From assembly GCA_025786725.1 (NCBI GenBank), contig JAHLTZ010000051.1, forward strand, positions 1-64,000: a stretch of 64,000 nucleotides of DNA. Direction: 5' to 3'. Under the pieces are notes generated by a model. It was not told the origin of the DNA, searched no databases, and saw only the letters and a program-made list of their open reading frames with translations. The position numbers were made by a program, and so were the translations under genes. The stretch's first letter is position 1. Every line of letters starts with the position of its first letter. Source of the stretch: Syncephalis fuscata S228. Its lineage: Eukaryota; Fungi; Zoopagomycota. Below, one piece after another: positions 1-64,000 of this stretch.

Positions 1-1172
1 GTGTTACAATATAATAAACGTATTTTATTCATTATAGTTTGCAATGCAATCTACGCATTCCATTTATTGTGTTATGCGTATATAGGTTTAACACCACTTT
101 TTATATTTTATATTCTTTCTATTATATATCACTCTATACACATTCTGCTTTTCTCTATCCAAAAATGTTTTTAGTTTTATTTTAGCTTTGGTGTTACTAA
201 ATCCCAACTCATTTCTTTAAATTTGCTTATGCATATATACACAATAGCTTCACCGCTATTCATGTTTTGATCAGTATGTATTCGTCCTGTTGTACAACAT
301 CTTATTATATAGCAATCGAGTATTATTCAGATCCAATAGCTATGTATCGTTGGTTTTATTAATATTAAGCCTCAATTCATTTAATTCACCTGTTCATACA
401 TCTATGCATACCAAGTGATAAATTTATAATAATAAGTATTCTGATAAGCAATATAACTTACTACTTAGCTTTATGCTCAATAAAATAAATGCCTAATTCG
501 ATTGCGCAATACTATCAGATGTATTCATTTGAATCCCAGATTATACTTGGTTAATTAATTTCCTATAAAAACAAAGTGTATAATAATACGTACAATTAAA
601 CAGCAACAAGTGTTACAAGTTTGCAATTGCCATATAGTATATAATGCCACTTGTGTAGACGAACTGAATGTATTTATTATGTAACAGTTTTTGTACTAGT
701 CAAGTGATTATATATTTGTATAAAGTAATACAGTGATTTCTAGTTGTTGTAAATCTAATGAACAATATTGATTGGGTGTAAATATTAATATTCACTAGTA
801 TGTTACTTATAATAAATGATATATTAATTTAAATCGATTAGTAGTTTAGAAATGGCGTTGTTGTATCTTGTTGCCTAAATAGCTATTGTCTAAACATTAG
901 TATTGGTATTCATTTGTAGTAAATTTTAATAATTATAAACTGATTTATTGGTGCAAAACCTATAAAACAAAATAAAACAAAATGTGATTCGGCAAAAGTG
1001 GCTAGCCCACCAAAAAGACAAGTGGCTACTGTTCCCAGTCCCTGTCAAGTTCTATAATTGAACAACAGAGCCCGGTGTACAGTGCCGCTTGTCTGCTGGT
1101 CCCGCCTTATGGCAATGATGCCTAAATTAGTATTAGTATTGCTCTATTTAATTTATATTCTACTTACTTTGC

Positions 1173-1775
1173 CTATGCTTCTTCTTCGTCGCCATCAAAA
1201 GTCACTGTGATAATTCGTAGCCCTGGTGCAACTACTTCTTCGAGTTCTTCTCTCTCGACCGGCTCCTCCTCGGCCACATCCGCCTGTTTCTTCTCGTCAT
1301 CGCTAGCACTAACTGGTACTTTCTCGCTAGCGCGGTGCACAAGACTGCGGCGCGACTTTGGAGCAGCTACTTTTCGAACCGCTTCATCCTCGCTTGATCT
1401 TGCCTCTGCAGCTTGGGGCGTGCTGGTGTACTCAACACCTTCCATTGGCATTGCCTTGTTGGCAGCACCGCTGGGCGAGCAATAGTGCGACTCGAAAGTA
1501 AAGGCATTGGCTGTTTTAACATCTTCCATTGGAGCTGCATCGCTGACAGTCCAATTTGACGAGTGGTAATTTACAAAGAAGTTAAAGACAGGCGTGGCAA
1601 AGGATGGTGCAGACGAAGCAAGTATTGGCCGCGATATCAGCTTCGTCACACGGACCTTTTTCAAGGTCGTCTTGCAGCCTTGCATCATATACGCCTCAGA
1701 GAATGTGCGTTTACGATTATGCATAGGCTGCTTGGCAGTTTGAGAACTACCGCGCGTATGGAATGGAGTAGCCAT
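1173..1775 (-). CDS. Hypothetical 200-aa protein with acidic, probably disordered C-terminus (left-arm copy)
   Basis: GC-rich ATG-initiated ORF in AT-rich flanks; no family recognised; mirror copy at 27799..28401. Confidence 0.6.
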   Translation of the reverse strand: MATPFHTRGSSQTAKQPMHNRKRTFSEAYMMQGCKTTLKKVRVTKLISRPILASSAPSFATPVFNFFVNYHSSNWTVSDAAPMEDVKTANAFTFESHYCSPSGAANKAMPMEGVEYTSTPQAAEARSSEDEAVRKVAAPKSRRSLVHRASEKVPVSASDDEKKQADVAEEEPVEREELEEVVAPGLRIITVTFDGDEEEA

Positions 1776-4079
1776 AATAAACTACTTTTGCTGTAGCAAA
1801 TGCACAACATGCAATTAACACCATTTAAACAATATACAAAACGCAAGCTCTGCCACAGTACAACAAGCCGAACTATCCGTTCAAGTGGATGAATGGTAAT
1901 ACGTAAGTGCTAAGGATGCATTGCGCAGCCAAACAAACAAATATGCACAACGCAAAGTGCTACGCAACAAACCAACTTGGCACAGAAACTATAGTATCAT
2001 TCACTATCCAGTGCAAACGCAACTACAAAACGCAACACTTGCTTACTTTTAAGATACTTTGTAAACTATAATAATGTAGTGAGTGAGTAAACGAAGTTGT
2101 GGAAGAAAATAAACAGAAAGCGTTATAGAGCACTACAGATTGATCTTGCGCGGCTTTTACACAGTAAATAACTAAACTATTTTACATTTATACCTAGTAG
2201 TTTGTATTGTCGTTTGTTTGTATTGGGTATTTGTATATACAACATGTAGTATCACTAGCGTCTTGTGCAGCTCAATACGATCTCACTAGCCAAAACAGGC
2301 CTGCATCGGAAATGAATATCAAATGGTCTGTGTACGCCTTGCTAAACCGGTAAATAGTCCGATGAACTGGATGGCGTGGTCACAACAACAAATAGGCACA
2401 TAGCACGTGATCTTGTGTTTACTTTTCATAAATACGCCACCACCATGACTATCGTGTAATAATAACGCGTGTACACGACTGAAACAATAACAAATCATTT
2501 ATACAATACATGTAGCTGCAATAACATATAATGGTATTTATTCAAGCCACTTGTATATATTCCAATATTCATAATATACGGTTTATTTCTATTTATACGA
2601 TTGCTTCATTACTTATTTGGCTGATTTATATTCCAGTATATCTGTATCTTTTAGCAACCATAAATAATGTCAATGCTTTATACAGCACGTTTATATTGAA
2701 ACTTGGATTTAAAGGTGATTTGTTGATAGGTGCGTTGTAATCACCGTAGTCTTGTTATTGATGCAGATACATATCAGTTAGCTTATTGTAGCCAGCTCAC
2801 CACTACAACAGTTTGCAATAGCTTGTTGTTTTGCAGTATCAATAGCTGATAGCTTTTGTTATATTTAACATACATGCATAAATGTGTATAGCAATGTGCT
2901 TAGTATATATGGTTGTAATTTATTTACTATACTAGATACAAGAGCAAATAAATGATCGCTAAAACAATGACGTATATAAGATACTTGTGCCTGTAGTTAT
3001 ATTCAACGGTATTAAAATATCATTTGTAACTAATTTAAATGTTGTGATATAGATCAAAAACTGCCTGAGTGTTAGTAAATTATTGGCACTTTAATTATTT
3101 CTAGGCAGTTAAACGTTTATGCATTTAAATTGAGCAATGTCATATAAAACAGCAAATACACTCAGTATTTCAAGTGACAAAATATATTTACAATTGACTG
3201 GTAACGTATCATAGATAATATATTTTTATTGATCTATTAATATTGTAGCTATATGCAAGAATGGCAGCTAGTTGATCATCATTGTATTTTACACACTGAT
3301 AGTTACATCACGGCACGTTCAGTAATGTCTATAATCTTGTTGTTATTATATCTATCTTTGTACCAATGTTCAAGTAGCTGTAAAGCATATTATATTTATT
3401 ATAGAATAAACAATATGCATTATATATTTGCTCAGTATCATTCTTATAGTCATGATCTTGCTGAAAGTGTATGAATAGCCATGTCAAAGTCATAGCGCAT
3501 ATAACTTAGTGGATAAAATGAGCAGAATAAACTAAAATTTACGACTAATAAAGCTGAAAATAAAGAAATAATAGTTTTGAATATAGCATAGCTACTATAT
3601 GATAAAATAAAATAAACTAAAGTGACTATTTAATGAAAAAATGTAAATGGCGGTGTTAAATCTACTGAGCATATATCCACGAGTAAATGAGTTGAAATGA
3701 GCCGATCCTCATTAATAATGAAGCTAGAACAAACGTAAATATGGTTTTGGATTGAAGAAGGCTAGGCGAGTATAAAATGCTATGTAAAATGATAAATGTA
3801 CGGCAAGAAAGTATATAAAACAATGTTAACATTATAGTGCATAAAATGTAATGAGTGAAATAAATGAAGCGTGTTAGTGTGTATAAACGATAAAATGTGT
3901 CTAGTATGTTATAAAATGATATATAGTCGTGAGGAATAGAATAGGAATGATACATGTGTACTGAGTATATGCATATGAGATAATAAATCTATGATGATGA
4001 GTATGTGCTGATTGATGTCACTCGCCACCCATCATTATGTTCAATAGAGCGATTGTCTATCTCAACTGCTTGAATGTAT

Positions 4080-5210
4080 TAAATTTAATTATTTGACTTT
4101 AAATCACATTCAATGGCTTAATAGCTTGTTTATTATCAGTGTAATAACAATAGCAGAAACAACTAGTATTATTATTAAATGGGAAAATGTCTGTATTTAT
4201 ATGAATGCAACTAATAGTAGTATGTTAATAGATAAGCAGTGCTATATTTATTTATTTAAACAAAGGAATACATAAATAATGATATACTAATACAAACCAG
4301 ATGACTATACAGCATATTGTGGCCCTGTTCTTGCCAAATCCAAATATCTCTTAAATCTATATCTATTGAAGAGGGTCAGTAAACGAGATGAGCCACATGT
4401 GCCAATGATGTTTGCTGCTTGACTACACCGCAATAAGTAGTAGTTGTTCAAACAACATTTGCTCCGCACCATCAGATATCAGATATCTTCAAGCGCAAAT
4501 CTTATGTTGCCTCAACAGCCAGATACTCAGCAAGGCAACCTCGCAAACAAACACATGGTAGGCGTACCAATGTTACTATACAAAAGACCAATCAACTATG
4601 TGCAGAAAAGCACCTTCTACAACATGTTGGAGTACCTACTGCGTGATATGTAGCTTCTAGAACACTACATATCCAGTGCTCCATAGCCAAAAGGCGCAAC
4701 TGTATCGCACCTCACACGCCCGTTTACCGACCTTAGTACATATAACAGCAACCAGCAGCGATCTTGTGATCATTGACGTCTAGCGAGTGTAAAGCATATC
4801 GAGCAACAAATGGCAGTAAGGTGCAGATCAAATGTTGTTTGAACAACTACTACTTATTGCGGTGTAGTCAAGCAGCAAACATCATTGGCACATGTGGCTC
4901 ATCTCGTTTACTGACCCTCTTCAATAGATATAGATTTAAGAGATATTTGGATTTGGCAAGAACAGGGCCACAATATGCTGTATAGTCATCTGGTTTGTAT
5001 TAGTATATCATTATTTATGTATTCCTTTGTTTAAATAAATAAATATAGCACTGCTTATCTATTAACATACTACTATTAGTTGCATTCATATAAATACAGA
5101 CATTTTCCCATTTAATAATAATACTAGTTGTTTCTGCTATTGTTATTACACTAATAATAAACAAGCTATTAAGCCATTGAATGTGATTTAAAGTCAAATA
5201 ATTAAATTTA
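4080..5210. repeat. Nested foldback: ~380-bp inverted arms around a ~370-bp GC-richer spacer
   Basis: 4080-4460 is the reverse complement of 4829-5210; the same 60-aa ORF appears at 4093..4275(+) and 5015..5197(-). Confidence 0.92.
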
Positions 5211-5388
5211 GGGCAAATTGGAAAAATACAATGTTTTTTAAATTATTTATTAATAAAATCATTCTCTATTTGCTTTACATTTCGTTTCTTGTAACTTTAA
5301 TGACACGTCTTTTTTATAGCCGTTTCATTAGTAATTTGTAGTTGCTATTCAATAAAGGTGCTTGTTTCAACATTATTAATTCTAGCGT

Positions 5389-7040
5389 TTACAGTGTATG
5401 TTCTTGTATTGTGTCCTTTGAGCTACAATTACGACAAGCATATCGTTGCGAGGCTTCCAAAGCTTCACCACAAGATCTGATTCTTTTAACTCTTGGTCTA
5501 CCGGCTTTTTTCGTTATTTTCGGTGGCAAACACAAAATATCTGCGGTAATTGATTCTATTTCAACCGGACAAATATATGAAACAGATAATTTGCTTAAAT
5601 AATCAATGGTGTAAGATTTATCAATAAAATTATTTAATAAAAGCTTAAGATTCTTCAAAATTATTGCTACATGACTACAAATAAGCTTTATTTCTTCCCA
5701 GTACCCATACGTGCAGGTTTTTTAGTTAAATATATTGTTCTGACAATACCGGGCTTAGTATCTTTAACTTAAAATTTGGTATCCAAATAATTGTCAACTA
5801 TATAATTATTGGCGTCAGTTAACGTTGAATTATACAACAATCGGGTATTATTAGATAACAATTCTTGAGCTTGTGGATACTTAATCCTACGGCTATTTAA
5901 TAAAGTTCCAACTTTAATGACAAATCCAGTGAAAAACTGATAATGGGATTTGTTCCAAGGATCATTCATCCACGAGTTCAATGGTTCTGATGAATCTAAA
6001 CTCAACCGAATCTTGGCTATTTAAAAAACAATCTAGCCCAGTTTTTTGCTGAGTTTATTAGATTGTTATAGGCTGGCTCATTTAATGACCGTATCATTTT
6101 CATTAAATCTAGAAAATAAATTAGTACTTTGAATGTAATTTAAATAAATATAAATAGCAGCAACCTCTTTACTAGTTAAAGCTTTGTTTTAAATTCAGCA
6201 TTTGTTTTTTCGATATGAGCAATGCATGCAGAGTGGCGCGCCAAGAGAAATACAATTTTTACCAAAGAATGTATTTTTTTATTTCTGTCGCTAACAATAG
6301 CTTGGTTTTTTCTTTTAATTCAAGTATCAAATCTAATAAATGTTTAAAAAAATAAACCCAGTTGTTTTTATTTCATGAGATATTATAGCACCAACCAAAG
6401 GAAAAATATTGTTATTTCCATATTTAACAACTGCAGCAAGAGTAACACCGTTATAAGAATATCTTAAATGGCAGCTATCAATTACCAGTACTTTACGAGT
6501 ATACTGGTAAGCTTTGATAAATGCCAAATGACATAAAAATGTTCTTTCAAAATTACCAGACTAGTTTTGCAAAAAGTGCTGAACAGAGTCAGTATTAAAG
6601 TGTTTGAATTTGACAAGGTAATCTTTAATAATAAATAGCTGATATAATTGTTAGTGTATATTAAATAATTAAATATGTACTTAATACTTTCACTTGTGCA
6701 TCTTTTAATTTCATATTTGAAAGTGTAGTAACATCATTTGTAATGGACTTAATAATAAATTTAATAGTATTATTGCCAAATCATATGAACAACCATTAAA
6801 ATGTTTAATATTGCACTGGATAATCTTTATTAGGCCAGTTTTCTGCTTTCTGGCAGTCAAAATAAACTGATATTTGTTGCTGTAACGGTCTTTATGAGGA
6901 CAAATAAGCTGCAATCTTGTTGAATCACTATTTTCCTATTAAAATCACAGCCGCTAACAAGCTTAAACTCGTCAACAGCGGCTCTCAGTTTTTAATACTG
7001 TTAAATATAGCTTTTTTAGATAGTTTAGTAGATATTTGGC
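5389..7040 (-). pseudogene. Decayed MULE/MuDR transposase
   Basis: Mirror of 22540-24187: MULE-domain fragment VLVIDSCHLRYSYNGVTLAAVVKYGNNNIFPLVGAII, SWIM relic, PP..K..GRP..KR and Zn-knuckle relic; many stops and frameshifts. Confidence 0.85.
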
Positions 7041-7664
7041 AGATTTATTTATTAAATAAATTAATAAAATTAATTTAGCGACTGTCTATTTTCTAATTTT
7101 CCAATTTTATACTACATTAAATAATTATTTATATATTTACAAATGTACACTATAATATCTACTATTAAATAAATGTATTCATTTATACTTTACCTAACGT
7201 TGTATATTCATTTTGCATTATTTGTTTTTATCATATAATATTACACTCAGTATCTGTATAAATATATCGATAGTAAATACTGCCATATTTATACATGTTC
7301 ATCATGTTATGTTATATTATAACAATACGCTTTCTTTCGTATAGCTGTTTCATTAGTAATTTGTATTTACTCTTCAATAAAACGTTTATTCGACATCAAC
7401 TACTGTTTCAATACTATTAGTACTAATCCTTACAGAGCATATTTTGTATTGCGTTTTTGAGTTGTATTTACCACAAGTAGATGTATACGATGACCAGTTG
7501 ACGGCGTGAAAATTAGTCTCGACGCGTCTAACACGCGTTGCAGTAGGACAGCTGGCAGCGCTCGAAAGTCGTATAAAACAATGAAGAAACGCTAGAACGT
7601 AAGGCATATGGACAAAAAGTAGAGAATTCGAATTAGAAATTGTAGTGTTATTTCTAAACGATCT

Positions 7665-10524
7665 TTACTCTGAGATGGAGACGAATTTGATCAGCTTTTT
7701 CAATTTGACCATATCGTCCTTGTTTTCTGCGATGCCCTCGAAAAAAAATCGTCCAGGTTTGAAAGGTCTATATACACCATTACATCCTCAATACCAGTCG
7801 CAGGTCCTTTTTGACATAGTAACTGGATTACCGTCTGGACGCCAGGGAATTCGAGATGGATGCGGAGGATGCCCTGAGGTTGGACGAAGTACCCGAAGCC
7901 TCAAAGTCATGTCGAATGTCTGCCAGTGATTGAATCACGTTGGCACGACTCTGTTTCAAAAAGCAACTTCGAATATTGCTGGAAGTTTCGTTTGATTCGT
8001 GGGTGGACTGCTTCAGACGGTCGCTGCGGAGCTTGATCGCAAGAGAGCCGGCGTAACGTTTGTCAGAAAAAAACCAGACTCCGTCCGGACATGTGCCATT
8101 ATTGACAATAAGCATTATTCGGAGACATTCGTGAGGAAGCGAGATCTGCACGGACACCACTGTCGTGTATCCAAATCCGTTGGCTGTGTTAATCTCATCA
8201 ATTTGGAGCTGGAAATTGTTGCACCAGGCGGCAATGTGACGCCTTGAAGAAAAGGAAGACAACAAGACGGTAGCCATTGAAGCGTTGAAGTGATTGACGA
8301 ACAAGTGCCCCAACGCATCTCTTTTGAAGCTGAAGTGATGCCAAAGTTGTGACAACCTGGTACATCTGATTTAGGTGCTCCAAGAACACCGGATTCTTGT
8401 CTGAAGCCTTTAGCTCTTCCTGCACTGTCTCAACAACTATTGGCTCGTCCATGACCAAGTGAATGTTACCGTAATGTAATCGTAGTTTGCACAGAGCCTT
8501 GTCCACAAAGTCAAACTGGCCCTTGCTCAAGAAGGATACTTTGCCACCGTGAAGATGATAGGCCATTGCCATTCGAGAGAGAAGCCGAGTTGTTTCGCCT
8601 GTTTGATCGTTGTCAAGAATGATGCGTATCTCAGTCCGAAGACCACTCATCGTATACTCAATCGACTTGTCAATAGCGTGCTCCAAAGTAGCTTGTTTAG
8701 AGTCTTGAAAAGTGCAAGATGCGGCGAGACGATTGATGACGTCAATGGAAAATTGAGGTCGTCCTGTTAGCATGCGGAGTTTGGCAGGCGGAATTTCACA
8801 GCCTGACATGTCGATTAGATCCGAATATAGCCTGCTCACATCGCCTTCATCAAAGCTCGGAAAGTTCTTTATCCTCAAAAAATTGGTTTGTTTGGCGATG
8901 TTTGAGTGCACACTGTCGACATTTTGCAATGAGACTGCTGTGCCTAGTATCACCTGCGTCGCCTGCATAATGCTCAGAGCACCTGATAAAAGCGTAAAAA
9001 AGCTGCGGCGAAATCGGGGTTGTATCTGGTTCTTGTCGTCAAAGAGATTATTTCTGTTATAGGTGAAAGCGGCCGGCGAGATGAGCTTGCCGGATAAGAT
9101 GTCAGTCACCGCAACCTGAGCTTCATCCAGAGCAATTACCATTCCAATTTTTTTGGAAGATAAATGGAACTGAAGCTTGGTTTGGACTTTATTAAGCATG
9201 GCTTGGATTGTGTAGTTGTCGTATTTCCGCAGCTTGCTAACTAGCTCGCCGATAGTCAAGTTACCTGCAGTAATCTGCTCATGGAAGAACTGCTGCGGCT
9301 TTAAATCAGGGTTGTTTTCCAGGAGATACTGAAGGAAGAGCATTCGTGCAAGGAATTCGAGCTTGACGCGTTCTACCACTCGTGATTTTACTTCGGAATC
9401 AATGTCCTGTGGCCCGTACCAACTTCCCTGATTCCTGTTAACAATGGTCCAGTAGATGTCCTCGACATCCTCTGCAAGCGTGATAAAGTTTGGGTCCTTA
9501 AAACCCGGAGAGATGGTCGGACTTGATATACAACAGACACAATAAATGACAAAGTGCTTGTTTGCAAGGTCAATGATTGTCGCAGTCTTTCCTGAACCGG
9601 ACGGAGCAACCATGGCTACTACGTGCTCCCCATAGTATACGCCGATATCGTCCTCGACAATTTCACAAAGAGTCTTGCCATAATTGGTGCTTGCCTGCTT
9701 GTCCAGCGCAAGTCCCAGCATCACTAGACTTATATCCGTTGCTGTTTTGTGATGTGGTAGAGTCCTCTTGTAAAAAGGTCCTAGTCTACTTCTTTGCGAT
9801 GCTTCAACATCCTTTGGATCGACAGGGCGGGTGAAATGATGGTTGAGGCCTTGGAAAATAATTTTCAATTCCTTCTCAATGTGATTATATGGAACAGACG
9901 TCTGCTGGATAAATGTTGCTACATGATCAAAAAAGGTAATTAAAAATAACGTTAGGTAATCAGCACAAGGTTACACAAGTGAGTATTTAGAAAAGGTTTA
10001 ATTATACCCACTAGGATGTAATCAATTTGAAAAATGGTCAGAAAGCGAAGTAGAGGCACGAGAGAGGACGGACACATGGATTATATCGGAGTAATGGGAA
10101 GATGAATTAAATATTAGCACTGCATACTTAGATGTAAAGCAAGGGTGAACGGCAGAGAAAGGAATTATATTGACTGCTGGTTTTTAGAGCAAAACTACTT
10201 ACCAGGCTTGGGTGGCGTTACAACGATCAGCGGGTTGTCGTAGCCGTTTTCTTCTATAAGCTCGCTGAGTTCCTCGCTTAACTTGATAGCTTTTCCCGGA
10301 TCGCCGGCGTCAGCCTCATTCTTGTAGACTTGGAGTTCGGACGAGTCCACGCCCACCAGCCTGTTTCTGAAAGCGACATCGGTGATAAGTATTTTGCGAA
10401 GGTCAGCAACATTGAGTTTTCGGCTGGAGATCTTGCTCTCGACTAGGACTTTACCAATGCCTAGCTTTGCAAATCGTGAACTGTTCGGTGCAGCTTGAAG
10501 AAGCTTGACCCAGACCGCCGACAT
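7665..10524 (-). CDS. Crinkler (CRN)-family effector, left-arm copy; 3' part frameshifted (pseudogene or consensus errors)
   Basis: Exon 1 10524-10203, exon 2 9918-7665. Matches the intact copy down to ~8360, then carries many small deletions. Confidence 0.85.
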
Positions 10525-11260
10525 CACTTCAGGTGCTGCTGAGACTGGTTGATCTTGATCTGCAACAAAAAGAAAGTAACAAGGTTACAGACAATGGCAA
10601 GGTCAGGTAGTAGTAGAGTAAGAACGAGAAGGCCGAGAAAGAGAAAGCAAGTAAAAGATAGATAAAAGAGAGAGCGACAGAGTCACGTAGACTCATGATG
10701 CGCCAGCTTGACAGCAATGACAGGTAAAGAGGCATGTGAGACATGGAATGGCTCATAGTTCCCTCTTTGACGCCCTGCAGATGTCACAATAGGTGCAGAG
10801 CAGATAGAAGGTATATGAGGCGGAGAGAACATGTGTCTATTGCTGCCGGGATAAGCTTATCTTGGATTGTACAAGACGCTCTTTTAGTGCGCTTCGTGGT
10901 CCTTTTGGAAGGCATTGTGCAGAATTAATAGAAAGATGCTAACAGTACCAAACATACTAGCGGAATTGAAGAGACCAACGGGAGTGAGGATGAGGTGCGG
11001 TGACAGAAGCTGACAGCGTGTGAATGAGGAACAGAATTTGACAGCGTGCGAAGGTGGATGAGACGAGAAACGGAAAGAGGAAAGAGCTGCGCGTGACGAA
11101 ACGCGACATGATCTTGTCGACTGGACCGCCCAATGCTCTTTTTGTTCGGTTTTATTGCAGCACGCCTCATATCACTATAGTTTATTACAGATAATATCAG
11201 TTAGTAGTTCTTTATTTCTATTATACCATTAAACAATTTATTACCTATTTAACATAACTT

Positions 11261-12527
11261 GGGGGTCAAATGACTATTTTAATAACATTCGCGCAATCGA
11301 ACTGCACATTCAATCTATTGAACATGGGGCCAAGTGGTGAGTTTATTTAATCATTACATCATCACATTTATTGTTTTTTGGTGGTCAAATGACTAAAATT
11401 TAATAACATCCAATCTATTAAACATGATGATGGGTGGTGAGTGACATCAGGGCCCAAAATACTCATCAATGTAGATTTATTATCCAGTATGCATATATTC
11501 AGTACACATATATACTCTATTTACCTATATCATTCCCAGCCTGTCCCATACTACTATATAGCATTCTACGATATATTAAATACATTTTATTGTTTATATG
11601 CGGCAATATACTTCACTCATCCCACTCATTACATTTTATACACTATAACTTTAAAATTGTTTTATATGCTATCTTACCGTACATTTATTATTTTATATGT
11701 CATTCTATACTCGCATAGCCATCCTCTATCCAAAAATGTTTTACCTTTGTTTTAGATTTATTATTAACAAATGTCGACTAATTCCGTTCATTGATCATGC
11801 ATATAACTCACTAGATTCAACATAGCTAATTGTCATTTTACACTGTATATTCTTTATATTGTATATCAGTTTATTGTCTAGTAACTATGCGCTGGCTATT
11901 ACCGTTGCCTGTTTGGTTCTAGCACTGTTATTAAAAAATGTCGACTAATGTTGGTCATCTGCTCATGCATATATGCTCAATAACTAGAACATTGCTAATC
12001 TCGCTCAATGTTGCATATTCAGTATAATGTTTATCATTTTATTATATATTGGCTATATGCTGTCTATAGCCGTTGTCGGTATAGTTTTAACTTTTTTATT
12101 AATAAAAATTAACATATCGCACTTAGTTTGTTCAATGGGTTATATTGATAGAACAAACAACATGAATATGAACGGAGTTATGTTTTATTGAAATTATTTA
12201 TAAATAAACTAGATCATGTCAACTAGTCATGTATTAATGTTAATCAAGCAAAGTGACGGGTATACATAGCAATAACACATACGGTGATGATATATGCATA
12301 CTGGATAATGAATCTATGATGATGGGTATTTTGGACCTTGATGTCACTCACTACCCATCATCATGTTCAATAAATTAAATGTTATTAAATTTAGTTATGT
12401 GGCCATTAAATTATAATATAATTACTAATTTGATCATTAATAGAACTCGCCATTTGCCCCATGCTCAATAAAACGCAAATGCAGCTCAACTACGCGAATG
12501 TTATTAAAATAGTCATTTAATTTCCAA
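11261..12527. mobile_element. Non-autonomous MITE/foldback-like repeat with ~240-bp diverged inverted ends (GGGGTCAAATGACT... family)
   Basis: 11261-11500 is an imperfect inverted match to 12290-12527. The terminal motif GGGTCAAATGACTATTTTAATAACATTCGCG recurs across the window. Confidence 0.65.
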
Positions 12528-12989
12528 ATAAAATAGTTAAATAAATTGCTGCAAATAGAAAGAATAGGAATAGGCCAGTTATTATCAAAAAAATGATTAG
12601 TAGACCGCTATATGGTCCTAGTATTTTATACTAAACACTACTAGTTAATTATAATGGTTATATAACAAATAATCTCCGTTAGCATCATTATAATTCTAAT
12701 TTAAGAAGACATGGAACACTAGCCGTTTATTAAATTGAATCTATCTATCTATTTATACAAGTTATATTTAAAGTTGTTTTGTTATGGTTAATAAAGAAAA
12801 AAGGTCAAGCAATTAGACGTCTGTATATTAATATTTAAGCATTTGGTCGGGTTAAATTCCCTAAAGCTTTATTTAGAAAGAGAATTGTACAAATATAGTA
12901 AACATCTGAGCTTGAGTTTATCGCTGTTTGCGTGCAGTAGATTCTTCTTCTTCTCTGCGTCGTTGCATGTCTGCTGGGCTAAATGCTTA

Positions 12990-13463
12990 AGTGTTTAAAT
13001 AAACAAAGATCTGAAATATTAAAGTTTGCTAGCTTTAATGCTATTAAACGTGTACATGCTACTGATTTGATGAACGACGTCAATTAAGTGATTTGCGTTT
13101 ATATAAATTAAATAAACTGTTATTTATCCATATGATATTTGGTAGACTTTGGCGGCTATTGTCCTGAATGTTGTACGCCATTATTATCCCAAAGCTTTTG
13201 CGAGCAGTGTAAACGTTATAGAAAAGCTATTGAATTTGCCCTGTGTCATATCACTGTACGAGGTAAGCTACTATTTATAAATTATAATAGCGGAACAGAA
13301 CGAGTATAGTGATTAATGATAATAAAGGACTTGTAAATGTTTGTCTAGTTTATCAGCATGGTGGCCATCAACATCATATACAAGAATGTTTAAACAAGGC
13401 AACGCAGACTGTTCCACTGGTTGTGGATGTATTTGTGTATTAGCCTGTGGAGAGTTTAAATAG
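12990..13463 (+). pseudogene. Captured 3' fragment of WDR59/SEA3/MTC5 (GATOR2 subunit), C-terminal Zn/RING region
   Basis: Manual translation: LNKQRSEILKF ... GYCPECCTPLLSQSFCEQCKRYRKAIEFALCHITVRG | GT-AG intron 13263-13327 | LVNVCLVYQHGGHQHHIQE-(frameshift)-FKQGNADCSTGCGCIC. This matches the WDR59-type motif C..CH..VRG....C..C.HGGH..H..EWF.....CPTGCGC.C. Confidence 0.8.
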
Positions 13464-14688
13464 ATATAATAATAAATAATAAATATAGTACCAAATAATA
13501 ATACTACGATCATGATATTATAATCATATTGTTATCATAATGTGATTAAGAAATCCAACATGTAATTAAACAATAATAAATGCGCTGGATAGTAGCGCCA
13601 ATTACGGATAACAAACGACTAACGCGAGGATATAGCCAGCAAATGCTTGTTAGTTATAAACAGACAGGTGGCTGCATAGACTGGCACATTAATTTAATGC
13701 TGAAATATACAAAGTATTGAAAGTCTAATATTAGCTATATTTGCTATACAATGATAGTGTTATTCTGTATCAATAAAGTGAATTACCAGTCTCTAGCTCC
13801 ATCTTATTGCTAGGTAATACCATACAGAGTATTGAGTTTATTATAGTTCAACTGTGGTAATTAATGGCAATTGTACATTAAATTTACTATCAATAACTGT
13901 ATCAACTAACCAATGAGTTGTATTCTGTGTTAAAATAAGTGCTAATAAGCATTAAAAGATAAAGTTATAGAATACCATTACAACAAGATGTTACTTGATC
14001 ATATAGTTTATAGCTTATAAAATTATAAATGCAATAAAATCATTATTTATTTGTGATGAACACCATTTACAATTATTTTGATTCGCTCGCTTTTACTTTT
14101 AATTAGCAATGATCATCATACAAAGTTTTGTTTATTCAATATAGCCAAAATCATTGTAAAACACCTTAACATTGATGTACAATAGCCATGAACATTGTAA
14201 AATGGCATTATTTGTTATTTTTATTACACATAACCAACATACAATTTAATATTCTTTATTTATAATAACTATACTCATATTTAAAAGTGATTATAGCGTA
14301 GGTGGTAAAAATGCAATGTAATGTGAGTTAAGCAATAATAATGGTAATAATTTAATTAATAAACCAGCCATAAGTTTATGTATGACTTTACGTATAATAA
14401 AGCAAATTACTTGATATTTTGTACAAGTATTTATATGGCATATAGATAGCTGCTGGTAAAGTATAGTGCTGTTGTATTGCGTGATGATACGGTAACTACG
14501 ATAATAAGTCAATAAATGTACAAAAATAGCAGTTTTTAGTTAATCATGGCTTATATACTTAAAATACAGCAAAACGATAGCCAGATTCGAGTTTTCCATG
14601 CTTGAATGTACCATTTGGTATAGTTTATAGAACAATAAATTTTGCAAAAAAAGTTGGTCAAAATGCAGTTTACGTAAATAGTTGACAA

Positions 14689-14856
14689 ACATCTAATCTA
14701 TATGTATATTAATAACATAAATTGTCACTGTATGTAGATATTTATACATACTACCTCGCTGCTATCTTTGTTTTGACGTTGTAAAGTGCTTTGTGTTTAC
14801 TTTATATTGAATACTTTTTCAGTATTAAAATTTCTAAAATTATGGAATTTACTTCT
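14689..14856. other. Asymmetric spacer (loop) of palindrome P1
   Basis: Non-palindromic ~170 bp between gttgacaa and ttgtcaac; the same sequence in the same orientation lies at 45270-45437. Confidence 0.9.
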
Positions 14857-16084
14857 TGTCAACAACTATATACGTAAATTGCATTTTTGACCAACTTTTT
14901 TTGCAAAATTTATTGTTTTATAAACTATACCAAATGGTACATTCAAGCATGGAAAACTCGAATCTGGCTATCGTTTTGCTGTATTTTAATTATATAAGCC
15001 ATGATTGCCTAAAAACTGACATTTTTGTACATTTATTAGTGTATTATTGCAATTACTACATCATCACACAATGCAATAATGATATACTTTGCCAGCAGCT
15101 ATCTATATGCCATATAAATACTTGTACAAAATATCAAGTAATTTGCTTTATTATACGTAAAGTCATACATAAACTTATGGCTGGTTTATTAATTAAATTA
15201 TTACCATTATTATTGCTTAACTCACATTACATTGCATTTTTACCACCTACGCTATAATCACTTTTAAATATGAGTATAGTTATTATAAATAAAGAATATT
15301 AAATTGTATGTTGGTTATGTGTAATAAAAATAACAAATAATGCCATTTTACAATGTTCATGGCTATTGTACATCAATGTTAAGGTGTTTTACAATGATTT
15401 TGGCTATATTGAATAAACAAAACTTTGTATGATGATCATTGCTAATTAAAAGTAAAAGCGAGCGAATCAAAATAATTGTAAATGGTGTTCATCACAAATA
15501 AATAATGATTTTATTGCATTTATAATTTTATAAGCTATAAACTATATGATCAAGTAACATCTTGTTGTAATGGTATTCTATAACTTTATCTTTTAATGCT
15601 TATTAGCACTTATTTTAACACAGAATACAACTCATTGGTTAGTTGATACAGTTATTGATAGTAAATTTAATGTACAATTGCCATTAATTACCACAGTTGA
15701 ACTATAATAAACTCAATACTCTGTATGGTATTACCTAGCAATAAGATGGAGCTAGAGACTGGTAATTCACTTTATTGATACAGAATAACACTATCATTGT
15801 ATAGCAAATATAGCTAATATTAGACTTTCAATACTTTGTATATTTCAGCATTAAATTAATGTGCCAGTCTATGCAGCCACCTGTCTGTTTATAACTAACA
15901 AGCATTTGCTGGCTATATCCTCGCGTTAGTCGTTTGTTATCCGTAATTGGCGCTACTATCCAGCGCATTTATTATTGTTTAATTACATGTTGGATTTCTT
16001 AATCACATTATGATAACAATATGATTATAATATCATGATCGTAGTATTATTATTTGGTACTATATTTATTATTTATTATTATAT

Positions 16085-16558
16085 CTATTTAAACTCTCCA
16101 CAGGCTAATACACAAATACATCCACAACCAGTGGAACAGTCTGCGTTGCCTTGTTTAAACATTCTTGTATATGATGTTGATGGCCACCATGCTGATAAAC
16201 TAGACAAACATTTACAAGTCCTTTATTATCATTAATCACTATACTCGTTCTGTTCCGCTATTATAATTTATAAATAGTAGCTTACCTCGTACAGTGATAT
16301 GACACAGGGCAAATTCAATAGCTTTTCTATAACGTTTACACTGCTCGCAAAAGCTTTGGGATAATAATGGCGTACAACATTCAGGACAATAGCCGCCAAA
16401 GTCTACCAAATATCATATGGATAAATAACAGTTTATTTAATTTATATAAACGCAAATCACTTAATTGACGTCGTTCATCAAATCAGTAGCATGTACACGT
16501 TTAATAGCATTAAAGCTAGCAAACTTTAATATTTCAGATCTTTGTTTATTTAAACACT
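16085..16558 (-). pseudogene. WDR59/SEA3 3' fragment, mirror copy
   Basis: Reverse complement of 12990-13463. Confidence 0.8.
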
Positions 16559-17020
16559 TAAGCATTTAGCCCAGCAGACATGCAACGACGCAGAGAAGAA
16601 GAAGAATCTACTGCACGCAAACAGCGATAAACTCAAGCTCAGATGTTTACTATATTTGTACAATTCTCTTTCTAAATAAAGCTTTAGGGAATTTAACCCG
16701 ACCAAATGCTTAAATATTAATATACAGACGTCTAATTGCTTGACCTTTTTTCTTTATTAACCATAACAAAACAACTTTAAATATAACTTGTATAAATAGA
16801 TAGATAGATTCAATTTAATAAACGGCTAGTGTTCCATGTCTTCTTAAATTAGAATTATAATGATGCTAACGGAGATTATTTGTTATATAACCATTATAAT
16901 TAACTAGTAGTGTTTAGTATAAAATACTAGGACCATATAGCGGTCTACTAATCATTTTTTTGATAATAACTGGCCTATTCCTATTCTTTCTATTTGCAGC
17001 AATTTATTTAACTATTTTAT

Positions 17021-18287
17021 TTGGAAATTAAATGACTATTTTAATAACATTCGCGTAGTTGAGCTGCATTTGCGTTTTATTGAGCATGGGGCAAATGGCG
17101 AGTTCTATTAATGATCAAATTAGTAATTATATTATAATTTAATGGCCACATAACTAAATTTAATAACATTTAATTTATTGAACATGATGATGGGTAGTGA
17201 GTGACATCAAGGTCCAAAATACCCATCATCATAGATTCATTATCCAGTATGCATATATCATCACCGTATGTGTTATTGCTATGTATACCCGTCACTTTGC
17301 TTGATTAACATTAATACATGACTAGTTGACATGATCTAGTTTATTTATAAATAATTTCAATAAAACATAACTCCGTTCATATTCATGTTGTTTGTTCTAT
17401 CAATATAACCCATTGAACAAACTAAGTGCGATATGTTAATTTTTATTAATAAAAAAGTTAAAACTATACCGACAACGGCTATAGACAGCATATAGCCAAT
17501 ATATAATAAAATGATAAACATTATACTGAATATGCAACATTGAGCGAGATTAGCAATGTTCTAGTTATTGAGCATATATGCATGAGCAGATGACCAACAT
17601 TAGTCGACATTTTTTAATAACAGTGCTAGAACCAAACAGGCAACGGTAATAGCCAGCGCATAGTTACTAGACAATAAACTGATATACAATATAAAGAATA
17701 TACAGTGTAAAATGACAATTAGCTATGTTGAATCTAGTGAGTTATATGCATGATCAATGAACGGAATTAGTCGACATTTGTTAATAATAAATCTAAAACA
17801 AAGGTAAAACATTTTTGGATAGAGGATGGCTATGCGAGTATAGAATGACATATAAAATAATAAATGTACGGTAAGATAGCATATAAAACAATTTTAAAGT
17901 TATAGTGTATAAAATGTAATGAGTGGGATGAGTGAAGTATATTGCCGCATATAAACAATAAAATGTATTTAATATATCGTAGAATGCTATATAGTAGTAT
18001 GGGACAGGCTGGGAATGATATAGGTAAATAGAGTATATATGTGTACTGAATATATGCATACTGGATAATAAATCTACATTGATGAGTATTTTGGGCCCTG
18101 ATGTCACTCACCACCCATCATCATGTTTAATAGATTGGATGTTATTAAATTTTAGTCATTTGACCACCAAAAAACAATAAATGTGATGATGTAATGATTA
18201 AATAAACTCACCACTTGGCCCCATGTTCAATAGATTGAATGTGCAGTTCGATTGCGCGAATGTTATTAAAATAGTCATTTGACCCCC
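17021..18287. mobile_element. MITE/foldback-like repeat, mirror copy
   Basis: Reverse complement of 11261-12527. Confidence 0.65.
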
Positions 18288-19023
18288 AAGTTATGTTAAA
18301 TAGGTAATAAATTGTTTAATGGTATAATAGAAATAAAGAACTACTAACTGATATTATCTGTAATAAACTATAGTGATATGAGGCGTGCTGCAATAAAACC
18401 GAACAAAAAGAGCATTGGGCGGTCCAGTCGACAAGATCATGTCGCGTTTCGTCACGCGCAGCTCTTTCCTCTTTCCGTTTCTCGTCTCATCCACCTTCGC
18501 ACGCTGTCAAATTCTGTTCCTCATTCACACGCTGTCAGCTTCTGTCACCGCACCTCATCCTCACTCCCGTTGGTCTCTTCAATTCCGCTAGTATGTTTGG
18601 TACTGTTAGCATCTTTCTATTAATTCTGCACAATGCCTTCCAAAAGGACCACGAAGCGCACTAAAAGAGCGTCTTGTACAATCCAAGATAAGCTTATCCC
18701 GGCAGCAATAGACACATGTTCTCTCCGCCTCATATACCTTCTATCTGCTCTGCACCTATTGTGACATCTGCAGGGCGTCAAAGAGGGAACTATGAGCCAT
18801 TCCATGTCTCACATGCCTCTTTACCTGTCATTGCTGTCAAGCTGGCGCATCATGAGTCTACGTGACTCTGTCGCTCTCTCTTTTATCTATCTTTTACTTG
18901 CTTTCTCTTTCTCGGCCTTCTCGTTCTTACTCTACTACTACCTGACCTTGCCATTGTCTGTAACCTTGTTACTTTCTTTTTGTTGCAGATCAAGATCAAC
19001 CAGTCTCAGCAGCACCTGAAGTG

Positions 19024-21899
19024 ATGTCGGCGGTCTGGGTCAAGCTTCTTCAAGCTGCACCGAACAGTTCACGATTTGCAAAGCTAGGCATTGGTAAAGT
19101 CCTAGTCGAGAGCAAGATCTCCAGCCGAAAACTCAATGTTGCTGACCTTCGCAAAATACTTATCACCGATGTCGCTTTCAGAAACAGGCTGGTGGGCGTG
19201 GACTCGTCCGAACTCCAAGTCTACAAGAATGAGGCTGACGCCGGCGATCCGGGAAAAGCTATCAAGTTAAGCGAGGAACTCAGCGAGCTTATAGAAGAAA
19301 ACGGCTACGACAACCCGCTGATCGTTGTAACGCCACCCAAGCCTGGTAAGTAGTTTTGCTCTAAAAACCAGCAGTCAATATAATTCCTTTCTCTGCCGTT
19401 CACCCTTGCTTTACATCTAAGTATGCAGTGCTAATATTTAATTCATCTTCCCATTACTCCGATATAATCCATGTGTCCGTCCTCTCTCGTGCCTCTACTT
19501 CGCTTTCTGACCATTTTTCAAATTGATTACATCCTAGTGGGTATAATTAAACCTTTTCTAAATACTCACTTGTGTAACCTTGTGCTGATTACCTAACGTT
19601 ATTTTTAATTACCTTTTTTGATCATGTAGCAACATTTATCCAGCAGACGTCTGTTCCATATAATCACATTGAGAAGGAATTGAAAATTATTTTCCAAGGC
19701 CTCAACCATCATTTCACCCGCCCTGTCGATCCAAAGGATGTTGAAGCATCGCAAAGAAGTAGACTAGGACCTTTTTACAAGAGGACTCTACCACATCACA
19801 AAACAGCAACGGATATAAGTCTAGTGATGCTGGGACTTGCGCTGGACAAGCAGGCAAGCACCAATTATGGCAAGACTCTTTGTGAAATTGTCGAGGACGA
19901 TATCGGCGTATACTATGGGGAGCACGTAGTAGCCATGGTTGCTCCGTCCGGTTCAGGAAAGACTGCGACAATCATTGACCTTGCAAACAAGCACTTTGTC
20001 ATTTATTGTGTCTGTTGTATATCAAGTCCGACCATCTCTCCGGGTTTTAAGGACCCAAACTTTATCACGCTTGCAGAGGATGTCGAGGACATCTACTGGA
20101 CCATTGTTAACAGGAATCAGGGAAGTTGGTACGGGCCACAGGACATTGATTCCGAAGTAAAATCACGAGTGGTAGAACGCGTCAAGCTCGAATTCCTTGC
20201 ACGAATGCTCTTCCTTCAGTATCTCCTGGAAAACAACCCTGATTTAAAGCCGCAGCAGTTCTTCCATGAGCAGATTACTGCAGGTAACTTGACTATCGGC
20301 GAGCTAGTTAGCAAGCTGCGGAAATACGACAACTACACAATCCAAGCCATGCTTAATAAAGTCCAAACCAAGCTTCAGTTCCATTTATCTTCCAAAAAAA
20401 TTGGAATGGTAATTGCTCTGGATGAAGCTCAGGTTGCGGTGACTGACATCTTATCCGGCAAGCTCATCTCGCCGGCCGCTTTCACCTATAACAGAAATAA
20501 TCTCTTTGACGACAAGAACCAGATACAACCCCGATTTCGCCGCAGCTTTTTTACGCTTTTATCAGGTGCTCTGAGCATTATGCAGGCGACGCAGGTGATA
20601 CTAGGCACAGCAGTCTCATTGCAAAATGTCGACAGTGTGCACTCAAACATCGCCAAACAAACCAATTTTTTGAGGATAAAGAACTTTCCGAGCTTTGATG
20701 AAGGCGATGTGAGCAGGCTATATTCGGATCTAATCGACATGTCAGGCTGTGAAATTCCGCCTGCCAAACTCCGCATGCTAACAGGACGACCTCAATTTTC
20801 CATTGACGTCATCAATCGTCTCGCCGCATCTTGCACTTTTCAAGACTCTAAACAAGCTACTTTGGAGCACGCTATTGACAAGTCGATTGAGTATACGATG
20901 AGTGGTCTTCGGACTGAGATACGCATCATTCTTGACAACGATCAAACAGGCGAAACAACTCGGCTTCTCTCTCGAATGGCAATGGCCTATCATCTTCACG
21001 GTGGCAAAGTATCCTTCTTGAGCAAGGGCCAGTTTGACTTTGTGGACAAGGCTCTGTGCAAACTACGATTACATTACGGTAACATTCACTTGGTCATGGA
21101 CGAGCCAATAGTTGTTGAGACAGTGCAGGAAGAGCTAAAGGCTTCAGACAAGAATCCGGTGTTCTTGGAGCACCTAAATCAGATGTACCAGGTTGTCACC
21201 AACTTTGGCATCACTTCAGCTTCAAAAAGAGATGCGTTGGGGCCACTTGTTCGTCAATCACTTCAACGCTTCAATGGCTACCGTCTTGTTGGTCTTCCTT
21301 TTCTTCAAGGCGTCACATTGCCCGCCTGGTGCAACAATTTCCAGCTCCAAATTGATGAGATTAACACAGCCAACGGATTTGGATACACCGACAGTGGTGT
21401 CCGTGCAGATCTCGCCTTCCTCACCGAATGTCCTCCGAATAAGATGCTTATTGTCAATAATGGCACATGTCCGGACGGAGTCTGGTTTTTTTCTGACAAA
21501 CGTTACGCCGGCTCTCTTGCGATCAAGCTCCGCAGCGACCGTCTGAAGCAGTCCACCCACGAATCAAACGAAACTTCCAGCAATATTCGAAGTTGCTTTT
21601 TGAAACAGAGTCGTGCCAACGTGATTCAATCACTGGCAGACATTCGACATGACTTTGAGGCTTCGGGTACTTCGTCCAACCTCAGGGGCATCCTCCGCAT
21701 CCATCTCGAATTCCCTGGCGTCCAGGACGGTAATCCAGTTACCTATGTCAAAAAGGACCCTGCGACTGGTATTGAGGATGTAATGGTGTATATAGACCTT
21801 TCAAACCTGGACGATTTTTTTTTCGAAGGCATCGCAGAAAACAAGGACGATATGGTCAAATTGAAAAAGCTGATCAAATTCGTCTCCATCTCAGAGTAA
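19024..21899 (+). CDS. Crinkler (CRN)/CR-type effector, intact: ubiquitin-like header + P-loop NTPase + restriction-endonuclease-like C-terminus (~863 aa)
   Basis: Exon 1 19024-19345 (VADLRK..LVGVDSSELQVY..NPLIVVTP header); phase-1 intron 19346-19629 (gtaagt...tgtag) joins in frame to exon 2 19630-21899. Walker A APSGSGKT, Walker B VIALDEAQ, PDG....LAIK nuclease-like motif. Confidence 0.88.
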
Positions 21900-22079
21900 A
21901 GATCGTTTAGAAATAACACTACAATTTCTAATTCGAATTCTCTACTTTTTTGTCCATATGCCTTACGTTCTAGCGTTTCTTCATTGTTTTATACGACTTT
22001 CGAGCGCTGCCAGCTGTCCTACTGCAACGCGTGTTAGACGCGTCGAGACTAATTTTTCACGCCGTCAACTGGTCATCGT

Positions 22080-22240
22080 ATACATCCTACTTGTGGTAAA
22101 TACAACTCAAAAAACGCAATACAAAAATATGCTCTGTAAGGATTAGTACTAATAGTATTGAAACAGTAGTTGATGTCGAAATAAACGTTTTATTGAAGAG
22201 TAAATACAAATTACTAATGAAACAGCTATACGAAAAGAAA
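22080..22240 (+). repeat. Diverged duplicate of the MULE transposase 3' tail (Zn-knuckle relic)
   Basis: Direct-repeat similarity to 24135-24270 (tttattgaa..tacaaattactaatgaaac.gctata); translates as TCGKYNSK..NTKIC. Confidence 0.65.
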
Positions 22241-22539
22241 GCGTATTGTTATAAATAATAACATAACATGATGAACATGTATAAATATGGCAGTATTTAC
22301 TATCGATATATTTATACAGATACTGAGTGTAATATTATATGATAAAAACAAATAATGCAAAATGAATATACAACGTTAGGTAAAAGTATAAATGAATACA
22401 TTTATTTAATAGTAGATATTATAGTGTACATTTGTAAATATATAAATAATTATTTAATGTAGTATAAAATTGGAAAATTAGAAAAATAGACAGTCGCTAA
22501 ATTTAATTTTATTAATTTTATTTAATAAATAAAATCTGC

Positions 22540-24187
22540 CAAATATCTACTAAACTATCTAAAAAAGCTATATTTAACAGTATTAAAAAACTGAGAGCCG
22601 CTGTTGACGAGTTTAAGCTTGTTAGCGGCTGTGATTTTAATAGGAAAAATAGTGATTCAACAAGATTGCAGCTTATTTGTCCTCATAAAGACCGTTACAG
22701 CAACAAATATCAGTTTATTTTGACTGCCAGAAAGCAGAAAACTGGCCTAATAAAGATTATCCAGTGCAATATTAAACATTTTAATGGTTGTTCATATGAT
22801 TTGGCAATAATACTATTAAATTTATTATTAAGTCCATTACAAATGATGTTACTACACTTTCAAATATGAAATTAAAAGATGCACAAGTGAAAGTATTAAG
22901 TACATATTTAATTATTTAATATACACTAACAATTATATCAGCTATTTATTTATTAAAGATTACCTTGTCAAATTCAAACACTTTAATACTGACTCTGTTC
23001 AGCACTTTTTGCAAAACTAGTCTGGTAATTTTGAAAGAACATTTTTATGTCATTTGGCATTTATCAAAGCTTACCAGTATACTCGTAAAGTACTGGTAAT
23101 TGATAGCTGCCATTTAAGATGTTCTTATAACGGTGTTACTCTTGCTGCAGTTGTTAAATATGGAAATAACAATATTTTTCCTTTGGTTGGTGCTATAATA
23201 TCTCATGAAATAAAAACAACTGGGTTTATTTTTTTAAACATTTATTAGATTTGATACTTGAATTAAAAGAAAAAACCAAGCTATTATTAGCGACAGAAAT
23301 AAAAAAATACATTCTTTGGTAAAAATTGTATTTCTCTTGGCGCGCTACTCTGCATGCATTGCTCATATCGAAAAAACAAATGCTGAATTTAAACAAAGCT
23401 TTAACTAGTAAAGAGGTTGCTGCTATTTATATTTATTTAAATTACATTCAAAGTACTAATTTATTTTCTAGATTTAATGAAAATGATACGGTCATTAAAT
23501 GAGCCAGCCTATAACAATCTAACAAACTCAGCAAAAACTGGGCTAGATTGTTTTTTAAATGCCAAGATTCGGCTGAGTTTAGATTCATCAGAACCATTGA
23601 ACTCGTGGATGAATGATCCTTGGAACAAATCCCATTATCAGTTTTTCACTGGATTTGTCATTAAAGTTGGAACTTTATTAAATAGCCGTAGGATTAAGTA
23701 TCCACAAGCTCAAGAATTGTTATCTAATAATACCCGATTGTTGTATAATTCAACGTTAACTGACGCCAATAATTATATAGTTGACAATTATTTGGATACC
23801 AAATTTTAAGTTAAAGATACTAAGCCGGTATTGTCAGAACAGTATATTTAACTAAAAAACCTGCACGTATGGGTACTGGGAAAAATAAAGCTTGTTTGTA
23901 GTCATGTAGCAATAATTTTGAAGAATCTTAAGCTTTTATTAAATAATTTTATTGATAAATCTTACACCATTGATTATTTAAGCAAATTATCTGTTTCATA
24001 TATTTGTCCGGTTGAAATAGAATCAATTACCGCAGATATTTTGTGTTTGCCACCGAAAATAACGAAAAAAGCCGGTAGACCAAGAGTTAAAAGAATCAGA
24101 TCTTGTGGTGAAGCTTTGGAAGCCTCGCAACGATATGCTTGTCGTAATTGTAGCTCAAAGGACACAATACAAGAACATACACTGTAA
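22540..24187 (+). pseudogene. Decayed MULE/MuDR transposase
   Basis: N-terminal C..C/H DNA-binding relic (LICPHK..HFNGC), MULE domain (KVLVIDSCHLRCSYNGVTLAAVVKYGNNNIFPLVGAII), SWIM relic (TCTYGYW..LVCSHVAI), PPKITKKAGRPRVKRI, CRNC. Confidence 0.85.
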
Positions 24188-24365
24188 ACGCTAGAATTAA
24201 TAATGTTGAAACAAGCACCTTTATTGAATAGCAACTACAAATTACTAATGAAACGGCTATAAAAAAGACGTGTCATTAAAGTTACAAGAAACGAAATGTA
24301 AAGCAAATAGAGAATGATTTTATTAATAAATAATTTAAAAAACATTGTATTTTTCCAATTTGCCC

Positions 24366-25495
24366 TAAATTTAATTATTTGACTTTAAATCACATTCAAT
24401 GGCTTAATAGCTTGTTTATTATCAGTGTAATAACAATAGCAGAAACAACTAGTATTATTATTAAATGGGAAAATGTCTGTATTTATATGAATGCAACTAA
24501 TAGTAGTATGTTAATAGATAAGCAGTGCTATATTTATTTATTTAAACAAAGGAATACATAAATAATGATATACTAATACAAACCAGATGACTATACAGCA
24601 TATTGTGGCCCTGTTCTTGCCAAATCCAAATATCTCTTAAATCTATATCTATTGAAGAGGGTCAGTAAACGAGATGAGCCACATGTGCCAATGATGTTTG
24701 CTGCTTGACTACACCGCAATAAGTAGTAGTTGTTCAAACAACATTTGATCTGCACCTTACTGCCATTTGTTGCTCGATATGCTTTACACTCGCTAGACGT
24801 CAATGATCACAAGATCGCTGCTGGTTGCTGTTATATGTACTAAGGTCGGTAAACGGGCGTGGTGAGGTGCGATACAGTTGCGCCTTTTGGCTATGGAGCA
24901 CTGGATATGTAGTGTTCTAGAAGCTACATATCACGCAGTAGGTACTCCAACATGTTGTAGAAGGTGCTTTTCTGCACATAGTTGATTGGTCTTTTGTATA
25001 GTAACATTGGTACGCCTACCATGTGTTTGTTTGCGAGGTTGCCTTGCTGAGTATCTGGCTGTTGAGGCAACATAAGATTTGCGCTTGAAGATATCTGATA
25101 TCTGATGGTGCGAGCAAATGTTGTTTGAACAACTACTACTTATTGCGGTGTAGTCAAGCAGCAAACATCATTGGCACATGTGGCTCATCTCGTTTACTGA
25201 CCCTCTTCAATAGATATAGATTTAAGAGATATTTGGATTTGGCAAGAACAGGGCCACAATATGCTGTATAGTCATCTGGTTTGTATTAGTATATCATTAT
25301 TTATGTATTCCTTTGTTTAAATAAATAAATATAGCACTGCTTATCTATTAACATACTACTATTAGTTGCATTCATATAAATACAGACATTTTCCCATTTA
25401 ATAATATACTAGTTGTTTCTGCTATTGTTATTACACTGATAATAAACAAGCTATTAAGCCATTGAATGTGATTTAAAGTCAAATAATTAAATTTA
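24366..25495. repeat. Nested foldback, mirror copy
   Basis: Reverse complement of 4080-5210. Confidence 0.9.
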
Positions 25496-27798
25496 ATACA
25501 TTCAGCAGTTGAGATAGACAATCGCTCTATTGAACATAATGATGGGTGGCGAGTGACATCAATCAGCACATACTCATCATCATAGATTTATTATCTCATA
25601 TGCATATACTCAGTACACATGTATCATTCCTATTCTATTCCTCACGACTATATATCATTTTATAACATACTAGACACATTTTATCGTTTATACACACTAA
25701 CACGCTTCATTTATTTCACTCATTACATTTTATGCACTATAATGTTAACACTGTTTTATATACTTTCTTGCCGTACATTTATCATTTTACATAGCATTTT
25801 ATACTCGCCTAGCCTTCTTCAATCCAAAACCATATTTACGTTTGTTCTAGCTTCATTATTAATGAGGATCGGCTCATTTCAACTCATTTACTCGTGGATA
25901 TATGCTCAGTAGATTTAACACCGCCATTTACATTTTTTCATTAAATAGTCACTTTAGTATATTTTATTTTATCATATAGTAGCTATGCTATATTCAAAAC
26001 TATTATTTCTTTATTTTCAGCTTTATTAGTCGTAAATTTTAGTTTATTCTGCTCATTTTATCCACTAAGTTATATGCGCTATGACTTTGACATGGCTATT
26101 CATACACTTTCAGCAAGATCATGACTATAAGAATGATACTGAGCAAATATATAATGCATATTGTTTATTCTATAATAAATATAATATGCTTTACAGCTAC
26201 TTGAACATTGGTACAAAGATAGATATAATAACAACAAGATTATAGACATTACTGAACGTGCCGTGATGTAACTATCAGTGTGTAAAATACAATGATGATC
26301 AACTAGCTGCCATTCTTGCATATAGCTACAATATTAATAGATCAATAAAAATATATTATCTATGATACGTTACCAGTCAATTGTAAATATATTTTGTCAC
26401 TTGAAATACTGAGTGTATTTGCTGTTTTATATGACATTGCTCAATTTAAATGCATAAACGTTTAACTGCCTAGAAATAATTAAAGTGCCAATAATTTACT
26501 AACACTCAGGCAGTTTTTGATCTATATCACAACATTTAAATTAGTTACAAATGATATTTTAATACCGTTGAATATAACTACAGGCACAAGTATCTTATAT
26601 ACGTCATTGTTTTAGCGATCATTTATTTGCTCTTGTATCTAGTATAGTAAATAAATTACAACCATATATACTAAGCACATTGCTATACACATTTATGCAT
26701 GTATGTTAAATATAACAAAAGCTATCAGCTATTGATACTGCAAAACAACAAGCTATTGCAAACTGTTGTAGTGGTGAGCTGGCTACAATAAGCTAACTGA
26801 TATGTATCTGCATCAGTAACAAGACTACGGTGATTACAACGCACCTATCAACAAATCATCTTTAAATCCAAGTTTCAATATAAACGTGCTGTATAAAGCA
26901 TTGACATTATTTATGGTTGCTAAAAGATACAGATATACTGGAATATAAATCAGCCAAATAAGTAATGAAGCAATCGTATAAATAGAAATAAACCGTATAT
27001 TATGAATATTGGAATATATACAAGTGGCTTGAATAAATACCATTATATGTTATTGCAGCTACATGTATTGTATAAATGATTTGTTATTGTTTCAGTCGTG
27101 TACACGCGTTATTATTACACGATAGTCATGGTGGTGGCGTATTTATGAAAAGTAAACACAAGATCACGTGCTATGTGCCTATTTGTTGTTGTGACCACGC
27201 CATCCAGTTCATCGGACTATTTACCGGTTTAGCAAGGCGTACACAGACCATTTGATATTCATTTCCGATGCAGGCCTGTTTTGGCTAGTGAGATCGTATT
27301 GAGCTGCACAAGACGATAGTGATACTACATGTTGTATATACAAATACCCAATACAAACAAACGACAATACAAACTACTAGGTATAAATGTAAAATAGTTT
27401 AGTTATTTACTGTGTAAAAGCCGCGCAAGATCAATCTGTAGTGCTCTATAACACTTTCTGTTTATTTTCTTCCACAACTTCGTTTACTCACTCACTACAT
27501 TATTATAGTTTACAAAGTATCTTAAAAGTAAGCAAGTGTTGCGTTTTGTAGTTGCGTTTGCACTGGATAGTGAATGATACTATAGTTTCTGTGCCAAGTT
27601 GGTTTGTTGCGTAGCACTTTGCGTTGTGCATATTTGTTTGTTTGGCTGCGCAATGCATCCTTAGCACTTACGTATTACCATTCATCCACTTGAACGGATA
27701 GTTCGGCTTGTTGTACTGTGGCAGAGCTTGCGTTTTGTATATTGTTTAAATGGTGTTAATTGCATGTTGTGCATTTGCTACAGCAAAAGTAGTTTATT

Positions 27799-28401
27799 AT
27801 GGCTACTCCATTCCATACGCGCGGTAGTTCTCAAACTGCCAAGCAGCCTATGCATAATCGTAAACGCACATTCTCTGAGGCGTATATGATGCAAGGCTGC
27901 AAGACGACCTTGAAAAAGGTCCGTGTGACGAAGCTGATATCGCGGCCAATACTTGCTTCGTCTGCACCATCCTTTGCCACGCCTGTCTTTAACTTCTTTG
28001 TAAATTACCACTCGTCAAATTGGACTGTCAGCGATGCAGCTCCAATGGAAGATGTTAAAACAGCCAATGCCTTTACTTTCGAGTCGCACTATTGCTCGCC
28101 CAGCGGTGCTGCCAACAAGGCAATGCCAATGGAAGGTGTTGAGTACACCAGCGCGCCCCAAGCTGCAGAGGCAAGATCAAGCGAGGATGAAGCGGTTCGA
28201 AAAGTAGCTGCTCCAAAGTCGCGCCGCAGTCTTGTGCACCGCGCTAGCGAGAAAGCACCAGTTAGTGCTAGCGATGACGAGAAGAAACAGGCGGATGTGG
28301 CCGAGGAGGAGCCGGTCGAGAGAGAAGAACTCGAAGAAGTAGTTGCACCAGGGCCACGAATTATCACAGTGACTTTTGATGACGACGAAGAAGAAGCATA
28401 G
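27799..28401 (+). CDS. Hypothetical 200-aa protein (right-arm copy)
   Basis: Mirror of 1173..1775 with four amino-acid differences; a ctacag splice acceptor lies just upstream of the ATG. Confidence 0.6.
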   Translation: MATPFHTRGSSQTAKQPMHNRKRTFSEAYMMQGCKTTLKKVRVTKLISRPILASSAPSFATPVFNFFVNYHSSNWTVSDAAPMEDVKTANAFTFESHYCSPSGAANKAMPMEGVEYTSAPQAAEARSSEDEAVRKVAAPKSRRSLVHRASEKAPVSASDDEKKQADVAEEEPVEREELEEVVAPGPRIITVTFDDDEEEA

Positions 28402-29035
28402 GCAAAGTAAGTAGAATATAAATTAAATAGAGCAATACTAATACTAATTTAGGCATCATTGCCATAAGGCGGGACCAGCAGACAAGCGGCACTGTACACC
28501 GGGCTCTGTTGTTCAATTATAGAACTTGACAGGGACTGGGAACAGTAGCCACTTGTCTTTTTGGTGGGCTAGCCACTTTTGCCGAATCACATTTTGTTTT
28601 ATTTTGTTTTATAGGTTTTGCACCAATAAATCAGTTTATAATTATTAAAATTTACTACAAATGAATACCAATACTAATGTTTAGACAATAGCTATTTAGG
28701 CAACAAGATACAACAACGCCATTTCTAAACTACTAATCGATTTAAATTAATATATCATTTATTATAAGTAACATACTAGTGAATATTAATATTTACACCC
28801 AATCAATATTGTTCATTAGATTTACAACAACTAGAAATCACTGTATTACTTTATACAAATATATAATCACTTGACTAGTACAAAAACTGTTACATAATAA
28901 ATACATTCAGTTCGTCTACACAAGTGGCATTATATACTATATGGCAATTGCAAACTTGTAACACTTGTTGCTGTTTAATTGTACGTATTATTATACACTT
29001 TGTTTTTATAGGAAATTAATTAACCAAGTATAATC

Positions 29036-29708
29036 TGGGATTCAAATGAATACATCTGATAGTATTGCGCAATCGAATTAGGCATTTATTTTATTGAGCA
29101 TAAAGCTAAGTAGTAAGTTATATTGCTTATCAGAATACTTATTATTATAAATTTATCACTTGGTATGCATAGATGTATGAACAGGTGAATTAAATGAATT
29201 GAGGCTTAATATTAATAAAACCAACGATACATAGCTATTGGATCTGAATAATACTCGATTGCTATATAATAAGATGTTGTACAACAGGACGAATACATAC
29301 TGATCAAAACATGAATAGCGGTGAAGCTATTGTGTATATATGCATAAGCAAATTTAAAGAAATGAGTTGGGATTTAGTAACACCAAAGCTAAAATAAAAC
29401 TAAAAACATTTTTGGATAGAGAAAAGCAGAATGTGTATAGAGTGATATATAATAGAAAGAATATAAAATATAAAAAGTGGTGTTAAACCTATATACGCAT
29501 AACACAATAAATGGAATGCGTAGATTGCATTGCAAACTATAATGAATAAAATACGTTTATTATATTATAGAATGATATAGGTAGATAGAGATATATGCAT
29601 ACTGGATAATGGATCTATGATGACGAGTATTTGATGATTGATGTCACTCACCATCCATCATCATGTTTAATAGATTGGATGTTATTAAATCTAGTCATTT
29701 GACACCAA
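29036..29708. mobile_element. Degenerate short member of the GGGGTCAAATGACT repeat family
   Basis: gggattcaaatgaat..tgcgcaatcgaa at 29036 and the inverted end ..tagtcatttgacacc at 29708. Confidence 0.55.
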
Positions 29709-30660
29709 AACTGATATAATTATAGAAAATGCCATTGGTAAACCAATGAGTGTAGTTAAAAAATAGATAACAAAAAATAACCGGTTTATTAATTGAACTA
29801 CGCAGTTTGTGTAATGTAAAGATTATCAGTAAGACGAATTAAAAAATGCTAAAAATACCAAACTACGTCACTTGCTGCATGATGTCCACGTATTACTGCG
29901 TTGTTTTAGTAATACAATGATTAATACTGATGAGCTAACTGGCATCAACACGTCAGCTGCTATACATACTAATGGTAGTTATTATAATGCAGTTGCTTAA
30001 AATTACTACTATTTATTATTGAACCTATTTTTTATATATACAAACTAAAATAGATAAAGTACAACAAGCTATTTAGCACAAAACAGACTAAACAGCTTAA
30101 AACTAATCAACATAGTGGCTTATTTATTGAAAAAGGTTTATCCAGTAGTGCTACAATAAATAATGACTAAAGAGGTTCTAAACTACGTCATTGGCCTGCA
30201 ACTTATTTTAATTAGGCATCGGTTAATCATTGCTTGCAGTTTATGGCAGTCAATGACCCATAAAAAGCACCATTGCCTAAATTATAAATGGTCTTGCTCG
30301 TTTCATGAAGCATTATTAGCTATTAATTGGGACGATGTTGCACGCTTGGTAGGTTTTAAAAATAGAACCGAGCCTACCAACCAATCGTTCGCTTTAAACT
30401 TTTCGGCTCTACTATTTCTAGCGTTTCAGCTGGCCAATTAAAGTGTAGATAATAATAGCCTGATTGCTTGGCTAGGATTACCCGCTTAGCATGTGATAGT
30501 GTTGCGCATACTACTGACAAGTCTATAGTGATATAAATATGCTACTCGCTTTGACCATGATTGATCAGGTTGCATCGTAGCAACTTGTATCTTTCATTAT
30601 TCTAGCACTGTTTATTCATTTTTGGCCTATTTAAACCATTCGCTTCTTACCTAGTTTAAC

Positions 30661-30855
30661 ATGAAATTGGCTGCCACAATCATTACTACTCTTGCTGTTT
30701 TGGTCGCAGTCGCCTCTGTCAAAGCATCACCATTGCCTGCCATGCCTTTATTTGGTGTCACAGCATCTCCACTCGCTAGTAGCTTTGTTAGCGATTCGCC
30801 GGATTATAGACGTAACAATTCGCCGGATTATAGACGTGGCAATACTTTCTTCTAA
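30661..30855 (+). CDS. Small secreted KEX2-processed repeat-peptide precursor (KEP-like)
   Basis: Signal peptide MKLAATIITTLAVLVAVASVKA followed by SP; tandem cores DSPDY-RR and NNSPDY-RR encoded by a 24-bp-period repeat; TATAAA at ~30532. Confidence 0.75.
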   Translation: MKLAATIITTLAVLVAVASVKASPLPAMPLFGVTASPLASSFVSDSPDYRRNNSPDYRRGNTFF

Positions 30856-31161
30856 TATCAATCTTCAACTTGCTATTCGGCTGTTTATAAAAATAACTAA
30901 TAAATCTTTATATAATCAACACATTGTTTTGCTGTACGACGTCTTTTTAATCTCTTTCATTATTACAAATGATGGAGTGGGCACACATTTGTAATGGTTG
31001 TAGCAAATACATTTATAATTATTCGAATAAAATAGGAATAACAATTTAGCGAATCATCCAAATTGATCACTTTTTACAATGAAATCGTTTTATTGTGCAT
31101 ATTTATTGCATCAAAGGGCTAAAATGTGTCGAACAGTTGGTTTAAAAGTTAATTAAAATGG

Positions 31162-33037
31162 CTAAGGACCGGCAGGAAGGGCAGCGATGGCAGGATTGGC
31201 ACGTTCATAGCTCCATATTCTTGCGCGGAAGTCTCCTGAGCCGGTTGCAAATAGATTGCCTTTTGGACTAATTGCCACAGAAATTACTACATCATAGCAT
31301 CAAATATATGCAATTAATAACAGCGATCATCACATTAGTCTAATAGCTTACCAGAATTTTTATGGCCATGAAGAACAAATAGTTTTTGCGCCTTAACCGG
31401 GTCCCAGAACTGAACGGCTCGATCTTTACTACCGCTAATTACCCAGTTACCGCACGGCGAACAGGCAACCGATAGGACAAAGTCTTTGTGGCCGGTAAAT
31501 GTTGTGGTACAGGCGTTGGCTCCCGACCGGCTATTAGGCGTGGTGCCTCGTCCAAGTTCCCACATTTTAATTGATTTATCCAAAGAACCGGATACCAAGT
31601 GTTTGCCTATTAAACAACAAACATTTAGTCGTTATTGAAGTAGTAGCGGTAGTAGTAGTAGTAGCAATCACTTACCATCCGGTGCAAATACTACCGAATA
31701 CACAGAGTCTCGATGGCCTTCAAATCGTTCAACAAATTCACCTGTACGTGTTTCCCAGACACGCACCATACGATCTAGACTACCTGCAGCGACGTATTTA
31801 CCATCTGGACTAAAGGCAACGCTAGTAACGCCAGCATCTTTGCTGCCATGATCTTCCACAACCAGTGTGTGTAATAATCGGCCATTCTCCGCATCCCAGA
31901 TGCGTGCCGTTCTGTCGCCACTACCGCTGACAATAAGTCGGCCGTCACATGAATAGTCCAAGGAGTAGATGTCCTGTGTATGTCCTTGTAATACAGTACG
32001 AATTTGTTTTGCCACAAGATCCCAAATCTATATAATTATAATTATAATAAATATTGTTACTATTAATACTGTTTAATTGAACCGTTCTATCAATTACTTA
32101 CACGGATCTGACGATCTTCAGCACCTGTAGCAATAAATTTACCATCTGGACTAAAGCATACGGATCGAATGTATAAATCGCCTTCACTTGACACCGACTC
32201 ATCAGCTAATACACTAAAATTTAATTCACGTAATAGTATCAATATCGCTAATACAATACACTATTAATAAGCACTATTTACCTAATTCGCTGCCCAGTAA
32301 CAACATCGTAGATCTGTGCCGTTCGATTACATCCAGTGGCCAAATACTTGCCATCGTGACTGAAATTAACGCAGCAAACCACACTATGCAAATAGATGAT
32401 TCAATATTAGATTTACGATAATTAAAGGTTTCTAGGACTACATGTTGGCGTCAACCTACCTAGAATGGTCTAATGTATGTACAAGATCAACATCAAGCAG
32501 TTTAGGCATTTTACTATTAAATCTATACAAGGCTAAATAAGTAATCCTAAGTTTATTGGATACATGTCCACTTACGCAATAACCCAATCTGACCCCTCAC
32601 GACGCATACCACTCTGAGTCACCTCAGTATCCATATCTACTGGTGTACGACGTACCACAGAAGAGGCCGATGATGGTGGCGGTGGCTGCTGTGACGGTAT
32701 CGACGATGGGGGTTGCGAAAGTCTTGGTGTACCCGGATTATTGCCACGTCCGCTGTTTGGCCGTCCAGGCTGCTGTTGCTGAGAAGCTTGTGATGGTGGC
32801 ATTTGTTGTACACCATAGCCTATATAGAAATAGATATATAAATGGATACATTTTAACGCAATCTAAAGGCTTACCTTGAGATGGACCACCCATATGTGGT
32901 GTACTAGACGAGGCAGGGTAGCCATGAGATGGTGCAGCACCTCCCGATGAATGTTCACCATCAACACGGGGACGCTTTGCATATCCAGCTTGCAATTGCG
33001 CCTGTTGTGGCGTTAATTGTTGCGGCGCTCCCTGTTG

Positions 33038-33068
<31 letters not shown>

Positions 33069-33820
33069 TGTTGTTGTTGCTGTTGCTGAGAGTGATAATA
33101 GCCAGCATGCTGTGCTTGTGTACTAGGATGTGGTGGTCCTTGATGTCCCGATGGCGGTGGCTGTTGCTGCTGTTGCTGCTGTTGCGATGGTGGCTGTTGT
33201 TGCTGCGGTGGTGGCTGCAACTGCGATGGATGTTGGTGCATGTGATGCATACCTTGCGACTGCGTATCATTAGCTGTCGCTGTTGGGTGTGGCGGCAAAG
33301 CAGGTCCACTTCCCGGTGCAATATTACCAAACAGTGTCGAACTATGATGACCAATTTGTGGTGGTGGTGGCTGCGATGGAGCCACAGCCGATCCACTGCC
33401 ACCAGCACGCAAATGTTCAATTTCACGCCGTAATCGCATAATCTCATCTTCATATCTACTCCAAATGTTACTACATTTAAACTCATAAATCACGCGTTAT
33501 AACCTACTGTTGTTTAATCTTGGCCTGATTCCGCTCCAGCTCCATTAAATTCTGCTGAAATAGCGTCATTTCTTGTACTTGTTGCGCCACAGCTATCCAG
33601 TTATTATATTAATTATTATATTCAATTATTATATTCAATTAGCGCCCGTCTATGCTTCATCGTACCACTTACTTTTCTGATCAAACTCGTCGCGCTGTAA
33701 CTTCAAATACGTAATCTCCTGGCTTAACTGATCATATTCATGGCGAATCTGATCCAAATATTCGTGTACTCGATTGGCCGCGGCCGTCGGTACCATTTGC
33801 CGATGATTATAGATGGACAT
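31162..33820 (-). CDS. TUP1: General transcriptional corepressor Tup1 (Tup_N coiled coil, polyQ, WD40 repeats); multi-exon
   Basis: N-terminus [30 protein letters not shown]; WD40 motifs [44 protein letters not shown]; stop at 31162. Confidence 0.95.
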
Positions 33821-34417
33821 GATGTTACCTTCTACTGCAGTAACAGTAATAGATTATATTGAATTTGCACTCTTGTCAATGTATGCAAACAGTTAGATTG
33901 ATTCTTGTTCTTGGTAGTAATATGGATCATGTACAGATCCGTAAACAACAATGTCAGTCCAAGTCGGATGACAAAATAAAAACACCGATTTAGACAAGTA
34001 ATAGTCTGTAGTCGTTTGTAGTACTAAACGCATATACACTCGTCACCATCAATGAAGAGAAACTGCGCGAAAGCGTATAAATACGCGTGTGTTAACAATG
34101 GAGTGATAATGGTGGTGGTGGTGGCAGTAGTAGTTATAGTTAGTGTAGTGGTGTAATAGTATGCGGTAACAGATGAGAGAGAGAGAAAGTAGCAACAGCG
34201 TCGACAACTATTGAAACGGAATAATAAACGCAGAATCTCACACAAACCACCCACGTTTACACCTTATTCGTGTCGCGATTCGTGTTGTCACTTTGGTTAC
34301 AGACAACAACGCCCGATATTACCACTGGTGCCAAGAGTAGGACAGCCGGGATACACGAATTGGCAATAGAGACTATCTTAAAACAAAGAATAGGAAGATA
34401 AAAAGAGATAAGCGAGA

Positions 34418-34422
34418 ATGTA

Positions 34423-34455
<33 letters not shown>

Positions 34456-34462
34456 GTGTGTT
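34418..34462. repeat. (TGTATG)n microsatellite
   Basis: Seen directly. Confidence 0.85.
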
Positions 34463-34807
34463 TATGTGTAAAAGTAAAATCCACAGAAATAGGGAAAATA
34501 TTGGTAATACCAGAAATGACGTTAACTGAGTTAATTAATTATTATGATTAACTGCGATCATTAATAGTAATCTAATTAGATTATAATTAATTAATGTTAA
34601 TATGTTAATCGTATTATTATAATTACGCTTAATATTCTTGATACGCTTTCTATTTCTTTTTTCCTATTAGCTGTTGTTGTACTATTGTTGCTATACTTGT
34701 TGCCAAGACTAACAAGAAATAATCGTTTAGGTAAAAGAAGCAACAGAGTTGACCCATCCACAGTGTAGCCATAGACGTATTCTTTCTCCTTTTACTTTCT
34801 TGTAGCA

Positions 34808-36090
34808 ATGGCACCACTACAACACCTGTTGCTTGTATTTGTTCATGGCTTTCGGGGCGATGACACAACATTTGAAGTAACTATTACTAAATACTATGTA
34901 TCTGTATTCTAATAATAGAATACAACTCTCTATTAAATAGGCGTTTCCTGACCGATTGCGACAAGTTTTGACGAATTCATTACGGGATGTTGACGTAGAT
35001 GCCGTAGTTTATCCTCAATATGCAACCAGAGGTGATTTTACACAAGCTGTACACTCATTCTGTCACTGGTTACTTGACTTGACAGCTGAACGACAAAAAG
35101 CGTCTAAAAGTAAAGTTAATGTTATTTTACTCGGACATTCAATGGGTGGACTTATAGGTAAATAGACCCTATATCTATATATCTATATATCTATATACTA
35201 GATTGTATATACTAGATTGTATATTAATCTATAGTACTGCTTATTAGTGTCTGATGCACTTCAAAAACTACAAGATCAACCAGATAATGGATCAAGCTTG
35301 GCACTTGAACACCAACCAACAATACTCGCTCTACTGGCCTATGATACGCCATTCTTTGGTTTATCGTCGCCATTTATTTCACGTACAGCATATACACATG
35401 CCAACAACTGGGGTGGTACATTTGCTTCAACCGCAACATTGCTTTCATCGGCTGCCGTTCCTGCTGCCAAACTATTTGCGGGCAGTCGATGGAAGGCAGC
35501 CGCGGGCGGTGGTGTATTGGCAGCAGCATTATTAGGTACTGCATTTGCTAATCGCGATAAAGTAAAAGAAGGTGTATTATGGGCCTCTGAACATTTAATG
35601 TTTGCTGGTACATTAATGAATGAAGTAGAAATGAGAGAGCGGTAAGTAACAGAGATATATATATAAATACTTGTAATTAATTAATTAGTTAATTACTTGT
35701 GTGTGTGTGTGTGTGTATATTTAGTGTTGATAAACTACACACTCATCCAAATGTTCAATTTAGATGCTACTACAATGTGGTAATGTATATTTTGTATTTT
35801 AGTTTAATACAGCTTATCTAATACAACTATTGTATATCTATTACACATAGATTCGGGCCTCTAACGGTGAAAACTCCACCTTTATTCATCCACCACCATC
35901 ATCATTGGCATCTAGCTGTTTTATTCCAATACCGTCACAGGCCAAGGATGAAATTGATGCCCATACTACTATGTTTAGTCTAAGCAATCCCGTCTACTAT
36001 ACACTAGGTGATAACTCAATTAACTTTATATGCGACACAGTCAATATGTATTTAGAAAAGCAAAAACAAGAACAACTGCTATCGCAATAG
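34808..36090 (+). CDS. Alpha/beta-hydrolase (DUF676/PGAP1-like serine esterase); multi-exon
   Basis: LVFVHGFRG, nucleophile elbow GHSMGG, LAYDTPFFG, DEIDAH; GT-AG introns. Confidence 0.85.
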
Positions 36091-36614
36091 TATAGGAAAT
36101 AATAAGAAAGAACAAATCGTCGTCTATCTATTCATATCTATATATCTATATATCTATATCTATATTTGTGTGTGTCTGTGTGTGTGTGATGGAATATGAA
36201 TAAACAACACTCCTTATTAATCTGTACTAATGCGTCACTCTCCTTCTCTAAATTCATTTGATAACAACGAACAAGCCATTACCACGACTGAACAGTAAAG
36301 TGTACTCATTGTAATTGCCAGTACTGCTTATTTGTTTGTTGCTGGTGTTGTTGCATTTCTCTTGTTGTAATAGTAGTCGTTGTCGTTGTCGTAGTAGTAG
36401 TCGTAGTAGTCGTAGTCGTAGTAGTAGCCATAGTCGTTGTCTTTGTTATAATAGGCGTGGCTAGTGCTACTAGTGCTCTTGCCAAGATCTATTTAAGAAA
36501 AAACCTTGTCAATCTAGTTGTGCTTTGAAGCTGTCGTATTGTTCTTTTCTATATTGAACTAGGGATTGGTGACTGCAACTTGAACTATACGCACAGAACG
36601 ACATTGACTCAATC

Positions 36615-38490
36615 ATGGTGGAATCAAACGGACTAGGAACATCGGTAAGTAGTTAAAAGGATTGACTTGTATCAATATATATAATGACGGATAACTAATA
36701 TTGATACTGTGTTGTTATAGTTGGGATCAGGGTTATGGGCGCTGATCAGTTGGCCATTTAGAACGACTGGTTATATACTAGTGTATATTGGTAAGTAGAG
36801 AGGCAAATAAAGAGATGTCATAACTCATCATGACATGACATATAGCTGAACTACTTCGACTTATTGATATTAATCGTGGAAGATCTGGTATTACGGATAG
36901 AGCGGGAGGGCGACGTCGACCTCGAACAGATCCTCGACAATGCGCTGAACGATTTAATCGAGTATTTGAATCGTGCTATGGTACACAGCATCCTGAATTC
37001 CGCGAAAGTAGCTATACTCAGGTAATAGATGGCTATTACATCGATAGAATAAAATGTATTTGATACTTATACAGTATACTATTATATCTAGGCACTAGAA
37101 GATGGAAAGCGAGATTTAAAGTTTTTATTAATCTATCTACATTCTGAAGAACACGATAACGCGGATAAGTTCTGTCGGTAAGTGTCATGCTATATAATTA
37201 ATTAATTAATGAATAGTTTGTTAATTGATGTTATTTAGAACTGTTTTGACATCAACACAATTATGTGATTTTGTAGATCGTCATCAATTTATATGTTGGG
37301 CGGGTGATATTGAAGATCAGGAAGCATTTCAAGGTAAGTATGTTGGAGTTTATTAATAAACATGTAAATGTATTGACCAATAGTATGGATATTAATATGA
37401 TATGTAGTGAGCACTACACTCGAAGCGACGGCTTTCCCCTTCCTAGCCATTGTAGCATTACATATGCCGGGTGCTATGAGTGGGGCCAGTGTACTTAGTA
37501 GTTCAGCTAGAATGACGGTAGTGGATCGACTTGATGGTAAGTTATAGAGTATATTAGCTATTTCTTTGTTTAATGAATATATATATATATGTGTGTGTAT
37601 GTGTATATGCGTATATATAGGTATAATGGACGTAAATATCATTATTAATCGATTACAGCGGGTAGTTGATCGTTATGAAGGACAACTAGAGGCTGCTCGT
37701 GCCGAACGTCGTCAAAGAGAAATTAATCGTATATTACGTGAAGAACAAGATGCAGCCTACCAAGCAAGTCTGCGTGCAGATCAAGAAAAGGTGAGTATTT
37801 AACAATATAATATAATATAATATAATATAATATAAAATGAAATTAATTAATTAATTAATGATTATTATTGTCATTTAGGAACGTCGAGCCCGTGAAACGC
37901 GTGAACGTAAAGAACGTATAGAACGTGAATTAAAAGAAAAAACACAGGTAAATCTAATATAATTAGTATAATAAAATATATGTTACTAAACTGGTTTATT
38001 AGAAACGTCTACTCTATCGACAATATCTGCGTGCTCAATTACCTGATGAACCATTGGCAACTGAGGAGAATACCACTCGGTTAGGCATTCGCTTACCAGA
38101 TGGTCATCGTATTACACGTCGTTTTCGTGGCGATGAACGAATTGAAGTAAGTATTGTCTATTCGTTAGCACTACTGTACCCTAACCATCTATACTACTCT
38201 TCTATGTAACAACTATTCATTAGCATGTATTTGCTTTTATTGATACTTTGGATATCGATGCTACCAGTCTGGATACAAGTCTGCACACTCTGCCGCCTGC
38301 TGATTATAAACATCACTACAACTTTATTCTTGTATCGCCAATGCCTCGTGCCGAATACACCGCTGATGCACCAGAGACTGCCATTGCCTCGATATCTGCT
38401 TGGTGGCCAAGTGCTAACTTGCTAGTAGAGCGCATTGAAGAAGACACAGATGAGGATGTTAGTATTAACGAAAACGATGCATTAATATAA
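36615..38490 (+). CDS. UAS + UBX domain Cdc48/p97 adaptor (FAF2/UBXD8-like); multi-exon, start uncertain
   Basis: Hydrophobic hairpin LWALISWPF, FLLIYLHSEEHD, LREEQDAAYQASLRADQEK, IRLPDGHRITRRF, WWPSANLLVE. Confidence 0.9.
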
Positions 38491-40163
38491 GCGCATAGGC
38501 GACAAATAATAAACATTGTTTAGTTGGTTGTACATTGTGTTATATATATTCGTAATAGATGCTTCCATTTATAATTAAATGAAGCAATCAATGCCATTGA
38601 GCTTAACCAATCCATTGTGGATATAAATATACGGAGTGCCTATATTTTAGACCCCGACATCACGGAGGCCTTAAACTGTGCAATTTACGGTGAAGCTTTG
38701 CTTCAAGTCCACATGTATCGTTTATGCCATAGATGTTTTATCGATACTTGTTGCCATTCTACTCTCTTCCCCTTTCCTCCGTATCTTATACATTTTATAC
38801 ATAAATCCTGCGTTCAGTCAATAGCCTTGAACTACATAAGTACAAGCGGTGTACGAACGTTTAGGACACCCTTCTTTTACTTTCATAGCTTTTTTGGTAA
38901 CACGGTCATTGTTTTAGTCTAAGATTGCTACATCTCGATTACCGCAATTGGACCATTCGTGCCACCGTCTAGCCTCCATATTTCCATATTCCCCGCCACT
39001 CCACTACGCCCTTTTTACTCTTTACTCTTACTCTTTTTCCTACTCTTTTTTCCACTTTGCTAGTTGATGGTTTAGCCATCGATTTCGATTAACGATAATT
39101 AATTGGTTACGTACAAGGTAAGATACCATGAAGTGCAGCTTTCTGGAGGGACAAACGCGTGGTTGCATGATCGGCACCGAGCGCAGTCGGGCATCAAATC
39201 GCCGAGCATATCTATGCAGTCATAAAATGGCAATGCACGTCAATGTACGAGTCGCGGTGTAGGCAAATGAACGGGTATACTAGCTAGGAGAGCGAAATAG
39301 GCCTACGGATAAAAGCATACGCTGCAATGTGCACGCTCTGCCTCTCTGTAACCTGTCGTGTGCAGCCTACTACAGCATAATGTCACACAGTATGAGGCTC
39401 TGATTACACATCAACGCTGCTATTGATGCTGCCGCCTACCACGCGGTAGCCATCAGCTAAACTGGTATGGTTTTGCTCATTCATCGTTCTTGCTTGGTTG
39501 CTCCCATCTATTTTCTTCATTGTTGGCCAGCCAGCCTGTTTGGCGCGTCCGCTTCTGGTTCTCCCATGTTTCTCCAATCAAACTTACACGCGTGCCACAC
39601 ACACACACACACACACACATATACAATCCATTCAGACCGCCACCTGTTCCTTGCCTTTTTGCTATTCCTGATACTGTTTCGCTTGCTCACCCAATTTCCA
39701 TCGCCTTGCCACCCCAAAAAGGAGCCAAGGCTGCGAGCTGGCGTTCTTTATAGTTCCTTTCCTTTTGCCGTTTGCTCATCTTAATTGGTTACGCATGCGT
39801 CTATTTCCTTCAATTATATTTGTATTTTGAGCGTTGTCTACTAATTGTGAACACTTTACTTACGTATTGTTTGAACACTCCATAAACCAACCATAACAGC
39901 AATAACAGCAACACCACCACCATAGCGGCAGCCGTCTATTTCCTTGTCGGTCGTTGATTTCCTTACTATTTTTTTCTTTTATTTAGCTACGCTTGTGGCC
40001 GCAGTAGAACCTAATAGCAGCACCTGTGCGCGTGTGTCCACTTGATCAAACCACCCATATTCTGGGCTAGGTAAGTATTTGCTTACAAAGGCAGTTCAAG
40101 GTCAAAAGTCCGACTCAATGCTAACCATCCATTTATCTATTTACCACCACTACAGTATCCATC

Positions 40164-41105
40164 ATGTCGTCTTCGACACCTCAGAACACTACTATAGAGC
40201 GTAGTCTCTTTTTCCAGCTCAATCTTGGCCTGATTGTCACAAGTACGGCCTTGGTCGTCTATTTGAGCAACTGCTGGCATGCTGGCAAAATGCTGCGCAA
40301 GCAGCCTCAGCTTGTCTACATGCTTTGCCTGCTTCAAGCCGTTGTTGGTTTGGCAGCCAGCTGTACCAATGTAGTGCATTATTTTATTTTTGACGTCAAC
40401 TGCAGCTTCCAAGCCTATTTGAATCTTGCCGGTGCCCAGATCATCACCACATGTGTACAAATGATTCTACTCCTCCGTCTCTACAAGCAATGGTCGGTGG
40501 GCCCCACGGTGCTGATTGCCGGCTGCATTCTTACCGTTGGCAAGTACATTCCATGGGCTTTTGCTTTGGCCAAATACCCGTCGCCCACTGCGACTAAAAT
40601 TGGTATTTGCGCCAGCATCAATCTTCCTTTCATCTTCTATATTGTTATTGCCTTTGAGGCAGTTATTTGTCTTTATCTTACCGGTGCATTTGCCTTTGCC
40701 ATGAATCGTTATGCTAAGCAAGAGGCCTGCAGCTTCTTCGAGTCGATGAAGCGCGAAGGTGCCGGATATTTCCTCGTCATGTCGGCCATCTCGGTCATTA
40801 TATTATTAATCTCACTTGTTGATGTGGGCAGCAGCTCAAGCGTCTTTACTGAGGTGCCATACGATGTATTCTGGATTTTCGCGTCCAAGATGCTTATTGA
40901 AGGTCTTCTTTCCGGCTACGAGGCTGCTATGCACGAAAGCAGCCGCGGTGGCGACGAAAGCGGTACTCATCCAACTAACTTCTCAACCAGTGGCCCACGC
41001 AGCCAACCGGGTATTACCGTTGATAAGACTTATCACTTCGAGGATGACAAGACTCGGTTGTCCGACACGTACCATGGGGACATACAGCTGAATTCAATGG
41101 CCTAG
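40164..41105 (+). CDS. Seven-transmembrane GPCR-like membrane protein
   Basis: Seven hydrophobic segments, Cys before TM3 (VNC) and in the second extracellular loop (GIC), Ser/Thr-rich tail; probable 5'-UTR intron 40071-40155. Confidence 0.75.
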   Translation: MSSSTPQNTTIERSLFFQLNLGLIVTSTALVVYLSNCWHAGKMLRKQPQLVYMLCLLQAVVGLAASCTNVVHYFIFDVNCSFQAYLNLAGAQIITTCVQMILLLRLYKQWSVGPTVLIAGCILTVGKYIPWAFALAKYPSPTATKIGICASINLPFIFYIVIAFEAVICLYLTGAFAFAMNRYAKQEACSFFESMKREGAGYFLVMSAISVIILLISLVDVGSSSSVFTEVPYDVFWIFASKMLIEGLLSGYEAAMHESSRGGDESGTHPTNFSTSGPRSQPGITVDKTYHFEDDKTRLSDTYHGDIQLNSMA

Positions 41106-43237
41106 CCTTCCTAATCGCATGTGTCCCCCCGCTAACGATGAAAACGAGCCAGTAATCGACGGTGGGCAAGACGCGGGATGGTCGCTGGCTGGCTGATGTT
41201 CTCTATCCCCTTCGTACAATGGAATATGTGCGCGTCTACGTCAATCTAGCGCTTTTCATCAGCCCGATTTTGTCTCTTGTCTTTTATTTGACCCTATGGT
41301 TATTGGCTATTTCCCATTTTACTATATATGAATAACTTGTTAACATGCATTTATATTTCTAATCGTTAATTCTTGTTTATTAATGTTTTAATGCTAAAAT
41401 GACTGCAATTGATAACATTCGCATAACTGAACTAAAAATCAGTTCTATTGAACATGGGCCAGGTGGTGCAAACTATTGATGCTCAAATAATTTAGTAATG
41501 TATTATGATTTGGGGTCAAATGACTATTTTAATAACATTCGCGCAATCGAACTGCACATTCAATCTATTGAACATGGGGCCAAGTGGTGAGTTTATTTAA
41601 TCATTACATCATCACATTTATTGTTTTTTGGTGGTCAAATGACTAAAATTTAATAACATCCTATCTATTGAACATGATGATGGGTGGTGAGTGACATCAG
41701 GGCCCAAAATACTCATCAATGTAGATTTATTATCCAGTATGCATATATTCAGTACACATATATACTCTATTTACCTATATCGTTCCCAGCCTGTCCCATA
41801 CTACTATATAGCATTCTACGATATATTAAATACATTTTATTGTTTATATGCGGCAATATACTTCACTCATCCCACTCATTACATTTTATACACTATAACT
41901 TTAAAATTGTTTTATATGCTATCTTACCGTACATTTATTATTTTATATGTCATTCTATACTCGCATAGCCATCCTCTATCCAAAAATGTTTTACCTTTGT
42001 TTTAGATTTATTATTAACAAATGTCGACTAATTCCGTTCATTGATCATGCATATAACTCACTAGATTCAACATAGCTAATTGTCATTTTACACTGTATAT
42101 TCTTTATATTGTATATCAGTTTATTGTCTAGTAACTATGCGCTGGCTATTACCGTTGCCTGTTTGGTTCTAGCACTGTTATTAAAAAATGTCGACTAATG
42201 TTGGTCATCTGCTCATGCATATATGCTCAATAACTAGAACATTGCTAATCTCGCTCAATGTTGCATATTCAGTATAATGTTTATCATTTTATTATATATT
42301 GGCTATACGCTTTCTATAGCCGCTGTCGGTATAGTTTTAACTTTTTTATTAACAAAAATTAACATATTGCACTTAGTTTGTTCACCGATTTGTATTGATA
42401 GAACAAACAACATGAATATGAACGGAGTTGTTTTATTGAAATTATTTATAAATAAACTAGATCATGTCAACTAGTCATGAATTAATGTTAATCAAGCAAA
42501 GTGACGGGTATACATAGCAATAACACATACGGTGATGATATATGCATACTGGATAATGAATCTATGATGATGGGTATTTTGGACCTTGATGTCACTCACC
42601 ACCCATCATCATGTTCAATAAATTAAATGTTATTAAATTTAGTTATGTGGCCATTAAATTATAATATAATTACTAATTTGATCATTAATAGAACTCGCCA
42701 TTTGCCCCATGCTCAATAAAACGCAAATGCAGCTCAACTACGCGAATGTTATTAAAATAGTCATTTAATTTCCAAATAAAATAGTTAAATAAATTGCTGC
42801 AAATAGAAAGAATAGGAATAGACCAGTTATTATCAAATAATTAATTAGTAGACCGCTATATGGTCCTAGTATTTTATACTAAACACTACTAGTTAATTAT
42901 AATGGTTATATAACAAATAATCTCCGTTAGCATCATTATAATTCTAATTTAAGAAGACATGGAACACTAGCCGTTTATTAAATTGAATCTATCTATCTAT
43001 TTATACAAGTTATATTTAAAGTTGTTTTGTTATGGTTAATAAAGAAAAAAGGTCAAGCAATTAGACGTCTGTATATTAATATTTAAGCATTTGGTCGGGT
43101 TAAATTCCCTAAAGCTTTATTTAGAAAGAGAATTGTACAGATATAGTAAACATCTGAGCTTGAGTTTATCGCTGTTTGCGTGCAGTAGATTCTTCTTCTT
43201 CTCTGCGTCGTTGCATGTCTGCTGGGCTAAATGCTTA

Positions 43238-43711
43238 AGTGTTTAAATAAACAAAGATCTGAAATATTAAAGTTTGCTAGCTTTAATGCTATTAAACGTG
43301 TACATGCTACTGATTTGATGAACGACGTCAATTAAGTGATTTGCGTTTATATAAATTAAATAAACTGTTATTTATCCATATGATATTTGGTAGACTTTGG
43401 CGGCTATTGTCCTGAATGTCGTACGCCATTATTATCCCAAAGCTTTTGCGAGCAGCGTAAACGCTATAGAAAAGGTATTGAATGTGCCCTGTGTCATATC
43501 ACTGTACGAGGTAAGCTACTATTTATAAATTATAATAGCGGAACAGAACGAGTATAGTGATTAATGATAATAAAGGACTTGTAAATGTTTGTCTAGTTTA
43601 TCAGCATGGTGGCCATCAACATCATATACAAGAATGTTTAAACAAGGCAACGCAGACTGTCCCACTGGTTGTGGATGTATTTGTGTATTAGCCTGTGGAG
43701 AGTTTAAATAG
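43238..43711 (+). pseudogene. WDR59/SEA3 3' fragment, P2 left arm
   Basis: GYCPECRTP..KGIECALCHITVRG | ..HGGHQHHIQE..DCPTGCGCIC; closer to the RING consensus than the P1 copy. Confidence 0.82.
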
Positions 43712-46665
43712 ATATAATAATAAATAATAAATATAGTACCAAATAATAATACTACGATCATGATATTATAATCATATTGTTATAATAATGTGATTAAGAA
43801 ATCCACCATGTAATTAAACAATAATAAATGCGCTGGATAGTAGCGCCAATTACGGATAACAAACGACTAACGCGAGGATATAGCCAGCAAATGCTTGTTA
43901 GTTATAAACAGACAGGTGGCTGCATAGACTGGCACATTAATTTAATGCTGAAATATACAAAGTATTGAAAGTCTAATATTAGCTATATTTGCTATACAAT
44001 GATAGTGTTATTCTGTATCAATAAAGTGAATTACCAGTCTCTAGCTCCATCTTATTGCTAGGTAATACCATACAGAGTATTGAGTTTATTATAGTTCAAC
44101 TGTGGTAATTAATGGCAATTGTACATTAAATTTACTATCAATAACTGTATCAACTAACCAATGAGTTGTATTCTGTGTTAAAATAAGTGCTAATAAGCAT
44201 TAAAAGATAAAGTTATAGAATACCATTACAACAAGATGTTACTTGATCATATAGTTTATAGCTTATAAAATTATAAATGCAATAAAATCATTATTTATTT
44301 GTGATGAACACCATTTACAATTATTTTGATTCGCTCGCTTTTACTTTTAATTAGCAATGATCATCATACAAAGTTTTGTTTATTCAATATAGCCAAAATC
44401 ATTGTAAAACACCTTAACATTGATGTACAATAGCCATGAACATTGTAAAATGGCATTATTTGTTATTTTTATTACACATAACCAACATACAATTTAATAT
44501 TTTTTATTTATAATAACTATACTCATATTTAAAAGTGATTATAGCGTAGGTGGTAAAAATGCAATGTAATGTGAGTTAAGCAATAATAATGGTAATAATT
44601 TAATTAATAAACCAGCCATAAGTTTATGTATGACTTTACGTATAATAAAGCAAATTACTTGATATTTTGTACAAGTATTTATATGGCATATAGATAGCTG
44701 CTGGCAAAGTATATCATTATTGCATTGTGTGATGATGTAGTAATTGCAATAGTATACTAATAAATGTACAAAAATGTCAGTTTTTAGGCAATCATGGCTT
44801 ATATAATTAATATACAGCAAAACAATTGCCGGATTCGAGTTTTCCATGCTTGAATATACCGTTTGATATAGTTTATAGAAAAATAAATTTTGCAAAAAAA
44901 GTTGGTCAAAAATGCGATTTACGTTATTTTAATTTATTTAGTAAAGCGTTGATGCTATGATGTATAACTTTACGTATAATAAAGCAAATTACTCGATATT
45001 TTGTACAAGTATGCACATAGTACATATGTAACTACAGGCAAAGTATACCATTATTGCATTGTGTGATGATGTAGTAATTGCAATAGTATACTAATAAATG
45101 TACAAAAATGTCAGTTTTTAGGCAATCATGGCTTATATAATTAAAATACAGCAAAACGATAGCCAGATTCGAATTTTCCATGCTTGAATGTACAGTTTGA
45201 TATAGTTTATAAAACAATAAATTTTGCAAAAAAGTTGGTTAAAATGCAGTTTACGTAAATAGTTGACAAACATCTAATCTATATGTATATTAATAACATA
45301 AATTGTCACTGTATGTAGATATTTATACATACTACCTCGCTGCTATCTTTGTTTTGACGTTGTAAAGTGCTTTGTGTTTACTTTATATTGAATACTTTTT
45401 CAGTATTAAAATTTCTAAAATTATGGAATTTACTTCTTGCTAACAACTATTTACGTAAACTGCATTTTTGACCAACTTTTTTTGCAAAATTTATTTTTCT
45501 ATAAACTATATCAAACGGTATATTCAAGCATGGAAAACTCGAATCCGGCAATTGTTTTGCTGTATATTAATTATATAAGCCATGATTGCCTAAAAACTGA
45601 CATTTTTGTACATTTATTAGTATACTATTGCAATTACTACATCATCACACAATGCAATAATGATATACTTTGCCAGCAGCTATCTATATGCCATATAAAT
45701 ACTTGTACAAAATATCAAGTAATTTGCTTTATTATACGTAAAGTCATACATAAACTTATGGCTGGTTTATTAATTAAATTATTACCATTATTATTGCTTA
45801 ACTCACATTACATTGCATTTTTACCACCTACGCTATAATCACTTTTAAATATGAGTATAGTTATTATAAATAAAAAATATTAAATTGTATGTTGGTTATG
45901 TGTAATAAAAATAACAAATAATGCCATTTTACAATGTTCATGGCTATTGTACATCAATGTTAAGGTGTTTTACAATGATTTTGGCTATATTGAATAAACA
46001 AAACTTTGTATGATGATCATTGCTAATTAAAAGTAAAAGCGAGCGAATCAAAATAATTGTAAATGGTGTTCATCACAAATAAATAATGATTTTATTGCAT
46101 TTATAATTTTATAAGCTATAAACTATATGATCAAGTAACATCTTGTTGTAATGGTATTCTATAACTTTATCTTTTAATGCTTATTAGCACTTATTTTAAC
46201 ACAGAATACAACTCATTGGTTAGTTGATACAGTTATTGATAGTAAATTTAATGTACAATTGCCATTAATTACCACAGTTGAACTATAATAAACTCAATAC
46301 TCTGTATGGTATTACCTAGCAATAAGATGGAGCTAGAGACTGGTAATTCACTTTATTGATACAGAATAACACTATCATTGTATAGCAAATATAGCTAATA
46401 TTAGACTTTCAATACTTTGTATATTTCAGCATTAAATTAATGTGCCAGTCTATGCAGCCACCTGTCTGTTTATAACTAACAAGCATTTGCTGGCTATATC
46501 CTCGCGTTAGTCGTTTGTTATCCGTAATTGGCGCTACTATCCAGCGCATTTATTATTGTTTAATTACATGGTGGATTTCTTAATCACATTATTATAACAA
46601 TATGATTATAATATCATGATCGTAGTATTATTATTTGGTACTATATTTATTATTTATTATTATAT

Positions 46666-47139
46666 CTATTTAAACTCTCCACAGGCTAATACACAAATAC
46701 ATCCACAACCAGTGGGACAGTCTGCGTTGCCTTGTTTAAACATTCTTGTATATGATGTTGATGGCCACCATGCTGATAAACTAGACAAACATTTACAAGT
46801 CCTTTATTATCATTAATCACTATACTCGTTCTGTTCCGCTATTATAATTTATAAATAGTAGCTTACCTCGTACAGTGATATGACACAGGGCACATTCAAT
46901 ACCTTTTCTATAGCGTTTACGCTGCTCGCAAAAGCTTTGGGATAATAATGGCGTACGACATTCAGGACAATAGCCGCCAAAGTCTACCAAATATCATATG
47001 GATAAATAACAGTTTATTTAATTTATATAAACGCAAATCACTTAATTGACGTCGTTCATCAAATCAGTAGCATGTACACGTTTAATAGCATTAAAGCTAG
47101 CAAACTTTAATATTTCAGATCTTTGTTTATTTAAACACT
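46666..47139 (-). pseudogene. WDR59/SEA3 3' fragment, P2 right arm
   Basis: Reverse complement of 43238-43711. Confidence 0.8.
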
Positions 47140-49599
47140 TAAGCATTTAGCCCAGCAGACATGCAACGACGCAGAGAAGAAGAAGAATCTACTGCACGCA
47201 AACAGCGATAAACTCAAGCTCAGATGTTTACTATATCTGTACAATTCTCTTTCTAAATAAAGCTTTAGGGAATTTAACCCGACCAAATGCTTAAATATTA
47301 ATATACAGACGTCTAATTGCTTGACCTTTTTTCTTTATTAACCATAACAAAACAACTTTAAATATAACTTGTATAAATAGATAGATAGATTCAATTTAAT
47401 AAACGGCTAGTGTTCCATGTCTTCTTAAATTAGAATTATAATGATGCTAACGGAGATTATTTGTTATATAACCATTATAATTAACTAGTAGTGTTTAGTA
47501 TAAAATACTAGGACCATATAGCGGTCTACTAATTAATTATTTGATAATAACTGGTCTATTCCTATTCTTTCTATTTGCAGCAATTTATTTAACTATTTTA
47601 TTTGGAAATTAAATGACTATTTTAATAACATTCGCGTAGTTGAGCTGCATTTGCGTTTTATTGAGCATGGGGCAAATGGCGAGTTCTATTAATGATCAAA
47701 TTAGTAATTATATTATAATTTAATGGCCACATAACTAAATTTAATAACATTTAATTTATTGAACATGATGATGGGTGGTGAGTGACATCAAGGTCCAAAA
47801 TACCCATCATCATAGATTCATTATCCAGTATGCATATATCATCACCGTATGTGTTATTGCTATGTATACCCGTCACTTTGCTTGATTAACATTAATTCAT
47901 GACTAGTTGACATGATCTAGTTTATTTATAAATAATTTCAATAAAACAACTCCGTTCATATTCATGTTGTTTGTTCTATCAATACAAATCGGTGAACAAA
48001 CTAAGTGCAATATGTTAATTTTTGTTAATAAAAAAGTTAAAACTATACCGACAGCGGCTATAGAAAGCGTATAGCCAATATATAATAAAATGATAAACAT
48101 TATACTGAATATGCAACATTGAGCGAGATTAGCAATGTTCTAGTTATTGAGCATATATGCATGAGCAGATGACCAACATTAGTCGACATTTTTTAATAAC
48201 AGTGCTAGAACCAAACAGGCAACGGTAATAGCCAGCGCATAGTTACTAGACAATAAACTGATATACAATATAAAGAATATACAGTGTAAAATGACAATTA
48301 GCTATGTTGAATCTAGTGAGTTATATGCATGATCAATGAACGGAATTAGTCGACATTTGTTAATAATAAATCTAAAACAAAGGTAAAACATTTTTGGATA
48401 GAGGATGGCTATGCGAGTATAGAATGACATATAAAATAATAAATGTACGGTAAGATAGCATATAAAACAATTTTAAAGTTATAGTGTATAAAATGTAATG
48501 AGTGGGATGAGTGAAGTATATTGCCGCATATAAACAATAAAATGTATTTAATATATCGTAGAATGCTATATAGTAGTATGGGACAGGCTGGGAACGATAT
48601 AGGTAAATAGAGTATATATGTGTACTGAATATATGCATACTGGATAATAAATCTACATTGATGAGTATTTTGGACCCTGATGTCACTCACCACCCATCAT
48701 CATGTTCAATAGATAGGATGTTATTAAATTTTAGTCATTTGACCACCAAAAAACAATAAATGTGATGATGTAATGATTAAATAAACTCACCACTTGGCCC
48801 CATGTTCAATAGATTGAATGTGCAGTTCGATTGCGCGAATGTTATTAAAATAGTCATTTGACCCCCAAGTTATGTTAAATAGGTAATAAATTGTTTAATG
48901 GTATAATAGAAATAAAGAACTACTAACTGATATTATCTGTAATAAACTATAGTGATATGAGGCGTGCTGCAATAAAACCGAACAAAAAGAGCATTGGGCG
49001 GTCCAGTCGACAAGATCATGTCGCGTTTCGTCACGCGCAGCTCTTTCCTCTTTCCGTTTCTCGTCTCATCCACCTTCGCACGCTGTCAAATTCTGTCCCT
49101 CATTCACACGCTGTCAGCTTCTGTCACCGCACCTCATCCTCACTCCCGTTGGTCTCTTCAATTCCGCTAGTATGTTTGGTACTGTTAGCATCTTTCTATT
49201 AATTCTGCACAATGCCTTCCAAAGGACCACGAAGCGCACTAAAAGAGGTCTTGTACAATCCAAGATAAGCTTATCCCGGCAGCAATAGACACATGTTTCT
49301 CCGCATCATATACCTTCTATCTGCTCTGCACCTATTGTGACATCTGCAGGGCGTCAAAGAGGGAACTATGAGCCATTCCATGTCTCACATGCCTCTTTAC
49401 CTGTCATTGCTGTCAAGCTGGCGCATCATGAGTCTACGTGACTCTGTCGCTCTCTCTTTTATCTATCTTTTACTTGCTTTCTCTTTCTCGGCCTTCTCGT
49501 TCTTACTCTACTACTACCTGACCTTGCCATTGTCTGTAACCTTGTTACTTTCTTTTTGTTGCAGATCAAGATCAACCAGTCTCAGCAGCACCTGAAGTG

Positions 49600-52465
49600 A
49601 TGTCGGCGGTCTGGGTCAAGCTTCTTCAAGCTGCACCGAACAGTTCACGATTTGCAAAGCTAGGCATTGGTAAAGTCCTAGTCGAGAGCAAGATCTCCAG
49701 CCGAAAACTCAATGTTGCTGACCTTCGCAAAACACTTATCACCAATGTTGCTTTCAGAAACAAGCTGGTGGGCATGGGCTCGTCCGAACTCCAAGTCTAC
49801 AAGAATGAGGCTGACGCCGGCGATCCGGGAAAAGCTATCAAGTTAAGCAAGAAACTCAGCGAGCTTATAGAAGAAAACGGCTACGACAACCCGCTAATCG
49901 TTGTAACGCCACCCAAGCCTGGTAAGTAGTTTTGCTCTAAAGACCAGCAGTCAATATAATTCCTTTCTCTGCTGTTCCCCTTGCTTTACATCTAAGTATG
50001 TAGTGCTAATATTTAATTCATCTTCCCATTACTCCGATATAATCCATGTGTCTGTCCTCTCTCGTGCCTCTACTTCGCTTTCTGACCATTTTTCAGATTG
50101 ATTACGTCCTAGTGAATATAATTAACCTTTTCTAAATACTCACTTGTGTAACCTTGTACTGATTACCTAACGTTATTTTTTATTACCTTTTTTGATCATG
50201 TAGCAACATTTATCCAGCAGACGTCTGTTCCGTATGATCACATTGAGAAGGAATTGAGAATTATTTTCCAAGGCCTCAACCATCATTTCACCCGCCCTGT
50301 CGATCCAAAGGATGTTGAAGCTTCGCAAAGAAGTATACTAGGACCCTTTTACAAAAAAAGTCTACCATATCGCCAAACAGCAACAAATATAAGTCTAGTG
50401 ATGTTAGGAATTAAATTGAACAAGCAAGCAAGCGACAGTAATGGCAAGACTCTTCGTTCAATTGTCGAGAACGACATCGGAAAATTGAGTAATTATTGTA
50501 CAGTGGCCATGGTTGCCCCGTCCGCTTCAGGAAAGACTGCAACAGTCATTGACCTTGCAAGCAAGCATTTTGTCATTTATTGTGTCTGTTGCATACCGAA
50601 TTTAATCGCTGCGGAGTTTATGGACCAAAACTTTATTACGCTTGTAGAGGATGTCGAGGAAATATACTGGGCCATTGTTAACAGGAATCAGGGAAGTTGG
50701 TACGGGCCACAGGACATTGATTCCGAAGTAAAATCACGAGTGGTAGAACGCGTCAAGCTCGAATTCCTTGCACGAATGCTCTTCCTTCAGTATCTCCTGG
50801 AAAACAACCCTGATTTAAAGCCGCAGCAGTTCTTCCATGAGCAGATTACTGCAGGTAGCTTGACTATCGGCGAGCTAGTTAGCAAGCTGCGGAAATACGA
50901 CAACTACACAATCCAAGCCATGCTTAATAAAGTCCAAACCAAGCTTCGGTCCCATTTATCTTCCAAAAAACTTGGAATGGTAATTGCTCTGGATGAAGCT
51001 CAGGTTGCGGTGACTAGGATCTTATCCAATAAGCTTATTTCTCCGTCCGCTTTGATCAAGAACAAAGATACCCTTTTTGATGACAAGAATCAAATACAAC
51101 CTCGCTTCCGCCGCGGCTTTCTTACGCTTTTATCAGCTACTCTGCGCAATATGCAGGCGACACTGGTAATACTAGGCACAGCAACCTCATTGCAGGATAC
51201 CGAACATGTGTACTCGGCCATCGCCAAACAAACCAATTTTTTGAGGATAACGAACTTTCCGAGCTTCGATGAAGGCGATGTGAGCAGGCTATACTCGGAT
51301 CTAATCGACATGTCAGGCTGTGAAATTCCGCCTGCCAAACTCCGCCTGCTAACAGGACGACCTCGATTTTCCATTTTCGTCATCAACCGTCTCGCCGCGT
51401 TTCGCGCTTTTCAAGACTCTAAACAAGCTACTTTGGAGCACGCTATTTACAAGTCGATTGAGTATACGATGAGTGGTCTTCGGGCCATGATACACACCAT
51501 TCTTGACAACGATCGAACAGGCGAGGCAACTCGGCTTCTCTCTCGGATGGTAATGGCTTATCATCTTCACGGTGGCAAAGTATCCTTCTTGAGCAAGGGC
51601 CAGTTTGACTTTGTGGACAAGGCTCTGTGCAAACTACGATCACATTACGGTACATTCACTTGGTCATGGACGAGCCAATAGTTGTTGAGACAGTGCAGGA
51701 AGAGCTAAAGGCTTAGACAATAATCCGGTGTTCTTGGAGCACCTAAATCAGATGTACCAGGTTGTCACCAACTTTGGCATCACTTCAGCTTCAAAAAGAG
51801 ATGCGTTGGGGCCACTTGTTCGTCAATCACTTCAACGCTTCAATGGCTACCGTCTTGTTGGTCTTCCTTTTCTTCAAGGCGTCACATTGCCCGCCTGGTG
51901 CAACAATCTCCAGCTCCAAATTGATGAGATTAACACTGCCAACGGATTTGGATACACCGACAGTGGTGTCCGTGCAGATCTCGCCTTCCTCACCGAATGT
52001 CCTCCGAATAAGATGCTTATTGCAATAATGGCACATGTCCGGACGGAGTCTGGTTTTTTTCTGACAAACGTTACGCCGGCTCTCTTGCGATCAAGCTCCG
52101 CAGCGACCGTCTGAAGCAGTCCACCCACGAATCAAACGAAACTTCCAGCAATATTCGAAGTTGCTTTTTGAAACAGAGTCGTGCCAACGTGATTCAATCA
52201 CTGGCAGACATTCGACATGACTTTGAGGCTTCGGGTACTCCGTCCAACCTCAGGGGCATCCTCCGCATCCATCTTGATTCCCTGGCGTCCGGACGGTAAT
52301 CCAGTTACCTATATCAAAAAGGACCCTGCGACTGGTATTGAGGATGTAATGGTGTATATAGACCTTTCGAATCTGGACGATTTTTTTTTCGAGGGCATCG
52401 CAGAAAACAAGGACGATATGGTCAAATTGAAAAAGCTGATCAAATTCGTCTCCATCTCAGAGTAA
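49600..52465 (+). CDS. Crinkler (CRN)-family effector, third diverged/mosaic copy with frameshifts
   Basis: Same two-exon structure; Walker A variant APSASGKT; single-base deletions near 51651, 51714, 52023 and 52272-52292. Confidence 0.85.
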
Positions 52466-53104
52466 AGATCGTTTAGAAATAACACTACAATTTCTAATTC
52501 GAATTCTCTACTTTTTTGTCCATATGCCTTACGTTCTAGCGTTTCTTCATTGTTTTATACGACTTTCGAGCGCTGCCAGCTGTCCTACTGCAACGCGTGT
52601 TAGACGCGTCGAGACTAATTTTTCACGCCGTCAACTGGTCATCGTATACATCCTACTTGTGGTAAATACAACTCAAAAAACGCAATACAAAAATATGCTC
52701 TGTAAGGATTAGTACTAATAGTATTGAAACAGTAGTTGATGTCGAAATAAACGTTTTATTGAAGAGTAAATACAAATTACTAATGAAACAGCTATACGAA
52801 AAGAAAGCGTATTGTTATAAATAATAACATAACATGATGAACATGTATAAATATGGCAGTATTTACTATCGATATATTTATACAGATACTGAGTGTAATA
52901 TTATATGATAAAAACAAATAATGAAAAATGAATATACAACGTTAGGTAAAAGTATAAATGAATACATTTATTTAATAGTAGATATTATAGTGTACATTTG
53001 TAAATATATAAATAATTATTTAATGTAGTATAAAATTGGAAAATTAGAAAAATAGACAGTCGCTAAATTTAATTTTATTAATTTTATTTAATAAATAAAA
53101 TCTG

Positions 53105-54758
53105 CCAAATATCTACTAAACTATCTAAAAAAGCTATATTTAACAGTATTAAAAAACTGAGAGCCGCTGTTGACGAGTTTAAGCTTGTTAGCGGCTGTGA
53201 TTTTAATAGGAAAAATAGTGATTCAACAAGATTGCAGCTTATTTGTCCTCATAAAGACCGTTACAGCAACAAATATCAGTTTATTTTGACTGCCAGAAAG
53301 CAGAAAACTGGCCTAATAAAGATTATCCAGTGCAATATTAAACATTTTAATGGTTGTTCATATGATTTGGCAATAATACTATTAAATTTATTATTAAGTC
53401 CATTACAAATGATGTTACTACACTTTCAAATATGAAATTAAAAGATGCACAAGTGAAAGTATTAAGTACATATTTAATTATTTAATATACACTAACAATT
53501 ATATCAGCTATTTATTTATTAAAGATTACCTTGTCAAATTCAAACACTTTAATACTGACTCTGTTCAGCACTTTTTGCAAAACTAGTCTGGTAATTTTGA
53601 AAGAACATTTTTATGTCATTTGGCATTTATCAAAGCTTACCAGTATACTCGTAAAGTACTGGTAATTGATAGCTGCCATTTAAGATATTCTTATAACGGT
53701 GTTACTCTTGCTGCAGTTGTTAAATATGGAAATAACAATATTTTTCCTTTGGTTGGTGCTATAATATCTCATGAAATAAAAACAACTGGGTTTATTTTTT
53801 TAAACATTTATTAGATTTGATACTTGAATTAAAAGAAAAAACCAAGCTATTGTTAGCGACAGAAATAAAAAAATACATTCTTTGGTAAAAATTGTATTTC
53901 TCTTGGCGCGCCACTCTGCATGCATTGCTCATATCGAAAAAACAAATGCTGAATTTAAAACAAAGCTTTAACTAGTAAAGAGGTTGCTGCTATTTATATT
54001 TATTTAAATTACATTCAAAGTACTAATTTATTTTCTAGATTTAATGAAAATGATACGGTCATTAAATGAGCCAGCCTATAACAATCTAATAAACTCAGCA
54101 AAAAACTGGGCTAGATTGTTTTTTAAATAGCCAAGATTCGGTTGAGTTTAGATTCATCAGAACCATTGAACTCGTGGATGAATGATCCTTGGAACAAATC
54201 CCATTATCAGTTTTTCACTGGATTTGTCATTAAAGTTGGAACTTTATTAAATAGCCGTAGGATTAAGTATCCACAAGCTCAAGAATTGTTATCTAATAAT
54301 ACCCGATTGTTGTATAATTCAACGTTAACTGACGCCAATAATTATATAGTTGACAATTATTTGGATACCAAATTTTAAGTTAAAGATACTAAGTCCGGTA
54401 TTGTCAGAACAGTATATTTAACTAAAAAACCTGCACGTATGGGTACTGGGAAAAAATAAAGCTTGTTTGTAGTCATGTAGCAATAATTTTGAAGAATCTT
54501 AAGCTTTTATTAAATAATTTTATTGATAAATCTTACACCATTGATTATTTAAGCAAATTATCTGTTTCATATATTTGTCCGGTTGAAATAGAATCAATTA
54601 CCGCAGATATTTTGTGTTTGCCACCGAAAATAACGAAAAAAGCCGGTAGACCAAGAGTTAAAAGAATCAGATCTTGTGGTGAAGCTTTGGAAGCCTCGCA
54701 ACGATATGCTTGTCGTAATTGTAGCTCAAAGGACACAATACAAGAACATACACTGTAA
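53105..54758 (+). pseudogene. Decayed MULE/MuDR transposase, third copy
   Basis: Same fragments as 22540-24187. Confidence 0.85.
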
Positions 54759-55424
54759 ACGCTAGAATTAATAATGTTGAAACAAGCACCTTTATTGAAT
54801 AGCAACTACAAATTACTAATGAAACGGCTATAAAAAAGAAGACAAGTCATTAAAGAATGTTTAATTTGTAATGAACGCCATTAGAAAAAACAAAGTGTGG
54901 AGCAAATAGAGAATGATTTTATTAATTAATAAATTTAATGAATTTTTAAAAAGAATTTATATGATAAAATTAGAAACAATGTATGGCAAAGACTGCATAT
55001 GAATAAATTGCAGACGCTTCGGGCTTTTCTAAAGAATTGTTCCAAATATGCATATGGCGGCTCGAGGGCAAGGGGGATTAAATAAGGCGTCGGCCACCAA
55101 TGGCCTTCAGAGTCCATAAGAATATGGCGTGGAGAGGCGAAAGCCGTCCTGGAGATTGTAAGTAATACGTACGCAAATGTACCAAGAAAAAGCAGGCGTG
55201 CTTGTTGGATATTGAAACAAGCGGGAAAATAAGAAATGGTAATTGATTTTTGTACAGCTGATGAAATAATGTATTGTATTCATAAATGCTACATAGCAAC
55301 GGAAGCTGGCAAAAAGGGGGAGACGAGAACTCAACCTAAAGCGACGACCAGGAGTATATTTGGAAAATCTATGTTGAAAGTTGGAAGTTGCGTAAGAGTT
55401 GTGTGTCCCAGGAAAGAGTGCACT

Positions 55425-56080
55425 TTATCCATCTTGGTGGAAGTGCAATTCGTTCAGTTCATTGTCCACCAAATTTAATTTTTTTAATTTTGCGCAGTTA
55501 TCAAATTCAGCTCAAATAAGGTTACATTCTTGGGCATAAGCTTCTTTTAGTCTAGTCAAATTAAAGCAAAACAGCTGTTCTATCATATCCATATAACAAT
55601 ATAGCTTTTCTAGATTGGGAAAGTCTTTAACATTCAAAGCTCTAAGGTTATTGTTATTACAATAAAAAGTTTTCAATCCTTTGCAATTGGCTATCTCTAA
55701 CTCTTTTAACCAATTAAAAAAAACATAGATGCGCTCTAATTTGGAAAAATTATTGAGTTTCAATGCTTCAATCTCGTTGTTGCAGCCTTGGATATTGACT
55801 AGATTAGGGCAATTCTCAATGATGACACCACTCAATCCGCAGCCATCAAATTTAACAACCTTTAAGTTGGGACAATTTTTGATGACTAGTGTTTTGCCCT
55901 TTCATCCTTTATCATTGTCGTCCAAGCATATACAGTCTCCCTCTTATCCATCAGATTCATTTTGAACAGCCTTTATGTTTTGATACTGCTCTTCTATTTA
56001 TACTACATTTCTCTTTTGGTTCTTAATGATATCAGTAACCTCTTTCAAATAAGCTTCATAAGACCTGCGAACTTCGCCGG
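55425..56080 (-). pseudogene. Decayed intronless leucine-rich-repeat gene
   Basis: Repeats NCPNLVNIQGCNNEIEAL, NCKGLKTFYCNNNNLRAL, DFPNLEKLYC; the pattern continues in frame past TGA codons at 55904 and 55514; in-frame TAA codons upstream. Confidence 0.8.
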
Positions 56081-57255
56081 AGATACTACTATCTCTTCAA
56101 ATACCTTTCTAACTTTTTTGTAAATTTCGTTTTGTTCTACAATAATAATTGGTGATATGATACATAATCGTGAGCAATAGAAAGAGAGAGCAAATTGTCA
56201 ACCAACGCTCTATCTATAATATAGTTTTAGCATAAAACTGATGCTGCAGTACCAAGAATGTGCGAAAACCGACAGCCATGCCTAAAGTTAACACTGTAAG
56301 GCGAATATTGACTCATTAAAACAGCGTGGAACGGAAAAAGAGCCAGAATGAAATGCTCGAAACTTGATTCTTGAACAATGTTAAATGTTCACTTTGTCTG
56401 GTTTTATTGCAGTGCGCCTCATATTATTAAAATACAGTAACAAGTATAAACATATGTAAATGTATAGAATATGAATAGAAATAATTTACATACTTTCTAT
56501 TATTAGTAAAATCTAACTAGTTATATGGCAGTTCTCCATGTAGGCAAAAAATAGCATTTGAAATATGACAAAAAGTGTATAATTTAGTGTGGGAAAATTA
56601 GAAAATTATAGTTACCAAATATGGTAATGGCACAAGTAAAAAACAGCTATTACAACTACACTCTGCAACCTGGCGCTTTAAATAATAAGCGTATACTATC
56701 CATTGGCTTTTTAGTACTTTTATTCAATAAAATATGGTGCTCAACACCAGTTTAAACAAAAAATGTCTTTTATCGTTTCAGTCTTATTAACATTTGTGTA
56801 ACACTTTGGAGTACTTGCCTCATCACGCCATTGGACGCACAGTCGGTCCAGTGCATTTTTCTTTTGCCGTCGCAGCTAGAGGGTAGCACAGCAGATTTTT
56901 TGGCTATTGCTCATCAACGACCAATGGCAATACGACGATGTTTAGTAGAATGGGCAATAGAGATATGGCATTCTCATTGGGGCGATAGATAAAATATGAA
57001 GATCATCTAGAAAAAAAACGGTGTATGTATCACATATTGTCTTGCCCACGTTGTTCCAACTGAACAAGAATAGAAGCACTTTTGCTACTAGTACCGCTTT
57101 TCCATTTTTCGCACGAACTCTCTATTTAACCGACGTGCTCGTGACCCCACGACCGTTGCAACGTTCGTTTCAACTTTTCCTATTGACACTCGTTTGCTAT
57201 TGTAGTTCACACATACTACTGCTCTACTCCTCCATTACTACTACGCCTGACTCCT

Positions 57256-59411
57256 ATGAGTATACTCCTAGCCCGTTCGCTTGCACTTACTGGACGTCGA
57301 ATTGGAGAACGCGCTGTGCGTGCTTCAGATATACGGGCATCGCCGCCATCGTTCCCAAGTACACATCGCTTATTGTGGACTGGCCAGCAACATCGTCGCA
57401 TCCTACATACGGCCAACGAAACAGTTACGCAGCAACTAAGCCACCGTTCGAGCAATACTCGCCACTCGACTCGCCTATCAAGCACCGCCCTTTACGCTGC
57501 ATTTGGTATCGGTGTAGCGGCTGTTCTACTTGATCCAGAGCCATTATTTTCAAATCGAACCGATGTTATGGCAGAAGCTGCAGATCCTAGCGACCAGGGG
57601 CGTCGTTCGGACGCCAATCTGGCGCTGATACACCGTACATTTGATGAGCGATCCACTGTATCGTTGCTTCGTTCACTACTCATTTATGAGATGTGTGCCT
57701 ATCCACAGCTTGTCTCACTTGCCTCTAAGGTAATCAGCCTTGCCGAACGACTACCGCTACTCAATCTACCGGTACGGTTTGCGGTGCGTGAGACGGCCTT
57801 TCGCCAGTTCTGTGGCGGCGAAACCGTCGAAGAAACGCTACCTTTACTTATCCGTATGCACAGCCAAAATATTACAGGTATTTTGGATTTATCAATTGAG
57901 GCGGACGTTGGCGAAGCCACACGTAATATGTCGGAAGATGCGGCAGCTACAGCTCGTCGCGAACCAGACACGTATTGGCAAACGAACCGACAAGGCCAAG
58001 CAGCGCGTGCTGACCATGTGATGAAGTTGGTGGAGCGCGGAATCCTTGCTGGCAAAGCGGCACCCGGCACGTTTTTCGCCGTTAAATGTACAGCACTTGC
58101 TTCTGATCCTGAGGTGTTTGAGCGATGGAGCGCGGCACTTCGTAATGCTCGGCTAGAATTCGACGAACTTACCGGCCGACCCGTTGAAAAGTCGGCCGCT
58201 ATCGATCCACCCGTTAATCCAAGCGAATTCGACGCTAAACAAATACGCCAGCAGCTAAATGAATATACTATCGATGAATCTGATTTCATTGCACTTGCTT
58301 GGCCTTATTTGTCGACAGATACCGGCTCTGATGTACCAATGAGTGCACCACAGACAGAGCGTCAATTAAAAATGCTTTTTCAGCAACTTGATAGTCAAAA
58401 ACGTGGCCGATTAGACTGGGCCGATTATGTACAACTATTCAACAGTGAACGTCTACGCAGTGGACAAATACGTTTATTACCCGATGAAGCTGACAACTGT
58501 AAAGGATTGAAGCCAGCCTCATCGGCTGACAAAATAAAACAAAACGAGATTTACTGCTGTCTGCATCCAGATACGCAGGTCGAAGTACTTGAAGCACTTG
58601 ATCGTCTTGAACGACTTTGCGATGCATCAATTGCCAAAGAATCGGGCGAAACTTCAGTTCGATTAATGATTGATGCGAACAAAGTTATTTACAGCCGGCC
58701 ATTGCTTACCTTGCTCGTCAAGTGGCCATTAAATATAACAAGTCCGGCGTTGATACGCCGCAGATCTACGACACCTACCAGCTTTATCTTCGTCATGGAT
58801 TAAGACATCTTATTGAAGATATTGTTATGGCCGAACGTAATGGATATCGTTGGGCTGGAAAGCTTGTACGCGGTGCTTATGTGTCGACTGAACGTCGATA
58901 TGCCGAGGAACAAGGTCAACCGAGTGCCATTTGGCCATCAAAGCCAGATACCGATCGTTCGTATGATGCGGGCGCGGCGGTTGCTATCGAGCTAGCCAGC
59001 AATGATGCAGCTCATGTTGTGGTGGCTACCCACAATAACATTTCGGTGGTCAAGGCAGTTCAGCTGATGGAAAAGCTAAATACTGATGGCAGTAGCCAAT
59101 CTCTAAAGCAACGTATTCATTTCGCTCAGCTACTTGGCATGGGCGAATTGATTTCTGCACGTATTACCGAACAAGGCTACCAGTCGGCCAAGTATGTGCC
59201 TTATGGACCGGTCCAGGAAGTTGTGCCATATCTTTTACGTCGTGCCGAGGAGAATGGTGCGATGTTTGTCAGCCCAAGTGCCGCACCCATCGAAGATACT
59301 GAGACGGAGAACTTTGGCGACAATGGCCCAGGTGAAGACCGTAGCGCAGTAATCCATGTTTTGCGCGAACGTCTAGGCTGGCGCCGCTGGGTCGGTCTGC
59401 GTCAAGTGTAA
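57256..59411 (+). CDS. PUT1: Mitochondrial proline dehydrogenase with one apparent frameshift at ~58677
   Basis: Arg/Ser-rich presequence, FRQFCGGE, LMIDA/(E)QSYLQPAI, YQLYLR, KLVRGAY, VATHN, FAQLLGM, KYVPYGPVQEVVPYLLRRAEEN. Confidence 0.95.
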
Positions 59412-59627
59412 TTGTTTACCGCGCAGTAGAACAAACATCTCATTGACTACCAAGCCAACAGTCTCCTTGGCAATTAAAACGTATCCATACTACATCCAGC
59501 TTTATCTTTGTTTATGTATCCAAGAATAGCCAATTACATATAAATAAATTGCTATATCATGTCCATACACTTTATTAAATTGTTCTACATTTTGCTACTT
59601 TACATTAATTACAATTGTTTTTTTATT

Positions 59628-60653
59628 ATGCAATCCACAGTCCGATCTTTAATGGCCGCGCTTCTATTATGCGCTTTGGTCGGTAGTGTCACGGCTGTTG
59701 CCGATACTACCGCATCTGACGCTAAACAGAAGCCAAGCCAGCCACAAGCCTCGAATACGCTTTCCGGCCCATTGGGATCGATCGATATTAGCGGTCTGTA
59801 CATGCCTGTAGGTAGCAGTGTCGCCGGTGACATTATTGTTACAGTGCCTGATGATATTGATGGATCTATTGCTCATCAAATGTTTTCAAAGGAAACAAAA
59901 TTAAATGGCGCAGGAAATGAGCCACGGCCCATCATTCGTGCCATTGTCGATGGCCATGGCAAGGAAGAAGTGACGTCGGAGCATGCTGCGAACGAAGGAG
60001 CCAAATCTAATAGCAAGTCTCAATCGGAACAGGCACAATCTAAGCATGGACAGTCGAATGATAAGCAAGGTAACAATGATAAGCATGCTGAAAATAAACA
60101 TGCTGAAGAGAAGCATACGGAGGAGAAACACGTGGAAGAAAAGCACACTGAAGAGAAGCAATCTCAAGCTGCTGCCAATACAGTAAAGCCCGATGCTGAA
60201 TCTTCAAATACAAAAACACAAGCAGCCAAACAAGCGGCGGCCACATCTACTGCTAACGATAAAGCATCGGCACAGTCGAATAATGATCGCAAAGCACCGT
60301 CAGCTACTAGTGCCACGACTACAGATAAGCCCGACTTGGATAACATTATTCATTCGATGATTCATGAACAAGGTACGGCTGAACCAGCTGCTACTAAAGC
60401 TTCTGAAAAGTCGGCATCCAGTGATAGCAAGTCATCTAATGCCGACCAAGCAACATCAACTGCTTTAGCTTCACATCCAGCGAGTGCTTCAGCTTCATCA
60501 CGTACCATTTCGCCATCGTCATCGCCGCGTCGTAGCATCACCTCGAATCAAATTGATCCAACAGGTGCCGCTAATACGCTTGTTTTTGGTACGGGAGCAC
60601 CTGTAGTTGCAGGATTTGCGCTGTTATGCTCAACGCTTGTCTTTCTATTTTAA
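59628..60653 (+). CDS. Secreted Ser/Thr/Ala-rich, probably GPI-anchored surface protein
   Basis: Signal peptide MQSTVRSLMAALLLCALVGSVTA (likely true start 59628), KH[A/T/V]EE repeats, C-terminal GAA followed by a hydrophobic tail. Confidence 0.8.
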   Translation: MQSTVRSLMAALLLCALVGSVTAVADTTASDAKQKPSQPQASNTLSGPLGSIDISGLYMPVGSSVAGDIIVTVPDDIDGSIAHQMFSKETKLNGAGNEPRPIIRAIVDGHGKEEVTSEHAANEGAKSNSKSQSEQAQSKHGQSNDKQGNNDKHAENKHAEEKHTEEKHVEEKHTEEKQSQAAANTVKPDAESSNTKTQAAKQAAATSTANDKASAQSNNDRKAPSATSATTTDKPDLDNIIHSMIHEQGTAEPAATKASEKSASSDSKSSNADQATSTALASHPASASASSRTISPSSSPRRSITSNQIDPTGAANTLVFGTGAPVVAGFALLCSTLVFLF

Positions 60654-60819
60654 TTGCCAATAAAGACTCAGTGGTCTCTTATTATATTGACCACTTTACT
60701 GCTGATTTGTTCGATAATACTGCTTTTTGGTATCAAATGACATGCTTTATTACATTAATTACTCCACTACTCTTTCTATTATTGCTATTGCATCGATATT
60801 AACTAATTGATTGACAATA

Positions 60820-62225
60820 CATTATGATTTGGGAGTCAAATGGCTAAACTCGATAACATTTGCGCAATTGAACTATGCATTCGTTCTATTAAATATGGGA
60901 CTGGGCGGTGAATGGCATCAGTAATCTAAACACTCATTATTATAGATTTATTATCCAATATTTATTATATTGTATACTGATTAAACATGTAATGAGCGCA
61001 ATCTATTTACAGGTAATATTGTTTGCTACTAGCTTTATTTGTTATATGTATTAATTCATTGTGGTTAATCGTATACGCACAGCTTCACCATTGCTATTCA
61101 TGTTATTTATTTTATCCATTCATTCCGCTTTATACTATTCTATACGCTATTTATAATGTTTTGTTAATAAAACTCGTTTATTTGCTGCTGTTTATATTAT
61201 TTGTAGATTCGACTTGGTTACTTAAACATATATGCACATACGCATGTTATACTTTTGTTACTAATATTTTTATAGATTGTAGAGCATGTAACTGTTGATG
61301 ATAAGGATCAAGTAGCAGCATCTGCCCAAATACACCACAAGCTACAAAGCTAAGCGTGTTAGATCTTGCACTAATTGTTACATTTGAGAACACTGGTGCT
61401 CAGAAAAAAACACTGATGAACAAAACTGTTTAAGCAATGAAGTATGGCAAAAAAGATGAACAGCAAAGAGTTAACAGAGCATATAGCCAATGTAGTCATT
61501 ATACTGACAGTTGTACACGACAGCTGCAGTGGCTATATGTTGGCAAATCACTGTATACTTTAGTTTGCCATAGATTGTCATTACAGTTCGTGCTAACAAC
61601 GGCTTTTACAGCTTCTATAGTAGCAGATCACACTGCCACTGTTGAAATATTAAAGCAGTTGCCAGATGACCCGTAGTGGCAATCTATAGCAAAACATAGC
61701 ATATGCTTAACATAGCATAAAAGCAAGCCAAAAATGTGCTTACTATGCTAATAAAGGTGCCAACATTAATGATCAGAGTGAAAAAGCTGATTTGCAAAAA
61801 GGGTCAGATTACAAAAAAGCGATGCAAGTACATAGTGTAAATAGTGTTTGTACATAACTAGTAGTCATTCAACTACTAACACTATCTAATTGGTATATAT
61901 AGAGTGTACAAGTATATGCAATGGATATATGCTATCAAGTGTAAAGAAAGAGAAAGGGGAATGCGATGACGTAGATTGTGAGCTGTGGAGCCTGTCAGTC
62001 AATATTTATAAACAGCCAAGTTTAATTGATTAATAAATGGAGCGTGAAATAATAAAAGTCAATCCACCCAACATGTCGGTACATCATAGAACAACAAGTG
62101 AAGCAATAATGCATTAAGAATAAAGGTCATTCGCACCCAAAAAACACTCATTATTATAGAACATGTTGTCAGTATAATAGCGAATGTAATAAAAGAATAA
62201 AAGTCATTTGACACCAAAATCATTA
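60820..62225. mobile_element. Degenerate member of the GGGGTCAAATGACT repeat family
   Basis: attatgatttgggagtcaaatggct..gataacatttgcgcaattgaact at 60820 and the inverted gtcatttgacaccaaaatcat at ~62203-62223. Confidence 0.55.
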
Positions 62226-62398
62226 TTATAAGACATATCAATTCTCACCACATTAGAAAACAATGCTTTATATACTAAATAAAAAACTATATATTTATTC
62301 AAATAAACAAACGAGTAATAAACAAACAATATACTGCCATCTAAATATTTAAACGATTAGTATGATGATTTGTTTATTTGTTAGCGATTGCTTACCTT

Positions 62399-64000
62399 TT
62401 ATCTATAATACTTCTTGCCGAGACGGGCCTGACGATGTGGCTGCACCCGCTTCTTAAATACCGGCTGCTGTTGCACTTCTGCAACTGGTACTGCTTCTTC
62501 CTCCAGCGGCGCCTTCACTTCTGTCGCTGGCACTACTTCTTCTGCCAGCGGAGCTTCTACCGCTACCGCTGGCTCAGATGGCATTTTTATTGCACCATCT
62601 ACTACTTGAGCTGAACCTGCGCTTTCAAGCGGTACAGCGGTACCGACTTGTTCTTGTTCTTGCTCTTCATTAAACCAATCGTGGTTTAGTGCTTGATCGG
62701 CGGTATAACGCGTTCTACTATCAATATCCAGTAGACGCTTTACAAGATCGACAGCTGCACAATGTTAGCTATTATTAATAATATGTATTCGACTTACCTT
62801 CATCGCTGGGCCGATCTGTTTCTTGGCCAAAATTGAGAGGCCACGTTAACATATTTTGAATATGATTGACCAGCTCCTTTGATTTGCCATACGGAAAATG
62901 TTCTAATTACATCAATTAATAGTTAGTATAATATGTTTATTTTGTTTGTACTTACGCGTTAACATCGCGTATAGCGTGGTGCCCAAGCTCCACATGTCTA
63001 TGGGCTTGCTGTACCCATTCACATCGAATGGCGGCGATGTCAACCGGCGATGGATAGCTGGAAAGGCTTCCGCACTTTTCAGTATACATCTCCGTTGATT
63101 GCTGTATAGCACCATTTCTGGTGCCATATATGGGATGGTGCCGCAGAAAGCGAGCACCATCGATGGATCTAGCACCTGTGCTGTCCCAAAGTCGGTAAAC
63201 ATGACTCTGGGATAAGCACAGTGTGTCGACAATAAAATATTTTCAGGCTAGCCAAGTGTTAGTAATGGTGTCTAATATTAAATAAATACATTACCTTAAT
63301 ATCTAATCAAACAACAATAGTTAGTAATTACATTAACGAATAAATAAATATACTTACCACCGTGAATAATATTTTTGTCGTGTAAATGCTAATACAATGT
63401 TAGTGTTGTAATTATTAGATTATAGCAATACTTACCTTAATGCCTTTAAGCAACTGTTTAAAAATATGTTTTACTTCCATTTCTGAAAGGGGGGAGTGGC
63501 GCCCAATGTGGCTGCTCAGATCACCGCCTGTCGCGTACTCGATAAACAAGTACGTGTTAAGGTCGGTGAACTCTGCCTTTAATAATTTTACTACATGAGG
63601 GTGGTCCCCCGCCTCATGCAGCGCGCTGACTTCTTTGCTATAGCTTCTGAAGTTGCGATTACGCGGTGAAATTTTGACCGCAACACGTTGTCGTGTGTTG
63701 CGGTTCAATCCTACACGCACCACGCCATACTGTCCCCTATTATACTTGATTAATTAATTAATTATTGCATTCAATTTAATACTTACTGGCCAAGAGTTCC
63801 ATTAAGAATTATATAATGCTGATGAACCTTCTATAGTGGCAATAAATATGTTATTTAACATCCAATTATATTTATAAACTTACTTGTTCATATTCAGCAC
63901 TATCCTCTACTGGTGTGGAACCAGTAAGTTTCAAACTGTGGGCGGTGAAAGTTGCTATATTTTATAATTAAAAACAATAGTAATAAATAGCTAGTACTTA
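62399..64000 (-). CDS. CAMK-group (Mek1/Chk2-like) Ser/Thr kinase, non-RD; 5' end outside the window
   Basis: LGQGQYGVV, VAVK, EYATGGDL, HGDIKPEN (spliced), DFG, CGTIPYMAPE, GYSKPIDMWSLG; many ~50-bp introns. Confidence 0.9.

Follow-up and report, generated by a model that had tools for sequence, protein, structure and literature searches.

Palindromes at a fold-back repeat in the transposon-rich surroundings of Crinkler-like genes in Syncephalis fuscata

Overview of the locus

The best reading of the locus described here is a fold-back inverted duplication inside a transposon island. The Crinkler-like genes have transposon-rich surroundings in which a resident fold-back repeat makes the DNA prone to palindrome formation; taken whole, with a fold-back event at the larger palindrome included, this explanation has about an even chance of being correct. 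A dedicated effector-copying device, as proposed in a sequence-only reading of the same DNA, is not favoured. The structure looks like the outcome of ordinary inverted-repeat instability or assembly error, and the doubling of a Crinkler-like gene is a by-product of inverted-repeat instability, with no dedicated or mobile amplification unit involved. The window begins contig C319 of the Syncephalis fuscata assembly and covers its first 64 kb (G000:C319:1-64000). The sequence described earlier is found in the assembly, and alignment places two palindromes, P1 and P2, and a direct duplication beyond chance. The region is repeat-rich and belongs to a mycoparasitic fungus.

Palindromes P1 and P2

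The palindromes are composed of the following parts:
8-14684, minus strand: P1 left arm, mirror of 14863-29566, reaching the first bases (about 5-8) of the contig
14685-14862, plus strand: P1 loop, 178 nt
14863-29566, plus strand: P1 right arm, running on into the unique flank A from about 29711
41509-44924, minus strand: P2 left arm, 3416 nt, with its outer end exactly at the outer terminus of a MITE-A copy and unique DNA leftward
44925-45452, plus strand: P2 spacer, consisting of an extra U unit of about 334 nt (44930-45263), the 178-nt loop (45266-45443) and 9 nt
45453-48868, plus strand: P2 right arm, next to which comes the Crinkler-like module

The earlier description of two palindromes about one loop in the same orientation is correct in that both are present and the 178-nt loop of P2 is oriented as in P1, but the arms of P2 are separated by 528 nt (the additional unit of about 334 nt plus the loop), more than the loop alone. 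The P2 arms (41512-44924 against 48865-45453) differ by 3 mismatches. This palindrome is internal to the contig, with unique flanks on both sides, and is probably real. Its mirror stops after 3.4 kb, as previously stated; the flanks past 41509 and 48868 are unrelated, which excludes the interpretation of the arm boundary as a gene-conversion edge in a longer old repeat.

Over 14.7 kb, the arms of P1 (8-14684 against 29566-14863) are 99.4% identical; 40 mismatches and 46 gap openings separate them. The innermost stretch of about 230 nt (14457-14684 and 14863-15090) is an older, diverged inverted repeat that includes one 100-nt patch of about 75% identity; outward of it, the arms are identical over 6.1 kb. 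The diverged inner patch is private to the left unit of P1, so that a simple U1/U2 unequal crossover is excluded as its source. The left arm has no flank of its own in the contig and ends at the contig start, and thus the 14.7 kb marks a limit of the assembly rather than a biological boundary, and the length of P1 is undefined. Accordingly, the reported 14.7-kb mirror with a Crinkler-like gene and a neighbouring gene exists as assembled, but its length is set by the contig start and the neighbour lies inside a transposable element (TE-C, see below).

P1 and P2 are linked by a direct duplication of about 10 kb (14378-24339 against 44960-54938, 97% identity). A segment of about 13 kb comprising a fold-back element with 3.4-kb arms, a Crinkler-like gene and a 1.9-kb repeat was duplicated locally, yielding P1 and P2 30.6 kb apart. 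The arms evolve in concert: at 31 sites, the two P1 arms agree with each other and differ from the two concordant P2 arms, with 0 side-specific sites, and all private variants are common to both arms within each palindrome.

The fold-back repeat family

The core of both palindromes is a member of a fold-back repeat family with inverted units of about 334 nt around the 178-nt loop, which has 137 matches at no fewer than 40 loci (40 of the 128 candidate loci were scored). Outside P1 and P2, 24 of the 27 loci examined have their own inverted arms centred on the loop (0.28-0.93 kb, usually 0.3-0.9 kb); two of the other three lack inverted arms and one is shortened to 50 nt by the contig start. The expectation that spacer matches elsewhere are palindrome centres is therefore borne out for the most part, but not their association with effectors: no Crinkler match is detectable on the contigs of the four closest core copies (two in C343, one each in C33 and C172). 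At four paralogous core copies, perfect arms extend over 0.35, 0.74, 3.4 and at least 14.7 kb. A search of the short copies for diverged sequence prolonging their arms found none.

Foldback (FB) transposable elements have long inverted arms of tandem subrepeats and are variable in length. The S. fuscata family resembles them in its U units, arranged in tandem and inverted around the loop, in its variable arm length, conserved central spacer and dozens of dispersed copies, and in that the arms within one copy are more alike than separate copies. Unlike FB elements, it has no linked transposase, and at 21 loci no common outer termini or target-site duplications are seen, the arms ending at differing sequences without flanking direct repeats; the marks of a mobile element are missing at these loci. 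Also unlike FB elements, close subfamily copies have common flanks on one side only, as after segmental duplication.

Other repeats in the arms

The P1 arms had been assumed to be a single element, but at least six unrelated repeats make up their mosaic. The major components are:
17020-18289, plus strand: MITE-A, 1.27 kb with inverted ends of about 240 nt, many copies at 78-85% identity; further copies in the mirror (11259-12528) and in P2 (about 41509-42780 and 47600-48868)
22542-24281, plus strand: 1.9-kb dispersed repeat (the "MULE relic" of the earlier description), at least 7 copies at 82-85%
24367-25497: MITE-B, a fold-back MITE of 1.13 kb (arms of 391 nt) with more than 35 copies at 91-94%; both P1 arms contain it (left, 4080-5210), P2 does not
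25476-29710, plus strand: TE-C, 4.2 kb, with a terminal repeat of the same type as MITE-A; its mirror copy (1-4100) is truncated where the contig begins, at the inner edge of the high-copy terminal repeat
18376-18400 and 48955-48979 (plus strand), 11148-11172 and 56400-56424 (minus strand): the 25-nt motif taken for a terminal inverted repeat (TIR)

The 200-aa "neighbouring gene" (27799-28401) is located within TE-C. The 1.9-kb repeat, MITE-B and TE-C form independent families, all of which also have copies at loci without Crinkler-like genes. The MULE label of the 1.9-kb repeat is not confirmed by Pfam, with no family matching the candidate ORFs even at E<=1; the resemblance to MULEs is by eye only.

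The TIR element that was thought to carry the Crinkler-like gene likewise does not hold up. The paired motif is a 46-nt inverted match of 80% identity in P2 only, and P1 has the left copy alone. Elsewhere in the genome, the 25-nt motif occurs as single copies, with which Crinkler-like 5' units begin, and no target duplication is seen at the TIR ends. A 7.5-kb "cargo transposon" (48957-56424) is excluded by the absence of its right end from P1, the single motif elsewhere and the missing target duplication; neither of the features of a MULE or Pack-MULE-like cargo transposon, paired termini with target-site duplications and a transposase or its relic, is found.

The Crinkler-like genes

All three Crinkler-like copies that were reported within 52 kb have been located:
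19021-21899, plus strand: right-arm copy, with a header exon (19021-19347) and an intact 739-aa ORF containing a P-loop (GSGKT)
7668-10524, minus strand: left-arm copy, public gene model BDF19DRAFT_417138 (P0001)
49600-52465, plus strand: third copy, in the P2 module, with an open frame that stops early, at 51681

Compared with the left-arm gene model, the third copy has 95% DNA identity and 69% protein identity. The exons of BDF19DRAFT_417138 skirt one-base gaps, of which the left-arm copy as assembled contains many. The C-terminal module has 116 homologues, most of the full-length ones with PF20147; its 740 aa show 59-69% identity to the best homologues, which are Mortierellaceae proteins with PF20147, so that a C-terminal homology to CRN proteins is evident. 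Neither P0001 nor the header ORF has a Pfam match at E<=0.01, and a homologue, P0002, matches PF20147 at E=1.6e-28. The header aligns with those of the homologues at the profile level only (hhalign probability 94.7%, E=5.8e-8, partly from the linker).

Crinklers (CRN or Crinkler-RHS-type; PF20147) are modular proteins with an N-terminal header and variable C-terminal enzymatic domains. The S. fuscata proteins are similar in having a putative header followed by an HVLVxxP-like motif (LIVVTPP), a P-loop NTPase motif, the C-terminal homology and a dispersed family, whose paralogues share a common 5' unit, with homology beginning at the 25-nt motif. They differ in that the header is below Pfam significance and that they come from a mycoparasite rather than an oomycete.

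Origin of P1

The evidence leans, by a little, towards P1 being real and having arisen by a recent fold-back inverted duplication. A break would have occurred to the left of the fold-back element, the inverted repeat would have snapped back, with fill-in synthesis following, and the whole right side (Crinkler-like gene, MITE-B and TE-C) would have been copied into a second, inverted arm, whose outer end might have been healed by recombination in the transposon terminal repeat beside flank B (compare C156). The diverged older inverted repeat at the palindrome centres could be the seed, in agreement with the earlier suggestion that the core could prime folding, and P1 is centred on such a pre-existing inverted repeat with its spacer.

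Work in yeast shows that natural inverted repeats near a double-strand break prime fold-back inversions, which secondary rearrangements between repeats then stabilise (PMC7467729, PMC10622511). P1 is like these Saccharomyces cerevisiae inversions in its inverted-repeat centre with the spacer retained, in the near-identical arms that run outward from the seed and in the outer end that appears to be healed in a dispersed repeat (the C156 junction). Unlike them, P1 would be fixed and natural, in a wild fungus, and is known from an assembly; its seed is an element with 3.4-kb arms rather than a short repeat, and its intermediates (break, hairpin-capped end, dicentric) are inferred only. If real, P1 is a natural, fixed example, with a clear seed and an outer junction apparently healed in a transposon repeat, of an event hitherto dissected mainly in yeast mutants and cancers, and it doubles a Crinkler-like gene in a mycoparasite; this would be of moderate interest for research on genome instability and effector compartments.

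The outer junction is suggested by contig C156, which contains the end of MITE-B and TE-C followed by flank B, the junction lying 17 nt inside the TE-C terminus. In C326 and C265, only 139 nt of the TE-C terminal repeat adjoin flank B, and C156 thus reads as a recombinant within the repeat. By inference, C156 can be linked to the P1 left arm. A 115-aa ORF in flank B has no relatives on record.

Variants between the arms indicate separate source molecules. The right arm is derived at 6 substitutions and 3 indels for which the left arm has the state of the P2 paralogue; of 10 distal variant sites, the left arm matches haplotig C249 at 5, and the other 5 are private to the left arm (neither right arm nor C249). 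The P2-paralogue states and the agreement with C249 set the left arm apart, so it is not copied from the same molecules as the right arm. A missed adapter or a single-molecule fold-back read as the sole cause of P1 is excluded, since the arms differ by real variants.

There is an appreciable, if less than even, chance that the outer 11 kb of the left arm arose as an artefact of the assembly or the library and that the true locus is P2-like, with a 7-kb fold-back element and a different left flank. Reads of the second haplotype of the right side could have been placed in reverse by the assembler, or through a few chimeric reads that arose by snap-back at the natural 3.4-kb inverted repeat, for instance after whole-genome amplification. 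Palindromic long reads can be artefacts of DNA amplification (PMC6218980); literature searches turned up no sequencing method for the S. fuscata genome. As in such reads and contig ends, P1 lies at a contig terminus and one of its arms has a locally poor consensus. The palindrome reaches the first base of the contig, where a high-copy terminal repeat has its inner edge, and the left arm contains the following patch:
6629-8348: 1.7 kb in which 33 one-base gaps appear on comparison with the right arm and with the P2 copy

This patch, the signature of a poorly supported, unpolished consensus, points to very weak read support and sits where the variant-bearing outer left arm meets the inner part identical to the right arm. 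Half of the distal left-arm variants are those of C249, a haplotig that confirms the junction of the right arm with flank A and continues into flank A in right-arm orientation. No other haplotig for 14863-25402 was found among the assembly contigs, and the real variants of the left arm could stem from a second right-arm haplotype. C156 sides with the right arm, unlike the left arm, at all 10 distal sites, and the contigs around the locus are redundant and tangled, with breaks at repeats and overlaps among them.

Against the artefact stand the 5 private distal variants and C156 itself, a real second copy of the arm end on a non-A flank in an independent contig, which would be superfluous. No contig in the assembly was found to end in the fold-back arm with another flank. 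Unlike missed-adapter chimeras, P1 retains the natural repeat and loop at its centre, and its arms differ by more than sequencing errors, the left-arm substitutions being common to the P2 paralogue or C249. P2 and the many short palindromes demonstrate that such structures are genuinely present in the genome. Were P1 an artefact, the public assembly and gene model BDF19DRAFT_417138 would be affected, and the many other palindromes of this genome would need read-level checks ahead of biological interpretation.

Effector amplification

Whether P1 is real or not, the proposal of an effector-amplification system of a new kind fails. It is very unlikely that the fold-back centre is an active in vivo seed that repeatedly mirrors its flank and raises the number of Crinkler-like toxin genes against host fungi under selection; arms of 0.35, 0.74, 3.4 and at least 14.7 kb would then be successive outcomes, and "portable" would refer, within the same joint proposal, to the dispersal of core-plus-CRN units. 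Recurrent mirroring is not apparent, as the only mirrored Crinkler-like copy found in the assembly is that of P1, a palindrome with a left arm that assembly may have produced.

Comparably unlikely, and largely refuted already, is a dedicated portable unit in which a self-folding core and a TIR cargo element move and mirror-duplicate Crinkler effector loci: despite the three copies in 52 kb and the paralogue homology that starts at the 25-nt motif, the complete module (core, Crinkler-like gene and relic) is found only in this contig, as two adjacent segmental duplicates, the closest core copies lack Crinkler-like matches on their contigs, termini and target duplications are not shared, the right "TIR" is confined to P2, and the relic, MITE-B and TE-C are separate families that also reside at non-Crinkler loci. 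In favour of an association, four more loci (C305, C361, C97 and C223) have a fold-back centre no more than 6 kb from Crinkler-like sequence, above the roughly 0.2-0.6 expected from copy density. The arrangement differs among the four (C305, C361 and C97 were judged from match coordinates), and only C305 has the order and orientation of the window.

Palindromes and repeat composition of the window

Self-comparison of the window reveals two palindromes, P1 and P2, each with a left and a right arm flanking a central loop, together with a direct duplication, as the sequence-only reading had described; the large mirror of P1 is present as assembled only. In P1, positions 8-14684 match 29566-14863 with 99.4% identity over 14.7 kb (40 mismatches and 46 gap openings), and in P2, positions 41512-44924 match 48865-45453 with 3 mismatches. 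The direct duplication repeats 14378-24339 at 44960-54938 (97% identity). The P1 loop (14685-14862; 178 nt) has an identically oriented counterpart in P2 (45266-45443), where the perfect arms are separated by 528 nt because an extra unit of ~334 nt (44930-45263) intervenes between left arm and loop. P2 is internal to the contig and has unique flanks.

Parts of the P1 right arm, listed outward from the loop
15200-16555: low-copy stretch, the innermost of the listed parts
16545-17267: dispersed repeat
17020-18289: MITE-A
18376 to about 22000: Crinkler-like unit
22542-24281: 1.9-kb dispersed repeat
24367-25497 (mirror 4080-5210): MITE-B, a fold-back MITE of 1.13 kb with >35 copies at 91-94% identity
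25476-29710: TE-C (4.2 kb), with a terminal repeat of the same type as MITE-A, containing the 200-aa "neighbouring gene"

MITE-B consists of 391-nt arms and a 349-nt loop; contigs C156 and C249 of the same assembly both start at one shared base inside this element. The P2 arms end at the exact outer terminus of MITE-A, and the homology between P1 and P2 stops at the MITE-B position of P1; thus, the "module" is a local mosaic of repeat families that are independent of one another. The terminal repeat (~110-240 nt, core GTCAAATGACTA..TTTAATAACAT) occurs in TE-C, in MITE-A and at a very large number of other loci, and a solo fragment of it is located just left of the P2 left arm. The repeat island is followed on its right by an ordinary proline dehydrogenase exon (58722-59411; Pfam PF01619, E=1.4e-48).

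Terminal repeat copies in the window
29570-29710
25476-25630
18050-18289
41398-41511

A genome-wide family of fold-back elements

The loop and the inner repeat belong to a genome-wide family with 137 matches and at least 40 loci (40 of 128 candidates scored). With P1 and P2 left out, a palindrome is centred on the loop in 24 of the 27 fetched loci; the inverted repeat was not found in two, and one more is cut by its contig start. The arms of the 24 palindromic loci are 0.28-0.93 kb long, mostly 94-100% identical and, in places, composed of tandem ~334-nt units. This architecture matches that of Foldback-type elements but the hallmarks of mobility are missing: neither shared arm ends nor target-site duplications were detected, and the arms end at different sequences in every locus compared. 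P2 and the fold-back family are genuine and belong to a known kind of feature.

Four close copies of the core (95-98% identity) are located on C343 (two), C33 and C172; the latter two look like alternative versions of the C343 copies. These copies have perfect arms of only 0.35-0.74 kb and share 0.66-1.36 kb of the window arm sequence one-sidedly, and no Crinkler-like sequence was found on the three contigs. The copies at C172:2617-3236 and C343:35966-36133 are otherwise 94-99% identical but differ by one perfect inverted U unit, so that the number of U units in the arms is polymorphic. The start of C343 (1-5360) is a copy of positions 62016-67366 of C319, the contig that includes the window, with 98.8% and then 91.9% identity (compared with window positions 62016-64000 and a second fetched locus, L050). 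C343 carries two more copies of this subfamily and ends in flank B, the flank that follows TE-C on C156; if C343, C156 and C319 are neighbours, the subfamily has four copies within about 110 kb. Many members of the family are found no more than 5 kb from a contig start (C132, C183, C240, C97, C351, C55, C172, C80, C312, C230 and C223); either contigs tend to break there or the copies occupy short repeat contigs.

The Crinkler-like gene and its surroundings

Crinkler-like copies in the window
19021-21899: P1 right arm
7668-10524: P1 left arm
49600-52465: P2

The right-arm copy combines a header exon with an intact 739-aa frame containing a P-loop motif; it is not among the proteins returned by the search. 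It is the left-arm copy that underlies the public gene model, BDF19DRAFT_417138, whose exon breaks avoid one-base gaps resembling consensus errors. This model shows 59% identity to its best relative and 69% protein identity to the P2 copy, the open frame of which ends early. The relatives are proteins of Mortierellaceae and other Mucoromycota, most of them with a Pfam Crinkler header. The S. fuscata header itself has no Pfam match; in a profile-level alignment with the headers of the relatives, it scores a probability of 94.7% (E=5.8e-8), to which the linker contributes in part. Together, the headers of the relatives and this alignment make the label "Crinkler-like" fair. All 115 source-named relatives outside S. 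fuscata are from Mucoromycota, chiefly Mortierellaceae, with identity reaching 59-69%, and no other Zoopagomycota match appeared in the homologue search. Syncephalis fuscata is a parasite of other fungi, and Mucoromycota include hosts of Syncephalis. Host-parasite transfer of the gene is possible; alternatively, the database might simply be thin for Zoopagomycota.

The proposed transposon carrying this gene does not hold up. The inverted match of the supposed TIR (46 nt, 80% identity) is present in P2 only, and P1 has only the left copy. The 25-nt core of this motif occurs nine times in the whole genome, singly everywhere apart from the window and C259, the haplotig of P2. It opens Crinkler-like 5' units at C90, C97 and C113, and no such unit was found near the copy at C350:438281. 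The motif was rejected as a pair of transposon ends; it marks where a repeated Crinkler-like 5' unit begins. Pfam detected no MULE domain in the putative MULE relic. An LRR fragment (LRR_4, E=2.3e-8; 55512-55832, minus strand) was confirmed in the interval that separates the P2 module from the inverted 25-nt motif.

At four loci, on C305, C361, C97 and C223, a fold-back centre has a Crinkler-like sequence no more than 6 kb away, a number above the 0.2-0.6 expected from copy density, although two of these loci, those on C97 and C361, may be one and the same. The association is explained by repeats clustering in the same compartments. Order and orientation vary among these loci, and none of the four contains a mirrored gene. 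A portable system for effector amplification is not supported.

Is the large mirror of P1 real?

The window comprises the initial 64 kb of C319 (112,796 bp) in an assembly of 29.36 Mb and 371 contigs. The P1 left arm stops at the first bases of C319, so that the assembly determines how long it is; the contig start is equivalent to right-arm position 29569, the inner edge of a ~130-nt, very-high-copy terminal repeat. We lean slightly towards a real left arm. For six substitutions and three indels, this arm retains the P2 paralogue's state and the right arm is derived, and five distal variants occur in the left arm alone; therefore, the two arms were built from different molecules. Furthermore, C156 contains the MITE-B end and the complete TE-C, followed by flank B, with the junction 17 nt inside the TE-C terminus, which is the outer junction that a real left arm would need. 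On C326 and C265, flank B is preceded by only 139 nt of the TE-C terminal repeat, so C156 looks like the product of recombination inside this repeat. P2, with its internal position and unique flanks, and the short palindromes demonstrate that such structures exist in this genome.

An assembly artefact, to which we give a substantial but less than even chance, would fit the end of the arm at the contig terminus and the 33 one-base gaps at 6629-8348 of the left arm that are absent from the right arm and the P2 copy. Only two substitutions accompany these gaps, a pattern of errors rather than of mutations, which indicates very thin support at the join between the variant-bearing outer part and the inner part that is identical to the right arm. 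Moreover, the left arm agrees at 5 of the 10 distal variant sites with the haplotig C249, which runs in the right-arm orientation into flank A (the unique DNA from about 29711); C156 has the right-arm, not the left-arm, state at all 10; and the stretch 14863-25402 has no other haplotig among the matches.

History and possible mechanism

In the 3.2 kb of arm that the two palindromes have in common, P1 and P2 differ at 31 sites; at all 31, both arms of each palindrome agree, with no side-specific sites. Two readings fit: the two arms of each palindrome have been homogenised, or both palindromes were mirrored only once the duplication had occurred. P1 and P2 diverge by about 1-3%, and the outer arms of P1 differ from each other by about 0.2%, which suggests a likely order of events: the fold-back element was duplicated locally together with the Crinkler-like gene, MITE-B and TE-C then inserted at P1, and the P1 mirror formed last. 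The mechanism that we favour for this mirror, and of which we infer all steps in P1, is fold-back inversion: a break would be followed by snap-back of the resident inverted repeat and fill-in synthesis, and healing would occur through repeat-mediated recombination. Fold-back inversion has been demonstrated in yeast (PMC7467729, PMC10622511).

Follow-up and report, generated by a model that had tools for sequence, protein, structure and literature searches.

AWWT target duplications have been reported for the Sola2 DNA transposons (PMC3627910), a group that includes the Sola2-Fanzor chimeras of dictyostelids (Bao and Jurka 2013, PMC3627910). Sola elements have been reported as rare in fungi (PMC5751038). 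Gene-carrying non-autonomous transposons such as the Pack-MULEs hold host-type genes between transposon ends, and any movement occurs in trans. Gene exchange between Mollicutes-related endobacteria and their Mucoromycota hosts is also known, and the exchanged genes include LRR and kinase genes (Longley et al. 2023, PMC10507103).

The window analysed here is a 64,000-nucleotide stretch of DNA from Syncephalis fuscata S228, in which positions 48959-56420 form the unit described below (Table 1). S. fuscata parasitises other fungi. Crinklers belong to a large family of modular proteins, effectors or toxins, whose mechanism of spread between distant eukaryotes is to our knowledge unexplained. With a probability of roughly 60%, the unit belongs to a family of DNA transposons with terminal inverted repeats, as an old, non-autonomous member that carries genes. 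The window copy is part of a nuclear genome, that of a Syncephalis fuscata-like fungus, and consists in order of the left end, a 640-nt leader, a Crinkler gene, a non-coding subterminal right block of ~700 nt, and the right end. A 2.4-kb MULE would later have landed inside this unit, losing both of its own ends, and a 725-bp LRR fragment would have entered the right block. The composite would have spread to at least nine loci, where most copies would have lost one end, apparently via recombination at MULE sequences.

Table 1. Features of the unit and of the duplicated block that overlaps it (positions in the window).
Feature	Position	Strand	Remark
Recent segmental duplication	44960..54839	.	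Equals 14378-24268, 97% over 9.9 kb; mirror image 5308-14684
Left end module	48955..49029	+	Terminal inverted repeat begins at 48959 (GAGGCG...), ATAT before
Non-coding leader	49030..49599	+	Between left end and Crinkler start codon; 444-nt deletion relative to C90-type copies
Crinkler gene (P-loop NTPase type), third copy in the window	49600..52465	+	tblastn with P0001
AT-rich 3' flank of Crinkler gene	52466..53107	+	Common to other composite copies; GC 27%
Relic of 2.4-kb MULE	53108..54984	+	Equals L051:4172-6187 at 82-87%
Right subterminal block, inner part, non-coding	54985..55168	-	81-88% with C15, C339 and C350 copies
Insertion with LRR frame	55169..55893	-	Only in this copy; LRR frame 55427-55901
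Right subterminal block, outer part, non-coding	55894..56383	-	Comparison of four lineages
Right end	56384..56424	-	Terminal inverted repeat stops at 56420, then ATAT

The arms of the unit, 48950-48995 and 56384-56429, form an inverted repeat of 46 nt that is 80% complementary. A sequence-only reading of this DNA had described 37-bp ends that match at 30/37, and direct reading of 48959-48995 against the reverse of 56384-56420 gives the same count, with 25 of the first 27 nucleotides identical. The best local alignment of the arms covers 41 nt with a score of 47, compared with at most 30 in 200 shuffles. The window contains four occurrences of the end 21-mer, with up to three mismatches, and 100 shuffles produced none. 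The GAG...CTC termini with ATAT immediately outside on both sides, the mismatched 9-bp flanks, and the position of the Crinkler copy (49600-52462), the MULE relic, and the LRR frame between the arms are all as described earlier. Beyond ~45 nt, the similarity between the inner sides of the arms is not significant (z 1.7 and -0.6, dinucleotide shuffles), and the patchy similarity that was said to continue inward is therefore unsupported. The right block and the left leader have nothing in common past the end. An ancient palindrome with decayed arms was rejected because the similarity stops at ~45 nt. No known RNA family was matched in 48500-56900.

The same ~45-nt end is carried by about 31 soil metagenome contigs and is nearly identical among them (family end sequence GGGGCGTGCTGCAAC...; full form L074:11394-11441, minus strand). 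The outer flanks of these ends are unrelated and mostly finish in ATA, and the interiors diverge. The left end of the unit is 83-88% identical to the metagenome ends over 32-43 nt, and the right end is 85-91% identical over 45-58 nt. Since the end recurs between unrelated flanks and interiors, the arms of the unit are evidently the ends of a true mobile family. Within the genome, the same 75-nt left end bounds the unit in contig C113 and in C90/C97/C361, with a different outer flank each time. The outer edge of the right end is sharp in the window, in C350:438301, and in the C15/C339/C350:558498 group, so that sharp edges with unrelated flanks are found in three left-end and three right-end lineages. 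The 13 true ends genome-wide all lie on this composite, and only those of the window unit are paired. Two extra "ends" in C57 and C105 are chance matches inside coding sequence. Back-to-back pairs of ends occur in two metagenome contigs, and an element with both ends was found in none of the metagenome contigs.

The Crinkler gene of the unit begins with an exon at 49600-49923, followed by an intron that extends to 50202. The intron has GT..AG borders and is spliced in run X1, whose contigs also cover the leader at 49094-49290 and from 49488 onward. The deletion in the leader is marked at its joint by a 13-nt overlap. The tblastn comparison with P0001 gives 92.6% identity for exon 1 and 68.9% for the remainder. 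A P-loop stretch is visible in the ORF 50254-51681. Nine stops lie in the homologous frame at 51679-52339, the reading frame shifts near 52382-52395, and the copy is broken as assembled. The window's Crinkler has 108 relatives, many of which carry the Crinkler N-terminal domain PF20147. Exon 1 in the window gave no PF20147 match, and a genome-wide PF20147 scan was also without a match there. The Crinkler module nests inside Mortierellaceae sequences. At C113, a 5.7-kb RNA-like contig crosses the end, beside a divergent gene.

The 3' flank of the Crinkler gene stands where the left repeat of the MULE would be. The MULE relic has no left 205-bp repeat, its right repeat is short of the outer ~135 nt, and its PF10551 matches are weak. 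The genome's own MULE family is 2.4 kb long with 205-bp repeats (GGGMAATTTTG...), and its true copies show 9-bp duplications (TACTTTTTA and TAAAATTTA). The ends of this family (L051:3911-4115 and 6118-6322) are unrelated to those of the unit, which agrees with the earlier view that the unit's ends are unlike Mutator. The relic is a truncated copy from this separate family. The LRR frame (PF12799, E 1.7e-8) contains an in-frame TGA at 55514 and a TAA at 55427. Other copies have a 155-nt AT-rich stretch at the place of this insertion, and the LRR piece is unique in the genome except for the redundant contig C259. No homologues of the piece were found within the searched length band. The LRR relic is 49.6% identical in amino acids to the LRR gene of metagenome contig L086 (E 1.5e-33). 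Comparison of the right block among four lineages revealed neither an open frame nor 3-periodicity of substitutions, and the indel lengths are not multiples of 3. The three genes proposed earlier as cargo do not make up one set: the MULE relic intruded and is truncated, and the LRR piece is present only in this copy.

Nothing inside the unit is able to move it, so movement in trans is required. A Pack-type carrier mobilised in trans, as suggested by the sequence-only reading, fits to this extent; a search of the 29.4-Mb assembly for a matching transposase found none. Today, the unit is immobile. Recent copies come from palindromic block duplication, which takes no account of the ends. The segmental duplication spans the left end together with the greater part of the unit and runs 4 kb beyond the left end, and the duplicated blocks are 98-100% identical per 150 nt up to 54849 and then unrelated. 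No other locus among the at least nine related loci keeps both ends, and no paralogous empty site was found, the right flank being unique and the left flank belonging to the tip of a 1.25-kb repeat element that is dispersed. The sequences themselves show that the ends are homologous and their edges sharp, and they also show how the copies are built and what has been duplicated. Since only one copy is two-ended, we infer rather than see a single insertion event, and the same applies to the origin of the two ends in one element and to the size of the target duplication.

The two ends could instead derive from two insertions of the same family, fused by homologous recombination inside MULE copies and then copied. 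The fused fragments would be left end-leader-Crinkler-MULE and MULE-right block-end. Recombination at MULE sequences is in fact seen. In L036, an intact MULE left repeat is joined to a body that is 92-99% identical to the C15 copy, and window copies 1 and 2 switch to the proper MULE terminus at 54849, unlike copy 3, which continues into the right block. The pairing of the ends could therefore be recombinant, and a fusion would also agree with the one-ended state of all other loci and with the likeness of the two sides over only ~45 nt. However, both internal joints, Crinkler flank-MULE and MULE-right block, recur in the window lineage and in the C15/C339/C350 lineage, although these two lineages are only 83% identical. 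The joined form is therefore old, and this argues for one ancestral unit. Furthermore, the C90 group, which is 90-93% related to C15 and C350, retains the left end, and C15 and C350 retain the right end; the simplest explanation is a two-ended ancestor. In metagenome contigs L072 and L075, a Crinkler gene adjoins a right-hand end without any MULE. With these points, a fusion of two insertions is rather unlikely.

It is much less probable that the 45 conserved nucleotides, rather than marking a transposon end, act in regulation or processing at conflict genes, among them Crinklers and LRR proteins, for example as a 3'-end signal or as a core promoter whose flank is TATA-like. The flank is nearly always ATA, RNA-like contigs include the leader that follows the left end, and the 5.7-kb contig at C113 crosses the end near the divergent gene. 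Many genes beside the motif point toward it, with 3' ends 70-350 nt away. However, the motif is found in both orientations relative to genes, beside a non-coding block in the window, within a bacterial intergenic spacer of L062, and in back-to-back pairs. The homology of the copies halts exactly at the outer edge of the motif, unlike at regulatory sites. That the unit is a Pack-MULE or Mutator element once moved by its own relic transposase can practically be dismissed, because, although it contains a MULE transposase relic and many Mutator ends begin with G-rich triplets, the relic's 2.4-kb family has unrelated 205-bp repeats and 9-bp duplications, the relic is without those repeats, and the 9-bp flanks of the unit are unmatched. 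The likeness of the unit to Pack-MULEs lies in the host-type genes between transposon ends and in the dependence of any movement on factors in trans. In contrast to Pack-MULEs, its ends are unrelated to the MULE ends of the genome, the 9-bp duplication is absent, and its cargo is a whole spliced gene with a leader instead of gene fragments.

A candidate for the trans-acting transposase is encoded in the metagenome contigs. Some end-bearing contigs read in genetic code 4 and contain three conserved genes just inside the end, a ~230-aa gene, a second gene, and a gene for a DUF7869 protein, whose order is fixed. Code 4 is evident because each gene holds 3-6 in-frame TGA but hardly any TGG, and these TGA align with TGA or TGG in homologues. 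The ~230-aa gene is present in at least nine contigs with 44-60% amino acid identity. The DUF7869 protein is ~600 aa long, and its core, in a model of the protein with pLDDT 90.8, has the RNase H-like fold of DDE/DDD transposases and integrases, with the conserved acidic residues E44, D78, and D120. The best 28 rows of a wide structure search were all transposases or integrases. Mos1 and Metnase are the best structural matches to the core; Mos1 aligns with a Z of 8.1 and an rmsd of 2.5 A over 140 residues, a Z of 8 being near the background of the tool. A Foldseek search with the model gave no significant match, and a Pfam scan of DUF7869 pieces found no DDE_3 or Tc1-type transposase domain. 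The DUF7869 protein and the end are both present over their length in one contig only, L073, with fragmentary support from L069, L071, and L090, and a second, related DUF7869 locus (L106) has no such end. The DUF7869 protein is the probable transposase of the end family. This is the first functional guess for DUF7869, a family for which clustering at 50% identity leaves over 3,000 representatives. The Tc1-like gene of L063 has different ends of its own and sits outside the motif.

The superfamily may be Sola-like or Tc1/mariner-like. The 4-mers outside the 31 metagenome ends are ATAT in 25 cases, ATGT in two, and AAAT, ATTT, GTAT, and CAAT in one each, with the last T fixed by the search pattern. 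Because 25/31 ends bear ATAT, the ATAT match on both sides of the window unit is at chance expectation and uninformative. Like Sola2 (Bao and Jurka 2013, PMC3627910), the family combines short terminal inverted repeats with outside 4-mers that are AT-rich (ATAT, AAAT, and ATTT), its members have common ends but wholly different interiors, and the conserved acidic residues of its candidate transposase are of the D-D-D type. The size of the unit falls in the 2-9 kb range of Sola elements (PMC10741241). Unlike in Sola2, the autonomous-looking members use genetic code 4. For the family itself, a 4-bp target duplication is putative. The resemblance to Sola noted earlier stands insofar as the three 4-mers fit AWWT, but a TA duplication fits about equally well. 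TA directly precedes TGGGG at 26/31 ends and at both window ends, as in Tc1/mariner and IS630 elements, with which the family also shares end repeats of a few tens of bases and the top structural matches of the DUF7869 core. In contrast to these elements, five of the 31 ends are without TA, a conserved A stands one position farther outward, DUF7869 is without a Pfam Tc1/mariner domain, and the element has three genes, not one.

Contigs with a Crinkler beside the end use the standard code; in L072 and L075, the gene for a 650-aa Crinkler-family protein ends 140-270 nt from the end. One code-4 contig, L086, bears its LRR gene beside the end. In four Mucoromycota genomes, of Mortierella, Gamsiella, Funneliformis, and Linnemannia, the end motif was absent from the vicinity of the Crinkler homologues. 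The motif and the ~230-aa gene were not found in 185,579 bacterial and archaeal species genomes, and the label "endobacterium" therefore rests on code 4 and on the bacterial gene set of L062. Code-4 contigs other than L062 may be of mitochondrial source.

Taken alone, the window is a modest outcome, a dead and rearranged copy. The occurrence of the same end beside Crinkler and LRR genes in unrelated genomes, together with a candidate transposase, offers a testable vehicle. We tentatively suggest that one family, defined by the ~45-nt end and the DUF7869 transposase, could be present in code-4 endobacteria, in the nuclei of their Mucoromycota hosts, and in a fungus that parasitises these hosts, ferrying Crinklers and LRR proteins between them. 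If so, the Crinkler module and the TGA-bearing LRR relic of the window would both have arrived on such vehicles. As in the exchange described by Longley et al. 2023 (PMC10507103), LRR genes are common to code-4 contigs and fungal nuclear DNA, and the LRR relic of the window retains its in-frame TGA. Unlike in that exchange, the recipient is a mycoparasite outside Mucoromycota, and, where the vehicle was unnamed there, the shared genes here adjoin a common transposon end.

The stretch between the two inverted ends (window 48959-56420, the unit) holds a Crinkler copy, a MULE relic, an LRR frame and a right block, the latter a non-coding subterminal segment of about 700 nt. Its 46-nt arms are 80% complementary. 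Aligned locally, they score 47 at best, where 200 shuffles gave no more than 30; a 21-mer of the end has four matches in the window and none in 100 shuffles. The inverted repeat claimed in the sequence-only reading is present, with 37-nt ends agreeing at 30 of 37 positions, and the unequal 9-bp flanks, with ATAT outside each end, are seen as described. The patchy similarity said to continue inward is not borne out: past about 45 nt, the two sides have no significant likeness. The ATAT common to the window's two ends carries no evidential weight. The arms are genuine transposon ends; their family repeatedly adjoins Crinkler and LRR genes, and the unit is a dead member of it.

Coordinates of the features in the window, in contigs of the S. 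fuscata assembly (C) and in cut-out sequences (L)
Feature	Location	Remark
Arms of the unit	48950-48995 / 56384-56429	
True left ends	window (3x), C113, C90/C97/C361 group	
True right ends	window, C350:438301, C15/C339/C350:558498 group	
Back-to-back ends	L065:1463-1548; L091:1005-1110	metagenome
Crinkler intron	49921-50202	
Crinkler ORF	50254-51681	
Patch of private substitutions	50159-51559	copy 3
Crinkler exons 2-4	50191-52435	L059:4949-7207 in Mortierella sp. 14UC
Counterpart of the MULE relic	L051:4172-6187	
Well-kept 2.4-kb MULE copies	L051:3911-6322 (C90), L052, L053, L054, L056	
Duplication	44960-54839 = 14378-24268	97%
Palindrome 1	8-14684 / 14863-29566	99.4% identical
Palindrome 2	41512-44924 / 45453-48865	99.9% identical
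1.13-kb foldback element	4080-5210; 24366-25495	391-bp arms, 99% alike
1.25-kb element	47611-48859	233-bp inverted ends, 81%
C113 left-end locus	L034:1-1503	
Tested part of C259	54600-56501	1.9 kb, 100% identical

A relaxed pattern search found 13 true ends in the genome; two further matches were rejected as chance hits within a gene. Every true end belongs to a copy of a single composite, built of a Crinkler block, a MULE relic and, at times, the right block; this composite is present at a dozen loci with 78-94% identity. In every lineage, homology breaks off precisely where the end meets its outer flank. Both ends are kept only in the unit's own copy. Despite recombination at MULE sequences, a two-ended ancestor is the simplest history of the composite, since both internal joints are common to lineages just 83% alike and one closely related group has both left-end and right-end bearers. 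At the C113 left end, an AMP-binding-enzyme gene begins about 90 nt outside and is transcribed away from the end; the RNA-like run has a 5.7-kb contig that spans this end and extends 143 nt into the unit.

When metagenome contigs were scanned for the end pattern, 42 stretches matched, and 31 of these carry a nearly invariant end of about 45 nt with unrelated flanks and diverging interiors. Many of these ends lie close to contig ends, as is typical of repeats. In two contigs, a pair of ends stands back to back with nothing between them but ATAT or 18 AT-only bases; such pairs could be neighbouring insertions or a joined-ends form. A conserved protein of about 230 aa is encoded immediately inside the end in at least nine contigs, followed in fixed order by a second gene and a DUF7869 protein of about 600 aa. 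Because their three to six in-frame TGA codons align mutually and TGG is almost absent, the three genes are read in genetic code 4. One contig (L062) is clearly of bacterial origin: it has prfA, rpsB and rpsF-ssb, and code 4 merges its reading frames. The solo end that it carries lies in a spacer. In two standard-code contigs (L072 and L075), a different Crinkler-family gene terminates 140-270 nt from the end, and L075 has a copia gene outside it. The three family genes were not found in the S. fuscata assembly.

The DUF7869 core has a high-confidence predicted fold. Foldseek by itself gave no significant match, whereas the best 28 rows of a wide structure search were all transposases or integrases, with Mos1 first (Z 8.1). 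DUF7869 appears, on its modelled fold, to be a transposase family without a name so far. The core (A7, model me91185fbab26) is RNase H-like with conserved DNCxGQNKN and GHTKFxPD motifs; the domain has more than 3,300 cluster representatives, and its atlas neighbours are mostly animal proteins. Outside the ends, the family's 4-mers agree with Sola2, for which AWWT duplications have been described (PMC3627910). Metagenome flanks terminate in ATA before T at 25 of the 31 ends, the T being fixed by the search pattern itself. The fit of a TA duplication is almost as good.

The Crinkler copy in the unit is the third in the window. Its ORF matches Crinkler-family proteins, with P0001 of S. fuscata, a parasite of other fungi, as the top match; P0001 is 99-100% identical to another window copy (10524 down to 7668), which places the genome in S. 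fuscata or a very near relative. Exon 1 is intact and the intron is spliced in the sole RNA-like run available, and the remainder has a frame change and nine stops in the homologous frame. Some of these defects may be one-base assembly errors, since contigs of that run show an extra base at several sites; such contigs probably derive from the other copies. The 184 substitutions private to copy 3 are of all kinds, not C-to-T alone, and concentrate in one patch between flanks that barely differ from those of copies 1 and 2; the patch looks like a conversion from a diverged paralogue. Exons 2-4 share 75% DNA identity over 2.28 kb with a Mortierella sp. 14UC contig, whose match lacks exon 1 and the leader. 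In a quick tree from a short search, with P0001 as the only Zoopagomycota sequence, P0001 nests with a support of 100 in a clade otherwise of Mortierellaceae and unnamed metagenome proteins. This suggests passage of the gene from a host-like fungus to the mycoparasite, and the transferred exons look joined to a local first exon.

The MULE relic belongs to a well-preserved 2.4-kb family whose 205-bp terminal repeats agree at 93% from arm to arm and whose 9-bp duplications are clear; the rest of the genome holds about 30 partial copies. The relic lacks the left repeat and the outer portion of the right one. Recent copying disregards the unit's ends: the duplication is mirrored within a 14.7-kb palindrome, and copies 2 and 3 keep 98-100% identity as far as 54849 but are unrelated past that point, where copy 2 enters a proper MULE terminus and copy 3 the right block. 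Copies 2 and 3 part at the MULE, and a further sequence, L036, shows a like recombination on the MULE's other side; MULE sequences thus serve as recombination sites.

The LRR frame sits in a 725-bp piece missing from the four other right-block copies and unique in the genome apart from a short redundant contig, C259. This 5,930-bp contig is expected by coordinate offset to span about 50572-56501, and is most likely assembly redundancy rather than a second copy. The LRR relic is 49.6% identical to a code-4 LRR gene adjoining the end in a metagenome contig (L086).

Other repeats surround the unit. Palindrome 1 holds two mirror-image Crinkler copies, and palindrome 2 terminates 90 nt before the left end. 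In copies 1 and 2, the foldback element lies just beyond the point where the MULE ends. The 1.25-kb element belongs to a dispersed family of at least 40 copies; its tip is 19 nt from the unit's left end, and a tip of the same kind adjoins the MULE left repeat in L036.
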